From Spirochaetia bacterium (lineage in GTDB: Bacteria > Spirochaetota > Spirochaetia > SZUA-6 > Bin103): 64,000 bases of DNA. The stretch lies in assembly GCA_965208575.1 (NCBI GenBank), contig CBDBOV010000004.1, forward strand, positions 512,001 to 576,000. Reading direction: 5' to 3'. The notes beneath the pieces were generated by a model that saw only the letters and a program-made list of their open reading frames with translations, did not search any database and was not told the DNA's origin. Every line of letters begins with the position of its first letter. Position 1 is the first letter of the stretch. Shown piece after piece: positions 1-64,000 of this stretch. The position numbers and the translations under genes were made by a program.

Positions 1-655
1 TGGCAAGGTGATCGACCGCTGGACCGGAGGACGCTATGGACCACGCGGTGAGTTTGCCGGCTACGCCGAGCAGGCTGGACTGCGAATGGGCTTCCTGGAC
101 GCTCCACGAACGCTGTTCCTCGGTGATGGTGCACACCACAACTGGGAACTGCAGCAGACCCACTTCCCCGGCGCGATACCGATCCTGGACTACTACCACG
201 CGGCTGAGCACCTCGCCGATTACTGCAAGCTGCTGTCTGCTACGCTACGCGATGCCGTCGAGCGCAGCTTGTCCACGATGATGTGGGAAGGCGAGGTGCT
301 GCAGATGATCCACGAGATGAAGCGTTCACTGTCGAAGGTCACCGATACTGACGAAGCGTGGAAGCAGATCAACTACTTCACGAACAACCAGGACCGTATG
401 GACTATGCCCGTTACCGCGATCTCGGGTGGCCGATCGGCAGTGGCTTGGTCGAAGGGCAGTGCAAATTGGTTGTCGGTCGACGCTTCAAGGGCAACGGGA
501 TGAGATGGCGACCGCACGACAACCGCTGCGTGCTACGCACCCGTCTGGCTCTGCTCAACGGCGACCTCAAGCGCTATTTCAGTCCTCCTGACGACTGCGA
601 GATCAAAGCGGCCTGATCGTGTCAACCCCTGTTACCGCTTTTGGCATTGGCACCC
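1..655 (+). mobile_element. ISKra4/UPF0236-like IS, copy 1 (left part outside window; transposase C-terminus 8..616)
   Basis: Appears identical to 1447..2101 (period 1446 bp). Motifs LDYYHA and IGSGLVEGQCK..VGRRFKGNGMRW. Right IR ccgcttttggcattggcaccc ends at 655. Confidence 0.85.
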
Positions 656-663
656 GAACTCAC

Positions 664-2101
664 GGGTGCGAACGCCGAAAGCGGTAGCAAATCATTGACT
701 CTGAGGCGGAAAAAAGGTCTACCTACCCCACGACACCACACCATGGGGAGGTAGACCATGAATACGGAAGGACTTATAACGGCCGCCGAGGGCCTTGTCA
801 AGGAGTTGCAAGGGCGCATCAACGGCGGCCGGATGGATCTCCAGGAGGCGGAAGCCAAGATCCTTGAGATGGTGAACTGGATCGGCGACGAGATGGTGCA
901 GGAAGTGGTAGCCGGACTCGCGGAGCCGACATCCGCCAACCAGATCACGGTTGGCGGTGAGGTGGCAGTGTTCGAGCGGGTGCGTAACCTGCGGTTCATC
1001 AACCGCTTCGGCGAAGAAGTGGTGCACCCGCGGCGCTGCTACCGGTACCGGCACCGGAGCGGAGGCGTGGCGCCGCTGGATGTGAAGCTGGGGATCGACG
1101 GGTGCTTCGGATTCTCACCGCTGATGACGTACCTGATCTGCATGCTGGGCGCGGATGAGTCGTATGCCGGTGCAGCGGCAAAACTGGAGGCGATGCTCGG
1201 GTTCAAGGTGAGCTCGACGGCGGTGCAGCGCACTACCGAGAAGACGGGAGAGCGGATACCCGATACCCCCGACGATCTAATTGATGAGCAGCGTCAGCGG
1301 CAGCCATGTTCCCTGATGGTGGTCGAGGTAGACGGAACGACGAGCCCGCAGATCACGGAGCAGGAAGGGATTACTGGTCTTGCCAGCCTCCGGGCGCCGA
1401 CCTGTTACAAGGAGTGCAACCTGATAGTCATCGAGAAGCACGATGATGGCAAGGTGATCGACCGCTGGACCGGAGGACGCTATGGACCACGCGGTGAGTT
1501 TGCCGGCTACGCCGAGCAGGCTGGACTGCGAATGGGCTTCCTGGACGCTCCACGAACGCTGTTCCTCGGTGATGGTGCACACCACAACTGGGAACTGCAG
1601 CAGACCCACTTCCCCGGCGCGATACCGATCCTGGACTACTACCACGCGGCTGAGCACCTCGCCGATTACTGCAAGCTGCTGTCTGCTACGCTACGCGATG
1701 CCGTCGAGCGCAGCTTGTCCACGATGATGTGGGAAGGCGAGGTGCTGCAGATGATCCACGAGATGAAGCGTTCACTGTCGAAGGTCACCGATACTGACGA
1801 AGCGTGGAAGCAGATCAACTACTTCACGAACAACCAGGACCGTATGGACTATGCCCGTTACCGCGATCTCGGGTGGCCGATCGGCAGTGGCTTGGTCGAA
1901 GGGCAGTGCAAATTGGTTGTCGGTCGACGCTTCAAGGGCAACGGGATGAGATGGCGACCGCACGACAACCGCTGCGTGCTACGCACCCGTCTGGCTCTGC
2001 TCAACGGCGACCTCAAGCGCTATTTCAGTCCTCCTGACGACTGCGAGATCAAAGCGGCCTGATCGTGTCAACCCCTGTTACCGCTTTTGGCATTGGCACC
2101 C
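664..2101 (+). mobile_element. ISKra4/UPF0236-like IS, copy 2 (complete)
   Basis: Left IR gggtgcgaacgccgaaagcggtagc vs reverse complement of right end gggtgccaatgccaaaagcggtaac. Flanked by gaactcac (656-663 and 2103-2110). Confidence 0.85.
758..2062 (+). CDS. DDE transposase, ISKra4/UPF0236 (Mutator-like) family
   Basis: 434 aa; VEVDG, LGDGA..NW, DYYHA and GSGLVE motifs; GGAGG RBS upstream. Confidence 0.85.
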   Translation: MNTEGLITAAEGLVKELQGRINGGRMDLQEAEAKILEMVNWIGDEMVQEVVAGLAEPTSANQITVGGEVAVFERVRNLRFINRFGEEVVHPRRCYRYRHRSGGVAPLDVKLGIDGCFGFSPLMTYLICMLGADESYAGAAAKLEAMLGFKVSSTAVQRTTEKTGERIPDTPDDLIDEQRQRQPCSLMVVEVDGTTSPQITEQEGITGLASLRAPTCYKECNLIVIEKHDDGKVIDRWTGGRYGPRGEFAGYAEQAGLRMGFLDAPRTLFLGDGAHHNWELQQTHFPGAIPILDYYHAAEHLADYCKLLSATLRDAVERSLSTMMWEGEVLQMIHEMKRSLSKVTDTDEAWKQINYFTNNQDRMDYARYRDLGWPIGSGLVEGQCKLVVGRRFKGNGMRWRPHDNRCVLRTRLALLNGDLKRYFSPPDDCEIKAA

Positions 2102-2102
2102 C

Positions 2103-2505
2103 GAACTCACTCACCAAATCCGGCCGTTCCGGCCGCCCGCCAGCGTCGCCGCCACCGGAGGCGGTGAGGTTGAGGTGACCGCCAACGGGCGACTGCGCTG
2201 ACTGTCATCATGGCGCGTCATCATCGATCCGTCGAACCCCAGGCGAGGCAAGCTTGCTGTGGGCGCGGGTACCCTGTCATTGGGGCCGACCCGTGGGACC
2301 TGTGCGTACGCGGCGGACCGGCAGCCCCGCGGTGTCACGCCGGATGCGCCCACCCGTGGCTCCGTCCTGGCCCCATGGGTGGGCATGCGCCGTCGGCTAC
2401 TCCGGAGTCGCGCCCGGAACGCGCCCGACCAGGTCCACGAGCGTCGGGCTGGGTATGGGCGTGAGCTCACCCGTCAGCCCGAAGCAGCGCCTGGACACCG
2501 CGTCG
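2103..2505. repeat. Copy of the shared cassette-upstream module (promoter unit B plus long GC-rich block)
   Basis: Near-identical to 13271-13670; partly to 25975-26290, 33556-33730 and 52627-52840. Confidence 0.85.
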
Positions 2506-2900
2506 CGGAGGTGGCGCGCTTCGACTACGCCGAGGCGGGTCCGCAACTCCTGCTGCAGTCGTTCCTGCAACGGATCGTGAACAGCGGCGGGCGCATCGAG
2601 CGCGAGTACGGCCTGGGGCGGGGGCGCACCGATCTGCTGATCATCTGGCCGCACCCTGGTGGCGCGGGACCGCACGCCGCGGGCAGATTCGTCATCGAGT
2701 GCAAGGTGCTGCACGGGAGCCTGGAGCGCACGATACGCGAGGGGCTGCTGCAGACCGCCGAATACATGGACCGGTGCGCGGCGCAGGCGGGCCACCTGGT
2801 CATCTTCGACCGCGGCGCAGGCAAGCGGTGGGAGGACAAGATCTTCCGCCGCGACGAACGCACCGATGACCGGCACCAGATCACGGTGTGGGGGATGTGA
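2506..2900 (+). pseudogene. C-terminal fragment of AAA-ATPase/PD-(D/E)xK nuclease-like protein
   Basis: RFDYAEAGPQLLLQSFLQRIVNSGGRIEREYGLGRGRTDL..FVIECK..ITVWGM; no N-terminus. Further fragments at 26860-27095, 33735-34127 and 52835-52868. Confidence 0.65.
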
Positions 2901-3054
2901 GCAGTATTCGACCGGCAGCCGCCGACGTTCGGCTGACAGTCTCACCCGGCAATATGGGCATTGCTGAGAGTACGAGCCTCCTCCCTCGTTCCCGGTGACC
3001 CACGCATGTGTTGGAGGTCCATGCCGGTGCGACGATTATATTTGATATGTAACA

Positions 3055-3145
3055 CGTGCCTTCAAGGGGCACGAACGAAAGTCGGAAGATAGTTTCCACT
3101 TTACGGAGTTCTATCCTCGACTTAGAATGTGTCCCTGAAGGGCAC
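3055..3145. promoter_or_regulatory. Paired palindromic operators upstream of abiEi
   Basis: cgtgccttcaaggggcacg (3055-3073) and gtgtccctgaagggcac (3129-3145), conserved in the second copy near 34282-34372. AbiEi proteins are known to autorepress through inverted repeats. Confidence 0.5.
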
Positions 3146-3148
3146 GAA

Positions 3149-3982
3149 ATGCTCATGAACAGTACACCGCTCAAGACCCTGGGGCCCCAGGCGGCGAAGT
3201 TGTTGACGGCGCTCCACGAACGGAGCCGTGCTGTTTTCCGCCTTGAGGATGTCCGGGACATCACGGGTCTCTCCGAAACCTCCGCGAGGAGCTTCACCCG
3301 CAAGCTCGTGAACCGGGGTGTGGCGGCCCGGCTCAAGTCCGGTCTCTACGTCCTGGTCCCCTTCGAGCTGGGAAGGGAGCGGCACTACCTGGGAAACCCT
3401 CTCGTCGTCGCCCGAGAGATCATGCACGGGGAGGACTACTACCTCTCGCACGCCACCGCCATGGAGATCCACGGCATGACGACCCAGCCCCAACTGGTAG
3501 TCATAGTCAGCACCCTGAAGCCCCGGCGATCCCTGACCGCGCTGGGCGTGGAATTCCGGTTCGTTTGCTGCCGGCACAAGCACCTCTTCGGGCTCACTGA
3601 CCACTGGGCGACCAAGCAGGAGAAAGTGCGCGTGAGCGACCTGGAGAGGACGATTATCGACGGACTCAAGCAGCCCGAGCATTGCGGCGGGCTGACCGAG
3701 GTCGCCAAGGGCCTTTGGATGCGGCGCGAGGACGTGAAGGTCGACCGGCTTGTCCAGTACGCCGAGCGGATCGGTGTCGGCGCCGTCGTGCGCCGGCTGG
3801 GGTTCCTGCTGGAGACCTACGAGATAGCCGCGCCGCCGGATCTGGACCGTGTTCGCGCCGGCTTGACGGCGACCTACGTCCGCCTCGACCCGGTCCTTCC
3901 GGCCGAGGGGAAACACCTGCGCCGCTGGCGCCTTCAACTCAACGTCGATCCCCAAGAGCTCCGCGCCGTCGTGAGGACCTGA
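3149..3982 (+). CDS. Type IV TA antitoxin, AbiEi family
   Basis: N-terminal wHTH, RLKSGLY, YYLSHATAMEIHGMTTQ, VSDLERTIIDGL; immediately upstream of an AbiEii gene. Confidence 0.8.
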   Translation: MLMNSTPLKTLGPQAAKLLTALHERSRAVFRLEDVRDITGLSETSARSFTRKLVNRGVAARLKSGLYVLVPFELGRERHYLGNPLVVAREIMHGEDYYLSHATAMEIHGMTTQPQLVVIVSTLKPRRSLTALGVEFRFVCCRHKHLFGLTDHWATKQEKVRVSDLERTIIDGLKQPEHCGGLTEVAKGLWMRREDVKVDRLVQYAERIGVGAVVRRLGFLLETYEIAAPPDLDRVRAGLTATYVRLDPVLPAEGKHLRRWRLQLNVDPQELRAVVRT

Positions 3983-3985
3983 TCC

Positions 3986-4825
3986 ATGATCGCGCAGCGC
4001 GATCTCTCGCTTCTTTCCAACCGACTCGCCCAGCGGGGAGGCCGGCGTATCCCGGAGACCGTCCTGGAGCGCGACTACTGCCTCTCGTGGCTTCTGGTCG
4101 GACTGTCCCGCAGCCCGCTGCGGGAGCGCCTGGCGTTCAAGGGCGGGACCGCGCTCAAGAAGTGCTACTTCGCGGATTACCGGTTCTCGGAGGATCTGGA
4201 CTTCATGTTGACCCAGGAGACGCCGTGGGAGAAGATCGAACGGAACCTGGCGAGGGCGTTCGAGGAGACACGCAGCGTTTCCGGCGTGGAGTTCCGTCTC
4301 GACCACCTCGACCGTCGTGCCCACGAGAACAGCTACACGTTCTACCTGGCCTACGAAGGACCGCTTCCGCGGGCGCGCGGCAAGACCGTCAAGATCGACA
4401 TCACGATCCGGGAGCGCATCGTCCTGCCTCTGGAGGACCGCCCGGTCCTGCGCGGGTACGAGGAGTACCGCGATCTACCCGAGGACGTCCGGGTCCGGGT
4501 CTACTCCCTGAACGAGACGGCACTCGAGAAGATCGTCGCGCTCCTGGACCGGGCCCGGAACGAGCCGCGCGACCTTTACGACCTGTGGTTCCTCACGTCG
4601 GGCGGCCACGTGAACCTGTCCGACTTGGTCAATCCCGTGGCGCAGAAGCTGGAGTTCCGGGGGTTGACACTGGCGCAGGTGGGCAAAGAGTTCACCGCCA
4701 AGGAGGCACGCTACAAGAAGCTGTGGCAGGTCCGCCTCGCGGCGCAGATGGCCGAGCTCCCCGAGTTCAACGCGGTCTACCGCGAGGTCCGGCGCGCCCT
4801 CCGGCAGGGAGGCCTCAGCGGATAA
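3986..4825 (+). CDS. Type IV TA toxin, AbiEii nucleotidyltransferase
   Basis: FKGGTALKK.YF.DYRFSEDLDF, EKIVALL and RDLYDL motifs. Confidence 0.88.
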   Translation: MIAQRDLSLLSNRLAQRGGRRIPETVLERDYCLSWLLVGLSRSPLRERLAFKGGTALKKCYFADYRFSEDLDFMLTQETPWEKIERNLARAFEETRSVSGVEFRLDHLDRRAHENSYTFYLAYEGPLPRARGKTVKIDITIRERIVLPLEDRPVLRGYEEYRDLPEDVRVRVYSLNETALEKIVALLDRARNEPRDLYDLWFLTSGGHVNLSDLVNPVAQKLEFRGLTLAQVGKEFTAKEARYKKLWQVRLAAQMAELPEFNAVYREVRRALRQGGLSG

Positions 4826-5027
4826 CCGAGTCGCTCACAGGGCGTTCTGCCGCCACCGTACGCTATCTCCATCCCTTGGTCGTTGCAGAACAGGAGTCGC
4901 ACCGACCGGCGAATGTGACATTCCGGAGATTCGGACCCCACCGGACTGCGAAGCGCCGGTGCCACCGTCGGGGTGGCTGTCTCCGGGGCTGCGACGGCGT
5001 CGATTCAGCCGATACCCGGCGGGGATC

Positions 5028-5400
5028 GCGTCAGCTCGTCCCCCACTCCGCCCACTTGTCCGGGTCGGCCCACTGCTGACCCACCTCGACGAAGCCGCGC
5101 GGAACGCGGACGCCGTGCTCGAACGGATCGCCGGTGGCCTCCATCCAGCGGTGCGCGCGCCCTCCGGCGAGACCCTGGTCGACTTCGGCCAGAACCTGGT
5201 GGGCCGGGTGCGCATTCGCTTGGCGGCGGAGCCGGGCACCGAGGTGCCGGCGGGCACTGAAGTGACCGTGCGCCACGCCGAGGTGCTGGAGAACGGCGAG
5301 CTGGGGGTGCGCCCGCTGCGCTCGGCCGAGGCCACCGACCGCTACGTCGCCCGCGGCGGCGGCACCGAGGTGTGGGAGCCGCGCTTCACGTTCCACGGCG
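5028..5400. pseudogene. Chimeric debris: sulfatase 3' end (- strand, 5028-5150) joined to a GH78 alpha-L-rhamnosidase fragment (+ strand, 5152-5400)
   Basis: 5028-5150 closely matches 53174-53300. GETLVDFGQNLVGRV..RHAEVLENGEL..WEPRFTFHG is typical of GH78. Confidence 0.7.
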
Positions 5401-6120
5401 CGGAGTTGCTCAGGGAGGTGAAGCGCGCCGCGGCGGAGGACGGGAAGCGGCTGTGCGATCTGTTCGCCGAGGCACTTGCCGGATACCCCGCGGAGCGTGC
5501 TCCGGAGCCTCGCCGCGCGATGCAGGCGTATCGCCGCTTCTGCAGCAACCCCATAGGCGGTATGGGCGCGGGCATGGATGATCTGCGCGAGATCGTCGAC
5601 GACGACCTGCTGGCGCGGTGAAGGATACGGACATCGCCGACGGCTCTCGGTGCGTGCTGGGACACTCGAAGCAGGCGACGGCCCTGCTCGCACGGTGTGC
5701 CGAGGGTGCGGTCAGCGGAATCCTCCCGTTCGCAGCGCTCCTGGAGGTGTGCCACAAGCTCATGCTGATCGAAGCGCGCGCCGGGAACAAGATCTCGGGG
5801 TCGAACCCTGCCCGCAAGTTGTCCGCCCAGCCGGAGGTCGTCAAGGGGCTGCATGCCTATCGGGCCAAGGTGGACGCACTGCTCGAGATGGGTATTCGCG
5901 TCGAGGAACATCGCGTGGCGGACTATACTCGTTGCCTGGAGTTGCAATCCGCTTACGGTCTGCTCGCCATCGACTCCGTGATACTCGCCACGGCCCTTGC
6001 AGGTCCGCGCCGATCACCTGGTGACCACCGATTCTGGCTTCGAAGGAATCGACGAATTGAGTGTAGTCATGGTCGACGACGTAGACGTCCCGGCCACGGT
6101 TCAACACCGGTCCCCGTGAC
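5400..6120 (+). pseudogene. Degraded VapBC-like pair (antitoxin fragment plus frameshifted PIN toxin from 5618)
   Basis: ELLREVKRAAAEDGKRLCDL antitoxin-like segment. PIN: LLEVCHKLM..YGLLAIDSVILATAL, frameshifted before LVTTD. Confidence 0.6.
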
Positions 6121-6522
6121 GGTAGCAGGCGTGGTGGCGTGGCGCTTCACGCGGGCGTGAGGCACGTTGGGACTGGCGGGATCGACCGTGAGCTGCCGGC
6201 GGCCGGGGTTCACGACCAGGTCCATGTCTTCCATGGGAACGGACCCCAACAACACTTCGTCGCCGATCACCAGCGCGCCGACGTAGCAGAACCGCTTTCC
6301 GAAGGCGACCTTCAGCGGCCCGACGTAGGGTACGGTCGCCGTCCTGCCGTCCGCGACCGATACCTCCCGCACCGATTCCGTTTCGAGGTCGAGCTGCCGT
6401 GCCACGTGCTCCGGAATGCACAGCATCAGGGCCCCCGTATCAACCAGCGCGTCCACCTGTACCGGTACGAAGTCGGGGCGCCGGGGATTGCTCAATTCCA
6501 GTTCCGCAAATACGTGGCCCAC
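6067..6522 (-). CDS. Clan AA (retropepsin-like) aspartic protease, AF_0612-like
   Basis: ALVDTGA catalytic motif, VADGR, EVLLGSVPMEDMDL; near-identical copy at 37532..37987. Confidence 0.8.
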   Translation of the reverse strand: MGHVFAELELSNPRRPDFVPVQVDALVDTGALMLCIPEHVARQLDLETESVREVSVADGRTATVPYVGPLKVAFGKRFCYVGALVIGDEVLLGSVPMEDMDLVVNPGRRQLTVDPASPNVPHARVKRHATTPATVTGTGVEPWPGRLRRRP

Positions 6523-6944
6523 GCGTCCTCCCCACTCCCGCAATCATATCATCTCGTTCCCGTGGTTACCTGACTCCCCTGTCGAAGGGCCGCGCCGTCA
6601 TGCGCAACGCTCCCGGCACGCCGCGCAACGACTGGGCGCGTTGACAGCGGCGCCGCGCACAACGGCGTCGATGAAATGCTCCAACGGCCGCGGCAGTGCC
6701 TCCGGCAGGTATGACTGGAACTCCAGGGCTCGCGCTCCGCCAGCCCACGCTGGCACTCGCCAGCGATCATCGCCTTGGTCTCCTCCCAGTCGCTGCCCAG
6801 CGCATCGACGAGCTACCTACTGGGGGTTTGCGGCGGACTGGACCAGGTGGCGGCGAGCATCTCGCCAGCGGTGGATGAAGATCGGGCCCACTACTGTCAG
6901 GACTAATGTGCCCCAAGGCCCCTTGTTCGCGACCGACCGTGTCT

Positions 6945-7700
6945 GCCCACGAACGGACGACGCGTCAGTCGTGTGAAGAGTTTACCTGGTGCCCGGCTTC
7001 CCCGCCGGACTCACCCCGAGGTCAGTGGTGTGTTCCCCGAGCGGCCTGCCGACGGTCGGTGGGGAGCGGGTTCACGGCTCGTGTGGCGTGGCCTCCGACC
7101 TTCGCCACGATGATGCTCAGACCCTGCGATGCCAGTTCGCTGCTTTCAGACTGACCGGTTCGGTCAGCGGGTTCCATGACTCGGCGCTGGTGAGCGTGAT
7201 GGTGCACGTGACTCCGGACGCGCCCAATTCGCCCGCGCCCTCCATGGCGCGGGAACGCCTGTGTCTGTGCGCGCGGCGGACCGCGTCGGACGGGGCCCAC
7301 GAACGGACGACGCGTCAGTCGTGTGACCTGCGCACTTCACCGATTGGTCTGCGGTGCCCGATGATGCGCAGACACTACGATGCCAGGCGCTGCTTCGAGC
7401 TGACCGGCCAGGTCATGCCCATCCACAGCCCGGCGCTCGTCGACTTGGTCGGACGCGTTCCGGGCGCGCCTCCGGAGTAGGACGCGGATGTTACTCCGGA
7501 AGTGCGAAGGTATTGTAAACAGCCGGTGCAGCTCTGACTCGCGCAGTGGATCGAGAATAGCCAACGGGCTCCCAGCCCACGACGTCCCTGTCGCGGGCCG
7601 GGAGCTACATGCCACCCGTGGCGCCAGGGAGGGAGCCACAGGTGGAGGTCACCGCGCATCCGGCGTGACACCGCCCCGGCTGCCGGTCGGCCACGCGAAC
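6945..7700. repeat. Diverged copy of non-coding/decayed mosaic block
   Basis: cccacgaacggacgacgcgtcagtcgtgtga occurs twice (~6946, ~7296). Inverted homology to 38100-38720 and to 2330-2500. Confidence 0.6.
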
Positions 7701-7904
7701 TTCGGTCCCCGCACACCCACCGGTCGGCGCGGCGGTAGCGAAGCTGAAGCATGGCGGCGGCGGGGTGATCGAGCGTGAGGAGATCTAGGGCCGACCCGTT
7801 CGCACATTGGCGGGTGGGGTCGGACGGCCGCCATGCGCAGGCGCGCGTGGCCACCTGGGCCGCCGCAGGCGCGCATCCGTACTGGGAGCGCCATAGGCAC
7901 CCAT

Positions 7905-8807
7905 TCACCCCTCGCCGCCCCTGAGCCTGGGGTCGAGGAGGTCCCGCATGGCGTCGCCGAGCATGTTGAGACTGTAAACGGTAATAGTTAGGGCAAGACC
8001 GGGCCAGAGGGCCAGCCATGGCGCCGCCTCCATGTATAGACGCCCTTCCCTGCTGAGCATACCTCCCCAGCTCGGAACCCCGATTGGCAGACCGAATCCG
8101 AGGAAGCTCAGAGAAGCCTCAGACATAATCACCCCCCCGATGTTGATGCTAAATATGACGATTATGGGAGCCGCAATATTGGGCAGGACATGTCGGATAA
8201 GAGTTCTCCATTTTGAGCTGCCAATCGCCGCCGCCGCCTGAAAATAGACTTTCTCTTTGACACCAATCACGGCGCTGCGAACGATTCTTGAGCTGCCGAT
8301 ACCTCCTGATATCCCCAGGACCAAGATGATCTGGAGCAGACCCCGCCCTGATATGCTCATGATGGTTAACAACAAGAGCAGTCCCGGGAAGGCCATCCAG
8401 GCATCGACAAATCTCTGTACGGCCAGGTCAGATTTACCGCCAAGGAATCCTGAGATTCCACCTATCAGGAGAGCGACGACAACATTAATACTGGTCGCCG
8501 CCATGCCGACAATTATGGAAAGACGAGCCCCGTGGATAAGGCGGCTCAATAAGTCTCGCCCCGCGTAGTCGGTACCCAGCAGATGCCGGGCTGATGAGCT
8601 CTGCATCCTGTCTGCCAGGTTTATTTCCGTGTAGCGATAAGGAGCCAGAGCATCAGCGAAGATAGCCACCAGAATCAACATCAATATGATAATCGCGCAG
8701 GCAGTACCCAGTGGCTTCTCCTTCCACAGCCTGATAAAGAAATCAGCCAGCTTGTTACGTCTCTTTGGCTCACCTACTGCTGATGCTATCCCTGTGACAT
8801 TACTCAT
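7905..8807 (-). CDS. ABC peptide/nickel permease (OppC/DppC-like), cassette 1
   Basis: LLGTD..GRD..SR, HVLPN, EASLSFLGFG, PSWG, GDA.RD.LDPR. Confidence 0.92.
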   Translation of the reverse strand: MSNVTGIASAVGEPKRRNKLADFFIRLWKEKPLGTACAIIILMLILVAIFADALAPYRYTEINLADRMQSSSARHLLGTDYAGRDLLSRLIHGARLSIIVGMAATSINVVVALLIGGISGFLGGKSDLAVQRFVDAWMAFPGLLLLLTIMSISGRGLLQIILVLGISGGIGSSRIVRSAVIGVKEKVYFQAAAAIGSSKWRTLIRHVLPNIAAPIIVIFSINIGGVIMSEASLSFLGFGLPIGVPSWGGMLSREGRLYMEAAPWLALWPGLALTITVYSLNMLGDAMRDLLDPRLRGGEG

Positions 8808-8825
8808 ACTCGTGATTTTTCCCGT

Positions 8826-9824
8826 TTATCTGTAACGGACCCTGGGGTCTAAATAAGGATAAATCAGGTCGATCATTAGATTGTTCCCTACAACCGCCGT
8901 GGCAAAAACCAAGTTTACTCCGGAGACCACCGGGTAGTCTCTGTTTATGAGTGAATCCAGTATGAGGCGACCCAACCCCGGCAGGTTGAATATGTTCTCC
9001 ATGATAACGGAGCCACCTACCAGGATAGGCAACTGCAGGCCTACCAGGGTAACTACCGGGATGAGGGCATTCTTGATGGCGTGTCTGATAACAACTGCCC
9101 TCTCCTTGAGGCCCTTGGACCAGGCCGTCCTGATATAGTCCTGCCTGAGCACCTCCAGCATCATAGTGCGCGTCATCCGCATGGTGGCTGCAGAAGCAGC
9201 CGTACCCAGAATCAGGCTGGGAATGATGAACACCCCGAGATTCCCCAGCGGGTCTTCGGTGAAAGGAATCAGCCGCATCGGTGGCGACCAGCCCCACCAG
9301 ATTGCCGGGTAGAGCATGACCATAAGTGCCAGCCAGAAGTTAGGCGTTGCCAGGCCGATGATGGCGATGGAACGCCCCACATAATCGGCGGCCGTATCCT
9401 GGCGAATCGCCGAGTAGATGCCGACGGGCAGGGCTATCACCAGCCCGATTACGATTGCCATGACGCCAAGCTCAACGGTTACTGGCAAACGATCTATTAT
9501 CCTCTCCTCTATCGTAAAAGCGCCCATCAGTGATTCGCCAAGCGTGCCCTGGAAGAGACCTTTGAAATGGGACTCACCGGTAACCCAGTCAGGGGTCGAC
9601 AACACTCCTATCCAGCGTCCATACTGCACCCAGACAGGCACGTCTAATCCCAGCTTACGCTCCACAACTTCACGGTCAACCTCCCCCCCGAACGATTCCA
9701 TCTTCCCAACCATTATGTCTATTACATCGCCGGGGATGAAGCGGACCGAGAGAAAGACAAGGATGCTCAATATAAACAAGGTAGGGATTATGAGTAATAA
9801 CCGCCTGATGATATAGGCTCTCAT
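8826..9824 (-). CDS. ABC peptide/nickel permease (OppB/DppB-like), cassette 1
   Basis: YIIRRLL, PGD, LRQDYIRTAWSKGL, RHAIKNALIP, RDYPVV, LDPRVR. Confidence 0.93.
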   Translation of the reverse strand: MRAYIIRRLLLIIPTLFILSILVFLSVRFIPGDVIDIMVGKMESFGGEVDREVVERKLGLDVPVWVQYGRWIGVLSTPDWVTGESHFKGLFQGTLGESLMGAFTIEERIIDRLPVTVELGVMAIVIGLVIALPVGIYSAIRQDTAADYVGRSIAIIGLATPNFWLALMVMLYPAIWWGWSPPMRLIPFTEDPLGNLGVFIIPSLILGTAASAATMRMTRTMMLEVLRQDYIRTAWSKGLKERAVVIRHAIKNALIPVVTLVGLQLPILVGGSVIMENIFNLPGLGRLILDSLINRDYPVVSGVNLVFATAVVGNNLMIDLIYPYLDPRVRYR

Positions 9825-9914
9825 GCAACGCTCCTCATTTCAATTTGCCCCGTCATTGCGAGCCCCGATTCTATCGGGGCTTCCTCAAGTTCCTTCACAA
9901 TACTTCCTTGCGAT

Positions 9915-10230
9915 AGTCGGCGTTACCACACCCGTTCGTGGTGAGCCCGTCGAACCACCCCCCCCCCTGGCAAGCGTCTGTAAAAGATCCCAATCTCCGC
10001 GAATCAGCGCCCCCTTCTTCTGCCTGGTCCAGCCCTTGATCTGCCTTCCCGTTCCAGAGCTTCGGCTCTCGTCGAAAAACTCTCCGAAAAAACGAGTGTA
10101 ACTGGACGCTTGTCGCGGGTGTAGCCCGGTAACGCGCCGGCGTCATGAGCCGCCAACCTCGATTCAAGGTTGTCTGTGTGCCCGGTGTAATATGAGCCAT
10201 CCACGCAACGAAGCATGTAAACGAAGAAGC
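9915..10230 (-). pseudogene. GIY-YIG nuclease (UPF0213-like), frameshifted
   Basis: VYMLRCVDGSYYTGHTDNLESR..EALERE, then in another frame QIKGWTRQKK.ALIRGDW. Flanked by ccgttcg..tgagc..gtcgaa REP-like repeats (~9932 and ~10264). Confidence 0.75.
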
Positions 10231-10334
10231 TTACTCGCTGACTCTCGTGTGTCCGTGGACCGCCCTTCGACCGGCTCAGGGCGAACGGTTACAGGGCGAA
10301 CGGACTATCCTAACGGCTATTTCTAAAACTAGGT

Positions 10335-10600
10335 GGCTCTTCACTTCAGGGTTTCGTGTGGGTAGCGCGGTGTTCGACTCCCGTCCGAGTCGGGAAGTAG
10401 TGATGGGCGATGCCCTCAAGCGTCTCAAATTCTGTCCGGGTAGTCGTCTGGGGCGCAGAATCCTGCCCTACAGGGTCTTTTCGGGGCAATCGGACGTGCT
10501 GATCCACGATTACGCCACCAGTCGGATAGCACCGCCTCACCAACCATCCGATTCTGGCAACGGCCGACTGGGAGTTACCCACACGATTTCCTGAAGAGCC
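10335..10600. mobile_element. MITE/internally deleted IS with 8-bp target site duplication
   Basis: Ends GGCTCTTCA..TCGTGTGGGTA in inverted orientation; AACTAGGT at 10327-10334 and 10601-10608. Confidence 0.75.
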
Positions 10601-10635
10601 AACTAGGTAAAGTGAAGGACGATGACAACAGGTAA

Positions 10636-10672
10636 GGGAGCTGGGAAGCCTGAGCCTCCCAGCTCCCTTTTT
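10636..10672 (-). terminator. Conserved hairpin downstream of SBP
   Basis: gggagctggga-loop-cccagctccc; similar at 31282-31313, 42641-42671 and 49699-49731. No U-tract in the SBP sense, so possibly a stabilising stem. Confidence 0.55.
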
Positions 10673-10703
10673 CCCTGAGCTAAGCCACAAGGGGTGAACC
10701 CCT

Positions 10704-12518
10704 CTAATAACCCATGGATTCCTTCAGCTCGGAATCAATCCAGACGCGGGCGTGGATGCTATTAAACCGTATATCTCCAAACCTCATTTCACCGTTAAAA
10801 CCTTTCACCCACGGCTGGCTTGCCTGATACCATGCAGCCACAGGAGCCCATATCTGAAAGTGCTGCTTTAGTGCTTCCATACCAAACTCTTTTGCCGCCT
10901 TCATCTGCTCATCGATGTTAGTGGCACCGAAAAAGGCATCTTGGGCGGCGGCCAGCACAGGGTTCTCGACTCCTCCGCCCACGCTTGCCCTTCGCCAAAG
11001 CTGTTCCGCGCCATAATGTCCCATGCCCCAGCTCGGGCCCTCTATGGCCATGTAGCCATAAATCGACTCATAGGTATTTTCCCTCTTGGCAGCGGCTAGA
11101 GTCGCCCATTCGACAACACTAATCGATACATCAACGCCAATATCAGCCCAGTAGCCGGCGACTATTTCATATAAGCCCACATCTCCGACGTCACGGTGCT
11201 GATGTTCGACCTTGAATCGGACGCCGTCCGCGCCGCGCGGATATCCTGCCTCATCGAGGAGCCTCTCAGCACCTTCCGGGTCGTAGGTGTAGTATTGCTT
11301 GAGCTCTGCGGGCCACTCTTCCCATTCGGTGTAATACCCCTTGGCGCCGATGAAGCGAGGTTGATCCCACTGGGCGAAACCGCCAAAGTAGGTATCGCTA
11401 ATCGTCTCCAGGTCCAGTGCCATCTGCAGTGCGTGGCGTACTCTGATGTCGTCAAAGGGGGCGTTGTGCGTGTTCAGTATCGCAGCCTCCGACCGCAGCT
11501 CAAATGGCCATGTCGCGATTTCGGGGTTGGTCCGCTGGAGGCTATTTATCACGTCGATGGATCTTATCTCATCAGCAGCGCTGCGTATCATATCAATCTT
11601 ACCCGAGCGCAGTGCCGATAGACGCGTCGCTTCTTCCGCCATATGCAGGCCCACTAACTTGTCAATATAGGGCAAGCGGTTCTCCGGGTATTTTTCGTCG
11701 TAGCCCCAGTAGTCAGGATTCTTGTCAAAGGTTAGAGAGCTGCCCTCGACGTAGTCGGTCAGCATAAAGGGCCCGGTGCCTACCACGTTCTTCCAGTCCG
11801 TATAGTCGCCGTATTTCTCGATTACCTCGGGGGGCAATATCCAGACCAAAAAACCTTGGGTGATGATAGCCTCCAGCACAGCGAAAACAGGGCGTGGCTC
11901 CGTCAACTTCATAACAACCGTATATTTGTCGGTGGCCTCTATCGATTCCCATGGCAGATCGATAGCTGGTCTTTTCTCGAAAGGAGGTTCGGTGAAGTCG
12001 CCCAGAACCAAATTACGCTGATAGTTATAGACGACATCCTGGGCAGTTAGCTCCCGACCACCTACCAGGCGGCTGGCCTCACTGTCTGGGTCAAGGGCGT
12101 AGTGAACGCCCTGGCGGATGTGGAATACGTACGTCAGTGGGTCGGGCGTTTCCCAGCTTTCCGCCAGCTGCCCGGTGAAAGTAGACAGAGGGATGTAAGG
12201 GGTTCTAAAGGCGAATTCGTCCCTATCTATTCCCCAGTCCGGGACGGCGAGAGCCTCATTGACACCGTCTATGATGAAGCCCGCATAGCTGCCAGTAACA
12301 AAGGGGGCGGTAGTTTCGCCTATTAAGGCATACGAATAGGTCAATGTCCCGCCATACTCTGGCGCGGTCACCACCTTGCCGGTGGTGGGGTCGGTCACAT
12401 ACTTCTTGTCGGCAGCGGCTGCCGGCTCCTCTTCTGCGCCAGCGGCCCAGAGGCCGGTTGCGGTCAGGACCAGAACCAACGCAACCGCGAGGGTCCTGGT
12501 AATCTGTACAATATTCAT
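10704..12518 (-). CDS. ABC family-5 substrate-binding protein, cassette 1
   Basis: Signal peptide, PEYGGTL, LAESWE, ELTA.DV, VGTGPF, PFDDIRVR.A, LLDEAGY. Confidence 0.93.
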   Translation of the reverse strand: MNIVQITRTLAVALVLVLTATGLWAAGAEEEPAAAADKKYVTDPTTGKVVTAPEYGGTLTYSYALIGETTAPFVTGSYAGFIIDGVNEALAVPDWGIDRDEFAFRTPYIPLSTFTGQLAESWETPDPLTYVFHIRQGVHYALDPDSEASRLVGGRELTAQDVVYNYQRNLVLGDFTEPPFEKRPAIDLPWESIEATDKYTVVMKLTEPRPVFAVLEAIITQGFLVWILPPEVIEKYGDYTDWKNVVGTGPFMLTDYVEGSSLTFDKNPDYWGYDEKYPENRLPYIDKLVGLHMAEEATRLSALRSGKIDMIRSAADEIRSIDVINSLQRTNPEIATWPFELRSEAAILNTHNAPFDDIRVRHALQMALDLETISDTYFGGFAQWDQPRFIGAKGYYTEWEEWPAELKQYYTYDPEGAERLLDEAGYPRGADGVRFKVEHQHRDVGDVGLYEIVAGYWADIGVDVSISVVEWATLAAAKRENTYESIYGYMAIEGPSWGMGHYGAEQLWRRASVGGGVENPVLAAAQDAFFGATNIDEQMKAAKEFGMEALKQHFQIWAPVAAWYQASQPWVKGFNGEMRFGDIRFNSIHARVWIDSELKESMGY

Positions 12519-12708
12519 ACGTTCCTCCGTATGTGGATTCTCGAGAGTATTGCGTAGCGGCTTGCCGCTCCCTGGCTACTCTCGCGCCCGCAACGCAGGC
12601 GGCCAGACAGAGTCGAATGGGTGACGCGCGCGGCGTGTGACTCAGCGGGTGCATACCCGGCTCACGCCGCGCGCGCGTGCGGTTCTTTGAGTATCATTCG
12701 AGCCTCCT
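12519..12708 (-). promoter_or_regulatory. Conserved structured SBP leader, copy 1
   Basis: SD, uORF and three hairpins, shared by all five SBP genes. Confidence 0.75.
12662..12697 (-). CDS. Putative leader peptide MILKEPHARAA, copy 1
   Basis: AGGAGG-5nt-ATG ATA CTC AAA GAA CCG CAC GCG CGC GCG GCG TGA. Confidence 0.65.
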   Translation of the reverse strand: MILKEPHARAA

Positions 12709-12860
12709 GTGCGCCGGTAAAAACCGGCAAGGTGTTGTGAATGGAAGAGTCATACGTCGAAGGGTTAGCGACCCACGGCGGCTCCGAGTCATGCGCCGCC
12801 GCCCGCGAGGGCGGGGGTGAAGCGTTGACAGGGGTACGTGCGGGCCGGGTATCGAGCCGC
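12709..12860 (+). mobile_element. Group II intron remnant (5' part of domain I only)
   Basis: Starts GTGCGCCGG; matches the intron 5' ends at 24286, 29280(-) and 51808. Confidence 0.8.
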
Positions 12861-13119
12861 CACGCGTGGCGGTGGTCTGAGCAGCAGTGAGTCTGAATGG
12901 CCGCCAACGCCGGCGGTGGGTTTTGCGCGCAGTTAGTCGCGGGCGGGGATGCGGGACGGTTGCGGTCGCCTGGAAGGACGCGGGCGGCCAGCATGCCGGT
13001 TTGGCGATGGACCGAGCGGGCGCCACCGATAGCTACGGCGGTGGTGAAGGCGACGGTGTGCGCGCTTTCGCGTACGGGGCGATCAGCCCGAGCGGTTAGT
13101 TGTTCCTCGGTTTCTCGGT

Positions 13120-13150
13120 TTGAAAAAGTTGGGGGGGGGGGGGGTATGAT
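13120..13150 (+). promoter_or_regulatory. Candidate promoter with poly-G spacer
   Basis: TTGAAA-aagtt-G14-TATGAT (19-nt spacer); same at 25700-25730, variant at 52476-52506. Confidence 0.45.
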
Positions 13151-13234
13151 GCACCGGTCGCGTCACAGCGAACCGGTCACTGCGCTGACTGTCATCAAGG
13201 CGCTTCATCGGCATCCGTCGACCCCAAGCCAAGT

Positions 13235-13263
13235 ATGATAGCGTGGGCGCGGCGCACTGTCAA
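13235..13263 (-). promoter_or_regulatory. sigma70-type promoter in repeat unit A, facing cassette 1
   Basis: TTGACA-17nt-TATCAT on the - strand. Confidence 0.65.
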
Positions 13264-13638
13264 CGACTCGGAACTCACCAAATCCGGCCGTTCCGGACGC
13301 CCGCCAGCGTCGCCGCCACCGGAGGTGGTGACGTTGAGGTGACCGCCAACGGGCGACTGCGCTGACTGTCATCATGGCGCGTCATCATCGATCCGTCGAA
13401 CCCCAGGCGAGGCAAGCTTGCTGTGGGCGCGGGCACCCTGTCATTAGGGCCGACCCGTGGGACCCGTGCGTGCGCGGCGGACCGGCAGCCCCGTGGTGTC
13501 ACGCCGGATGCGCCCACCCGTGGCTCCGTCCTGGCCCCATGGGTGTGCATGCGCCGTCGGCTGCTCCGGGAGGCGCGCCCGGAACGCGCCCGACCAGGTC
13601 CACGAGCGTCGGGCTGGGTATGGGCGTGAGCTCACCCG

Positions 13639-13929
13639 TCAGCCCGAAGCAGCGCCTGGGCACCGCGTCACCGCAGACCGAGTCGCCGAAGTGTACTGAG
13701 TTAGGTGGTCCCGTAGGGCACGGTCTATGAGCAGTTCGCCGGCAAGCTCGAGCACCTCCTTGGCCTGCCGGCGGGACACCGAGGGGAAGGAATCGAGGAA
13801 CTTGTCCAGGCTGTCGCCGGCTTCGAGATGGTCCCACAGACTCTGGACGGGTACCCGTGTGCCGGCGAATACGGGCGTTCCTGACATGATCTCTGAGTCC
13901 TGGATAACCAAGCCGGAGAGGCTACGCAT
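13639..13929 (-). CDS. DUF433 family antitoxin-like protein (C-terminus runs into repeat)
   Basis: EIMSGTPVFAGTRVPVQSLWDHLEAGDSLDKFLDSFPSV. Confidence 0.75.
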   Translation of the reverse strand: MRSLSGLVIQDSEIMSGTPVFAGTRVPVQSLWDHLEAGDSLDKFLDSFPSVSRRQAKEVLELAGELLIDRALRDHLTQYTSATRSAVTRCPGAASG

Positions 13930-14200
13930 CTGTGCTGGCTCCCTTGCTACGAGGATAAGGCAATCTCGGTGTTGGTGGAAGAAGAACGTTGACCGCTCTG
14001 AGGTTTCAGATCCACCGCACGGGAACAGCTCGCGTGGACGCGTTGCGCGTGGCGGCGAAGACGCCGCATGCGGTGTGGTCAAGCTGACCGCTCTCCAGGC
14101 TGGCGCGCGGCCGAACCGTTTGCCGGTCTCGCCAGCTGCCGAGCAAATGGATATTTGAATACTGGGACCGGATCGATGGGCGATCGGATCGTTGCCTCTA

Positions 14201-14234
14201 TTGACAGAGCAAAGACCTATTTGTACGTTGTACA
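14201..14234 (+). promoter_or_regulatory. sigma70 promoter/operator of phd-vapC (probably leaderless mRNA)
   Basis: TTGACA-17-TACGTT with overlapping TGTAC..GTACA palindrome; ATG 8 nt after the -10 and no SD. Confidence 0.65.
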
Positions 14235-14236
14235 TT

Positions 14237-14497
14237 ATGAAACGCGTCAAAGCGTCGGAAGCGCGCACGCAGTGGTTCCGGTTGCTGGACGAGGTAGCAG
14301 CCGGTGAGGTGGTGGTGGTGGAGCGGCGTGGCCGGCAGATCGTGTTACGGCGCGAGGATCCGGCTGCGTCGGCGGCATCAGAGCCCGTTCCCGACTACAC
14401 AGAGCTGCTCAAGGTACCCGACGCGGACCAAGCCGATGCCTGGGGATGGGAGTGGGCGGCTGATGGTGAGGCCCTGCGGCTCACCGATCAGCCGTGA
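14237..14497 (+). CDS. Phd/YefM-like antitoxin
   Basis: MKRVKASEARTQWFRLLDEVAAGEVVVVERRG; overlaps the PIN gene (GTGA). Confidence 0.8.
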   Translation: MKRVKASEARTQWFRLLDEVAAGEVVVVERRGRQIVLRREDPAASAASEPVPDYTELLKVPDADQADAWGWEWAADGEALRLTDQP

Positions 14498-14868
14498 CGG
14501 TGCTTCTCGACACCCACTTTGTGATCTGGATCCTCACCGACTCGAGCCGACTCCGGAAGTATCGATGGATCGAGAGACATCGGCCGTGGGGCGTATCGCC
14601 GGTATCACTTCTCGAGCTTCAGTTTCTGTCGGAGGTCGGACGTATCAGTCTCAACACGTCACTGTTCTTCGCAGCCCTTGCTACGGACGCGAGGTTCGTC
14701 GTCGACGATCCACCTCTGTACTCAATCGTGCGCCACGCGTTGACCCTGAAATGGACGCGAGATCCGTTCGATCGCCTGCTTGCTGCGCACAGCGCCTCCC
14801 GGCGAGTGCCGCTGTGTACGGCTGACGCAACTCTGAGACGTCATCACTCACTTATCGCCCAGGAGTGA
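14494..14868 (+). CDS. PIN-domain (VapC) toxin
   Basis: VLLDTH, SPVSLLE, RDPFDRLLAA, TAD. Confidence 0.88.
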   Translation: MTVLLDTHFVIWILTDSSRLRKYRWIERHRPWGVSPVSLLELQFLSEVGRISLNTSLFFAALATDARFVVDDPPLYSIVRHALTLKWTRDPFDRLLAAHSASRRVPLCTADATLRRHHSLIAQE

Positions 14869-15438
14869 CTCACCGCTGAGCGATGCCCTGCGGTCTTTCG
14901 CCACCGGCGCTACCCACAGGAGAGTCACGGGCACGCACGTTGCGGGCCTGCCCCACGCGGCATCAGCGAGTCGTCGCCGTTCGCGAGCTTGCGGCTGGGC
15001 AGTGGCGAGCAGGCGGCCAGGCAGTGCCGGACCGCAACAGCGCCGAGGCGTTCGTATAGCAATGAGATAATTGCAGCCGGACCCCTGAACCCCGTATTTG
15101 AACACACATACCCTGTTTCGAGTGTAGCAAAACGTGCCGCTGCTTAGATCCTCAACCACCTGGTAAGAACCGGTCGAGCACCGCCGGGACTGTCAGTCAC
15201 CGTCAGTCACCTCCGAGTGGTTGACAGGCTGGCCGCGTCCATAGCAAGCTGGCTCGTCTGGGGTTCGACGGATCGGTGATGAGGCGCCATGACGACAGTC
15301 GGCGCTGGCGGGCGGCCGGAGGCGCCGGAGTGCGCGCGCCAAGAACTTGACTCAGACTGGCCGTCCGCGTTGACGGACACGCCCGCGGTTGCGGGCATGA
15401 GAGCCGGTCGCGATGAAGTGCAATCTTCATGCTGCCTG

Positions 15439-15447
15439 TGATATACT
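15439..15447 (+). promoter_or_regulatory. Extended -10 promoter
   Basis: TG-A-TATACT upstream of the GGAGG RBS and the NIPSNAP gene. Confidence 0.5.
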
Positions 15448-15473
15448 ATGATAGATAGTGGAGGATACCACCT

Positions 15474-16115
15474 GTGGTATATGACGTAAGGACGTACGAT
15501 TTGAAATTTGGGCTGGCCAAGGAATATGGCGAACATATCAAGGCTAACCTGCCCGGGAGGGAGAAGTTATCCCCGCTGGGCGGGTACTGGTACACCGAGA
15601 TAGGGCCTCTTAACCAGGTCATAAACATCTGGCCGTACAATGACGTGGACTCCTATGTAGACTTCCGTACCCGGTTCGATCCCGTTAAGGCGTGGGGGCC
15701 AATGCACGATTATGGCGTGAATGTCGCCATCGTCGGTGGCCACAACGAAGTCATGTTTGCAGCTCCATTCATGAAGCCCTTGGGAGAGCGCCGCATCGGT
15801 CCCATATACGATATGAGAATCGACACACACGCGCCGGGAGATATACCGAAAACTCTGGAGGCGTGGGGCAAAGTTATCGATGAAAGAGAGAAACTCTCCC
15901 CGCTTGCCGGCTTCTGGCACTCAGATATAACTGGCCTCAATCTACACTGTACCGGCAGGATTATTCACCTCTGGGCGTATAGTACCTTCGAAGACAGGAC
16001 GAGAGTACTGGCAGAAAGCCACAAGAGAGGCTACTGGTTGCCCCCGGGCGCTGCGATGCCGACCAAGTCGGAGAGCAAAATCATGCTGCCTTACGACTTC
16101 TCTCCAATGCAGTAA
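15474..16115 (+). CDS. NIPSNAP family protein (two domains)
   Basis: YDVRTY..SPLGGYWYTEIGPLNQVINIWPY repeated as YDMR..SPLAGFWHSDI..IHLWAY. Confidence 0.85.
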   Translation: MVYDVRTYDLKFGLAKEYGEHIKANLPGREKLSPLGGYWYTEIGPLNQVINIWPYNDVDSYVDFRTRFDPVKAWGPMHDYGVNVAIVGGHNEVMFAAPFMKPLGERRIGPIYDMRIDTHAPGDIPKTLEAWGKVIDEREKLSPLAGFWHSDITGLNLHCTGRIIHLWAYSTFEDRTRVLAESHKRGYWLPPGAAMPTKSESKIMLPYDFSPMQ

Positions 16116-16200
16116 TCTGGGGCTTCATTACTTCATTAGAGCATAACGAAGTCACGATTCCAGCTCACACGTACCGGGCATCTGGGAAGGGAGGCAGCAG

Positions 16201-17163
16201 ATGGCAGCAACACTCGAACAACGCCCCTTCGGCAACACCGGTGAGAAGGTAACCGTTATCGGTTTGGGAGGCGCTTTCGTCTACAAGCACTCCTTTGAGC
16301 AAGGGGTAGAAACAGTCAAACATGCCTTGGAGCTGGGTGTCAACTATTTCGATACCTCTCCAGCGTACGGAAGAATGAGGGATGGCAAGTGGATCAGCAG
16401 AGGTGAATCGCAGTTAATCATGGGTGAGGGCCTTGACGGGAGTACGAAACCGCATCTACTTGCGACCAAGCTACATAAGTGCAGTTCAGTAGAAGATTTT
16501 CGCGCCCAAATACAAGATAACCTACATGCCCTGCGTCGTGATAAGGTCGACGTACTCCAGGCGCACGACGTCGAGCGGGCATACCTCTGGAAGCCCGACA
16601 CACACTTCTGGAAGCCCGACCGTCAGCGTAATGACATCGTGAACCTTGATGAGGAGCTGGACTTTGAGAACGCCCCGGTGATGCAGGCGATGCGTGAAGC
16701 AAAGGAGCAAGGGCTCTGCCGTTTCATTGGTATCAGCTCACAGTGGTCGGAAATGATAGTCCACGTCCTGAAGCACGCAAAGCTGGACATGTGCCTCTCT
16801 GCCATGGAGTATTCGCTGCGGAACCGACGTTCCCCGCATGTCGTGTTGCCGTTCACTCGTGAGCAGGGGGTTGCTTATGTCGTAGGCGGGATATTCTCCG
16901 CAACAGGTGCAGTTGGAGGGGCATTCTCCGAGGAGCTTCTGCTCAAGTTGGCGCAGACGACGGGCATGTCGATCGCGACGTTGACGGTTCGTTTCTTGAT
17001 AGCGAATCAGGAGATTTCGACCATTCTGGTGGGTGCGTCCACACCCGAGGAGATCGAGGAGAGCGTCATGGCCGCGCAGGCAGGTCCGCTACCGTCCGAC
17101 CTCGTCAGGTCCCTTGAGGAACTGGGATCGAATACCGGCTACTACGAGAATCTCGTAGGATAA
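16201..17163 (+). CDS. Aldo/keto reductase
   Basis: RPFGNTG.KVTVIGLGG, GVNYFDTSPAYG, LATK, VDVLQAH. Confidence 0.9.
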   Translation: MAATLEQRPFGNTGEKVTVIGLGGAFVYKHSFEQGVETVKHALELGVNYFDTSPAYGRMRDGKWISRGESQLIMGEGLDGSTKPHLLATKLHKCSSVEDFRAQIQDNLHALRRDKVDVLQAHDVERAYLWKPDTHFWKPDRQRNDIVNLDEELDFENAPVMQAMREAKEQGLCRFIGISSQWSEMIVHVLKHAKLDMCLSAMEYSLRNRRSPHVVLPFTREQGVAYVVGGIFSATGAVGGAFSEELLLKLAQTTGMSIATLTVRFLIANQEISTILVGASTPEEIEESVMAAQAGPLPSDLVRSLEELGSNTGYYENLVG

Positions 17164-17202
17164 TAGTGACAAAATAGTGAAGGGCAGCAAGAGGATAACA
17201 CA

Positions 17203-18054
17203 ATGAAAGATTTCAGTGGAAAAGTGGCAGTGATAACGGGTGCTGGGCGCGGCATCGGGAGGGGTATTGCCTTGCGCTGCGCCAGCGAGGGGATGAGAGT
17301 CGTGCTGGCGGGCATCGGACCGGAGTCGCTGACCGGGACGGATGCCGACCTGCGAGACATGGGCGCGGAGACGCTGGTCGTGCAGGCGGATGTTTCCAAG
17401 CTGGAGGATGTGGAGAGGCTGGCACAGAAGACGGTTGAGGCGTTTGGTGAAGTCCACATGCTGGTCAACAACGCTGGGGTTGCCTCCCGGCCGGACACCT
17501 GGGACAGGAGCCTGGCTGATTGGGAATGGATAATGGGCGTGAATTTCTGGGGTGTGCTCTACGGGGTACGCACATTCATCCCCATCATGATGAAACAGGA
17601 GACCGACTGTCACATCATTAATGTCTCGTCAGGTGCTGGACTTGCACCGGGAGAACGGACTACGATCTATGCTGTTTCGAAGCACGGTGTAGTCGTCCTT
17701 TCGGAAGCGCTCTACTTTCAACTTGCCAAGCAGGCTCCTCATATCAAAGTGTCGGTCTATTGTCCGCTGTGGGTCAGTAGCGAGCTGGATGATACTGTTG
17801 CGCGTAACCGCCCTAGTGGCCCGCCGCCCCCTCCACTAACTCCAGAAGCGAAAGCAGAGTGGCGGACGTCACTCGCCACGGGTATATCTATCGAGGAATC
17901 GGCTGATGTTCTCTTCAGGGGTATTGTGGAAGACAAGTTGTACATCGGGCCGAAAGGATTCCCCGCCAGTGCCGACCCGGAATCGTTGATATCGGCGATA
18001 CGAACAAGGGCGGAGAACATTATCGACGAGCGCAACCCGGAACTGCCGTCCTGA
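17203..18054 (+). CDS. SDR family oxidoreductase
   Basis: TGAGRGIG, NNAG, YAVSK. Confidence 0.92.
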   Translation: MKDFSGKVAVITGAGRGIGRGIALRCASEGMRVVLAGIGPESLTGTDADLRDMGAETLVVQADVSKLEDVERLAQKTVEAFGEVHMLVNNAGVASRPDTWDRSLADWEWIMGVNFWGVLYGVRTFIPIMMKQETDCHIINVSSGAGLAPGERTTIYAVSKHGVVVLSEALYFQLAKQAPHIKVSVYCPLWVSSELDDTVARNRPSGPPPPPLTPEAKAEWRTSLATGISIEESADVLFRGIVEDKLYIGPKGFPASADPESLISAIRTRAENIIDERNPELPS

Positions 18055-18083
18055 TGCAAACAACCAAACATGGAGGTAACACT

Positions 18084-19103
18084 ATGGCAAAGACAGTATC
18101 GACGCTTTCCGACGACCTTGCGTCGGCGATCGAATCGGCAGGACCCGCGGTCGTGCGGGTGGAGGCGACACGTCGCCTGGGGGCATGCGGCCTGGCAACT
18201 GGCTTCGTCTGGTCGCCTGATGGGGTCATCGTCACTGCTCACCACGTCGTTGAACGAGACGACGACATTAAGGTTGGCCTTGCCGACGACCCCGCCAGTT
18301 CGGTGCCCGCAACCCTTGTGGGGCGCGACCCGACTAGCGATATCGCGGTCCTGCGCACCGACGCCAGGGACCTCACGCCGCTAGCATGGGCCGATCACAG
18401 AGTCCCTGCCAACGATACTTCTACCGCCGGTTACACCGAATTCCCGGACAACATACGAGTCGGGCACGTGGTGTTCGCTCTGGGAAGACCCAGCAAGACC
18501 GTCCAGGCAAACCTGGGAATCGTCGGCTCGTTCGGGTTTGCGAGTCGCTACCTGGTGACCGATGTCGCGATGGACCCCGGGTTCTCCGGCGGGCCTCTGA
18601 TCGATGCCAACGGAGCGTTGTTGGGATTGAACACCACCGCTCGTCAGCGGTACGGATTCAACGTTGCAGTGGGGAGGCCCATGTTGAGCCCTGTCGTCGA
18701 TGCGCTGCTAGCCGAGGGGCGCATCCGCAGAGGCCAGATCGGAGTTGGGGCTCAGCCAGCCCGGTTGCCCGACGGGCTCGCCAAGGAGCTGGGTCAGGAG
18801 AGCGGACTGGTCCTGGTCTCGGTGGAGCCGGGCAGTCCTGCCGATACGGGCGGCCTGCTCGTGGGCGACATCATCGTCGGCCTGCACGGGGTTCCTGTGG
18901 GGAGCCATTATGACACTGGTCACAAGCTGGACGACCTCCTCAGTCACCAGGGTGCCCCAACCGCTCGGTGGTTATGGGCGATGACCTACTTGATCCAGTC
19001 ACAGTTGCTGAGCGACGCGACGACTGCAAAAGAACTGTCAGTAGAGATAGTGCGTGGAGGCACAGTCCGGGCGCTTCGGCTGGTAATCGACGAGCAGAAC
19101 TAG
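18084..19103 (+). CDS. Trypsin-like (HtrA-type) serine protease with PDZ domain, no signal peptide
   Basis: VTAHHVV, DPTSDIAVL, PGFSGGPL, GSPADTGGL.VGD. Confidence 0.85.
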   Translation: MAKTVSTLSDDLASAIESAGPAVVRVEATRRLGACGLATGFVWSPDGVIVTAHHVVERDDDIKVGLADDPASSVPATLVGRDPTSDIAVLRTDARDLTPLAWADHRVPANDTSTAGYTEFPDNIRVGHVVFALGRPSKTVQANLGIVGSFGFASRYLVTDVAMDPGFSGGPLIDANGALLGLNTTARQRYGFNVAVGRPMLSPVVDALLAEGRIRRGQIGVGAQPARLPDGLAKELGQESGLVLVSVEPGSPADTGGLLVGDIIVGLHGVPVGSHYDTGHKLDDLLSHQGAPTARWLWAMTYLIQSQLLSDATTAKELSVEIVRGGTVRALRLVIDEQN

Positions 19104-19192
19104 GTGGGTCGCCGAGCTGGGGAGAATCTACGACCCGGACGGCAATATGCTCGTCGTGAACGAGCCGCGGAAAGCTGATACGGTGCGCGCAC

Positions 19193-29470: not shown

Positions 29471-31261
29471 ATGAACATTGTAAGAATTAGAATGACCTTC
29501 GCGTTTGCGTTGGTCCTGATTCTGAGCGCAACCGGCCTGTGGGCCGCCGGCGCAGAAGAGGCGCCGGCAGCCGCTGCCGACAAGAAGTACGTTACCGACC
29601 CCTCCACCGGCAAGGTGGTGACCGCGCCAGAGTACGGCGGGACAATAACCTACGCCAAAGCAGGAGAGCCGCCGAATCCTGACTACATGGTCTCTGCTCA
29701 CGGTCATGGTGCCTTTACCTCTGGCGTTTTAGGGAGGCTGGTAACCGCGGACTGGGCAACGCCCAGAGACAAACATGACTTCGTGTTTCACAACGTTCCA
29801 ACTAACACGATAGGGGGTCTGGCTGAAAGCTGGTCGCAGCCCGACCCACTGACTTATATCGTCAAAGTCCGCCAGGGCGTTCACTGGCACGACAAGGCAC
29901 CGATGAACGGTCGCGAGCTGACTGCCGATGATATCGAGTTCAACTATCACCGTATCTTGGGCCTTGGCAGCGGTTTCACCGAACGTAGTGAACGTGCTAG
30001 TAGCTGGAAGGGTATGCAATTTGAATCGATAACGGCCACCGACAACTGGACGGTTGTTTTTGAGCTAAAGGAGCTAAACCTCCGTGCGCTGGCTGTTATC
30101 CTCGACGACTGGAGTACTGCGATATATCCCCCCGAGGTAATCAGGGAACACGGCGACGCGACCGACTGGCGCAACCTGGTCGGCACCGGACCCTGGATGC
30201 TGACTGACTACGTCGAGGGCAGCTCTATCACCTGGGAAAAGAATCCTGACTACTGGGGCTTCGACGAAAAATACCCGCAGAACCGGCTGCCCTATATTGA
30301 CCGGTTAAGGGCACTGATTATGCCAGAGGCAGCGACACGCCTAGCGGCACTGCGCACGGGTGGGGTTGATTACATGGGTCTGATCGGGGGAACTCAAATG
30401 ACGAGTCTCGACCAGATAAGGAGCCTCCAGCGGACCAACCCCGAACTCGTGTGGTGGCCAATTTACAATCGGTCGGATAATGCGTTTGGTATGAACGTTC
30501 AGTTGCCTCCCTTCGACGACATCAGGGTGCGCAAAGCTATGCAAATGGCAATAAACCTCGAGGAAATTAACAACGCCTATTATGGAGGTACTGCAGATGT
30601 GATACCTCAGGGGCCTCTTACCGTGATGATGACAGAGATTGTCACCCACTTTGAAGATTGGCCCGAAGATGTCAAGAAGGTCTTTGACTACGACCCGGAA
30701 GGTGCCGAAGCGTTGCTTGATGAGGCCGGATATCCTCGCGGCGCGGACGGCATTAGATTTAAGACCGAGTTGCTGCACAGCGAGGCGTTCGATGTAAACT
30801 ATCTAGAATTAGTCGCTTCATACTGGAATAAGATTGGCGTTGATGTAGAGATTGACCTAGCGCCAAGAGCTGAAATTGTTGCTAGAAGTCGTGAGCGGGA
30901 TTTCGAAATGAAAGGTGCGAACGCGGCCCAGAAGTGGTTCCCAATGGTAATGCTAAATAACCTTACGTCGGGAATGCTATGGAACTCGTCCAATGTCGAC
31001 GACCCAGCTTATGACGCCATGTATGAAGCCGCCGGAGCCGCTACCACCCTCGAGGAGCAGAACAGGATAGCTGGAGAGATGAATCAGTATGCAATAGAGA
31101 AGTTCTGGACGATATGGGGTCCCATGCCCCCAAAGTTTCAGCCGACCCAGCCGTGGGTTAAAGGTTTTAACGGTGAATTCGCAATCGGAACCGGTCAACT
31201 ACACCAAGTCTTCGCCCGACTGTGGATTGATAGTGAGCTGAAGGAAGCAATGGGTCATTAG
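29471..31261 (+). CDS. ABC family-5 SBP, cassette 3
   Basis: Same motifs as SBP1; GGAG RBS before ATG 29471. Confidence 0.93.
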   Translation: MNIVRIRMTFAFALVLILSATGLWAAGAEEAPAAAADKKYVTDPSTGKVVTAPEYGGTITYAKAGEPPNPDYMVSAHGHGAFTSGVLGRLVTADWATPRDKHDFVFHNVPTNTIGGLAESWSQPDPLTYIVKVRQGVHWHDKAPMNGRELTADDIEFNYHRILGLGSGFTERSERASSWKGMQFESITATDNWTVVFELKELNLRALAVILDDWSTAIYPPEVIREHGDATDWRNLVGTGPWMLTDYVEGSSITWEKNPDYWGFDEKYPQNRLPYIDRLRALIMPEAATRLAALRTGGVDYMGLIGGTQMTSLDQIRSLQRTNPELVWWPIYNRSDNAFGMNVQLPPFDDIRVRKAMQMAINLEEINNAYYGGTADVIPQGPLTVMMTEIVTHFEDWPEDVKKVFDYDPEGAEALLDEAGYPRGADGIRFKTELLHSEAFDVNYLELVASYWNKIGVDVEIDLAPRAEIVARSRERDFEMKGANAAQKWFPMVMLNNLTSGMLWNSSNVDDPAYDAMYEAAGAATTLEEQNRIAGEMNQYAIEKFWTIWGPMPPKFQPTQPWVKGFNGEFAIGTGQLHQVFARLWIDSELKEAMGH

Positions 31262-31348
31262 TGGCTGACCTTAGGGAAAAAGGGAGCTGGGAGGCTCAAG
31301 CTTCCCAGCTCCCTAACTCGTTGAATAATGAGAGGGGGCCCTTCTTAC

Positions 31349-31505
31349 TGTCATCCCGGACTTGATCCGGGATCCAGGAGTGATTGGCCTAGATTCCGGG
31401 TCAAGCCCGGAATGACAAATCAAACCAATCACCACTCTTCGCAAGCGTCACCGTCATTCCGGCCCCGATTCCAATGCGGGGCAGGCTTTTCGCCGGAATG
31501 ACGAG
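31349..31505. repeat. REP-like palindrome cluster between SBP and permease B
   Basis: gtcatcccggacttgatccgggatcc / attccgggtcaagcccggaatgac; related clusters at 42806-43041, 49550-49666 and 9850-9960. Confidence 0.65.
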
Positions 31506-31598
31506 AGCCTGCCCCGTACCTGATACCGGGGTTGGGATATACCGCAATGACAAAAGAGGGCTTGCAATGACGGGGGGAATCGCAATGAGGTGTAGCAC

Positions 31599-32606
31599 AT
31601 GAGAGCCTATATCATCAGGCGGCTATTGCTCATAATCCCCACCCTTTGGATATTGACCATCCTGGTCTTTCTCTCGGTCCGCTTCATCCCCGGCGATGTA
31701 ATAGACGCAATGGTGGCTAGGTTAGAATCGGAGAATTTCGGGCTGGTCGAGATTGACCGTGAAGCTCTTGAGCGTATGCTGGGATTAGACGTGCCGGTTC
31801 ACGTACAGTACGGACGCTGGATAGGAGTGTTGCCGACCCCTGACTGGTTTACCGGTGAGTATTACTACAACGGTCTCCTCCAGGGCACCTTTGGCGAATC
31901 ACTGATGGGCGTTTTTTCGGTAGAGGAGAAGATAATAGGTAGACTGCCAGTAACCATTGAGCTTGGTGTCCTGGCAATCGTAATCGGGCTCCTGATAGCG
32001 CTGCCCGTTGGCATCTACTCGGCGATTCGCCAGGATACTGCCGCCGACTACCTGGGGCGCTCCATCGCCATCCTCGGCCTGGCAACACCTAACTTCTGGC
32101 TGGGAATTATGGTCATGATCTTCCCGGCAATCTGGTGGGGCTGGGCGCCACCGCTGGAGCTGGTTGCATTCACCGAAGACCCGCTGGGGAATCTGGCGGT
32201 GTTCCTCATTCCCAGCCTGATTCTGGGTACGGCCGGTGCTGCCGCCACCATGCGGATGACGCGCACCATGATGCTGGAGGTGCTCAGGCAGGACTATATC
32301 AGGACGGCCTGGGCCAAGGGTCTCAAGGAGAGGGTCGTCGTTCTGAGACACGCCGTCAAGAACGCCCTCATCCCGGTAATCACCCTGATAGGCCTGCAGT
32401 TGCCCCTGCTGGTAGGTGGCTCCGTTATCATGGAGAACATATTCAACCTGCCGGGGCTAGGTCGTCTTTTGCTTAAGGCACTCGATGAGAGAGACTACCC
32501 GGTGGTCTCCGGAATAAACCTGTTTTTCGCCACGGCGGTTGTGGGGATCAATCTGCTCATCGACCTGATCTACGCGGTCTTGGACCCGAGGGTCCGCTAT
32601 GACTGA
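31599..32606 (+). CDS. ABC permease (OppB/DppB-like), cassette 3
   Basis: Close paralog of 8826..9824. Confidence 0.93.
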   Translation: MRAYIIRRLLLIIPTLWILTILVFLSVRFIPGDVIDAMVARLESENFGLVEIDREALERMLGLDVPVHVQYGRWIGVLPTPDWFTGEYYYNGLLQGTFGESLMGVFSVEEKIIGRLPVTIELGVLAIVIGLLIALPVGIYSAIRQDTAADYLGRSIAILGLATPNFWLGIMVMIFPAIWWGWAPPLELVAFTEDPLGNLAVFLIPSLILGTAGAAATMRMTRTMMLEVLRQDYIRTAWAKGLKERVVVLRHAVKNALIPVITLIGLQLPLLVGGSVIMENIFNLPGLGRLLLKALDERDYPVVSGINLFFATAVVGINLLIDLIYAVLDPRVRYD

Positions 32607-32681
32607 GTTTGTTTCGCAGACTGGTCAGGGACAAGCCGTTGAGCATCATCGTTGGGGTCGTCATCGATGCCAGGGAGCGCT

Positions 32682-33689
32682 ATGACTGATTTCTTGCGCA
32701 GGCTGGTCAAGGAGAAGCCACTGAGCATCATCGCCGGGGTCGTCATCCTGCTGTTGATTCTTGTGGCGATCTTTGCCGATATTCTGGCGCCCTTTCCGCA
32801 TGATGAAGTCAACATCGTACACCGGATGCAGGCCCCTTCCGACCGGTATCTGTTGGGGACCGATCAGTTGGGGCGAGACCTGCTGAGCCGCCTTCTCTTC
32901 GGGGCTCAGATTTCGCTGACCGTCGGTCTGGCGGCGACCGCTATCAACGTCGTGGTGGCGGTGCTGATCGGCGGACCTTCAGGATTCTTCGGCGGTAGAT
33001 TCGACCTGGCGGCGCAGAGATTCGTTGACGCCTGGATGGCGTTCCCGGGGCTGCTGCTGTTGCTCACCATCATGTCGCTGGTGGGGCGGGGTTTGCCGCA
33101 GATCATCGTGGTGCTGAGGGTAACCGGTGGCATCGGCGGCTCGCGCGTAATCCGCGGCGCGGTAATTGGGGTAAAGGAGAACGTCTACTTTCAGGCGGCA
33201 GAGGCGATCGGCAGCACAAGGTGGCGCACGCTCGTCCGCCACGTTCTGCCCAATATCGGCGCTCCGATCATCATCGTGTTCACCATCAACGTCGGGGCGG
33301 TGATCATCAGCGAGGCAGCGCTGAGCTTCCTGGGGTTCGGTCTGCCGATTTCGGTGCCCAGCTGGGGCGGGATGCTGAGCCGGGAGGGGCGTGAGTTCAT
33401 GGACGTGGCGCCGCGGCTGGCGCTGTGGCCAGGGCTGTGCCTGACGATTGTCGTCTACTGCCTGAACATGTTCGGCGACGCTGTGCGGGATCTGCTCGAC
33501 CCGCGGTTGCGGGGCGGTGGCGGGCGCCTGGGTGCCGCTGCCGCCAGGGCCGTCTGGTGTCACGCCGGATGCGCCCACCCGTGGCTCCGTCCTGGCCCCA
33601 TGGGTGTGCATGCGCCGTCGGCTACTCCGGAGTCGCGCCCGCAACGCGCCCGACCAGGTCCACGAGCGTCGGGCTGGGTATGGGCGTGA
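32682..33689 (+). CDS. ABC permease (OppC/DppC-like), cassette 3; C-terminus read through into repeat
   Basis: OppC motifs up to LDPRLRGG (~33520), then repeat-derived tail. Degenerate duplicate of its first ~66 nt at 32599-32665. Confidence 0.85.
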   Translation: MTDFLRRLVKEKPLSIIAGVVILLLILVAIFADILAPFPHDEVNIVHRMQAPSDRYLLGTDQLGRDLLSRLLFGAQISLTVGLAATAINVVVAVLIGGPSGFFGGRFDLAAQRFVDAWMAFPGLLLLLTIMSLVGRGLPQIIVVLRVTGGIGGSRVIRGAVIGVKENVYFQAAEAIGSTRWRTLVRHVLPNIGAPIIIVFTINVGAVIISEAALSFLGFGLPISVPSWGGMLSREGREFMDVAPRLALWPGLCLTIVVYCLNMFGDAVRDLLDPRLRGGGGRLGAAAARAVWCHAGCAHPWLRPGPMGVHAPSATPESRPQRARPGPRASGWVWA

Positions 33690-34375
33690 GCTCACCCGTC
33701 AGCCCGAAGCAGCGCCTGGGCACCCGCGTCGCGGGGGTGGCGCGCTTCGACTACGCCTAGGCGGTCCGCAACTCCTGCTGCAGTCGTTCCTGCAACGGAT
33801 CGTGAACAGCGGCGGGCGCATCGAGCGCGAGTACGGCCTGGGGCGGGGGCGCACCGATCTGCTGATTATCTGGCCGCACCCAGGTGGCGCGGGGACCGCA
33901 CGCGGCGGGCAGATTCGTGATCGAGCGCAAGGTGCTGCACGGGAGCCTGGAGCGCACGATACGCGAGGGGCTGCTGCAGACCGCCGAATACAGGGACCGG
34001 TGCGCGGCGCAGGCGGGCCACCTGGTCAATCTGCGACCGCGGCGCAGGCAAGCGGTGGGAGGACAAGATCTTCCGCCGCGACGAACGCACCGATGACCGG
34101 CACCGGATCACGGTGTGGGGGATGTGAGCAGTATTCGACCGGCAGCCGCCGACGTTCGTCTGACAGTCTCACCCGGCAATATGGGCATTGCTGAGAGTAC
34201 GAGCCTCCTCCCTCGTTCCCGGTGACCCACGCATGTGTTGGAGGTCCATGCCGGTGCGACGATTATACTTGAAATGCAACACGTGCCTTCAAGGGGCACG
34301 AACGAACGTCAGAAGATAGTTTCCACTTGACGGAGTTCTATCCTCGACTGAGAACGTGTCCCTGAAGGGCACGAA

Positions 34376-35209
34376 ATGCTCATGAACAGTACACCGCTCA
34401 AGACCCTGGGGCCCCAGGCGGCGAAGTTGTTGACGGCGCTCCACGAACGGAGCCGTGCTGTTTTCCGCCTCGAGGATGTCCGGGACATCACGGGTCTCTC
34501 CGAAACCTCCGCGAGGAGCTTCGCCCGCAAGCTCGTGGACCGGGGTGTGGCGGCCCGGCTCAAGTCCGGTCTCTACGTACTGGTCCCCTTCGAGCTGGGA
34601 AGGGAGCGGCACTACCTGGGAAACCCTCTCGTCGTCGCCCGGGAGATCATGCACGGGGAGGACTACTACCTCTCGCACGCCACCGCCATGGAGATCCACG
34701 GCATGACGACCCAGCCCCAACTGGTAGTCAAGGTCAGCACCCTGAAGCCCCGGCGATCCCTGACCGCGCTGGGCGTGGAATTCCGGTTCGTTTGCTGCCG
34801 GCACAAGCACCTCTTCGGGCTCACTGACCACTGGGCGACCAAGCAGGAGAAAGTGCGCGTGAGCGACCTGGAGAGGACGATTATCGACGGACTCAAGCAG
34901 CCCGAGCATTGCGGCGGGCTGACCGAGGTCGCCAAGGGCCTTTGGATGCGGCGCGAGGACGTGAAGGTCGACCGGCTTATCCAGTACGCCAAGCGGATCG
35001 GTGTCGGCGCCGTCGTGCGCCGGCTGGGGTTCCTGCTGGAGACCTACGAGATAGCGGCGCCGCCGGATCTGGACGGTGTTCGCGCCGGCTTGACGGCGAC
35101 CTACGTCCGCCTCGACCCGGTCCTTCCGGCCGAGGGGAAACACCTGCGCCGCTGGCGCCTTCAACTCAACGTCGACCCCCAAGAGCTCCGCGCCGTCGTG
35201 AGGACCTTA
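34376..35209 (+). CDS. AbiEi antitoxin, copy 2 (stop TGA->TTA, reads into truncated toxin to 35395)
   Basis: Near-identical to 3149..3982. Confidence 0.78.
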
Positions 35210-35212
35210 TCC

Positions 35213-35607
35213 ATGATCGCGCAGCGCGATCTCTCGCTTCTTTCCAACCGACTCGCCCAGCGGGGAGGCCGGCGTATCCCGGAGACCGTCCTGGAGCGCG
35301 ACTACTGCCTCTCGTGGCTTCTGGTCGGGCTGTCCCGCAACCCGCTGCGGGAGCGCCTGGCGTTCAAGGGCGGGACCGCGCTCAAGGCCACGTGAATCTG
35401 TCCGACTTGGTCAATCCCGTGGCGCGGAAGCTGGAGTTCCGGGGGTTGACACTGGCGCAGGTGGGCAAAGAGTTCACCGCCAAGGAGGAAAGCTACAAGA
35501 AGCTGTGGCAGGTCCGCCTCGCGGCGCAGATGGCCGAGCTCCCCGAGTTCAACGCGGTCTACCGCGAGGTCCGGCGCGCCCTCCGGCAGGGAGGCCTCAG
35601 CGGATAA
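35213..35607 (+). pseudogene. AbiEii toxin, copy 2, with ~445-bp internal deletion
   Basis: Junction ctcaag|gccacgtg at 35386 removes the equivalent of 4160-4604, including RFSEDLDF. Confidence 0.85.
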
Positions 35608-35854
35608 CCGAGTCGGCCCACCGTCGGGGTGGCTGTCTCCGGGGCTGTGACGGCGTCGATTCAGCCGATGCCCGGCGGGGATCGCGTCAGCTCGTCCCCC
35701 ACTCCGCCCACTTGTCCGGGTCCGCCCACTGCTGACCCACCTCGACGAAGCCGCGCGGACCGCGGACGCCGTGCTCGAGCGGATCGCCGGTGGCCTCCAT
35801 CCAGCGGTGCAGGCGCTGCTCCATCTCCTGCACCACCGGGCGCGCGGCCGGCGA

Positions 35855-36590
35855 GGGGTTCGGCCCCCACGTTTACGGGCTGGTGCGCGGCCGCGACCCG
35901 GAGACGTTCCGGCGCACGTTCACTCCCGACCCGGAACAGCGCTTCGAGGTGCGCTTTTTCGTGCGCGCCGAGGAGTATCGGCTGTGGGGGCTGTTCAAGA
36001 GCGACCTCCACCTGTTCGGGTCGGACGACGGCCCGGTGCTGCTGTTCGGCGCCGACCGCCTCGGCCGCGACGTGTTCAGCCGCGTCCTGTACGGGGCGCG
36101 CATCTCGCTGTCGGTGGGCTGGTGGGGATCTTCTTCACCTTCGTGTTCGGCATGATCCTGGGCGGGCTGTCAGGCTACCTGGGCGGCATCGTGGACGCGA
36201 TCATCCAGCGGCTGGTGGACCTGCTGATCTCCATTCCCACCATTCCGCTGTGGATGGCGCTGGCGGCGGCGCTGCCGCGCGACTGGCCGCCGGTGAGGAT
36301 CTACTTCGCCATCGTGATCATCTTCTCGATGATCGGCTGGACCGGGCTGGCGCGGGTAATCCGTGGCAAGCTGCTGGCCCTGCGCGAGGAGGACTTCGTG
36401 ATGGCGGGGCGCATCGCCGGCGCCACGCAGGGCGCCATCATCGCAAAGCACCTGCTGCCCTCGTTCGCCAGCTACATCATCGTGTCGCTGACGCTGGCCA
36501 TCCCGCAGACGATCCTGGGCAAGACGGCGCTGAGCTTCCTCGGCCTCGGGCAGCCGCCGGTGGTGAGCTGGGGCGTGCTGCTGCAAGACG
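35855..36590 (+). pseudogene. High-GC OppC-type permease fragment
   Basis: FGADRLGRDVFSRVLYGARISL (frameshift) ..LREEDFV..KHLLP..ALSFLGLG..SWG. Confidence 0.75.
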
Positions 36591-36609
36591 CCGGCGGCGG
36601 TACCGCCGG

Positions 36610-37405
36610 TGCGCGCCGTCCAGGAGGTGGCTCCCGTGTCGATCTGGCGCGCGCCCTCCGGCGAGACCCTCGTCGACTTCGGCCAGAACCTGGTGGGCCG
36701 CGTGCGCATTCGCCTGGCGGCAGAGCCGGGCACCGAGGTGCCGGCGGGCACTGAAGTGACCGTGCGCCACGCCGAGGTGCTGGAGAACGGCGAGCTGGGG
36801 GTGCGCCCGCTGCGCTCCGCCCAGGCCACCGACCGCTACCTTGCCCATGGTGGCGGCCCCGAGGAGTGGGAGCCGCGCTTCACGTTCCACGGCTTCCGCT
36901 ACGCCGGCGTGCGCGGCTGGCCGGGCGAGTTGCGGCCCGACGACATCACCGCCGTGGTGCTGCACTCCGACATGGTGCGCACCGGCTGGTTCGAGTGCTC
37001 CGAGCCGCAAGTCAACCAATCCACGAGAACATCGTGTGGGCATGCGCGGCAACTTCCTGGACGTGCCGACCGACTGCCCGCAGCGCGACGAGCGGCTCGG
37101 CTGGACCGGCGACATCCGGGTGTTCGCCGCCACCGCCACCCTGCTCTACGACAACGCCGCGCTGCTGAACTCGTGGCTGATCGACCTGGCTGCCGAGCAG
37201 GAACCGAACGGCAACGTACCGTTCGTCATCCCCTCCAATCTGCCGTCGTCGTTCACCGCGGCCGGCTGGGGCGCCGCCGCCACAGTGGTGCCGATGACGC
37301 TCGGCGAGCGCTATGGCGACCTGGAGCTGCTGCGCCGCCAGTACCCCTCCATGAAGGCGTGGGTCGAGCACGTGAAGGGCATCTGCGACGAGCGCCGCGT
37401 GTGGG
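36610..37405 (+). pseudogene. GH78 alpha-L-rhamnosidase fragment
   Basis: DFGQNLVG, FTFHGFRY, PTDCPQRDERLGWTGD; frameshifted and fused to the PIN C-terminus. Confidence 0.8.
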
Positions 37406-37531
37406 AGTTGCAATCCGCTTACGGTCTGCTCACCATCGACTCCGTGATACTCGCCACGGCCCTGCGTGTCCGCGCCGATCACCTGGTGACCACCGATTCT
37501 GGCTTCGAAGGAATCGACGAATTGAGTGTAG

Positions 37532-37987
37532 TCATGGTCGACGACGTAGACGTCCCGGCCACGGTTCAACACCGGTCCCCGTGACGGTAGCAGGCGTGGT
37601 GGCGTGGCGCTTCACGCGGGCGTGAGGCACGTTGGGACTGGCGGGATCGACCGTGAGCTGCCGGCGGCCGGGGTTCACGACCAGGTCCATGTCTTCCATG
37701 GGAACGGACCCCAACAACACTTCGTCGCCGATCACCAGCGCGCCGACGTAGCAGAACCGCTTTCCGAAGGCGACCTTCAGCGGCCCGACGTAGGGCACGG
37801 TCGCCGTCCTGCCGTCCGCGACCGATACCTCCCGCACCGACTCCGTTTCCAGGTCGAGCTGCCGTGCCACGTGCTCCGGAATGCACAGCATCAGGGCCCC
37901 CGTATCAACCAGCGCGTCCACCTGCACCGGTACGAAGTCGGGGCGCCGGGGATTGCTCAATTCCAGTTCCGCAAATACGTGGCCCAC
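37532..37987 (-). CDS. Clan AA aspartic protease, copy 2
   Basis: Protein identical to 6067..6522. Confidence 0.8.
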   Translation of the reverse strand: MGHVFAELELSNPRRPDFVPVQVDALVDTGALMLCIPEHVARQLDLETESVREVSVADGRTATVPYVGPLKVAFGKRFCYVGALVIGDEVLLGSVPMEDMDLVVNPGRRQLTVDPASPNVPHARVKRHATTPATVTGTGVEPWPGRLRRRP

Positions 37988-39029
37988 GCGTCCTTCCCCA
38001 CTCCCGCAATCATATCATCTCGTTCCCGTGGTTACCTGACTCCCCTGTCGAACGGCCGCGCCGTCATGCGCAACGCTCCCGGTACGCCGCGCAACGACTG
38101 GGCGCGGCCTGGCATCGTAGTGTCGGCGCATCATCGGGCGCCGCAGACCGAGTCGGCGGAGTGCACAGGTAACTCATCACACGACTGACGTGTCGTCCGT
38201 TCGTGGGCCCCGTCCATGGGGCCCAACACAGGCGTTCCCGCGCCATGGAGGGCGCGGGCGATTGGGCGCGTCCGGAGTCACGTGCACCATCACGCTCACC
38301 AGCGACGGCCATGGAACCCGCTGACCGAACCGGTCAGTCTGAAAGCAGCGACTGGCATCGCAGGGTCTGTGCATCATCGTGGCGAAGGTCGGAGGCCACC
38401 ACCCGGCAGTAGCCGGCGGCTGGGAGGCCACGACGAAGATTGGCTGATGTCGCGGGCGCACCGCTAGTGACAGTTGGGCGGTGGTGCGTGCGCGGATCAC
38501 GGTGGCGTCGCCGCATCATCGGCCGCGACATAGTCCGTAACCGGTGACCTCCACCCGTGGCGCCCTCCCTGGCGCGACGGGTGGCATACGGCCCACAGAC
38601 CACGACACGAGGTCGGGGGCGGTGGGCTGCTTCTTGGTCCGGAGGGGGGCCCGGAAGGCGACCGAGCAGGTCGGCGAGCGCCGGGCTGTGCATGGGCGTG
38701 GCCTTGCCGGTCAGCGGGAAGCCGATGCTCCGATCTGGACCCTCAGTACTCGTCGTCGCAGAGGCCGTCGCGGAAGGTGTGCGGCACCACCCAGTAGCCG
38801 TCGACCGTGGCGAAGAGGTCGGCGGCCGCCACCCGACAGAACGCCGGAGCGACAGGCGGCCGTGAGGCCACCACGAAGGTCGGCCTGAGGTGGTAGAGCG
38901 CCGAGCGATAGGCAAGCCGCGAGCCCGGACCCCACTGCCGGTCGGCAGGCCGCTCGGGGAACAGCACCACCAGCGAGCTGCGCTTGGCCAGCCACAGGGT
39001 GCGCCGCGCCAGCGCCGCCCGGGGCGGCG

Positions 39030-39610
39030 CCTGCCTTTCTGACTCCGACGCCGGAGCGCGCGCAGCCATGCGCACGCTACCAGCTGACGAAACCGGGACA
39101 GCGCTCGAAAGTTGCCTGGCACTGCGTGGTAGTTGAAGTACCCACGCACGACACTTCGGATCCACCTGCCCTGCTGGGGCACGGGGGCATGCAGTCTCCG
39201 CTTCAGCTCCCTGGTGACTGCAAGGACTTTCGTCCTGAGCCGCTTGGCGAGGGTTTTCCTCAGAACGGTATAGCGCCCGTCCGTGCGACGGCGCGCGCAG
39301 ATGTGGGTGAAACCCAAGAAGGCGAACTTCTCCGGCTTCCCCTCGCCCCGCTTCGCCCGGTTTTCCATGGCAAAGCGGCCGAACTCTATCAGGCGGGTCT
39401 TCTCGGTGTTCAGCTCCAGCGCGAACTTCCGCATACGTTGCGCCAGCGCGTGGCGAAACGCCTTGGCGTCGCTCAGGTACTGAAACGCCGTTATGTATAT
39501 CGTCGGCGTAGCGCACGATATAGACCTCGCCGCGGGCATGGCGCTTGCGCCACGCTTCCACCCATAGATCCAGCACATAGTGCAGGTAGACGTTCGCCAG
39601 CAGCGGCGAA
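39030..39610 (-). pseudogene. Fragment of a second, different group II intron RT
   Basis: LANVYLHYVLDLW..IVRYADD (frameshift) ..KTRLIEFGRFA..FLGFTH..RRRSQK; clearly divergent from the four-copy intron. Confidence 0.85.
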
Positions 39611-39614
39611 AGCT

Positions 39615-40150
39615 ATGCTACATCACGTCACTCGATACCAAAGAGGACGCCCTCGAGGTCGTCGGCGGCAAGGGCCGCTCGTTGGCCAAGTTGGCGAACG
39701 CCGGCTTCCCGGTGCCTGGCGAGTTTCAGGTAACCACCGCGGCGTATCGCAGCTTTGTCGCTGACAACGAGCTGCAGGCACGCATCGTCGCGTTGGCCAG
39801 GCCGGCGGTCGTCGCTGGAAGAGCCTCGTTTGAGCAGTCGTCGGCCGCCATCGGGCAGTTGTTTGCCGACACCGAGATCTCGGCCGAGATGAGCGCTGCG
39901 ATTCGCGAGGCCTATGGCGCCCTGGAGGGCGGCGCCGTGGCGGGCACGCCGGCACTGGCGGTGCGCTCGTCGGCGAACGCCGAAGACCTGCCGGGTCTTT
40001 CCTTCGCTGGCCAGCAGGAGACGTTTCTCAACGTCACCGGCGCCGAGGCCGTGGTGGCTGCCGTCAAGAACTGCTGGGCCTCGCTGTGGACCGCGCAGGC
40101 CATCAGCTACCGGCATCAGAACGGGATCGGCCAGGAGTCCGTGGCTATGG
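39615..40150 (+). pseudogene. PEP/pyruvate-binding (PPDK_N) domain fragment
   Basis: VGGKGRSL, AVRSSANAEDL..SFAGQQETFLNV, CWASLW; truncated by a repeat unit. Confidence 0.8.
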
Positions 40151-40235
40151 CCTGGGGTTCGACGGATCGATGATGACGCGCCATGACGACAGTCAGCGCA
40201 GTGGTGGCCGGTGATGTTCGGTGACGTCCGAGTCG

Positions 40236-40386
40236 TTGACAGGCTGGTCGCGCCCACGCTAGCATGCCTCGCCTGGGGCGACGGATGCCGATGAAGCGCC
40301 ATGATGACAGTCAGCGCAGTGGCCGGTTGGCGGTGACGCAACGCGGTGGGTCGCGCTTGACACGGATTTGGGCCGGCCTCTACACT
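40236..40386 (+). promoter_or_regulatory. Tandem sigma70 promoters upstream of cassette 4
   Basis: TTGACA-18-TAGCAT (40236-40265, in repeat unit) and TTGACA-18-TACACT (40357-40386). Confidence 0.6.
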
Positions 40387-40630
40387 CGTCCGCAAATGGG
40401 CACCGACAGTATCCAGCCCGCTACCGACTACCGACTACCGACTACCTAACCGCGCGGAAGCCAGCCGCTCGGCACCGGTGCTGACCGCGGCACCATTGAT
40501 CCGCGCGGCACACAGCCGTGCGTGTGGCGGCGGACCGCGTCGGCCGCAACCTCCACCGGTCTACATCAACCGGCGTTGCCGGGACTTCAGAAGAGAGGGG
40601 CACATCTGCGCCCGACCGAGGGGGTGCAAA

Positions 40631-40666
40631 ATGATACTCAAAGAGCCGCACGCGCGCGCGGCGTGA
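40631..40666 (+). CDS. Putative leader peptide MILKEPHARAA, copy 4 (no intron)
   Basis: GAGGGGGTGCAAA-ATG ATA CTC AAA GAG CCG CAC GCG CGC GCG GCG TGA. Confidence 0.65.
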   Translation: MILKEPHARAA

Positions 40667-40809
40667 GCCCGGGTGAACCCGGATGAGTCACACGCCCCGC
40701 GCTTTCAGTATTCGACTCAGGCTGGCCGTCCGCGTTGCGGGCGCGATTGTAGCCAGGGAGCGGCAAGTCGCTCCGCAATACTCTCAAAAAAACGTTCAAG
40801 GAAGAAACG

Positions 40810-42597
40810 ATGAAAATACTATTCACAAGGACCTTCGCGGTTGCGTTGGTCCTGATTCTGAGCGCGACCGGCCTCTGGGCCGCTGCCGCAGAAGAGGAGC
40901 CGGCAGCCGCTGCCGACAAGAAGTATGTGACCGACCCCAGCACCGGCAAGGTGGTGGTGGCACCACAGTATGGCGGGACAATCAGCATGGTGATGTCTAC
41001 GATCCCTCCGAATATTGACCCCTATATCGTGTACAACGCGGGATCGGTTATCTCGGGCGTTAATGAGAAGCTAGGCGTGACGGACTGGGCATTAGATAGG
41101 GACGTATTTGGCTATAAAACAATTTACACCCCTGAATTTGCCATAAGAGGGCATCTGGCTGAAAGCTGGGAGCAACCCGACCCACTAACTGGTATCGTCC
41201 ACATCCGCAAGGGCGTTTACTGGCATAATAAGGCACCGATGAACGGTCGGGAACTGACTGCCGATGATATCGTATATAGCTTTGAGCGTGTATTGGGACT
41301 GGGCGACTTCACCGAAGCTGGCCCTGGCGCAGCTGTTAACCCCGTAATCCGTAATGTTGAATCGGTAGAAGCCGCCGACAAGTATACGTTGGTAATTAAG
41401 CTGAAGGAGCTCAGCCTCGATACGCTGAAGCAAATCCTCATTGATGCTCGCGCTTATATATTGGCCCCCGAGGTAATCGAGCAATACGGCGACGTTACGG
41501 ATTGGAGGAATGTGGTCGGCACCGGGCCGTTTGAGCTGACTGACTGGGTCGAGGGCAGCTCCTATACCTATGTCAAGAATCCTGACTACTGGGGCTACGA
41601 CGAAAAATACCCGGAGAACCGCCTGCCCTATGTTGACGAGTTTAGGAAACTGATTTCGAAGGAAAAAGCGACAATTCTGGCGTTACTTCGCTCCGGTAAG
41701 GCTGATTACATCGGTAATGCGGGCGGCTCTCAACTAACTAGTGTCGACGCGGCAATGAGCCTCCAGCGGACCAACCCCGAGATCAACCTGTGGCCATATT
41801 CAACCGCGGCCAGAACGGCTTTTACTTTTAACGTACAGATACCACCCTGGAACGACATCAGGGTGCGCCACGCACTGCAGATGGCACTGGACCTTGAGAC
41901 AATTAACGCGACCTACTTCCAGGGTTGGGCAGATCCACGACCTGGGGGGCGTCAAGGGATAGGGCTTATCGGGTATCGCTTCCCGTATGAAGAGTGGCCC
42001 GAAGAGATCAAGCAATACTACAGGTATGACCCGGAAGGGGCCGAGAAGCTCCTTGACGAGGCTGGATACCCGCGCGGCGCCGACGGCATTCGATTCAAGA
42101 CCCTCTATGAGCACTACGAGGCCGCCGATTTAGACTATTACCAGATAGCGATGGAATACTTGCGTGCCATTGGCATTGATGTAGAGGTGAAGGTAATTGA
42201 CCGAGCTACTGCAATCGCTTATATACACGAACATAAGCAGCAAGGTATGATACACGCCGATAACAACTCCGACTATGCAAGTCCCTTCGCACTATGGGCC
42301 GCTCACTCGACCAATCTATGGGGCTTCGCCAACGTCCAGGACCCGGTTTTTGACGCCATGTATGACGCCGTCGTAGCCGCTACCACCGTTGAGGAGCAGA
42401 TGAGGCTGGCTATAGAGGCTGATAAGTACACCATAGAGAAGCACTGGTACATCGGGGGTCCGCGAGCTCCACATTTTAATGTGTCGCAGCCGTGGATCAT
42501 AGGTTATAACGGTGAAATTGACGGAAACATAGACGGGATTCAAAAATTCGCCCGCCTCTGGATTGACCATGAGCTGAAGGAAGCAATGGGTTATTAG
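40810..42597 (+). CDS. ABC family-5 SBP, cassette 4
   Basis: Same motifs as SBP1 and SBP3. Confidence 0.93.
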   Translation: MKILFTRTFAVALVLILSATGLWAAAAEEEPAAAADKKYVTDPSTGKVVVAPQYGGTISMVMSTIPPNIDPYIVYNAGSVISGVNEKLGVTDWALDRDVFGYKTIYTPEFAIRGHLAESWEQPDPLTGIVHIRKGVYWHNKAPMNGRELTADDIVYSFERVLGLGDFTEAGPGAAVNPVIRNVESVEAADKYTLVIKLKELSLDTLKQILIDARAYILAPEVIEQYGDVTDWRNVVGTGPFELTDWVEGSSYTYVKNPDYWGYDEKYPENRLPYVDEFRKLISKEKATILALLRSGKADYIGNAGGSQLTSVDAAMSLQRTNPEINLWPYSTAARTAFTFNVQIPPWNDIRVRHALQMALDLETINATYFQGWADPRPGGRQGIGLIGYRFPYEEWPEEIKQYYRYDPEGAEKLLDEAGYPRGADGIRFKTLYEHYEAADLDYYQIAMEYLRAIGIDVEVKVIDRATAIAYIHEHKQQGMIHADNNSDYASPFALWAAHSTNLWGFANVQDPVFDAMYDAVVAATTVEEQMRLAIEADKYTIEKHWYIGGPRAPHFNVSQPWIIGYNGEIDGNIDGIQKFARLWIDHELKEAMGY

Positions 42598-43149
42598 GGG
42601 TTTCACCCCTTGTGGCTTGTGACCTTAGGGAAGGAAAAAGGGAGCTGGGGGGTTCAAACCTCCCAGTTCCCGATACTCCTCAAATAGTGGGCTCTTCAGG
42701 AAATCGTGTGGGTAACTCCCTGGCGGGCGCCGTCAGAATCGGATCGTGGGTGACGGGGTGGATGTCCCATTCGGGGGCCCAGTCGTAAATCTGTACCCTT
42801 AATGACGGGGGGAATCAAGGGGGACACCCCCTTGAACCCCCGTTTCAAAGGGGTTTCACCCCTCTGGACTCCCCAAAACGGTGAGAGGCCAGTTTTTTTG
42901 GCAGGGGTCATTCGCACCTTAGAGAGTGCCGCGCCCTTCAACTTCGTTCCCTTCAACTACGTTCAGGGTAAACAGGACAAGCCCTTCAGTGGAAGGCCGG
43001 AAAGACGTGGAAGGTGGATTCCGGCTTTCGCCGGAATGACGGGTGAAAGAGGGCAACGGGATTGCCACGGTCGTCCAAAGGCGACCTCGCAATGACAAAA
43101 GAGGGTTGGCAATGACGGAGGAAATCGCAATGACAAGGAGTAATGTCAC

Positions 43150-44118
43150 ATGAGAGCCTATATCGTCAGGCGGTTATTGCTGTTAATCCCCACCTTGTTT
43201 ATATTGACCATCCTGGTCTTTCTCTCGGTCCGCTTCATCCCGGGCGATGTAATAGACGCAATGGTGGCTGAGATGGCAATGACAGGGTTCGCAGGACCGG
43301 GGGCGATTGACCGTGAAGCTCTTGAGCGTGCGCTGGGATTAGACGTGCCGGTTCACGTGCAGTATGGACGCTGGTTGGGAGGTATCTTACTACACGGCAC
43401 CCTTGGCGACTCACTGCTTGGCCAATGGTCGGTGGAGGAGAGGATAATAGGTAGATTGCCGGTGACCATTGAGCTTGGTTTGTTGTCAATCGTAATAGGG
43501 CTCCTGATAGCGCTGCCAGTCGGCATCTACTCGGCGATTCGCCAGGATGCAATCGCCGACTACCTGGGGCGCTCCATCGCCATCATCGGCCTGGCAACGC
43601 CTAACTTCTGGCTGGCACTTATGGTCATGCTCTTCCCGGCAATCTGGTGGGGCTGGTCGCCACCGCTGGAGCTGGTTCCTTTCACGGAAGACCCGCTGGG
43701 GAATCTCGGGGTGTTCATCATTCCCAGCCTGATTCTGGGGACGGCCATGGCTGCAGCCACAATGCGAATGACGCGCACCACGATGCTGGAGGTGCTCAGG
43801 CAGGACTATATCAGGACGGCCTGGTCAAAGGGTCTCAAGGAGAGGGTGGTTATTATGAGACACGCTATCAAAAATGCCCTCATCCCAGTAGTTACCCTGG
43901 TAGGCCTGCAGTTGCCTCTCCTGGTAGGCGGCTCGGTTATCATGGAGAACATATTTAACCTGCCGGGGGTAGGTCGTCTCATGCTGCTTGCCCTCGATGA
44001 CAGAGACTATCCGGTGGTCTCCGGAATAAACCTGATTTTTGCCACCGCGGTTATCGGGGGCAATCTAATGATAGACCTGATTTATCCTTATTTGGACGCC
44101 AGGGTCCGCTATGGATAA
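43150..44118 (+). CDS. ABC permease (OppB/DppB-like), cassette 4
   Basis: Close paralog of the other B genes. Confidence 0.93.
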   Translation: MRAYIVRRLLLLIPTLFILTILVFLSVRFIPGDVIDAMVAEMAMTGFAGPGAIDREALERALGLDVPVHVQYGRWLGGILLHGTLGDSLLGQWSVEERIIGRLPVTIELGLLSIVIGLLIALPVGIYSAIRQDAIADYLGRSIAIIGLATPNFWLALMVMLFPAIWWGWSPPLELVPFTEDPLGNLGVFIIPSLILGTAMAAATMRMTRTTMLEVLRQDYIRTAWSKGLKERVVIMRHAIKNALIPVVTLVGLQLPLLVGGSVIMENIFNLPGVGRLMLLALDDRDYPVVSGINLIFATAVIGGNLMIDLIYPYLDARVRYG

Positions 44119-44142
44119 GGGGGGGGGGGGGAAATTGGGAAT

Positions 44143-45123
44143 ATGAGTGATGCTATACGGATACCATCAGCAGTAAGTGAGCCAAAGAGACGTGCCGGGC
44201 TGGCTGATTTCTTTGTCAGGCTGTGGACGGAGAAGCCACTAGGTACTATCAGCGGGATTATAGTGTTGATATTGATTTTGGTGGCTATCTTCGCCGATGT
44301 TCTGGCCCCCTATGGCTATACTGAAATGCACCTGGTAGACAGGCTGCAGGGCGCATCAGCCCGGTATCTCCTGGGTACCGACCAGATAGGGCGAGACTTC
44401 TTGAGCCGCCTTATCTTCGGGGCTCGTCTTTCCATACTTGTCGGTCTGGCGGCGACCGCTCTCAATGTTGTGGTGGCTGTCCTGATAGGCGGCATTTCAG
44501 GATTCCTTGGCGGCAAATTGGACCTGGCTGTGCAGAGATTTGTCGATGCCTGGATGGCTTTCCCGGGACTGCTGCTGTTGTTAACCATAATGTCCATAGT
44601 GGGGCAGGGTGTTTTACAGATAATACTGGTCCTGGGGATAACCGGAGGCGTCGTCGGCTCAAGAGTAATCAGAGGCGCCGTTATCGGCATTAAAGAGAAT
44701 GTATATTTTCAGGCGGCAGAGGCGATTGGCTGCGCAAAATGGAGAACGCTTATCCGACATGTCCTGCCCAATATTATGCCTATCGTAATCATCATATTCA
44801 GCATCAACATCGGGGGGGTGATTATGAGTGAGGCCTCTCTGAACTTCCTGGGATTCGGTCTGTCCCCGGACATTCCTAGCTGGGGTACTCTGCTCAGCTG
44901 GGAAGGACGTCTGTACATGGAGATGGCGCCATGGCTGGCTCTCTGGCCTGGTCTTTGCCTGACTATTGTAGTTTACAGTCTAAACATGTTCGGCGACGCC
45001 GTGCGCGACCTTCTTGACCCCAGGCTGAAGGGCGGTGTGGGGCATCCCGGTGCTTATGGCGCGAAGTCTGTTAAGAAAGCCAGGAAGAAGCTGGAGGCCA
45101 GGGCTAATAAGCAATTTTTCTGA
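44143..45123 (+). CDS. ABC permease (OppC/DppC-like), cassette 4
   Basis: OppC motifs; preceded by a long G run at ~44118-44132. Confidence 0.92.
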   Translation: MSDAIRIPSAVSEPKRRAGLADFFVRLWTEKPLGTISGIIVLILILVAIFADVLAPYGYTEMHLVDRLQGASARYLLGTDQIGRDFLSRLIFGARLSILVGLAATALNVVVAVLIGGISGFLGGKLDLAVQRFVDAWMAFPGLLLLLTIMSIVGQGVLQIILVLGITGGVVGSRVIRGAVIGIKENVYFQAAEAIGCAKWRTLIRHVLPNIMPIVIIIFSINIGGVIMSEASLNFLGFGLSPDIPSWGTLLSWEGRLYMEMAPWLALWPGLCLTIVVYSLNMFGDAVRDLLDPRLKGGVGHPGAYGAKSVKKARKKLEARANKQFF

Positions 45124-45399
45124 TGACGGTGCCTATTGTGCTTACAAATTCGGAGTGACCTGATTCACCGGGATGACTGCTATCGAGGGTCGTTTACGCG
45201 GCGTGAAGGCCCGGGACCGGCTGACACGAAGATGCGACGCGATTTCCACAAAGATGATCTGTCAAAGCTGGCGCAGCCTGAAGACGTGGCCGACATGGTC
45301 ATACCTGTGGTTACGCAGTCGCCGAAAATCCATACAACAGTTTTATCTCTCTTTACGGCCACAAACCCGGAGCGAACCCGAGCACCCTCCAGCTCGCGT

Positions 45400-45815
45400 C
45401 GACTGACCTTTGCAAGACGGCATTGGTGCTGATGGCCAGCGCCGCCGCTGCCGCCTTCAGCGAGAGACATCCGTCGGTCTGCTCGGTGGGCTTGAGCTTG
45501 CTGATGTCCTGCTCGGTGACAACAATCCTCCAGGGTGCACCCGAGGTGGCCTGTGCACCGCGTAGCAAGCCGGCTTCCACCCAGCGAATGACGGTGCTGT
45601 TGGTCACGCCCAGCAGCTCTGCGGCCCGCTCGGCGGTATAGACATCTTGCCCGTGTAACGGCACCCGTGGGCCCGGCGCGATACCGTGTTTGAGGCGCAC
45701 GTTGGCCACGTGATAGGCCATAAAGGAGTGGCCCTTGGGTGTCAGCAGTTTCTTGCGCCGCAGGATCCTCGCGATCTGGGCGTCAGTGAACTCACCTGCC
45801 AGCTTCCTGATGACC
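45400..45815 (-). pseudogene. C-terminal fragment of large serine recombinase/HTH mobile-element protein
   Basis: TDAQIARILRRKKLLTPKG.SF..YTAERAAELLGVTNSTVIRWVEAGLLRG.Q..GAPWRI. Confidence 0.55.
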
Positions 45816-45901
45816 CTTGACACCATAAAGGACATTCGGTATCACTGACATCGGAATTTGCCGATATAGACCTTTTTAATCTGATCAACCGAGGTGTCGA
45901 T

Positions 45902-47203
45902 ATGCTTGATAATAACACCGCAACAGAGATCCTGGAAGCTGTAGATAAGAACTTTGATGAACAGATCGATTTTACCGCCGAGCTGGTAAAATTCCCGTCT
46001 GTCAGGGGGCAGGAGCACACCGCCCAGGATTTCATGGCGCGGGAAATGGCCGCCAGAGGCCTGGCCGTGGACCGGTGGAAAATCAAGGTCGGTGATATTG
46101 AAAACATGACGGGGTATTCACCGGTCAATGTCTCCTACGAGAAGGCCTACAATGTGGTGGGGACGCATCGCTCCTCGACATCCAGGGGACGGTCGCTGAT
46201 CCTCAACGGCCACATCGATGTGGTTCCCACCGGCCCTGTTTCCGGGTGGAAATATCCCCCCTTTGAACCTGTCATTGACGACGGGTGGATGTACGGTCGC
46301 GGCGCGGGTGATATGAAAGCCGGACTGGTCTCCTGCCTGTTTGCTCTCGAGGCGTTAAAACGAGCCGGGCTGGCGCCCGGAGCAGACGTATTCCTTCAAT
46401 CCGTTATCGAGGAGGAGCCTACCGGAAACGGGACCCTGGCCTGCCTGCAGCGCGGCTATCGGGCAGACGCCTTTCTGGACACCGAACCGATGGGTGAAAC
46501 CCTGCTGCGGGCTCACATGGGCATCATGTGGTTTCAGGTCCAGATAAGCGGCGATCCACAACACGCATCCATTGCCCAGACCGGCGGCGCGAATGCCATT
46601 GAGAATGCTTTTTACCTGGTTGGCGAGCTTAAGAAACTGGAAAAATCCTGGAACGAATCCAAGAGTAATTATCCGGAATTCGCAGATCATCCTCATCCCG
46701 TTCACTTCAATCTCGGGAAAATCGAGGGCGGAGATTGGGTTTCCAGCGTGCCGGCCTGGTGCAATTTCGACATGCGTATCGGATTTTATCCCGGCTGGGA
46801 CCTGGGCCAGATCCGTTCCGACATCGAATCCTGCGTGCAGGAGGCTGCTCAAAAGCATCCGTTTCTCAAGGACCATCCGCCCCGGGTCGTGTTCCACGGA
46901 CACCAGACCGAGGGGTATGTCCTGAAAAACGCCCGGGAAGCCGAGACCGTGCTGGGCAGAAGCCACAAGCGGGTATTCGAAAAGGACCTGGTTGAAATCT
47001 GCATCCCCGGGGCTACGGATGCGCGGATATATGCTTTATACGCGGACACGCCCTCGCTGGTTTACGGCCCGAGAAGCCGCTCCATCCACGGCTTCGATGA
47101 AGCGGTGGAGATCGAATCCATCAGAAAAACCACCGGGGCCATTGCGCTCTTCATCGCCGACTGGTGCGGTGTGGAGGAAAAAAATATGGTGACAGGCACC
47201 TGA
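45902..47203 (+). CDS. M20 ArgE/DapE-family amidohydrolase
   Basis: LILNGHIDVVP, GRGAGDMKAG, IEEE, DAR, IHGFDE. Confidence 0.9.
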   Translation: MLDNNTATEILEAVDKNFDEQIDFTAELVKFPSVRGQEHTAQDFMAREMAARGLAVDRWKIKVGDIENMTGYSPVNVSYEKAYNVVGTHRSSTSRGRSLILNGHIDVVPTGPVSGWKYPPFEPVIDDGWMYGRGAGDMKAGLVSCLFALEALKRAGLAPGADVFLQSVIEEEPTGNGTLACLQRGYRADAFLDTEPMGETLLRAHMGIMWFQVQISGDPQHASIAQTGGANAIENAFYLVGELKKLEKSWNESKSNYPEFADHPHPVHFNLGKIEGGDWVSSVPAWCNFDMRIGFYPGWDLGQIRSDIESCVQEAAQKHPFLKDHPPRVVFHGHQTEGYVLKNAREAETVLGRSHKRVFEKDLVEICIPGATDARIYALYADTPSLVYGPRSRSIHGFDEAVEIESIRKTTGAIALFIADWCGVEEKNMVTGT

Positions 47204-47496
47204 TTTTTCGCTTGAAGCGAAAAAAGCCGCTGCAATCGGCAGGGTTGCGGCGGCCTGGTTTGCCACCCATAACGTTGACGGGCCGTGTTAACACTATAAG
47301 GCCCAGATACGCATTCATCTTTCTTTAACGTAGAATGAGCGGCGTCACGGCGATTTATGTTTTTCTTAAGCATCTTTGTGTCAGCCGGTCTCGGTTCGAT
47401 AAGGGTCGCTTCCACGCCATATGAACTACCCTCCTCGTTTGTCACCCGGTCACTCCGAATTTGTAAGCACAATAGGCACCGTCATTAGAAAACTTA

Positions 47497-48456
47497 TTAG
47501 CCCTTGGCCTCCAGTTTCTTCCTGGCTTTCTCAACCGACTTTGCGCCATAGGCACCCATTCGCCCCACACCACCCCTCAGCCTCGGGTCTAGCAAGTCCC
47601 TCAGCGCGTCGCCGAACATGTTTAGACTGTAAATCACAATAGTCAGGCAAAGACCGGGCCAGAGAGCCAGCCGTGGCGCCGTCTCCATGAATTCGCGCCC
47701 TTCCCGGCTGAGCAGACCTCCCCATTCAGGAATCTTGTATGGCAGACCGTATCCGAGAAAGCTCAGAGAAGCAATACTCAGGATCGTGCCTCCTATGTTT
47801 ACGCTGAATATGATGATTACGACAGGCGCAATATTGGGCACGACATGTCGGATAAGTGTTCTCCATCTTGAGGAGCCAATCGCCTCCGCCGTCTGAAAAT
47901 ACACATTCTCTTTAATGCCAATAACGGCACCTCTAACTACTCTTGAGCCGCCGATGCCTCCGGCGATCCCCAGGACCAGTACTATCTGTAACACACCCCG
48001 TCCCACTATGGACATTAACGTTAACAACAGGAGCAGTCCTGGGAAACACATCCAGGCATCGACAAATCTCTGCACAAGTAGGTCGAATTTACCACCAAGG
48101 AATCCTGAGGTGCCACCTATCAGGGTACTGACCACAACATTGAGAGCAGTCGTGGCCAGACCGACAAGTAACGAACTACGAGCCGCGAAGATAAGGCGGC
48201 TCAAGAAGTCTCGCCCTATGTGGTCGGTACCCAGCAGATACTGGGCTGATGGGCCCTTCATTATGTCATACATGTGTGCTTCATCATATGGATAAGGAGT
48301 CAGAACATCGGCGAAGATAGCCACAAAAATCAATAGCAATATGATAATCCCGCAGGCAGTACCCAGCGGCTTCTCCTTGACCATCCTGATGAATAAATCA
48401 GCCAGATCGGCACGTCTCTTTGGCTCACTTACAGCCGACGGTATCTCGTCACTCAT
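47497..48456 (-). CDS. ABC permease (OppC/DppC-like), cassette 5
   Basis: OppC motifs; C-terminal tail shared with cassette 4. Confidence 0.92.
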   Translation of the reverse strand: MSDEIPSAVSEPKRRADLADLFIRMVKEKPLGTACGIIILLLIFVAIFADVLTPYPYDEAHMYDIMKGPSAQYLLGTDHIGRDFLSRLIFAARSSLLVGLATTALNVVVSTLIGGTSGFLGGKFDLLVQRFVDAWMCFPGLLLLLTLMSIVGRGVLQIVLVLGIAGGIGGSRVVRGAVIGIKENVYFQTAEAIGSSRWRTLIRHVVPNIAPVVIIIFSVNIGGTILSIASLSFLGYGLPYKIPEWGGLLSREGREFMETAPRLALWPGLCLTIVIYSLNMFGDALRDLLDPRLRGGVGRMGAYGAKSVEKARKKLEAKG

Positions 48457-48474
48457 GTTCTTGATTGTCCCCCT

Positions 48475-49485
48475 TTATCTATAACGGACCCTGGGGTCAA
48501 AAAAAGGATACATCAGGTCGATCACTAGATTGATCCCCATAACCGCGGTGCCGAAAAACAGGTTTATTCCGGAGACCACCGGGTAGTCTCGGTCATTGAG
48601 GGCGTTCACCATGAGACGACCTAGCCCCGGCAGGGCAAATATGTTCTCCATGATAACCGAGCCACCTACCAGGAGAGGCAACTGCATGCCAATGAGGGTA
48701 ACTACCGGGATGAATGCATTCTTGAGGACGTGTCTCATAACAACCACCCTCTCCTTCAGACCTTTGGACCATGCCGTCCTGATATAGTCCTGCCTGAGCA
48801 CCTCCAGCATCGCGGTACGCGTCAGCCGCATTGTGGCTGCAGAATAGGCCGTCCCCAGAATCAGGCTGGGAATGATGAACATCCCCAGATTCCCCAGCGG
48901 GTCTTCCGTGAAAGAAATCAGCTCCATCGGGGGCGCCCAGCCCCACCAGATTGCCGGGAAAATCATGACCATCAGGGCCAGCCAGAAGTTAGGCGTTGCC
49001 AGGCCGATGATGGCGATGGAGCGCCCGGCGTAGTCGGCGGCCGTATCCTGGCGAATCGCCGAGTAGATGCCGACGGGCAGCGCTATCACTAGCCCGATTA
49101 CGATTGCCATGGCGCCAAGCTGAACGGTTACCGGCAATCTACCTAATATCTCCTCCTCTATCGGCAAAGCGCTGCCCCACATTGATTCGCCAAGGGTGCC
49201 GTGCAGGAGACCTTTAAAGTGGGACTCACCGGTAACCCAGTCAGGGGTCGGCAACACTCCTATCCAGCGTCCATATTGCACGTGAACAGGCACATCTAGT
49301 CCCAGATAACGCTCAAGAGCTTCACGGTTTATATTGCCATAGCCAAAAACAGACGTTTCTAGCCTCATCACCATTAAGTCTATTGTATCGCCCGGGATGA
49401 AGCGGACGGTGAGAAAGACCAGGAGCGTCAAAATCCACAAGGTGGGGATTATCAGCAATAACCGCCTGATGATATAGGCTCTCAT
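48475..49485 (-). CDS. ABC permease (OppB/DppB-like), cassette 5
   Basis: Close paralog of the other B genes. Confidence 0.93.
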   Translation of the reverse strand: MRAYIIRRLLLIIPTLWILTLLVFLTVRFIPGDTIDLMVMRLETSVFGYGNINREALERYLGLDVPVHVQYGRWIGVLPTPDWVTGESHFKGLLHGTLGESMWGSALPIEEEILGRLPVTVQLGAMAIVIGLVIALPVGIYSAIRQDTAADYAGRSIAIIGLATPNFWLALMVMIFPAIWWGWAPPMELISFTEDPLGNLGMFIIPSLILGTAYSAATMRLTRTAMLEVLRQDYIRTAWSKGLKERVVVMRHVLKNAFIPVVTLIGMQLPLLVGGSVIMENIFALPGLGRLMVNALNDRDYPVVSGINLFFGTAVMGINLVIDLMYPFFDPRVRYR

Positions 49486-49765
49486 GTGATACTCCTCATT
49501 TCACTTTCCCCCGTGATTACCACCCCTCTCTCGTCATTCCCATTTCCCCCGTCATTCCCGCGAATGCGGGAATCCACCTCCCCCGTCATTCCGCCGGAAG
49601 GCGGAATCCAGAGTAATTTCAAATGGTTGCGTTTTCTGGATTCCGGGTCTCCGCCCGGAATGACAGTAAGAAAGCGCCTCGCAATAACATCGTGTGTGGG
49701 GAGCCGGGAGGCTTGAGCCCCCCAGCTCCCTCTTTCCCTGAGCTAAGCCACAAGGGGTGAAACCC

Positions 49766-51613
49766 CTAATGACCCATTGCTTCCTTCAGCTCCTGGTCGA
49801 TCCAGAGGCGGGCGGCGATGGTATATTCAACTTGGTTAGGGAACAGTCTCAATTCTCCGTTATAACCTTTGACCCACGGCTGGGTCACGCTCGTCCACGG
49901 TGTTACATTACCAGCAAATACGACCCAGTGCCTCTCTATTGCGTACATATTCAGCTCTCTCACCAAAAGCAATTGCTCTTCTTCCGTGCTTACCTTTTCG
50001 GCGGCTGCCAACATGGCGTCATAAACCGGATCGTTCACATTGGCGGAGTTAACATCAGCACCAGTCTTGTACGTAGCCATCATGTTCCAAGGCGGGAACG
50101 TCCCCGTGTCGGCTATTAGGGGGGACCAAATCATGTCATGATCTCTAGCTTTCCTTCTACTAACCACCTCATCACTTGTCACTACATCAACCTCTACATC
50201 AACGCCAATGTCACGATAGTATGTAGCGGCTAGTAATTCTATATAGTCCGGATCGAATCTATCACCCCAGGTCACTGAGGCCTTGAACCTGATGCCGTCG
50301 GCCCCGCGCGGATACCCCGCCTCATCAAGGAGCTTCTCGGCCCCTGCCGGGTCATACCTATAGCCTTTCTTGACCTCGTCGGGCCATTCTTCGAATGGGG
50401 TGCCAGCCAGTGGGACATCGTTGGCAATCAGTCCCTGAGGTCCCGACATTCCCCACCCTTTGAAGTAGGTCTCGTTCAGTGTCTCAAGGTCCAGTGCCAT
50501 CTGCATTGCCTTGCGCACCCGGATGTCATCAAAGGGTGGCCTCTGCGTGTTCATGCCAATACCACGGTCCCCCCGTACAATATGCTCCCATATCACGATT
50601 TCGGGGTTGGTCCGCTGCATGCTCTCCACCTTGTCGATACTGTTGAGCGGCGGAGGATAGGAGAGCACGGTGCCGCTGTAATCGATCTTACCCGTGCGCA
50701 GTGCCGCGATTAGTGTTGCTGGGTCTGGCAAAACCTTGACCCTTAACTCGTCAACATAGGGCAAGCGGTTGCCCGGATATTTTTCGTCGTCGCTCCAGTA
50801 GTCAGGATTCTTGGTAAGGGTCATAGAGCTGTCCTCGACAAAGTCAGTCAGCATCCAGGGTCCGGTGCCGACCACGTTCCTCCAATCCTTCATGTCACCG
50901 TATTCCTCGATTACCTCCCGTGCAACAATATAGTGAACTACATTGCCGATGATAGACCGCAGCGCACGGGCGTCTGGCCGCGTCAGCTTAAAAACAACCG
51001 TCCATTTGTCCGTTGCTGTTATCGATTCGATCGGCATCGTATCCCACCCATCATACCAGAGGCCGGGGGTAGGTTCGGCTTCACTGAACTCGGTCCCTGT
51101 CAATACATTTCCCAAATTGCGGTGAAAGGTATATTCTACATCATCGGCAGTCAGCTCCCGACCGTTCACCGGTGGTTTATCGTGGAAGTGAACGCCCTGG
51201 CGGATGTGGATGGTATAGGTGAGGCCGTCCTCGGAAAAGTCCCAGCTTTCCGCCAGCGCCCCTCTTAAGCCAAATAGAGGAGAGGCAAAATTTGACCAGT
51301 CAAATTCGTCCCTATCTATTGCCCAGTCGCCGATGCTTAGCGGCTCTAGAACACCATGGAGTATGGTGAGGGTGGCCCAGGCACTGGCAAAATACGGGTC
51401 AGCATTCGGAGGAAAGCCATGCTGCTTGGATATGGTCAATGTCCCGCCATACTCTGGCGCGGACACTGCCTTACCGGTAGTGGGGTCGGTCACATACTTC
51501 TTGTCGGCAGCGGCTGCCGGCGCGTCTTCGTCTGCCCCAGTGGCCCACAGGCCGGTTGCGCTCAGAATCACGACCAACGCAATCGCGAAGGTCCTTGCAA
51601 AAATGATTTTCAT
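49766..51613 (-). CDS. ABC family-5 SBP, cassette 5
   Basis: Same motifs as the other SBPs. Confidence 0.93.
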   Translation of the reverse strand: MKIIFARTFAIALVVILSATGLWATGADEDAPAAAADKKYVTDPTTGKAVSAPEYGGTLTISKQHGFPPNADPYFASAWATLTILHGVLEPLSIGDWAIDRDEFDWSNFASPLFGLRGALAESWDFSEDGLTYTIHIRQGVHFHDKPPVNGRELTADDVEYTFHRNLGNVLTGTEFSEAEPTPGLWYDGWDTMPIESITATDKWTVVFKLTRPDARALRSIIGNVVHYIVAREVIEEYGDMKDWRNVVGTGPWMLTDFVEDSSMTLTKNPDYWSDDEKYPGNRLPYVDELRVKVLPDPATLIAALRTGKIDYSGTVLSYPPPLNSIDKVESMQRTNPEIVIWEHIVRGDRGIGMNTQRPPFDDIRVRKAMQMALDLETLNETYFKGWGMSGPQGLIANDVPLAGTPFEEWPDEVKKGYRYDPAGAEKLLDEAGYPRGADGIRFKASVTWGDRFDPDYIELLAATYYRDIGVDVEVDVVTSDEVVSRRKARDHDMIWSPLIADTGTFPPWNMMATYKTGADVNSANVNDPVYDAMLAAAEKVSTEEEQLLLVRELNMYAIERHWVVFAGNVTPWTSVTQPWVKGYNGELRLFPNQVEYTIAARLWIDQELKEAMGH

Positions 51614-51760
51614 TGTTTTTGTCCATCATTTTGATCTTGAGAGTATTACGGAGCGGCCTGCCGCTCCCTGGCTACTCTCGCGCCCGCAACGCAGACGGCC
51701 GGCCAGACAGAGTCAGATTTGTGAAGCGCGCGGCGTGTGACTCACCGGGTTCACCCCGGC

Positions 51761-51796
51761 TCACGCCGCGCGCGCGTGCGGTTCTTTGAGTATCAT
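51761..51796 (-). CDS. Putative leader peptide MILKEPHARAA, copy 5
   Basis: AAGAGG-5nt-ATG..TGA. Confidence 0.65.
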   Translation of the reverse strand: MILKEPHARAA

Positions 51797-51807
51797 TCGA
51801 ACCTCTT

Positions 51808-52321
51808 GTGCGCCGGCACAAACCGGCAGGGTGTTGTGAATGAAGGAGTCATACGTCGAAGGGCTAGCGACCCACGGCGGCCCCGAGTCATGCGCCGTCG
51901 CTCGTAAGGGCGGGGGTGAAGCGTTGACAGGGGTACGTGCGGGCCGGGTATCGAGCCGCGAAAGGAATTACTTTGGGGTGCCGACGCCGTAGGAGGATGC
52001 GGGACATCCGTGGGTTCTTCGATGCCATCGACCACGGTTGGCTGGTGAAGACCGAGCTTCGGCGGCGCCTGCACGATCCGGTCCCGGAGGTGGGAAGCTG
52101 GCTGCGCTCGGTTGTGGGTGGGCACCTGCGCTACTACGGGGTGCCCAGGAACTCCCGCGCACTCCGCCTGTTCCGCCTCCGGGTTGGTCGGCTCTGGTAT
52201 CGGTCGATGCGGCGGCGCAGTCAGAAAACCCGGCTTACCTGGGAGCGGATGAGCCGTCTGCTCGACCACTGGTTGCCGCCGCCCCGAGTGTGCCATCCCT
52301 ATCCCTTGCACCGCCTTGGCG
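51808..52321 (+). mobile_element. Group II intron remnant (derivative of the 24286 copy with a further deletion)
   Basis: GTGCG start; shares the HGWLV|KTE and 3' junctions with copy 2, plus a ggatgcgg|gacatcc deletion. Confidence 0.85.
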
Positions 52322-52590
52322 GGACGGTTGCGGTCGCCTGGAAGGACGAGGGCGGCCAGCATGCCGGTTCGGCGATGGACCGAGCGGGCGCCACCGATAG
52401 CTACGGCGGTGGTGAAGGCGACGGTGTGCGCGGGGGCGCCTACGGGGCGCTCAGACTGAGCGGTTAATGCTTTTTCTGATAAAGAGTTGCGGGGGGGGGG
52501 TATGATGCACCGGTCGCGTCACAGCGAACCGGTCACTGCGCTGACTGTCATCAAGGCGCTTCATCGGCATCCGTCGACCCCAAGCCAAGT

Positions 52591-52619
52591 ATGATAGCGT
52601 GGGCGCGGCGCACTGTCAA
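52591..52619 (-). promoter_or_regulatory. sigma70-type promoter in repeat unit A, facing cassette 5
   Basis: TTGACA-17-TATCAT. Confidence 0.65.
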
Positions 52620-52886
52620 CGACTCGGAACTCACCAAATCCGGCCGTTCCGGACGCCCGCCAGCGTCGCCGCCACCGGAGGTGGTGACGTTGAGGTGACC
52701 GCCAACGGGCGACTGCGCTGACGGTTATCATGGCGCGTCATCATCGATCCGTCGAACCCCAGGCGAGGCAAGCTTGCTGTGGGCGCGGGCACCCTGTCAT
52801 TTGGGCCGACCCGTGGGACCCGTACGTGCGCGGCGGACCGGCACCGGATCACGGTGTGGGGGATGTGAGCCGCCGGGGGATCAGAA

Positions 52887-53087
52887 CTATGTGGTTGTGA
52901 ATTCGACCGACGCCAACTCGTTCTCCGGGGCACGCTTGGAGACATCCAGAAACTCCACGCCCACGACTTGGTCGTCGTCGTCGTAATCGAGGATGACTCC
53001 CGGCCGGATCTCCTCCGATTCCACGATCCGGCTGTCGTCAAGACGGAAGTAGAGGGCATCAACCCGCTTATCCACTCTTACTCTCAC
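52887..53087 (-). CDS. DUF2283-like small protein (TA-associated)
   Basis: VDALYFRL..ESEEIRPGVILDYD....VVGVEFLD; AGGAGG RBS. Confidence 0.75.
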   Translation of the reverse strand: MRVRVDKRVDALYFRLDDSRIVESEEIRPGVILDYDDDDQVVGVEFLDVSKRAPENELASVEFTTT

Positions 53088-53176
53088 GGCTTACCCTCCT
53101 GTCGAAGAAAGCGGTTACCTTTCTGTTCGCCTGGACGTTCACAACCACTCTCAGCCAGCGCCCGCCAAACGCCGCG

Positions 53177-54595
53177 TCAGCTTGTCCCCCACTCCGCCCA
53201 CTTGTCCGGGTTGGCCCACTGCTGGCCCACCTCGACGAAGCCGCGCGGACCGCGGACGCCGTGTTCGAACGGGTCGCCGGTGGCCTCCATCCAGCGGTGC
53301 AAGCGCTGCTCCATCTCCTGCACGACCGGACGCGCGGCCGCCGAATACGCCAGGTTGTTCATTTCCAGCGGGTCTTCCTGCCGGTCGAACAGCCAGGGGC
53401 TGCGCTCGTTGGCGTACCAGCGGGCGTAGGTGTAGCGCGCGGTGCGCACGGCGCGCCAGCGCCCCACCCAGCCGTAGCGGTTGGGCCAGCCGTTGGCCAT
53501 GTTCATCAGGTACACCGACTCGCTTGCCCCCGGGGCGTGCGGCGGGTCGGCGGGCACCGGCTGCCCGCGCCACACCGGCGACAGGTCGCGGCCCTGCAGG
53601 CCGGCCGGCAATGGCACGCCGCAGGCGCCGAGCAGGCTCGGCACGATGTCTATGGCGCCCATGAAGGCGTCGCTGCGCGTGCCCGCCGGGGTGTTGCCCG
53701 GCCAGCGGATCACGAACGGCACGTGCGCGGAGTCCTCGTACGGGGTGGCCTTGGAGGCGCGCCGGGTGTGGTGCAGCCAGGTCTCGTTGGGCTTGCCGTA
53801 GCCGTGGGCGCGGATGTGGTCGCCGTGGTCCGAGCTGTAGCACACGATGGTGTCGTCGGCGACCTGCAAGCGGTCGAGCGCCGCCAGCAGGCGACCCATC
53901 TCCACGTCGAGCCCGGTGCAGCAGGCGTAGTAGTCGGCCAGCTCGCGGCGGGCGTGGTCGGCCAGGGCGTCGGGTACGTTGGCCGGCAGATCGACCGCCG
54001 CCGGATCGTAGCGCTCGATGGAATCGGGAAACTGCTCGTACGGCCAGTGCGGCGGCCGCCACGACAGGAACAGGGCAAACGGATCGTCGGGCCGCTCCGC
54101 GCGGTGGCGCTCCAGGTAGCGGATCGCCAGGTCGGTCTCGACAGTCGGCCCCCAGCCCGGAAAGGCGGTCGGCCCGTGCTCGTTCTCGTAGTAGGGCTGG
54201 TCGAAGTAGCCGCGGCCGGGGCCGACCGCGGCCAGGTAGTCGATCCCGTACCTGCCCTCCTCGGTATACGGTCCCTTGCCGAGGTGGAAGGTACCGACGT
54301 GGGCGGTCCCGTAGCCGTGCTCGCGCAAGGTTCCCGGCAAGGTCGGGATATCGCGCCGCGGCCGATACTCGTTGTCGATCACGCCATTGCGCCAGCCGAA
54401 CCGACCGGTGAGGAGAATCGCCCGGTACGGCGAGCACAGGGGGTGGTTGGAGAACATGTTGTCGCAGACCATGCCCTCGGCCGCCATCCGGTCGAGCACG
54501 GGGGTGCGTACCACGCGGTTGCCATTGGCGCCGAGGGCGCTGTAGCGCTGCTGGTCCGAGAACACGAACACGATGTTGGGTCGCCTGCTGCTCAT
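53177..54595 (-). CDS. Arylsulfatase-family sulfatase
   Basis: RPNIVFVFSDQQR, CSPYRA (CxPxR), SSDHG, LFD..DP.EMNNLA. Confidence 0.92.
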   Translation of the reverse strand: MSSRRPNIVFVFSDQQRYSALGANGNRVVRTPVLDRMAAEGMVCDNMFSNHPLCSPYRAILLTGRFGWRNGVIDNEYRPRRDIPTLPGTLREHGYGTAHVGTFHLGKGPYTEEGRYGIDYLAAVGPGRGYFDQPYYENEHGPTAFPGWGPTVETDLAIRYLERHRAERPDDPFALFLSWRPPHWPYEQFPDSIERYDPAAVDLPANVPDALADHARRELADYYACCTGLDVEMGRLLAALDRLQVADDTIVCYSSDHGDHIRAHGYGKPNETWLHHTRRASKATPYEDSAHVPFVIRWPGNTPAGTRSDAFMGAIDIVPSLLGACGVPLPAGLQGRDLSPVWRGQPVPADPPHAPGASESVYLMNMANGWPNRYGWVGRWRAVRTARYTYARWYANERSPWLFDRQEDPLEMNNLAYSAAARPVVQEMEQRLHRWMEATGDPFEHGVRGPRGFVEVGQQWANPDKWAEWGTS

Positions 54596-54821
54596 GCCCG
54601 CAGCCTACCCGCAACAGCACCGGCGATGATACCGGGCCACCGATCGCGCGGGAGTCGTACCCCGGCGTCGAGCAGCACCCTCACTCGATGATCGTCAGGG
54701 CCCTCAGTTTGTCAATGCCGTCGGTTGAGATCTCAAGGTACGACTCGACCTGCCACCTCTCGACGGTGGGAAAGTCCCGCAGGAATTCGTCAATGGAGTG
54801 ATCGCTCCTGAGAAACAACAA

Positions 54822-56210
54822 TCAGGCGGCCTCCGGGACAAGCTCATAACCGAGTGCGTGTGCCTGCCTTCGGAGCCGGCGTTCAAAGCGGCGCCGGTCC
54901 TGGCGCTCCTCGGCGGCGAGGATGCTGTCATCGTAGGCCACGCGATGCGTGATCAGATGGTAGATGATCCGAGCCAGTTTATGCGCGACTGCAGTGGTCG
55001 CTTCGGGAGTACCCAGACGCGCCCGCATGCGGCGGAAGTGCTGGCCCAGGGCCGATGGGCTGCGGTACAACGACTGGGTCGCCCAGTGCAGCGCCTGGGC
55101 GGCCCGATTGGTGCCCCGACCGGTGTGCGAGCTGATGATCTTGCCGCCGGTGATCTGGTTGTGGGGGCACAGGTGCAGCCAGGAGGCGAATTGCGGTGCG
55201 GTCGGAAAGCGGGACAGTTCCGGGCCGAGTTCGGTGAACAGAACCAGCGCCGTACTTTCGCCGATGCCGGGAATCAGCGTCAGGTCAGTGCCGAACAGGT
55301 GCGTAAGGTGGCCGCGCAGGTCGAACCGCTTGGCCGGTGACTCGGTTGGCGCCTCGGGCTCCGCATCGATTCCCTCATCCGGTGGGTCGTCGCCCACCGC
55401 GCCGGGTGGCTCGCTGCTGGCTTCGAACGCGCGGATGCCGGCTTCGATTTCCTGATCGCACTCCGTGATGAGTTGTTGGTAGTGGGCATAGGTCGCTCGC
55501 GCGTGCCGCAACGCCAACAGGTGCTCGGCGCGCCAGTCGCCCTGCAGCGCCTTGATCAAGGTCTCGCGGCTGGCTTTGATCCGCCGGTCGGCCAGAGCGG
55601 CCAACCGCGCCGGATCCCGCTCACCCGCCAGGATAGCGTCCGTAATGGCCAGACCGGTCGTCCCCGTCAGGTCAGAGATGGCATGGTGCAGATGCACGTT
55701 CATCTGGCTGTACGCCTTCTGCATGTGCAACACGCTGCGCGACGCCATCTTGATCAAGGTGTCGCGATGGCGCAGCACCGAGCGCAGTGCACACACCTCG
55801 TCGGCAGGGCGGAATGAGCCGCGCAGCAATCCCACCGAGTGCAGGTAGCGCAACCACTCGCAGTCGGCCACGTCGGACTTCCGACCGGGTACCGAGTGCA
55901 CGTGACGCGCATTCACCAGCACCACGTCGAAGCCGTGTGCCTCCAGGATCTGATACACCGGAATCCAGTACACACCGGTGGACTCCATCGCCACCGTGGT
56001 GACCTCGCATTCCTTGAGCCAGTCGGCCAAGGCGTGCAGGTCCGCGGTGAACGTAGCAAAGTTCCGGATCGGGTCCGGGTCGCGCTCCGGGCGCACAGCC
56101 GCGTACACCTCGGTAGCGCCTATGTCCAAGCCGGCAGCGTCCGGGTGCATCACCTTTGGTTGCGCTGTGCGACTGCCCTTGCCCTTGCGTCTGTGTCTGC
56201 GTCGTGCCAT
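54822..56210 (-). CDS. IS110 transposase/recombinase
   Basis: GLDIG, AMESTGVYW, RKSDVADCEWL (DEDD), IPGIG, ITGG, AVAHKLAR; GGAGG RBS before ATG 56210. Confidence 0.92.
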   Translation of the reverse strand: MARRRHRRKGKGSRTAQPKVMHPDAAGLDIGATEVYAAVRPERDPDPIRNFATFTADLHALADWLKECEVTTVAMESTGVYWIPVYQILEAHGFDVVLVNARHVHSVPGRKSDVADCEWLRYLHSVGLLRGSFRPADEVCALRSVLRHRDTLIKMASRSVLHMQKAYSQMNVHLHHAISDLTGTTGLAITDAILAGERDPARLAALADRRIKASRETLIKALQGDWRAEHLLALRHARATYAHYQQLITECDQEIEAGIRAFEASSEPPGAVGDDPPDEGIDAEPEAPTESPAKRFDLRGHLTHLFGTDLTLIPGIGESTALVLFTELGPELSRFPTAPQFASWLHLCPHNQITGGKIISSHTGRGTNRAAQALHWATQSLYRSPSALGQHFRRMRARLGTPEATTAVAHKLARIIYHLITHRVAYDDSILAAEERQDRRRFERRLRRQAHALGYELVPEAA

Positions 56211-56214
56211 GAAA

Positions 56215-56415
56215 CCTCCGCTACGACTGAGTGGTGCGGCCAAGGCGTGTGTAGCAGGTATTCTCCTGAACGGGATGATCGCCACCCGGCCGCGCCGGCT
56301 GACAACCTCACCAATGACTACGCCACCCGCCCCGGGGCCAAGCTCTTGAACGGGTTCGCAGAACGTAACGCCAGTGACGCGCCGGCCTACTTTCGCGCTC
56401 CACCCAGAACTCTGC
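56215..56415 (-). ncRNA. Putative IS110 bridge RNA
   Basis: Two homologous motifs, cccgtTCAAGAGC and cccgtTCAGGAG, match the target and donor junctions; TATAGT at 56420-56425. Confidence 0.6.
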
Positions 56416-56729
56416 CCACACTATAGCTCACCCTTGTTTCTTTCATGACTGCGCCGGCCCAGGGGCCGGTGGGATAGCTCTTGAGATAGTCGACAAGCGT
56501 TTCGACAGGCACGCGAGTCGCCGCGAACACCAAATCCCCACTGTGAATTTCGGGGTTACGAGAAACCACTCTGCCAAGTTCTACAGAACCATCGCCCGCT
56601 TCACTCATGGAATGCCCTCGACCGGATCGTAGTCCGGATGCACAGCATCGTTCAAGCTGGGCATTGGCGCGCCGCATCGGTGCGGTCATACTTCGCCGAT
56701 CCCGGCGCACCCAACCTTGGAGGAGTTAC

Positions 56730-58676
56730 ATGACCACTACGACCGGTATACGAATGAGGCGCGTTGATGCTGGCTCGTTCCTGATGGGGAACGACCGCCC
56801 ACTGCCCGACGCACTGCTGTCTCCCTCCTGCTTCCGCCACGGCGATTTCGACGAGGTGCCCGTGCACCGCGTTACCATCACCAGGCCGTTCCACTTGGCG
56901 GAGTGCCAAGTAACCAACGCCCAGTACGAGTTGTTCGACCCGGCGCACCGGGAACTGCGCGGCAAGCTGGGGTTCTCCGGGGATGACGACGAAGCCGTGG
57001 TGTTCGTGAGCTGGCATGACGCCGCCGCCTACTGCCGCTGGCTGTCCGAGCGCGAGGGAGCCGAGTTCCGCCTGCCCACCGAGGCGGAGTGGGAATACGC
57101 GTGCCGGGCCGGCTCCTCGACACCGTTCTGGAGCGGAGATGCGCCGCCGCCGGGGGTGGCTAAGAACCAGCGCCGTACCTGGTTTCCCGACCCGTCGCGC
57201 AGCACCGGCGACAACGTCGCCCCGCTGCACGTCGGTCGTACGCCCGCCAACCCGTGGGGCCTGTTCGACATGCACGGCAACGTCGAAGAGTGGTGCCTGG
57301 ACTGGTACGGCCCCTACCTCGAGCGCGACGCGAGCGACCCCGTCGGCGTCCCCGAAGGCGATTTCCGAGTCACCCGCGGCGGCAGCCACTCGACCGAAAC
57401 CTACTACCTCAGGTCGGCCAACCGGGCGGCAGCCCTGCCGCAGGAACGCAACTGGCTGATCGGGTTCCGTGTCGTGTGCGCCGACTGCCCGACGCCGCCG
57501 GGACCGGCCCGCAAGGCGCCGGTGAAACTGCACGGCAGCAATGTGCTGCAGACTACCGCCGCGGAGAAGTCAGCTTCGGACGATGATCCTTTCTTCCGCG
57601 GGCCGGTCCGCTACGTCCACATTCCTCCCCGTTCTTACGGACCCCTGTTCAGCACGCACAATCACGACCCGGCGATCTGCCAGTGCCCCAACGGCGACCT
57701 GCTGGCCATCTGGTACAGTTGCGTCGAGGAACCGGGCCGGGAACTGGGCATACTGGCCAGCCGTCTGCGTGCCGGAGCCGATTCCTGGGAGCCGGCGTCG
57801 GTGTTCTGGGACGCCCCCGACCGCAACGACCACGCGCCCGCCCTGCTGTGCGACGGCGGGCGGGTGTACCACTTCAACGGCATGTCGGCGGCTGCCACCT
57901 GGGGACCGCTGAGGACGGTCCTGCGCACTTCCAACGACAGCGGCGCCACCTGGAGCCGGGCCAGGTTCATCAGCGGCGAGCACGGCCCGCGCCAGATGCC
58001 GATCGCATCGGCGTTCACGCTGCGCGACGGAACCCTGGTGCTGCCGTGCGACGCGGTCAGCATCGGCCACGGCGGCACCGCCCTGTGGATGAGCGCCGAC
58101 GGCGGCGAGACGTGGCGCGACGCCGGCGGCACCATCGCCGGAATCCACGCATCGGCGGTGGAACTCGGCGACGGACGGCTGCTGGCCTTCGGGCGCGGCG
58201 ACGAGGTGGACGGCACCCTGACAATGAGCGTATCCGCCGACCGCGGCACGACCTGGCAGTACTCGGCCAGTCCGTTTCCCCCCATCGGCGGCTCGCAGCG
58301 CCTGGTACTGCAACGGGTTCGCGGTACCTGCAGCGCGGGCGCCGATCCGATTCTGCTCATCTCCTTCGCCAACGCGCCCGCCGAAGCCGACGACGCCTTC
58401 ACCATCGAGGACGCCGGCGGCCGCCGGGGAGTCTCCGGCATGTTCTGCGCCCTGTCCTTCGACGACAGCGAGACCTGGCCGTTCCGCCGCCTGGTCAGCG
58501 ACGGCGGACCGGCCCGCGTCATCGAAGCGATGGATGGATTCCCGTGCCTCATGGGAACCCGGCACGCCGAGGCGAACGGCTACCTCACCGCCTGCCAGTC
58601 CGCGGACGGCCGCGTCCACCTGATCAGCAGCAGCAACCACTACTCGTTCAACCTGGCCTGGCTCGTGGATCGCTGA
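56730..58676 (+). CDS. FGE-sulfatase (SUMF1) domain plus BNR/sialidase-like domain protein
   Basis: FRLPTEAEWEYACRAG, NPWGLFDMHGNVEEW, GFRVV; Asp-boxes SNDSGATW, SADGGETW, SADRGTTW, SFDDSETW. Confidence 0.85.
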   Translation: MTTTTGIRMRRVDAGSFLMGNDRPLPDALLSPSCFRHGDFDEVPVHRVTITRPFHLAECQVTNAQYELFDPAHRELRGKLGFSGDDDEAVVFVSWHDAAAYCRWLSEREGAEFRLPTEAEWEYACRAGSSTPFWSGDAPPPGVAKNQRRTWFPDPSRSTGDNVAPLHVGRTPANPWGLFDMHGNVEEWCLDWYGPYLERDASDPVGVPEGDFRVTRGGSHSTETYYLRSANRAAALPQERNWLIGFRVVCADCPTPPGPARKAPVKLHGSNVLQTTAAEKSASDDDPFFRGPVRYVHIPPRSYGPLFSTHNHDPAICQCPNGDLLAIWYSCVEEPGRELGILASRLRAGADSWEPASVFWDAPDRNDHAPALLCDGGRVYHFNGMSAAATWGPLRTVLRTSNDSGATWSRARFISGEHGPRQMPIASAFTLRDGTLVLPCDAVSIGHGGTALWMSADGGETWRDAGGTIAGIHASAVELGDGRLLAFGRGDEVDGTLTMSVSADRGTTWQYSASPFPPIGGSQRLVLQRVRGTCSAGADPILLISFANAPAEADDAFTIEDAGGRRGVSGMFCALSFDDSETWPFRRLVSDGGPARVIEAMDGFPCLMGTRHAEANGYLTACQSADGRVHLISSSNHYSFNLAWLVDR

Positions 58677-58898
58677 GAGGATTGCCGGGGGCTGGCTTAA
58701 TCAGGCGGCGCAGTACTTGCGGCTCAATGGGGCTGCGATACCAGCACGCGCAGCGTGTGGGTAACCTGGTTCAACGGTTGGCGGACGGTGGACATGGTTC
58801 CAACCACCAACTCTGCCGGAACCCACTGGAGCAGCGCACGGTCGGCCGAGCCACTGACGCTCAGCAAAGTGCCGAACGGTGGGTGGCCGTCCTGTCGG

Positions 58899-59213
58899 TC
58901 AGCCGAGATCAAGCGCGAAGCGCACGGCGGTCGCGACCTGCTCCATCAGACGCGGGGAGAGCGTCGTGATCAGGGCACCGAGTTTGCCCCGTTGCACCGT
59001 CTGGACGTGGTCGCAGTTCACGGCGCACTCTCGCGGCATGCCGTCCTCCAGGGAGAGGAGCACCTCGCTCGGGATGTCGCGAATTCGCGTCGTGACGGGT
59101 GCTACCGTCACCTCCCCCAAGTACGGAATGATCGAGTCACGCGTCAGGACCAGAACGGGTCTCCGCTTGTCCGGTGACGCGAATCGATACCAGCGGATCT
59201 CGGCGCGTTTCAC
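58899..59213 (-). CDS. MazF/PemK toxin
   Basis: KRAEIRW..PDKRRPVLVLTR..VTVAPVTT..AVNCD. Confidence 0.85.
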   Translation of the reverse strand: MKRAEIRWYRFASPDKRRPVLVLTRDSIIPYLGEVTVAPVTTRIRDIPSEVLLSLEDGMPRECAVNCDHVQTVQRGKLGALITTLSPRLMEQVATAVRFALDLG

Positions 59214-59235
59214 CGGCGATGTCCCACGCCCCCGG

Positions 59236-59487
59236 TCAAGCGCCGTCGTCCCAGGCCTCGCCACCCCACGCCCGGTCTCCCTCGGGAACGTCGAACTCCG
59301 CGCGTGACGGCGGGTGCTTCCGGTAGCCGGCGACGTGGCGCGCCTCAAGTTCGGCTTCCTCGTGCCGCTGCAGTGCGGCACGGAGCGCGTCGCGAGTGAA
59401 GGAGGACCTGGTGATACTGAGCTTCCTGGCGACCTGGTCGACCTTGGCAAGCAACTCGGGATCCATCGTCATCTGTACGGTCGGCAT
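59236..59487 (-). CDS. RHH/CopG antitoxin
   Basis: MPTVQMTMDPELLAKVDQVARKLSITRSSFTRDALR..AGY. Confidence 0.8.
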   Translation of the reverse strand: MPTVQMTMDPELLAKVDQVARKLSITRSSFTRDALRAALQRHEEAELEARHVAGYRKHPPSRAEFDVPEGDRAWGGEAWDDGA

Positions 59488-59665
59488 AGCTACAATTTTA
59501 GCTACGAACATGTCTGTGCCACAAGGCACACTCGTGGGCTTCATCCACTCCGACCGGCACCTGTTCGGTGTTGCCGAGGGCGGTGTCTACCTCCTTGGCA
59601 CCGATCGGCTGGGCTCCATCAAGGGATGATACTACTGACGGCGAGGTGAGGCTTCCGCGCCCGGC

Positions 59666-60631
59666 TCAGGCGCATCCGGGCGCGTCGGAGGTCCAGCGTT
59701 CGTAGATGGGATCGGGCTGCCCGGCCAAGGTGGCGCGGGTTTGGTGCCAGAGAGCGGCCCACTCTTCGGGGTCGCGGATCTCGGTTTCCGGGCGCGCCCG
59801 GCTGCGTGCGATGAAGCCCGGCTGCACCTCGCGGCCGCTCGGCTGGTCGGCCGGGTTGTAGCGCAGATCGAAACTCCAGCGAACGGTGCCGCTGTGGTTG
59901 GGAAGCGGGCCGTGATGCATCAGGCGGTGCATCAGCAGCACCCCTCCCCGCGGCATCGGCACCGGCACGGCCTCCGCGCCGCGGGTGAGTTGCGACGGGA
60001 TCGTCACGCCGGGACTGCAGTGCAGCATGAGCCCGTCTCGATGGCTGAACGGAACCACCGCGAGGCAGCCGTTTTCCACGCCCGCGTCGGCGAGGGGAAG
60101 CCACACGGTGACCATCTCGGTAGCGTCGGCCTCGGGCATCATGAACGCGTTGTCCTGGTGAAACCAGTCCGGGGCGACCGCGGCGCTGTCCGCCGCCGGC
60201 GCGCCGGACGCGCCGCCGACCGGCTGCTTGAGCCGGACGTGTTGAATCGGGTTGGCGAAGATCTCGGGGCCGATGAGCGACTCGACGATGTCGAGCAGCG
60301 TTTCGTTGCGAAGCAGGCCGAAGACCGCCGGACCGACGGAAATCGGGGTCTGTTCCGCGACACTCCGCTTGGGCAGTGCGATATCGAAATGCTGGTGGTA
60401 GCTTTCGCCGGTTTCGAACTGGATCCTGGTGAGCCGTTCGGCAAACGGCAGTTCCGACCAGGTGGACGAGATCTTGCCGGCGGCGAACAGGTCTGTTGCC
60501 ACCTGCTCCAGGATGACCGTGTACTCTTCGACCACTGGATCTAGGTCCGCTCTGGGGTCAAGCACTTCTTCGAGCACCAAGTACCCTTCGTCGGTGAACT
60601 GAGCGATCTGACTCTCCGTGAGACCTGGCAT
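59666..60631 (-). CDS. Phytanoyl-CoA dioxygenase (PhyH) family Fe/2OG enzyme
   Basis: FTDEGYLVL, WFHQD, VTVWLPL.DA..ENGCL.VVP.SH, HH...N, RWSFDLRY. Confidence 0.88.
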   Translation of the reverse strand: MPGLTESQIAQFTDEGYLVLEEVLDPRADLDPVVEEYTVILEQVATDLFAAGKISSTWSELPFAERLTRIQFETGESYHQHFDIALPKRSVAEQTPISVGPAVFGLLRNETLLDIVESLIGPEIFANPIQHVRLKQPVGGASGAPAADSAAVAPDWFHQDNAFMMPEADATEMVTVWLPLADAGVENGCLAVVPFSHRDGLMLHCSPGVTIPSQLTRGAEAVPVPMPRGGVLLMHRLMHHGPLPNHSGTVRWSFDLRYNPADQPSGREVQPGFIARSRARPETEIRDPEEWAALWHQTRATLAGQPDPIYERWTSDAPGCA

Positions 60632-60768
60632 GGGGCTGCTCCTTACCGTAGCGGCAGCACAGCACTTCCACCTGCCAGAGTCAACCCCTTGCCGTCGAGA
60701 CGTCGAGACCGTCGAGGACTCTCGACCTGCTCGAACGCTGCAGGTAGTGTACCGGCGGACACTACCTG

Positions 60769-61821
60769 ATGAAGAAGAACGTAGCGCTGCTCGGCGCGAG
60801 CCACATTCACACCCGCGGGTTCGCCGACGTGCTGGCCGGCCACACCGACGTGTCGGTGGCGGCAGTCTGGGATCCCGATCCGGCCATCGCCGGCAAGTAC
60901 GCGGCGAAGTTTCAATGCCGTACGGCGCCCGATGCGGCATCGGTGCTCGGCATGCCGGATCTGGACGCCGTGATCGTGCTGTCGCAGACCAATCGCCACG
61001 AGGAACTGGTGGGGCAGGTTGCCCGTGCCGGCAAGCACTGCTTCGTCGAGAAGCCGCTGGGCATGGGACTGGCCGACGCCAGGAACATGATGCGGGCGCT
61101 GGAAGGCGCCGGGATGATTTTCCACATGGGGTACTTCAACCGCACCATCCCGGCGCACCGGTTGCTGCGGCGCCTGATCGCCGAGCAGGCGTTCGGCGAG
61201 GTCAGCCGCATGCGGCTGGTGTTCGGCACGCCGGCGGCGATCAACGGCGCATTCCGCTCCGACTGGGAGTGGATGGCCGACCCGAAGCAGGCAGGCGTCG
61301 GCGCATTCGGCGACCTCGGTACTCACAAGCTGGACCTGCTGCTGTACCTGATCGGCGACACCGCCCGCCTGGAGGCGGTCACCGCCAGCTTCTCGCGGCC
61401 CCTCGGGCGCTACGCGGAGGGCGAAGAGTGCGGCGAGGCGATCCTGCGCTTCGACAACGGCACCATCGCCACCCTGGCGGCGAGCTGGGTGGACCTGGTG
61501 GAGCCGTCATCGCTGCTGATCACCGGGACCAAGGGCCACGCGGTGATCCGCAACGCGCCCGGCATGCCGCACAACGACTGGAACAACGAGCTGTTCCTGC
61601 TCACCGACGCCGTCGACGGCGCCACCGGCAAGGACCCGTGGACCGAGCTGCCGGAGGCACTGCCGCGGCCGCTCGAGCAGTTCATCGCCGCCGTCGTACA
61701 CGGCGAACGCGACCACCTGGTGAGCGTGCGCGAGGCGGCGTACAGCAGCTACGTCATGGAGATGATATCGAGAGCGGCCGCCGAACGGCGCTGGCTGCCG
61801 ATCGACCCCGCAGCCCTGTAA
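60769..61821 (+). CDS. Gfo/Idh/MocA oxidoreductase
   Basis: AGKHCFVEKP, GAFGDLGTHKLD. Confidence 0.9.
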   Translation: MKKNVALLGASHIHTRGFADVLAGHTDVSVAAVWDPDPAIAGKYAAKFQCRTAPDAASVLGMPDLDAVIVLSQTNRHEELVGQVARAGKHCFVEKPLGMGLADARNMMRALEGAGMIFHMGYFNRTIPAHRLLRRLIAEQAFGEVSRMRLVFGTPAAINGAFRSDWEWMADPKQAGVGAFGDLGTHKLDLLLYLIGDTARLEAVTASFSRPLGRYAEGEECGEAILRFDNGTIATLAASWVDLVEPSSLLITGTKGHAVIRNAPGMPHNDWNNELFLLTDAVDGATGKDPWTELPEALPRPLEQFIAAVVHGERDHLVSVREAAYSSYVMEMISRAAAERRWLPIDPAAL

Positions 61822-61936
61822 CGCCGGTTTCGGACGGTTTACGCCCGGACCAGGCGAGGGGCGATCGGCAACGGGAGTCTTGACAGCACGCGCGGCAATC
61901 GGCACGGTCGCGAAGTGGATTTCTGTCTGAGCGGGT

Positions 61937-63199
61937 GTGTACTTGGCCGCTGAACGGGTAGAACTCAACGGGGTCAGGTACCGGGTTCCGGACGCTCCGG
62001 TTGTGGTGGTGTGCGTCGACGGCGGCGACCCGGAATACTTCGCGGCGGCACGGGCGGCCGGGTGCATTCCCACCGTCTCCCGCTTCATGGACACCGGATT
62101 CAGCGCGGTAGCGCACTGCGGCATCCCCAGTTTCACCTGCCCCAACAACATGTCGATCGCCACCGGGGCGCCGCCGAACGTGCACGGCATCTCCGGGAAC
62201 TTCTATCTCGACCGCGCCACCGGCCAGGCGGTGGTCATGACCGGCCCCGAGTTGATGCGCTCGCGCACGGTGTTCGACGTGCTGTCGAAGGCCGGCGCCC
62301 GGACCGTGGTGATCACCGCCAAGGACAAGCTCCGCACCCAGCTCGGCAAGGGCCTGGACGTCGCCGCCGGCAACGTGTGCTTCTCCTCCCAGCACGCCGA
62401 CCGCTGCACCGCCGCCGAGAACGGCATTACCGACGCACTCGGCTTCGTGGGACAGCCGCTCCCCGACATGTACTCCGAGGAACTGTCGCTGTTCGTGCTC
62501 GATGCCGGTATCCGGTTCCTGGAGCAGGACGATCCACCGGCGCTGCTGTACCTGTCGCTGACCGACTACGTGCAGCACAAGTACGCTCCCGACCATGCCG
62601 CCGCCCTCGCCTTCCACGCGGCGCTGGATGAGCGCTTCGCGCGCCTGCAGGAGCTGGGCGCGACCGTGGCCCTGACCGCCGATCACGGCATGAAGGACAA
62701 GTGCGGCGCGGACGGCAGCTACCACATCGTCTACCTGCAGGATCTGCTGGACGAGCGCTTCGGCGTGGGCCGCACCCGGGTGATCTGCCCGATCACCGAC
62801 GCGTTCGTCGGCCACCACGGATCGCTCGGCGGATTCGTGCGGGTCTATTGCTTCGGCGGCGTGGAGCCGCGCGACGCAGCCGATTTCATCCGCCCGCTCC
62901 AGGGCATCGAAGAGGTGCTGGAGCGCGAGGATGCGGCCCAGCGGTTCGATCTTCCCGCCGACCTGGAGGGAGACGTGGCGGTGATCTCCACCGCGGACTA
63001 CTGTGTCGGCATGGGGCGCGCCGACCACGACCTGGCCGACCTGCACGGCGAACGCCTGCGTACCCACGGTGGAATCTCCGAGCAGGACGTGCCGTTCATC
63101 GTCAGCCGGCCGCTGAACGCCGCCTACCGCGCACGGGCGCGGTCGGAGCAACTGCTGAACCACCAGATCTTCGACTACGCCATCAACGGCACCGCCTGA
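61937..63199 (+). CDS. phnA: Phosphonoacetate hydrolase
   Basis: VVVCVDG..PEY, PSFTCPNN.SIATG.PP.VHGISGN, TAKDKLR, TDYVQHK, TADHGM, HHGSLG, LRTHGG. Confidence 0.88.
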   Translation: MYLAAERVELNGVRYRVPDAPVVVVCVDGGDPEYFAAARAAGCIPTVSRFMDTGFSAVAHCGIPSFTCPNNMSIATGAPPNVHGISGNFYLDRATGQAVVMTGPELMRSRTVFDVLSKAGARTVVITAKDKLRTQLGKGLDVAAGNVCFSSQHADRCTAAENGITDALGFVGQPLPDMYSEELSLFVLDAGIRFLEQDDPPALLYLSLTDYVQHKYAPDHAAALAFHAALDERFARLQELGATVALTADHGMKDKCGADGSYHIVYLQDLLDERFGVGRTRVICPITDAFVGHHGSLGGFVRVYCFGGVEPRDAADFIRPLQGIEEVLEREDAAQRFDLPADLEGDVAVISTADYCVGMGRADHDLADLHGERLRTHGGISEQDVPFIVSRPLNAAYRARARSEQLLNHQIFDYAINGTA

Positions 63200-63220
63200 G
63201 GGCGCACTGAGCAGCAGCCC

Positions 63221-64000
63221 GTGGCACCGCGTACGGCCCGCGCCGCCGTCTACGACGCACCCAATACGCCGTTCGTCATCCGCCGCTATCCGTTGCGCGA
63301 CGCGCGCCGCGACGAGGTCCTGGTACGGGTCACGATGTCGACCATCTGCCGCTCCGACATCCACTCCTACCACGGCCATCGCCCCAACCCGTGCCCGGGG
63401 ATCCTCGGCCACGAGATCATCGGCGTCATCGATCAGCTCGGGGCGGACATCGAGACCGATATGCGCGGCGATCCGGTGGCGGTCGGCGACCGCATCACCT
63501 GGACCGAGTACTTCCACCACGGCCCGTCCTACTACCGGGAGGTTCACGACCTGCCGCAGAAGTCGGTGGGCGTAAGAAAATACGGGCACGACCTGGTGGC
63601 CGACGACCCGCACTTCCTGGGCGGCTTCGCCGAGTACTGCTACGTCCTGCCCGGCACCGGCATCCTGAGGCTCCCCGACGAGCTGAGCGACGAGGAGGCC
63701 ACCCCGATCAACTGCGGCGTCGCCACCGTCGTCGCGATCACGGAGGCGACGCGGATCGGGCTGGGCGACGTCGTGGCCGTCCAGGGACTGGGCCTGCTGG
63801 GCCTGTACGCGTGCGCCATCGCCAAGGCGCGCGGCGCCCGGCGCGTGGTCGGCATCGACAGCGTGGGCGACCGCCTCGCGGCGGCCCGCAAGTTCGGCGC
63901 GGATGCCGTGATCGACGTGTCCGGCCGCGGCTCGCACGACGTGGTGGCCGCGGTGCGCGAGCTGGCGCCGCCCGACGGCGTCGACGCGGTAATCGAGGTG
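63221..64000 (+). CDS. Zn-dependent (MDR) alcohol dehydrogenase, truncated by window end
   Basis: TICRSDIH, ILGHE, GGFAEY, CGVAT, GLGLLG. Confidence 0.85.
   Translation, partial: MAPRTARAAVYDAPNTPFVIRRYPLRDARRDEVLVRVTMSTICRSDIHSYHGHRPNPCPGILGHEIIGVIDQLGADIETDMRGDPVAVGDRITWTEYFHHGPSYYREVHDLPQKSVGVRKYGHDLVADDPHFLGGFAEYCYVLPGTGILRLPDELSDEEATPINCGVATVVAITEATRIGLGDVVAVQGLGLLGLYACAIAKARGARRVVGIDSVGDRLAAARKFGADAVIDVSGRGSHDVVAAVRELAPPDGVDAVIEV

What the first reader, a model, noticed from the sequence alone, without database searches (positions are those of the whole stretch)
12519..51807. Conserved leader peptide MILK[E/D]PHARAA* with structured RNA in front of all five SBP genes: candidate new attenuator
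Seen: five copies (12662-12697-, 24239-24274-, 29292-29327+, 40631-40666+, 51761-51796-) have an SD-like sequence just upstream of the ATG. Changes are only synonymous or conservative (CTC/CTG, CGC/CGT, GAA/GAG/GAC), while the SD-ATG spacer varies freely. The RAA-stop codons form the 5' arm of a long hairpin (gcgcggcgtg..ccggg-loop-cccgg..cacgccgcgc). Two more hairpins follow: gcccgc-gtt-gcgggc with C/U wobble changes, and ggagcgR..Ycgctcc, where one pair is G-C (copies 1, 5), G-U (3, 4) or A-U (2). Known: TnaC, SpeFL and SecM/ApdA-type uORFs couple ribosome stalling to downstream expression. Inference: this is an undescribed ribosome-controlled switch for family-5 ABC importers. I recognise no known motif it matches.
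Basis: partly seen in the sequence, partly recalled or inferred. Interest (0 to 1): 0.85.

Follow-up and report, generated by a model that had tools for sequence, protein, structure and literature searches.

The report
Multi-copy uORF leader before transporter genes
A roughly 180-base structured RNA leader carrying a tiny, probably translated reading frame sits in front of about sixty paralogous nutrient-binding-protein genes in this sponge-associated spirochaete and its close relatives, and looks like an undescribed device for regulating them all alike.

Summary
The five window copies belong to a family of 63 nhmmer hits in this 6.5-Mb genome. 60 of the 63 directly precede a ~600-aa family-5 SBP paralog. 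A covariance model finds 1-85 copies in 7 of 10 other species of the genus, 0 of 13 in the sister genus, and Rfam has no match.

The SBP paralogs are old: synonymous sites are near saturation. Leaders do not cluster by genome. The leader is therefore held by selection, not gene conversion.

Three hairpins show covariation (24 of 37 pairs with double changes against 5.9 in shuffles). G-U far outnumbers A-C (251:45), which points to sense-strand RNA. uORF codons 3-6 (LKEP) vary almost only at third positions, so translation is likely.

No terminator, SD-sequestering fold or alternative structure links the uORF to the SBP start. 14 of 103 copies lack a start codon. The two halves of the leader also occur separately.

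Verdict: a genuine new cis-regulatory leader with a probably translated uORF. The "ribosome-controlled switch" mechanism is plausible but unshown.

The parts
40616..40795 (+). Leader copy 4 (SD, uORF, P1, junction, P2, P3); the only window copy without a group II intron next to it
   Evidence: Covariance model R1, 192 bits; sequence
40620..40625 (+). Shine-Dalgarno-like GGGGGT of uORF copy 4, with its G-run ending 7 nt before the ATG
   Evidence: Read directly; G at -10 in 90 and at -7 in 95 of 107 unique copies
40631..40666 (+). uORF copy 4, MILKEPHARAA*
   Evidence: third-position variation in codons 3-6
40654..40702 (+). Hairpin P1: 12-bp GC basal stem (40654-40665 with 40691-40702), internal loop with UGAGUCA, apical stem CCCGG/CCGGG. 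The uORF stop lies at 40664-40666, inside the 5' arm
   Evidence: 9 of 15 basal pairs have a double change
40703..40727 (+). Junction. Its 5' part is AU-rich and variable. GACUC and CUGGCC are conserved and could pair with the P1 loop (GAGUC) and the P3 loop (GCCAG)
   Evidence: pairings possible; covariation weak
40728..40742 (+). Hairpin P2, GUCCGC-GUU-GCGGGC
   Evidence: helix 3: 98.5% of cells paired; C/U wobble at two positions (42 and 33 U-G cells, 0 A-C)
40745..40785 (+). Hairpin P3: outer stem (GAUUGUA in this copy, GAGAGUA in the consensus) with UACUCUC; inner stem GGAGCGG/UCGCUCC; internal loop GCCAGG
   Evidence: helices 4 and 5 (5 of 7 and 4 of 6 pairs with double changes)
40810..42597 (+). 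SBP gene 4 (SBP_bac_5), followed by two permease genes (43150-44118, 44143-45123) and an M20 peptidase gene (45902-47203)
   Evidence: Pfam
12533..12712 (-). Leader copy 1 (uORF 12697-12662), before SBP 10704-12518(-)
   Evidence: R1, 189.7 bits
24087..24289 (-). Leader copy 2 (uORF 24274-24239), with an extra hairpin inserted before P2; before SBP 22291-24072(-)
   Evidence: R1, 159.4 bits
29277..29455 (+). Leader copy 3 (uORF 29292-29327, GAC at codon 5), before SBP 29471-31261(+)
   Evidence: R1, 194.2 bits
51629..51811 (-). Leader copy 5 (uORF 51796-51761), before SBP 49766-51613(-)
   Evidence: R1, 196.8 bits
40357..40386 (+). Promoter-like site TTGACA-18-TACACT, about 245 nt upstream of uORF copy 4; candidate promoter of the leader transcript
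   Evidence: 1 site found against 0.1 in shuffles. RNA-library contigs cover 40421/40489 to 40669. Inference only
24286..24542 (+). 5' part of a group II intron on the opposite strand, abutting the SD of leader copy 2. The same arrangement is found at copies 1, 3 and 5. It is not part of the leader but defines its upstream edge in 4 of 5 window copies
   Evidence: RF02005, 179.7 bits at 24323-24542; junction sequences

Best explanation
This is a lineage-specific, bipartite cis-regulatory 5' leader of SBP-operon mRNAs.

Module A is a strong SD plus a short translated uORF. The conserved core is M-[I/V]-[L/R]-K-E-P, written in rare, A-rich codons. Its 3' end and stop codon are buried in the 5' arm of a very stable GC hairpin, P1. 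Module B is P2 plus the two-tiered P3, which ends about 20 nt before the SBP ribosome-binding site. It is related to a pseudoknotted domain in a second leader family of the same SBP paralogs.

Most likely working model (inferred, not shown): ribosomes load on the uORF, and every elongating or terminating ribosome must melt P1. P1 therefore exists only when the uORF is not being translated. The folded or unfolded state of P1 sets the fate of the downstream mRNA through pausing or premature termination, processing or stability. About 60 importer operons would thus be tied in cis to one signal, the cell's translation status. Module B adds a second, trans-factor-dependent input next to the SBP start.

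Shown:
- conservation under purifying selection;
- sense-strand RNA structure;
- coding-type evolution of codons 3-6;
- strict linkage to SBP genes.

Inferred:
- that the uORF is translated in vivo;
- that P1 melting has a regulatory output;
- what the signal is.
For: 1. Scale and linkage. nhmmer finds 63 hits in G000, and 60 of the 63 are followed by an SBP paralog on the same strand. Model R1 finds 1-85 copies in 7 of 10 congeners.

2. Selection rather than homogenisation.
- The SBP proteins are 40-59% identical.
- Third-position identity at identical residues is 0.44-0.79 along the whole gene.
- Conserved leader blocks alternate with saturated stretches: Fitch changes are 0-4 in the blocks against 18 or more in the stretches.
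- 30 of 62 G000 leaders have their nearest neighbour among only 42 sampled copies from other genomes.

3. RNA structure (100 distinct sequences).
- 96.0% of cells are paired, against 27-57% with slid partners.
- 24 of 37 pairs have double changes, against 5.9 +/- 1.8 in shuffles (0 of 500 reach it) and 9-14 when slid.
- G-U cells number 251 and A-C cells 45. Three polymorphic pairs read 42:0, 33:0 and 31:1, which fits only the sense strand.

4. Translation.
- 89 of 103 copies have ATG, GTG or TTG at the aligned start, with a conserved SD.
- Independent changes per codon position are CTC 2/9/12, AAA 4/2/11, GAA 4/3/16 and CCG 2/3/14. The four most variable of these 12 positions are exactly the four third positions, which is 1 way in 495.
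- Divergent subfamilies keep an SD, an ORF and [LR]KEP even with a one-codon insertion.
- The uORF uses rare A-ending codons: AUA is 4.8% of Ile codons, AAA 10% of Lys, GAA 24% of Glu. The AU-rich first codons of the SBP genes themselves do the same.

5. Transcription. RNA-library contigs from 4 studies run from unique sequence 140-210 nt upstream into the uORF, at depths like those of the CDS. 39900-40087 is nearly uncovered. The only promoter-like site in 40300-40900 lies upstream, at 40357-40386.

6. In nearly all variants the uORF ends inside P1: at the canonical UGA, at UAG at codon 7, or at the UGA of UGAGUCA after a -2 frameshift.
Against: - 14 of 103 copies lack a canonical start. 9 stop at codon 7. 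About 8 are frameshifted in the GC run, yet they keep P1-P3, so the hairpins do not depend on the full peptide.
- P1 is followed by an AU-rich stretch (59% A+T) that is not U-rich. Only 12 of 96 tails have 5 or more U in 10 nt, so it is not a canonical intrinsic terminator.
- Forcing the uORF end and P1 5' arm open, as a ribosome at the stop codon would, does not change the predicted accessibility of the SBP start region (0.45 against 0.47, 30 copies). No alternative pairing of the uORF region is supported: changes at CTC are not compensated.
- The modules occur alone. 3 copies lack P3. 4 lack the uORF and P1, and one of these has a TTGACA-16-TATGGT site right at P2.
- All sequences come from one genus. 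Many double changes are singletons, and alignment A4 was fitted to the model's structure.
- The RNA evidence is from contigs. It gives no strand, no 5' ends, and only copy 4 was laid.
- In 4 of 5 window copies a group II intron sits directly upstream of the SD. It may cut them off from a promoter.
Confidence: 0.45

Rival explanations
1. The regulatory element proper is the folded RNA: P2-P3, possibly pseudoknotted with the junction, with or without P1. It would bind a trans factor, either a metabolite (riboswitch-like) or an RNA-binding protein or sRNA. The uORF would only keep the long 5' UTR loaded with ribosomes, for protection from Rho or RNases, or act as a ribosome landing pad.
For: - The P2-P3 module occurs without the uORF and P1 in 4 copies, once right behind a promoter-like site.
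- A second leader family of the same SBP paralogs has a covarying A..B..A'..B' pseudoknot. 86.5% of cells are paired against 38-52% when slid. 9 cells have double changes, reached by 0 of 500 shuffles.
- That family shares the string GAGAGUAG..AGGGAGCGGCA..CUCUCGAA with P3.
- It has only 1-4-codon mini-ORFs behind its SD, so peptide identity cannot matter there.
- Junction and loop nucleotides of family 1 are nearly invariant.
- P1-P3 persist in copies without a start codon.
Against: - It does not explain the coding-type third-position variation of LKEP.
- It does not explain why the uORF stop is always inside P1.
- No Rfam aptamer matches.
- No antisense partner with 2 or fewer mismatches to the 16-nt uORF or junction motifs exists outside the leaders (0 of 47 and 0 of 23 hits).
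- The fam-2-like pseudoknot in family 1 has almost no covariation.
- No SD-sequestering platform is predicted.
Confidence: 0.3
2. P1 is a processing or stability site, for example for a double-strand-specific RNase. Cleavage there would remove the uORF and leave P2-P3 as a protective 5' structure. The leader would set mRNA half-life rather than sense a signal.
For: - P1 is a duplex of about 20 bp.
- Copies that lack module A start at about P2. That is the 5' end such a cleavage would make.
Against: There is no direct evidence. Contigs cannot show ends. It does not explain LKEP conservation unless translation gates the cleavage, in which case it merges with the best explanation.
Confidence: 0.1
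3. The conservation acts on DNA. The inverted repeats would be operator or enhancer sites and the ATACTC-type motifs promoter elements of a co-regulated SBP regulon. The ORF would be fortuitous.
For: P1 is a long palindrome. TTGACT and two ATACTC motifs resemble -35 and -10 hexamers when read by eye.
Against: - G-U outnumbers A-C 251:45, with 42:0, 33:0 and 31:1 at the polymorphic pairs. This is strand-specific and meaningless for duplex DNA.
- The uORF shows 3-nt periodicity.
- The consensus scan finds no promoter-like site inside leader copy 4.
- RNA-library contigs cover the uORF and the sequence upstream of it.
- The sigma-54-like TGGC..TTGC spacing is off by one and varies with a 4-nt insertion (read; consensus recalled).
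Confidence: 0.05
4. The leader is a selfish or neutral repeat: a MITE or REP-like element, an intron-borne exon, or a product of gene conversion, with no function of its own.
For: The copy number is high. Group II intron ends lie next to 7 of the 14 RF02005 hits over the cut-off, all at leader copies.
Against: - It is never solitary apart from two remnants (60 of 63 hits lie before an SBP gene).
- Orientation and distance to the SBP start are fixed.
- Conservation is mosaic.
- Orthologous copies cluster across species.
- The paralogs are old.
- The introns are 90-99% identical and therefore recent arrivals at an older site.
Confidence: 0.03

Closest known systems
Leader-peptide (uORF) control of bacterial operons by ribosome position: trp/his/pyrBI attenuators, mgtA leader ORF mgtL, B. 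subtilis bmrB-bmrCD (PMC4191407, seen in the search listing only)
   Same: A short ORF with its own SD lies in the 5' leader. Its 3' part overlaps one arm of a stable hairpin, so a translating ribosome decides whether the hairpin forms. It sits upstream of a transporter operon.
   Different: There is no run of regulatory codons and no U-tract terminator. No mutually exclusive antiterminator was found. There are 33-85 copies per genome in the five species where it is abundant, instead of one per operon type.
Nascent-peptide arrest leaders: TnaC, SecM, ApdA/ApdP, SpeFL, Erm leaders (features recalled; PMC8429421 and PMC5499644 seen in the search listing only)
   Same: A tiny conserved peptide, conserved at the amino-acid level over a few residues (LKEP), ending next to or in RNA structure.
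   Different: None of the recalled arrest motifs (RAGP/RAPP, W-x4-D...P-stop, IFVI) is present. The C-terminal HARAA is not conserved as peptide. No downstream SD-sequestering hairpin is released. Arrest is untested.
Mini-uORFs and upstream RBSs that act through ribosome occupancy (Sinorhizobium uRBS study PMC13285730, abstract and outline read; E. coli topAI uORF PMC12121999, search listing only)
   Same: Strong upstream SD-start pairs in leaders. In family 2 of this genome the ORFs are only 1-4 codons long, so what seems to matter is the ribosome, not the peptide.
   Different: Those act by coupling to, or occlusion of, a closely spaced main RBS. Here the uORF ends about 140 nt before the SBP start, with three hairpins in between.
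GcvB-type co-regulation of many SBP mRNAs through a shared 5'-UTR motif (recalled)
   Same: Many ABC-importer SBP mRNAs share a conserved leader motif that allows one signal to control them together.
   Different: The shared element is about 180 nt long and structured, not a short CA-rich target. No trans-encoded complementary RNA was found at 2 or fewer mismatches over 16 nt.
High-copy cis-regulatory RNAs such as T-boxes or c-di-GMP riboswitches (recalled)
   Same: One structured leader family is reused in front of dozens of genes in one genome.
   Different: It has no Rfam membership. It is restricted to one genus, contains a uORF, and its ligand or partner is unknown.

Membership tests
Any Rfam 15 family | Score at or above the family's gathering threshold | tested here: not met
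   Across the whole window only three RF02005 intron hits appear, on the other strand. Copy 4 at E<=10 gives only osmY at 13.1 bits and Pseudomon-groES at 12.4 bits, far below their cut-offs. The 16 family-2 leaders give 0 hits at E<=1.
Classical amino-acid attenuator (trp/his/leu type) | Tandem regulatory codons in the leader peptide | tested here: not met
   MILKEPHARAA has no repeated codon of one amino acid apart from Ala codons that lie in the hairpin arm.
Classical amino-acid attenuator (trp/his/leu type) | Intrinsic terminator (GC hairpin plus U-tract) with a competing antiterminator | tested here: not met
   The tail after P1 is 32% T and 27% A. Only 12 of 96 tails have 5 or more T in 10 nt. 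No supported alternative helix was found.
Ribosome-arrest leader peptides (TnaC/SecM/ApdA/SpeFL) | A conserved arrest motif at the stalling site | tested here: inconclusive
   Only [IVT][LR]KEP is conserved. Codons 7-11 tolerate stops and frameshifts. The known motifs are recalled, and none is present by eye. Whether LKEP stalls ribosomes cannot be told from sequence.
Ribosome-arrest leader peptides (TnaC/SecM/ApdA/SpeFL) | Stalling exposes the downstream RBS or blocks Rho | tested here: not met
   Constraint folding of 30 copies leaves SBP TIR accessibility unchanged, 0.45 against 0.47. The Rho route is not testable here.
Translated uORF (generic) | SD at the proper spacing, a start codon, an open frame, and a coding-type substitution pattern | tested here: met
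   89 of 103 copies have ATG, GTG or TTG, and the SD is conserved. Third-position changes number 12/11/16/14 against 2-9 at positions 1 and 2 in codons 3-6. Actual translation was not tested.
Riboswitch / structured cis-regulatory RNA | Conserved secondary structure with covariation on the sense strand | tested here: met
   24 of 37 pairs with double changes; 0 of 500 shuffles reach it; G-U 251, A-C 45.
Riboswitch / structured cis-regulatory RNA | A ligand and an expression platform | not testable with these tools
   No platform is predicted. The ligand is unknown.
Bacterial SECIS (UGA followed by a hairpin) | A conserved read-through frame after the UGA | tested here: not met
   The distance from UGA to UGAGUCA is 16 or 17 nt among the five copies. 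The apical stem is deleted in 4 of 34 sequences. The downstream frame is therefore not kept.
REP/MITE-type repeat | Occurs independently of a particular gene, with its own termini | tested here: not met
   60 of 63 copies lie directly before an SBP paralog in fixed orientation.

The most novel reading that the evidence does not exclude
The leader is a new class of translation-sensing regulator. A six-residue nascent peptide (M-I-L-K-E-P), written in rare codons, pauses or arrests the ribosome at the foot of P1. Together with a pseudoknot-capable RNA domain (P2-P3) that binds a global metabolite or protein, it would switch on or off an entire 'regulon in cis' of 60-85 peptide or oligosaccharide importers in a sponge symbiont. 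That would make it the largest single-family cis-regulatory system in one genome and a two-input device (ribosome plus ligand).
Probability: 0.2. Interest if true: 0.85.

Novelty: new variant of a known kind. Interest (0 to 1): 0.62.

Why it matters
If the model holds, one short leader lets a host-associated bacterium raise or lower some sixty nutrient importers together without a dedicated transcription factor at each operon. That is a compact solution to regulating a massively expanded paralog family.

The element offers:
- a natural series of more than 250 variants in eight genomes for dissecting how a uORF and a hairpin cooperate;
- a possible new short regulatory peptide (LKEP);
- a possible new pseudoknotted RNA domain with an unknown partner.

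It also shows a group II intron family using the antisense of a conserved ribosome-binding site as a multi-copy landing site.

If the model fails, the element is still a well-defined RNA motif not found in Rfam 15.

Tried and rejected
- **Gene conversion or concerted evolution as the cause of conservation.** Rejected.
- **Intrinsic terminator at P1.** No U-tract.
- **SD sequestration of the SBP start by leader elements.** No change under a ribosome-at-stop constraint.
- **Pairing of the uORF 5' half (ACUCA/UACUC) with UGAGU or GAGUA.** Variation at the CTC codon is not compensated.
- **Pseudoknots GAGUC x GACUC and CUGGC x GCCAG, and a family-2-like A-A' helix in family 1.** All are possible, but they are almost invariant, with some mismatches. 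Inconclusive.
- **Trans-encoded antisense RNA.** None at 2 or fewer mismatches for the uORF and junction motifs. The P3-loop and P1-loop motifs gave only GC-rich near-matches outside leaders, which I did not follow up.
- **SECIS or read-through after the UGA.** The frame is not kept.
- **Sigma-54 promoter TGGC-N-TTGC.** The spacing is one too long and varies (read; consensus recalled).
- **RNAalifold on a plain MAFFT alignment of 79 copies.** It recovered only parts of P1 and P2.
- **Single-sequence folding.** z = -0.12 for copy 4 and -4.73 for copy 3, so thermodynamics alone is not informative in this GC-rich sequence.
- **Sister genus and rest of the order.** Not found in those searched by BLAST (0 of 13 and 0 of 17). 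The model found none in the 13 sister-genus genomes. Three congeners (G002 at 81% completeness, G009, G010) also gave nothing.
- **Exact-pattern scan of 185,579 species genomes.** It found 21 stretches in three MAG records only. The pattern matches only 25 hits in G000 (63 nhmmer hits), so this is a lower bound.
- **Domain V/VI of the intron.** No Rfam hit in 24200-26700.
- **Parts of the laid stretch without RNA-contig cover** (39900-40087 in two runs, 40370-40463 in one). These are only hints.
- **Literature.** The peptide string gave 0 papers. Two keyword searches listed nothing on this element. I read only the abstract and outline of PMC13285730. All other papers named were seen as listing rows. 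Supplements were not opened.

Full report
**Observation.** Each has:
- a GGAGG-type Shine-Dalgarno sequence;
- a 7-8-nt spacer of variable sequence;
- a 12-codon frame (11 residues plus stop), ATG ATA CTS AAA GAN CCG CAC GCG CGY GCG GCG TGA;
- three hairpins.

The alignment of the five shows that similarity to the one copy with a different upstream region (copy 4) begins at the SD. Similarity then continues for about 165 nt and drops in the 20-30 nt that hold the SBP ribosome-binding site and first codons. It rises again in the signal-peptide coding region.

**Scale.**
- The element is not a five-copy curiosity. BLASTN and then nhmmer find 63 hits in the window's own 6.5-Mb, 67% GC genome.
- 60 of the 63 are followed on the same strand, at a fixed distance, by a paralog of the same ~600-aa SBP. 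The exceptions are one copy before a more distant, SBP-like signal-peptide protein that I did not run against Pfam, one truncated remnant and one 41-nt fragment.
- The genome holds about 108 such paralog loci at 400 bits or more (40-59% identity). Roughly half carry this leader.
- A covariance model (R1, 179 positions, 37 pairs) finds it in 8 of 24 genomes of the family. All are in one genus (7 of 10 other species, with 1, 2, 5, 33, 35, 43 and 85 matches). None of 13 genomes of the sister genus has it. BLAST found none in 17 genomes of other families of the order.
- An exact-pattern scan of one genome per species of GTDB returned 21 stretches in three records, titled "MAG: Spirochaetia bacterium" (two records) and "MAG: bacterium".
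- Public runs that hold the stretch include sponge metatranscriptomes.
- Rfam 15 has nothing like it.

**Why the conservation means function.** The paralogs are old. Where two SBPs share an amino acid, their third codon positions agree only 0.44-0.79 of the time all along the gene. The first 60 codons are barely higher, at 0.67-0.79. Against that background the leader is about 85% identical between copies, but in a mosaic. Blocks with 0-4 inferred changes per site alternate with the P1 loop, the start of the junction and the SBP RBS spacer, which have 18 or more changes. Leaders do not cluster by genome: 30 of 62 G000 copies have their nearest relative among just 42 sampled copies from other species. 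Gene conversion is therefore excluded and purifying selection on specific nucleotides is the explanation.

**RNA structure.** The figures below come from 100 distinct sequences aligned to the model. The alignment leans towards the model, which is a caveat.
- 96.0% of cells form standard pairs, against 27-57% when partners are slid by 1-3 columns.
- 24 of 37 pairs show at least one double change, against 5.9 +/- 1.8 in shuffles (0 of 500 reach it) and 9-14 when slid.
- Every helix contributes: the P1 basal stem 9 of 15 pairs, P1 apical 3 of 3, P2 3 of 6, P3 outer 5 of 7, P3 inner 4 of 6.
- G-U cells outnumber A-C cells 251 to 45. At the three strongly polymorphic pairs the counts are 42:0, 33:0 and 31:1.

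Wobble tolerance of this kind exists only in RNA of the SBP-sense strand. This argues against a DNA-level palindrome and against an antisense RNA.

**Is the uORF translated?** Among 107 unique copies, 103 include the 5' part.
- 89 of the 103 have ATG (75), GTG (10) or TTG (4) at the aligned start. The SD G's are nearly invariant.
- 39 copies encode MILKEPHARAA. Most others differ by one or two residues.
- The decisive pattern is in codons 3-6, which lie outside any helix. Parsimony counts of independent changes per codon position are CTC 2/9/12, AAA 4/2/11, GAA 4/3/16 and CCG 2/3/14. The four most variable of these twelve positions are exactly the four third positions, which is one arrangement in 495. 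The changes are almost all synonymous.
- Divergent subfamilies keep an SD, an open frame and [L/R]-K-E-P even after a one-codon insertion. This holds even in front of a 29%-identical SBP.
- The uORF uses codons that are rare in this genome: AUA 4.8% of Ile, AAA 10% of Lys, GAA 24% of Glu, CUC 25% of Leu. This is the same A/U-rich signature seen in the first codons of the SBP genes themselves. It fits a real initiation site, or selected slow decoding.

The peptide as a whole is not conserved, however.
- Codon 7 is free (His, Tyr, Trp, Leu, Arg) and is a stop in 9 copies.
- Codons 8-11 are fixed at all three positions because they are the P1 arm.
- -2 frameshifts in the GC run occur in about 8 copies, and the frame then ends at the UGA of UGAGUCA or runs on.
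- 14 of 103 copies have no canonical start, yet they keep the hairpins. These copies are the lower-scoring ones.

**Is the uORF in the transcript?** Assembled contigs of four metatranscriptome studies were laid on 39900-42700.
- They include pieces running from unique upstream sequence (40421, 40489, 40501) into the uORF (to 40597-40669).
- Their depths are similar to those of the CDS pieces of the same runs.
- 39900-40087 has no cover in two runs and little in the other two.
- The only sigma-70-like site in 40300-40900 is TTGACA-18-TACACT at 40357-40386, upstream of all this.

This is weak evidence: contigs give no strand and no ends, and only one copy was laid. It points away from a start downstream of the uORF.

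**What I could not find.**
- P1 is not followed by a U-tract.
- No alternative helix involving the uORF region is supported.
- Holding the end of the uORF and the P1 5' arm single-stranded, as a terminating ribosome would, leaves the predicted accessibility of the SBP start unchanged.
- No complementary trans RNA was found at the sensitivity used.

The element is also modular. Three copies have SD-uORF-P1-P2 and then the SBP start, with no P3. Four have only P2-P3, one of them directly behind a TTGACA-16-TATGGT site. A second such copy had no promoter-like site.

**A wider family.** The "leaderless" paralogs have other leaders. One of them, here called family 2 (16 copies fetched, 13 aligned), folds as an interleaved A..hairpin..B-A'..hairpin..B' pseudoknot with covariation. 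86.5% of cells are paired against 38-52% when slid, and 9 cells have double changes, reached by 0 of 500 shuffles. It shares the string GAGAGUAG..AGGGAGCGGCA..CUCUCGAA with P3 of family 1. It has no Rfam match. It often starts with AAGGAGG followed by a 1-4-codon ORF. So an upstream ribosome-binding site plus a structured domain ending just before the SBP RBS is a recurring design in this genome. P2-P3 is probably the older module. Whether family 1 can also form the pseudoknot is open.

**Mechanism.** I favour a bipartite cis-regulatory leader in which uORF translation controls whether P1 exists. Every ribosome must melt P1, and nearly every variant terminates inside it. P1 in turn would affect elongation, processing or stability of the mRNA. 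P2-P3 would provide a second input next to the SBP start. I put this at 0.45.

- The main rival, at 0.3, makes the folded RNA the sensor and the uORF an accessory.
- A pure processing or stability role for P1 gets 0.1.
- DNA-level (0.05) and selfish-repeat (0.03) readings are disfavoured by the strand-specific wobble, the codon periodicity, the strict SBP linkage and the cross-species clustering.

**Comparison and novelty.** The element works like the leader-ORF-plus-hairpin attenuators (pyrBI, mgtL and bmrB types). It lacks their defining terminator/antiterminator pair and regulatory codons. It carries none of the arrest motifs I recall for TnaC, SecM or ApdA. It belongs to no Rfam family. 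I found no paper on it: 0 hits for the peptide and nothing relevant in two keyword listings. It is best described as a new variant of the uORF-leader kind. It is notable for its copy number, up to 85 in a 4.9-Mb genome, its two-module build and its restriction to one genus of sponge-associated Spirochaetia.

Noticed in passing
window 12746-12885(+), 24286-~26500(+), 51845-52034(+), and the minus strand just upstream of 29277; genome-wide: A group II intron subfamily (RF02005) lies head-to-head with the leader. Its shared 5' sequence starts GTGCG and directly abuts the reverse complement of the uORF start and SD (..GAGTATCAT-N6-CCTCCT|GTGCGCCGG..). 7 of the 14 RF02005 hits over the cut-off in the genome are at leader copies, which suggests homing to the antisense of this conserved ribosome-binding site. 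Most copies are internally deleted. Only the one at 24286-~26500 keeps an RT ORF (24415-25671), and no domain V/VI was detected. The exact 5' boundary is inferred.
   Followed up: partly
G000 loci L139-L154 (e.g. C5:244790-245190): A second leader family sits before other paralogs of the same SBP. It is a covarying pseudoknot (GCCGCCCUCGC with GCGAGGGG..CGGC, interleaved with CGAGAGU with RCUCUCG). It is often preceded by AAGGAGG and a 1-4-codon mini-ORF. It has no Rfam match and shares sequence with P3 of the leader studied here. At least two further upstream types exist.
   Followed up: partly
window 12519-12542(-), 29454-29473(+) and equivalents: The SBP start region forms a small hairpin, CAUACG-GAGGAA-CGUAUG. 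The SD is in the loop and the AUG in the 3' arm. Copy 3 has the compensated form CAUAGG/CCUAUG. Seen in folds of several copies.
   Followed up: no
window 15308-15400(+): A weak partial match to the leader model (24.5 bits, model positions 39-173; the nhmmer fragment is at 15332-15372), next to intron fragments and without an SBP gene. Probably a remnant.
   Followed up: no
whole genome G000; window SBP genes: The genome has about 108 loci of one family-5 SBP clade (40-59% identity), a very large expansion. The mature N-terminus (..AEEEPAAAADKKYVTDPTTGKVVTAPEYGG) is unusually conserved, with amino-acid identity about 0.7 against about 0.45 for the rest. The four window operons checked by Pfam (copies 2 and 5 were not) are SBP-permease-permease with no ATPase gene found next to them.
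   Followed up: partly
window 34376-35395(+); 53177-54595(-); 56607-58676(+): An AbiEi-type antitoxin-like gene; a sulfatase gene; a gene with FGE-sulfatase and BNR-repeat domains.
   Followed up: no
upstream of several leaders, e.g. window 40571-40583: A hairpin CCGGC-GUU-GCCGG with the same loop as P2 (CCCGC-GUU-GCGGG) recurs 60-100 nt upstream of some leaders and in other SBP upstream regions. There are 23 exact copies in the genome, 7 of them within 300 nt of a leader.
   Followed up: no
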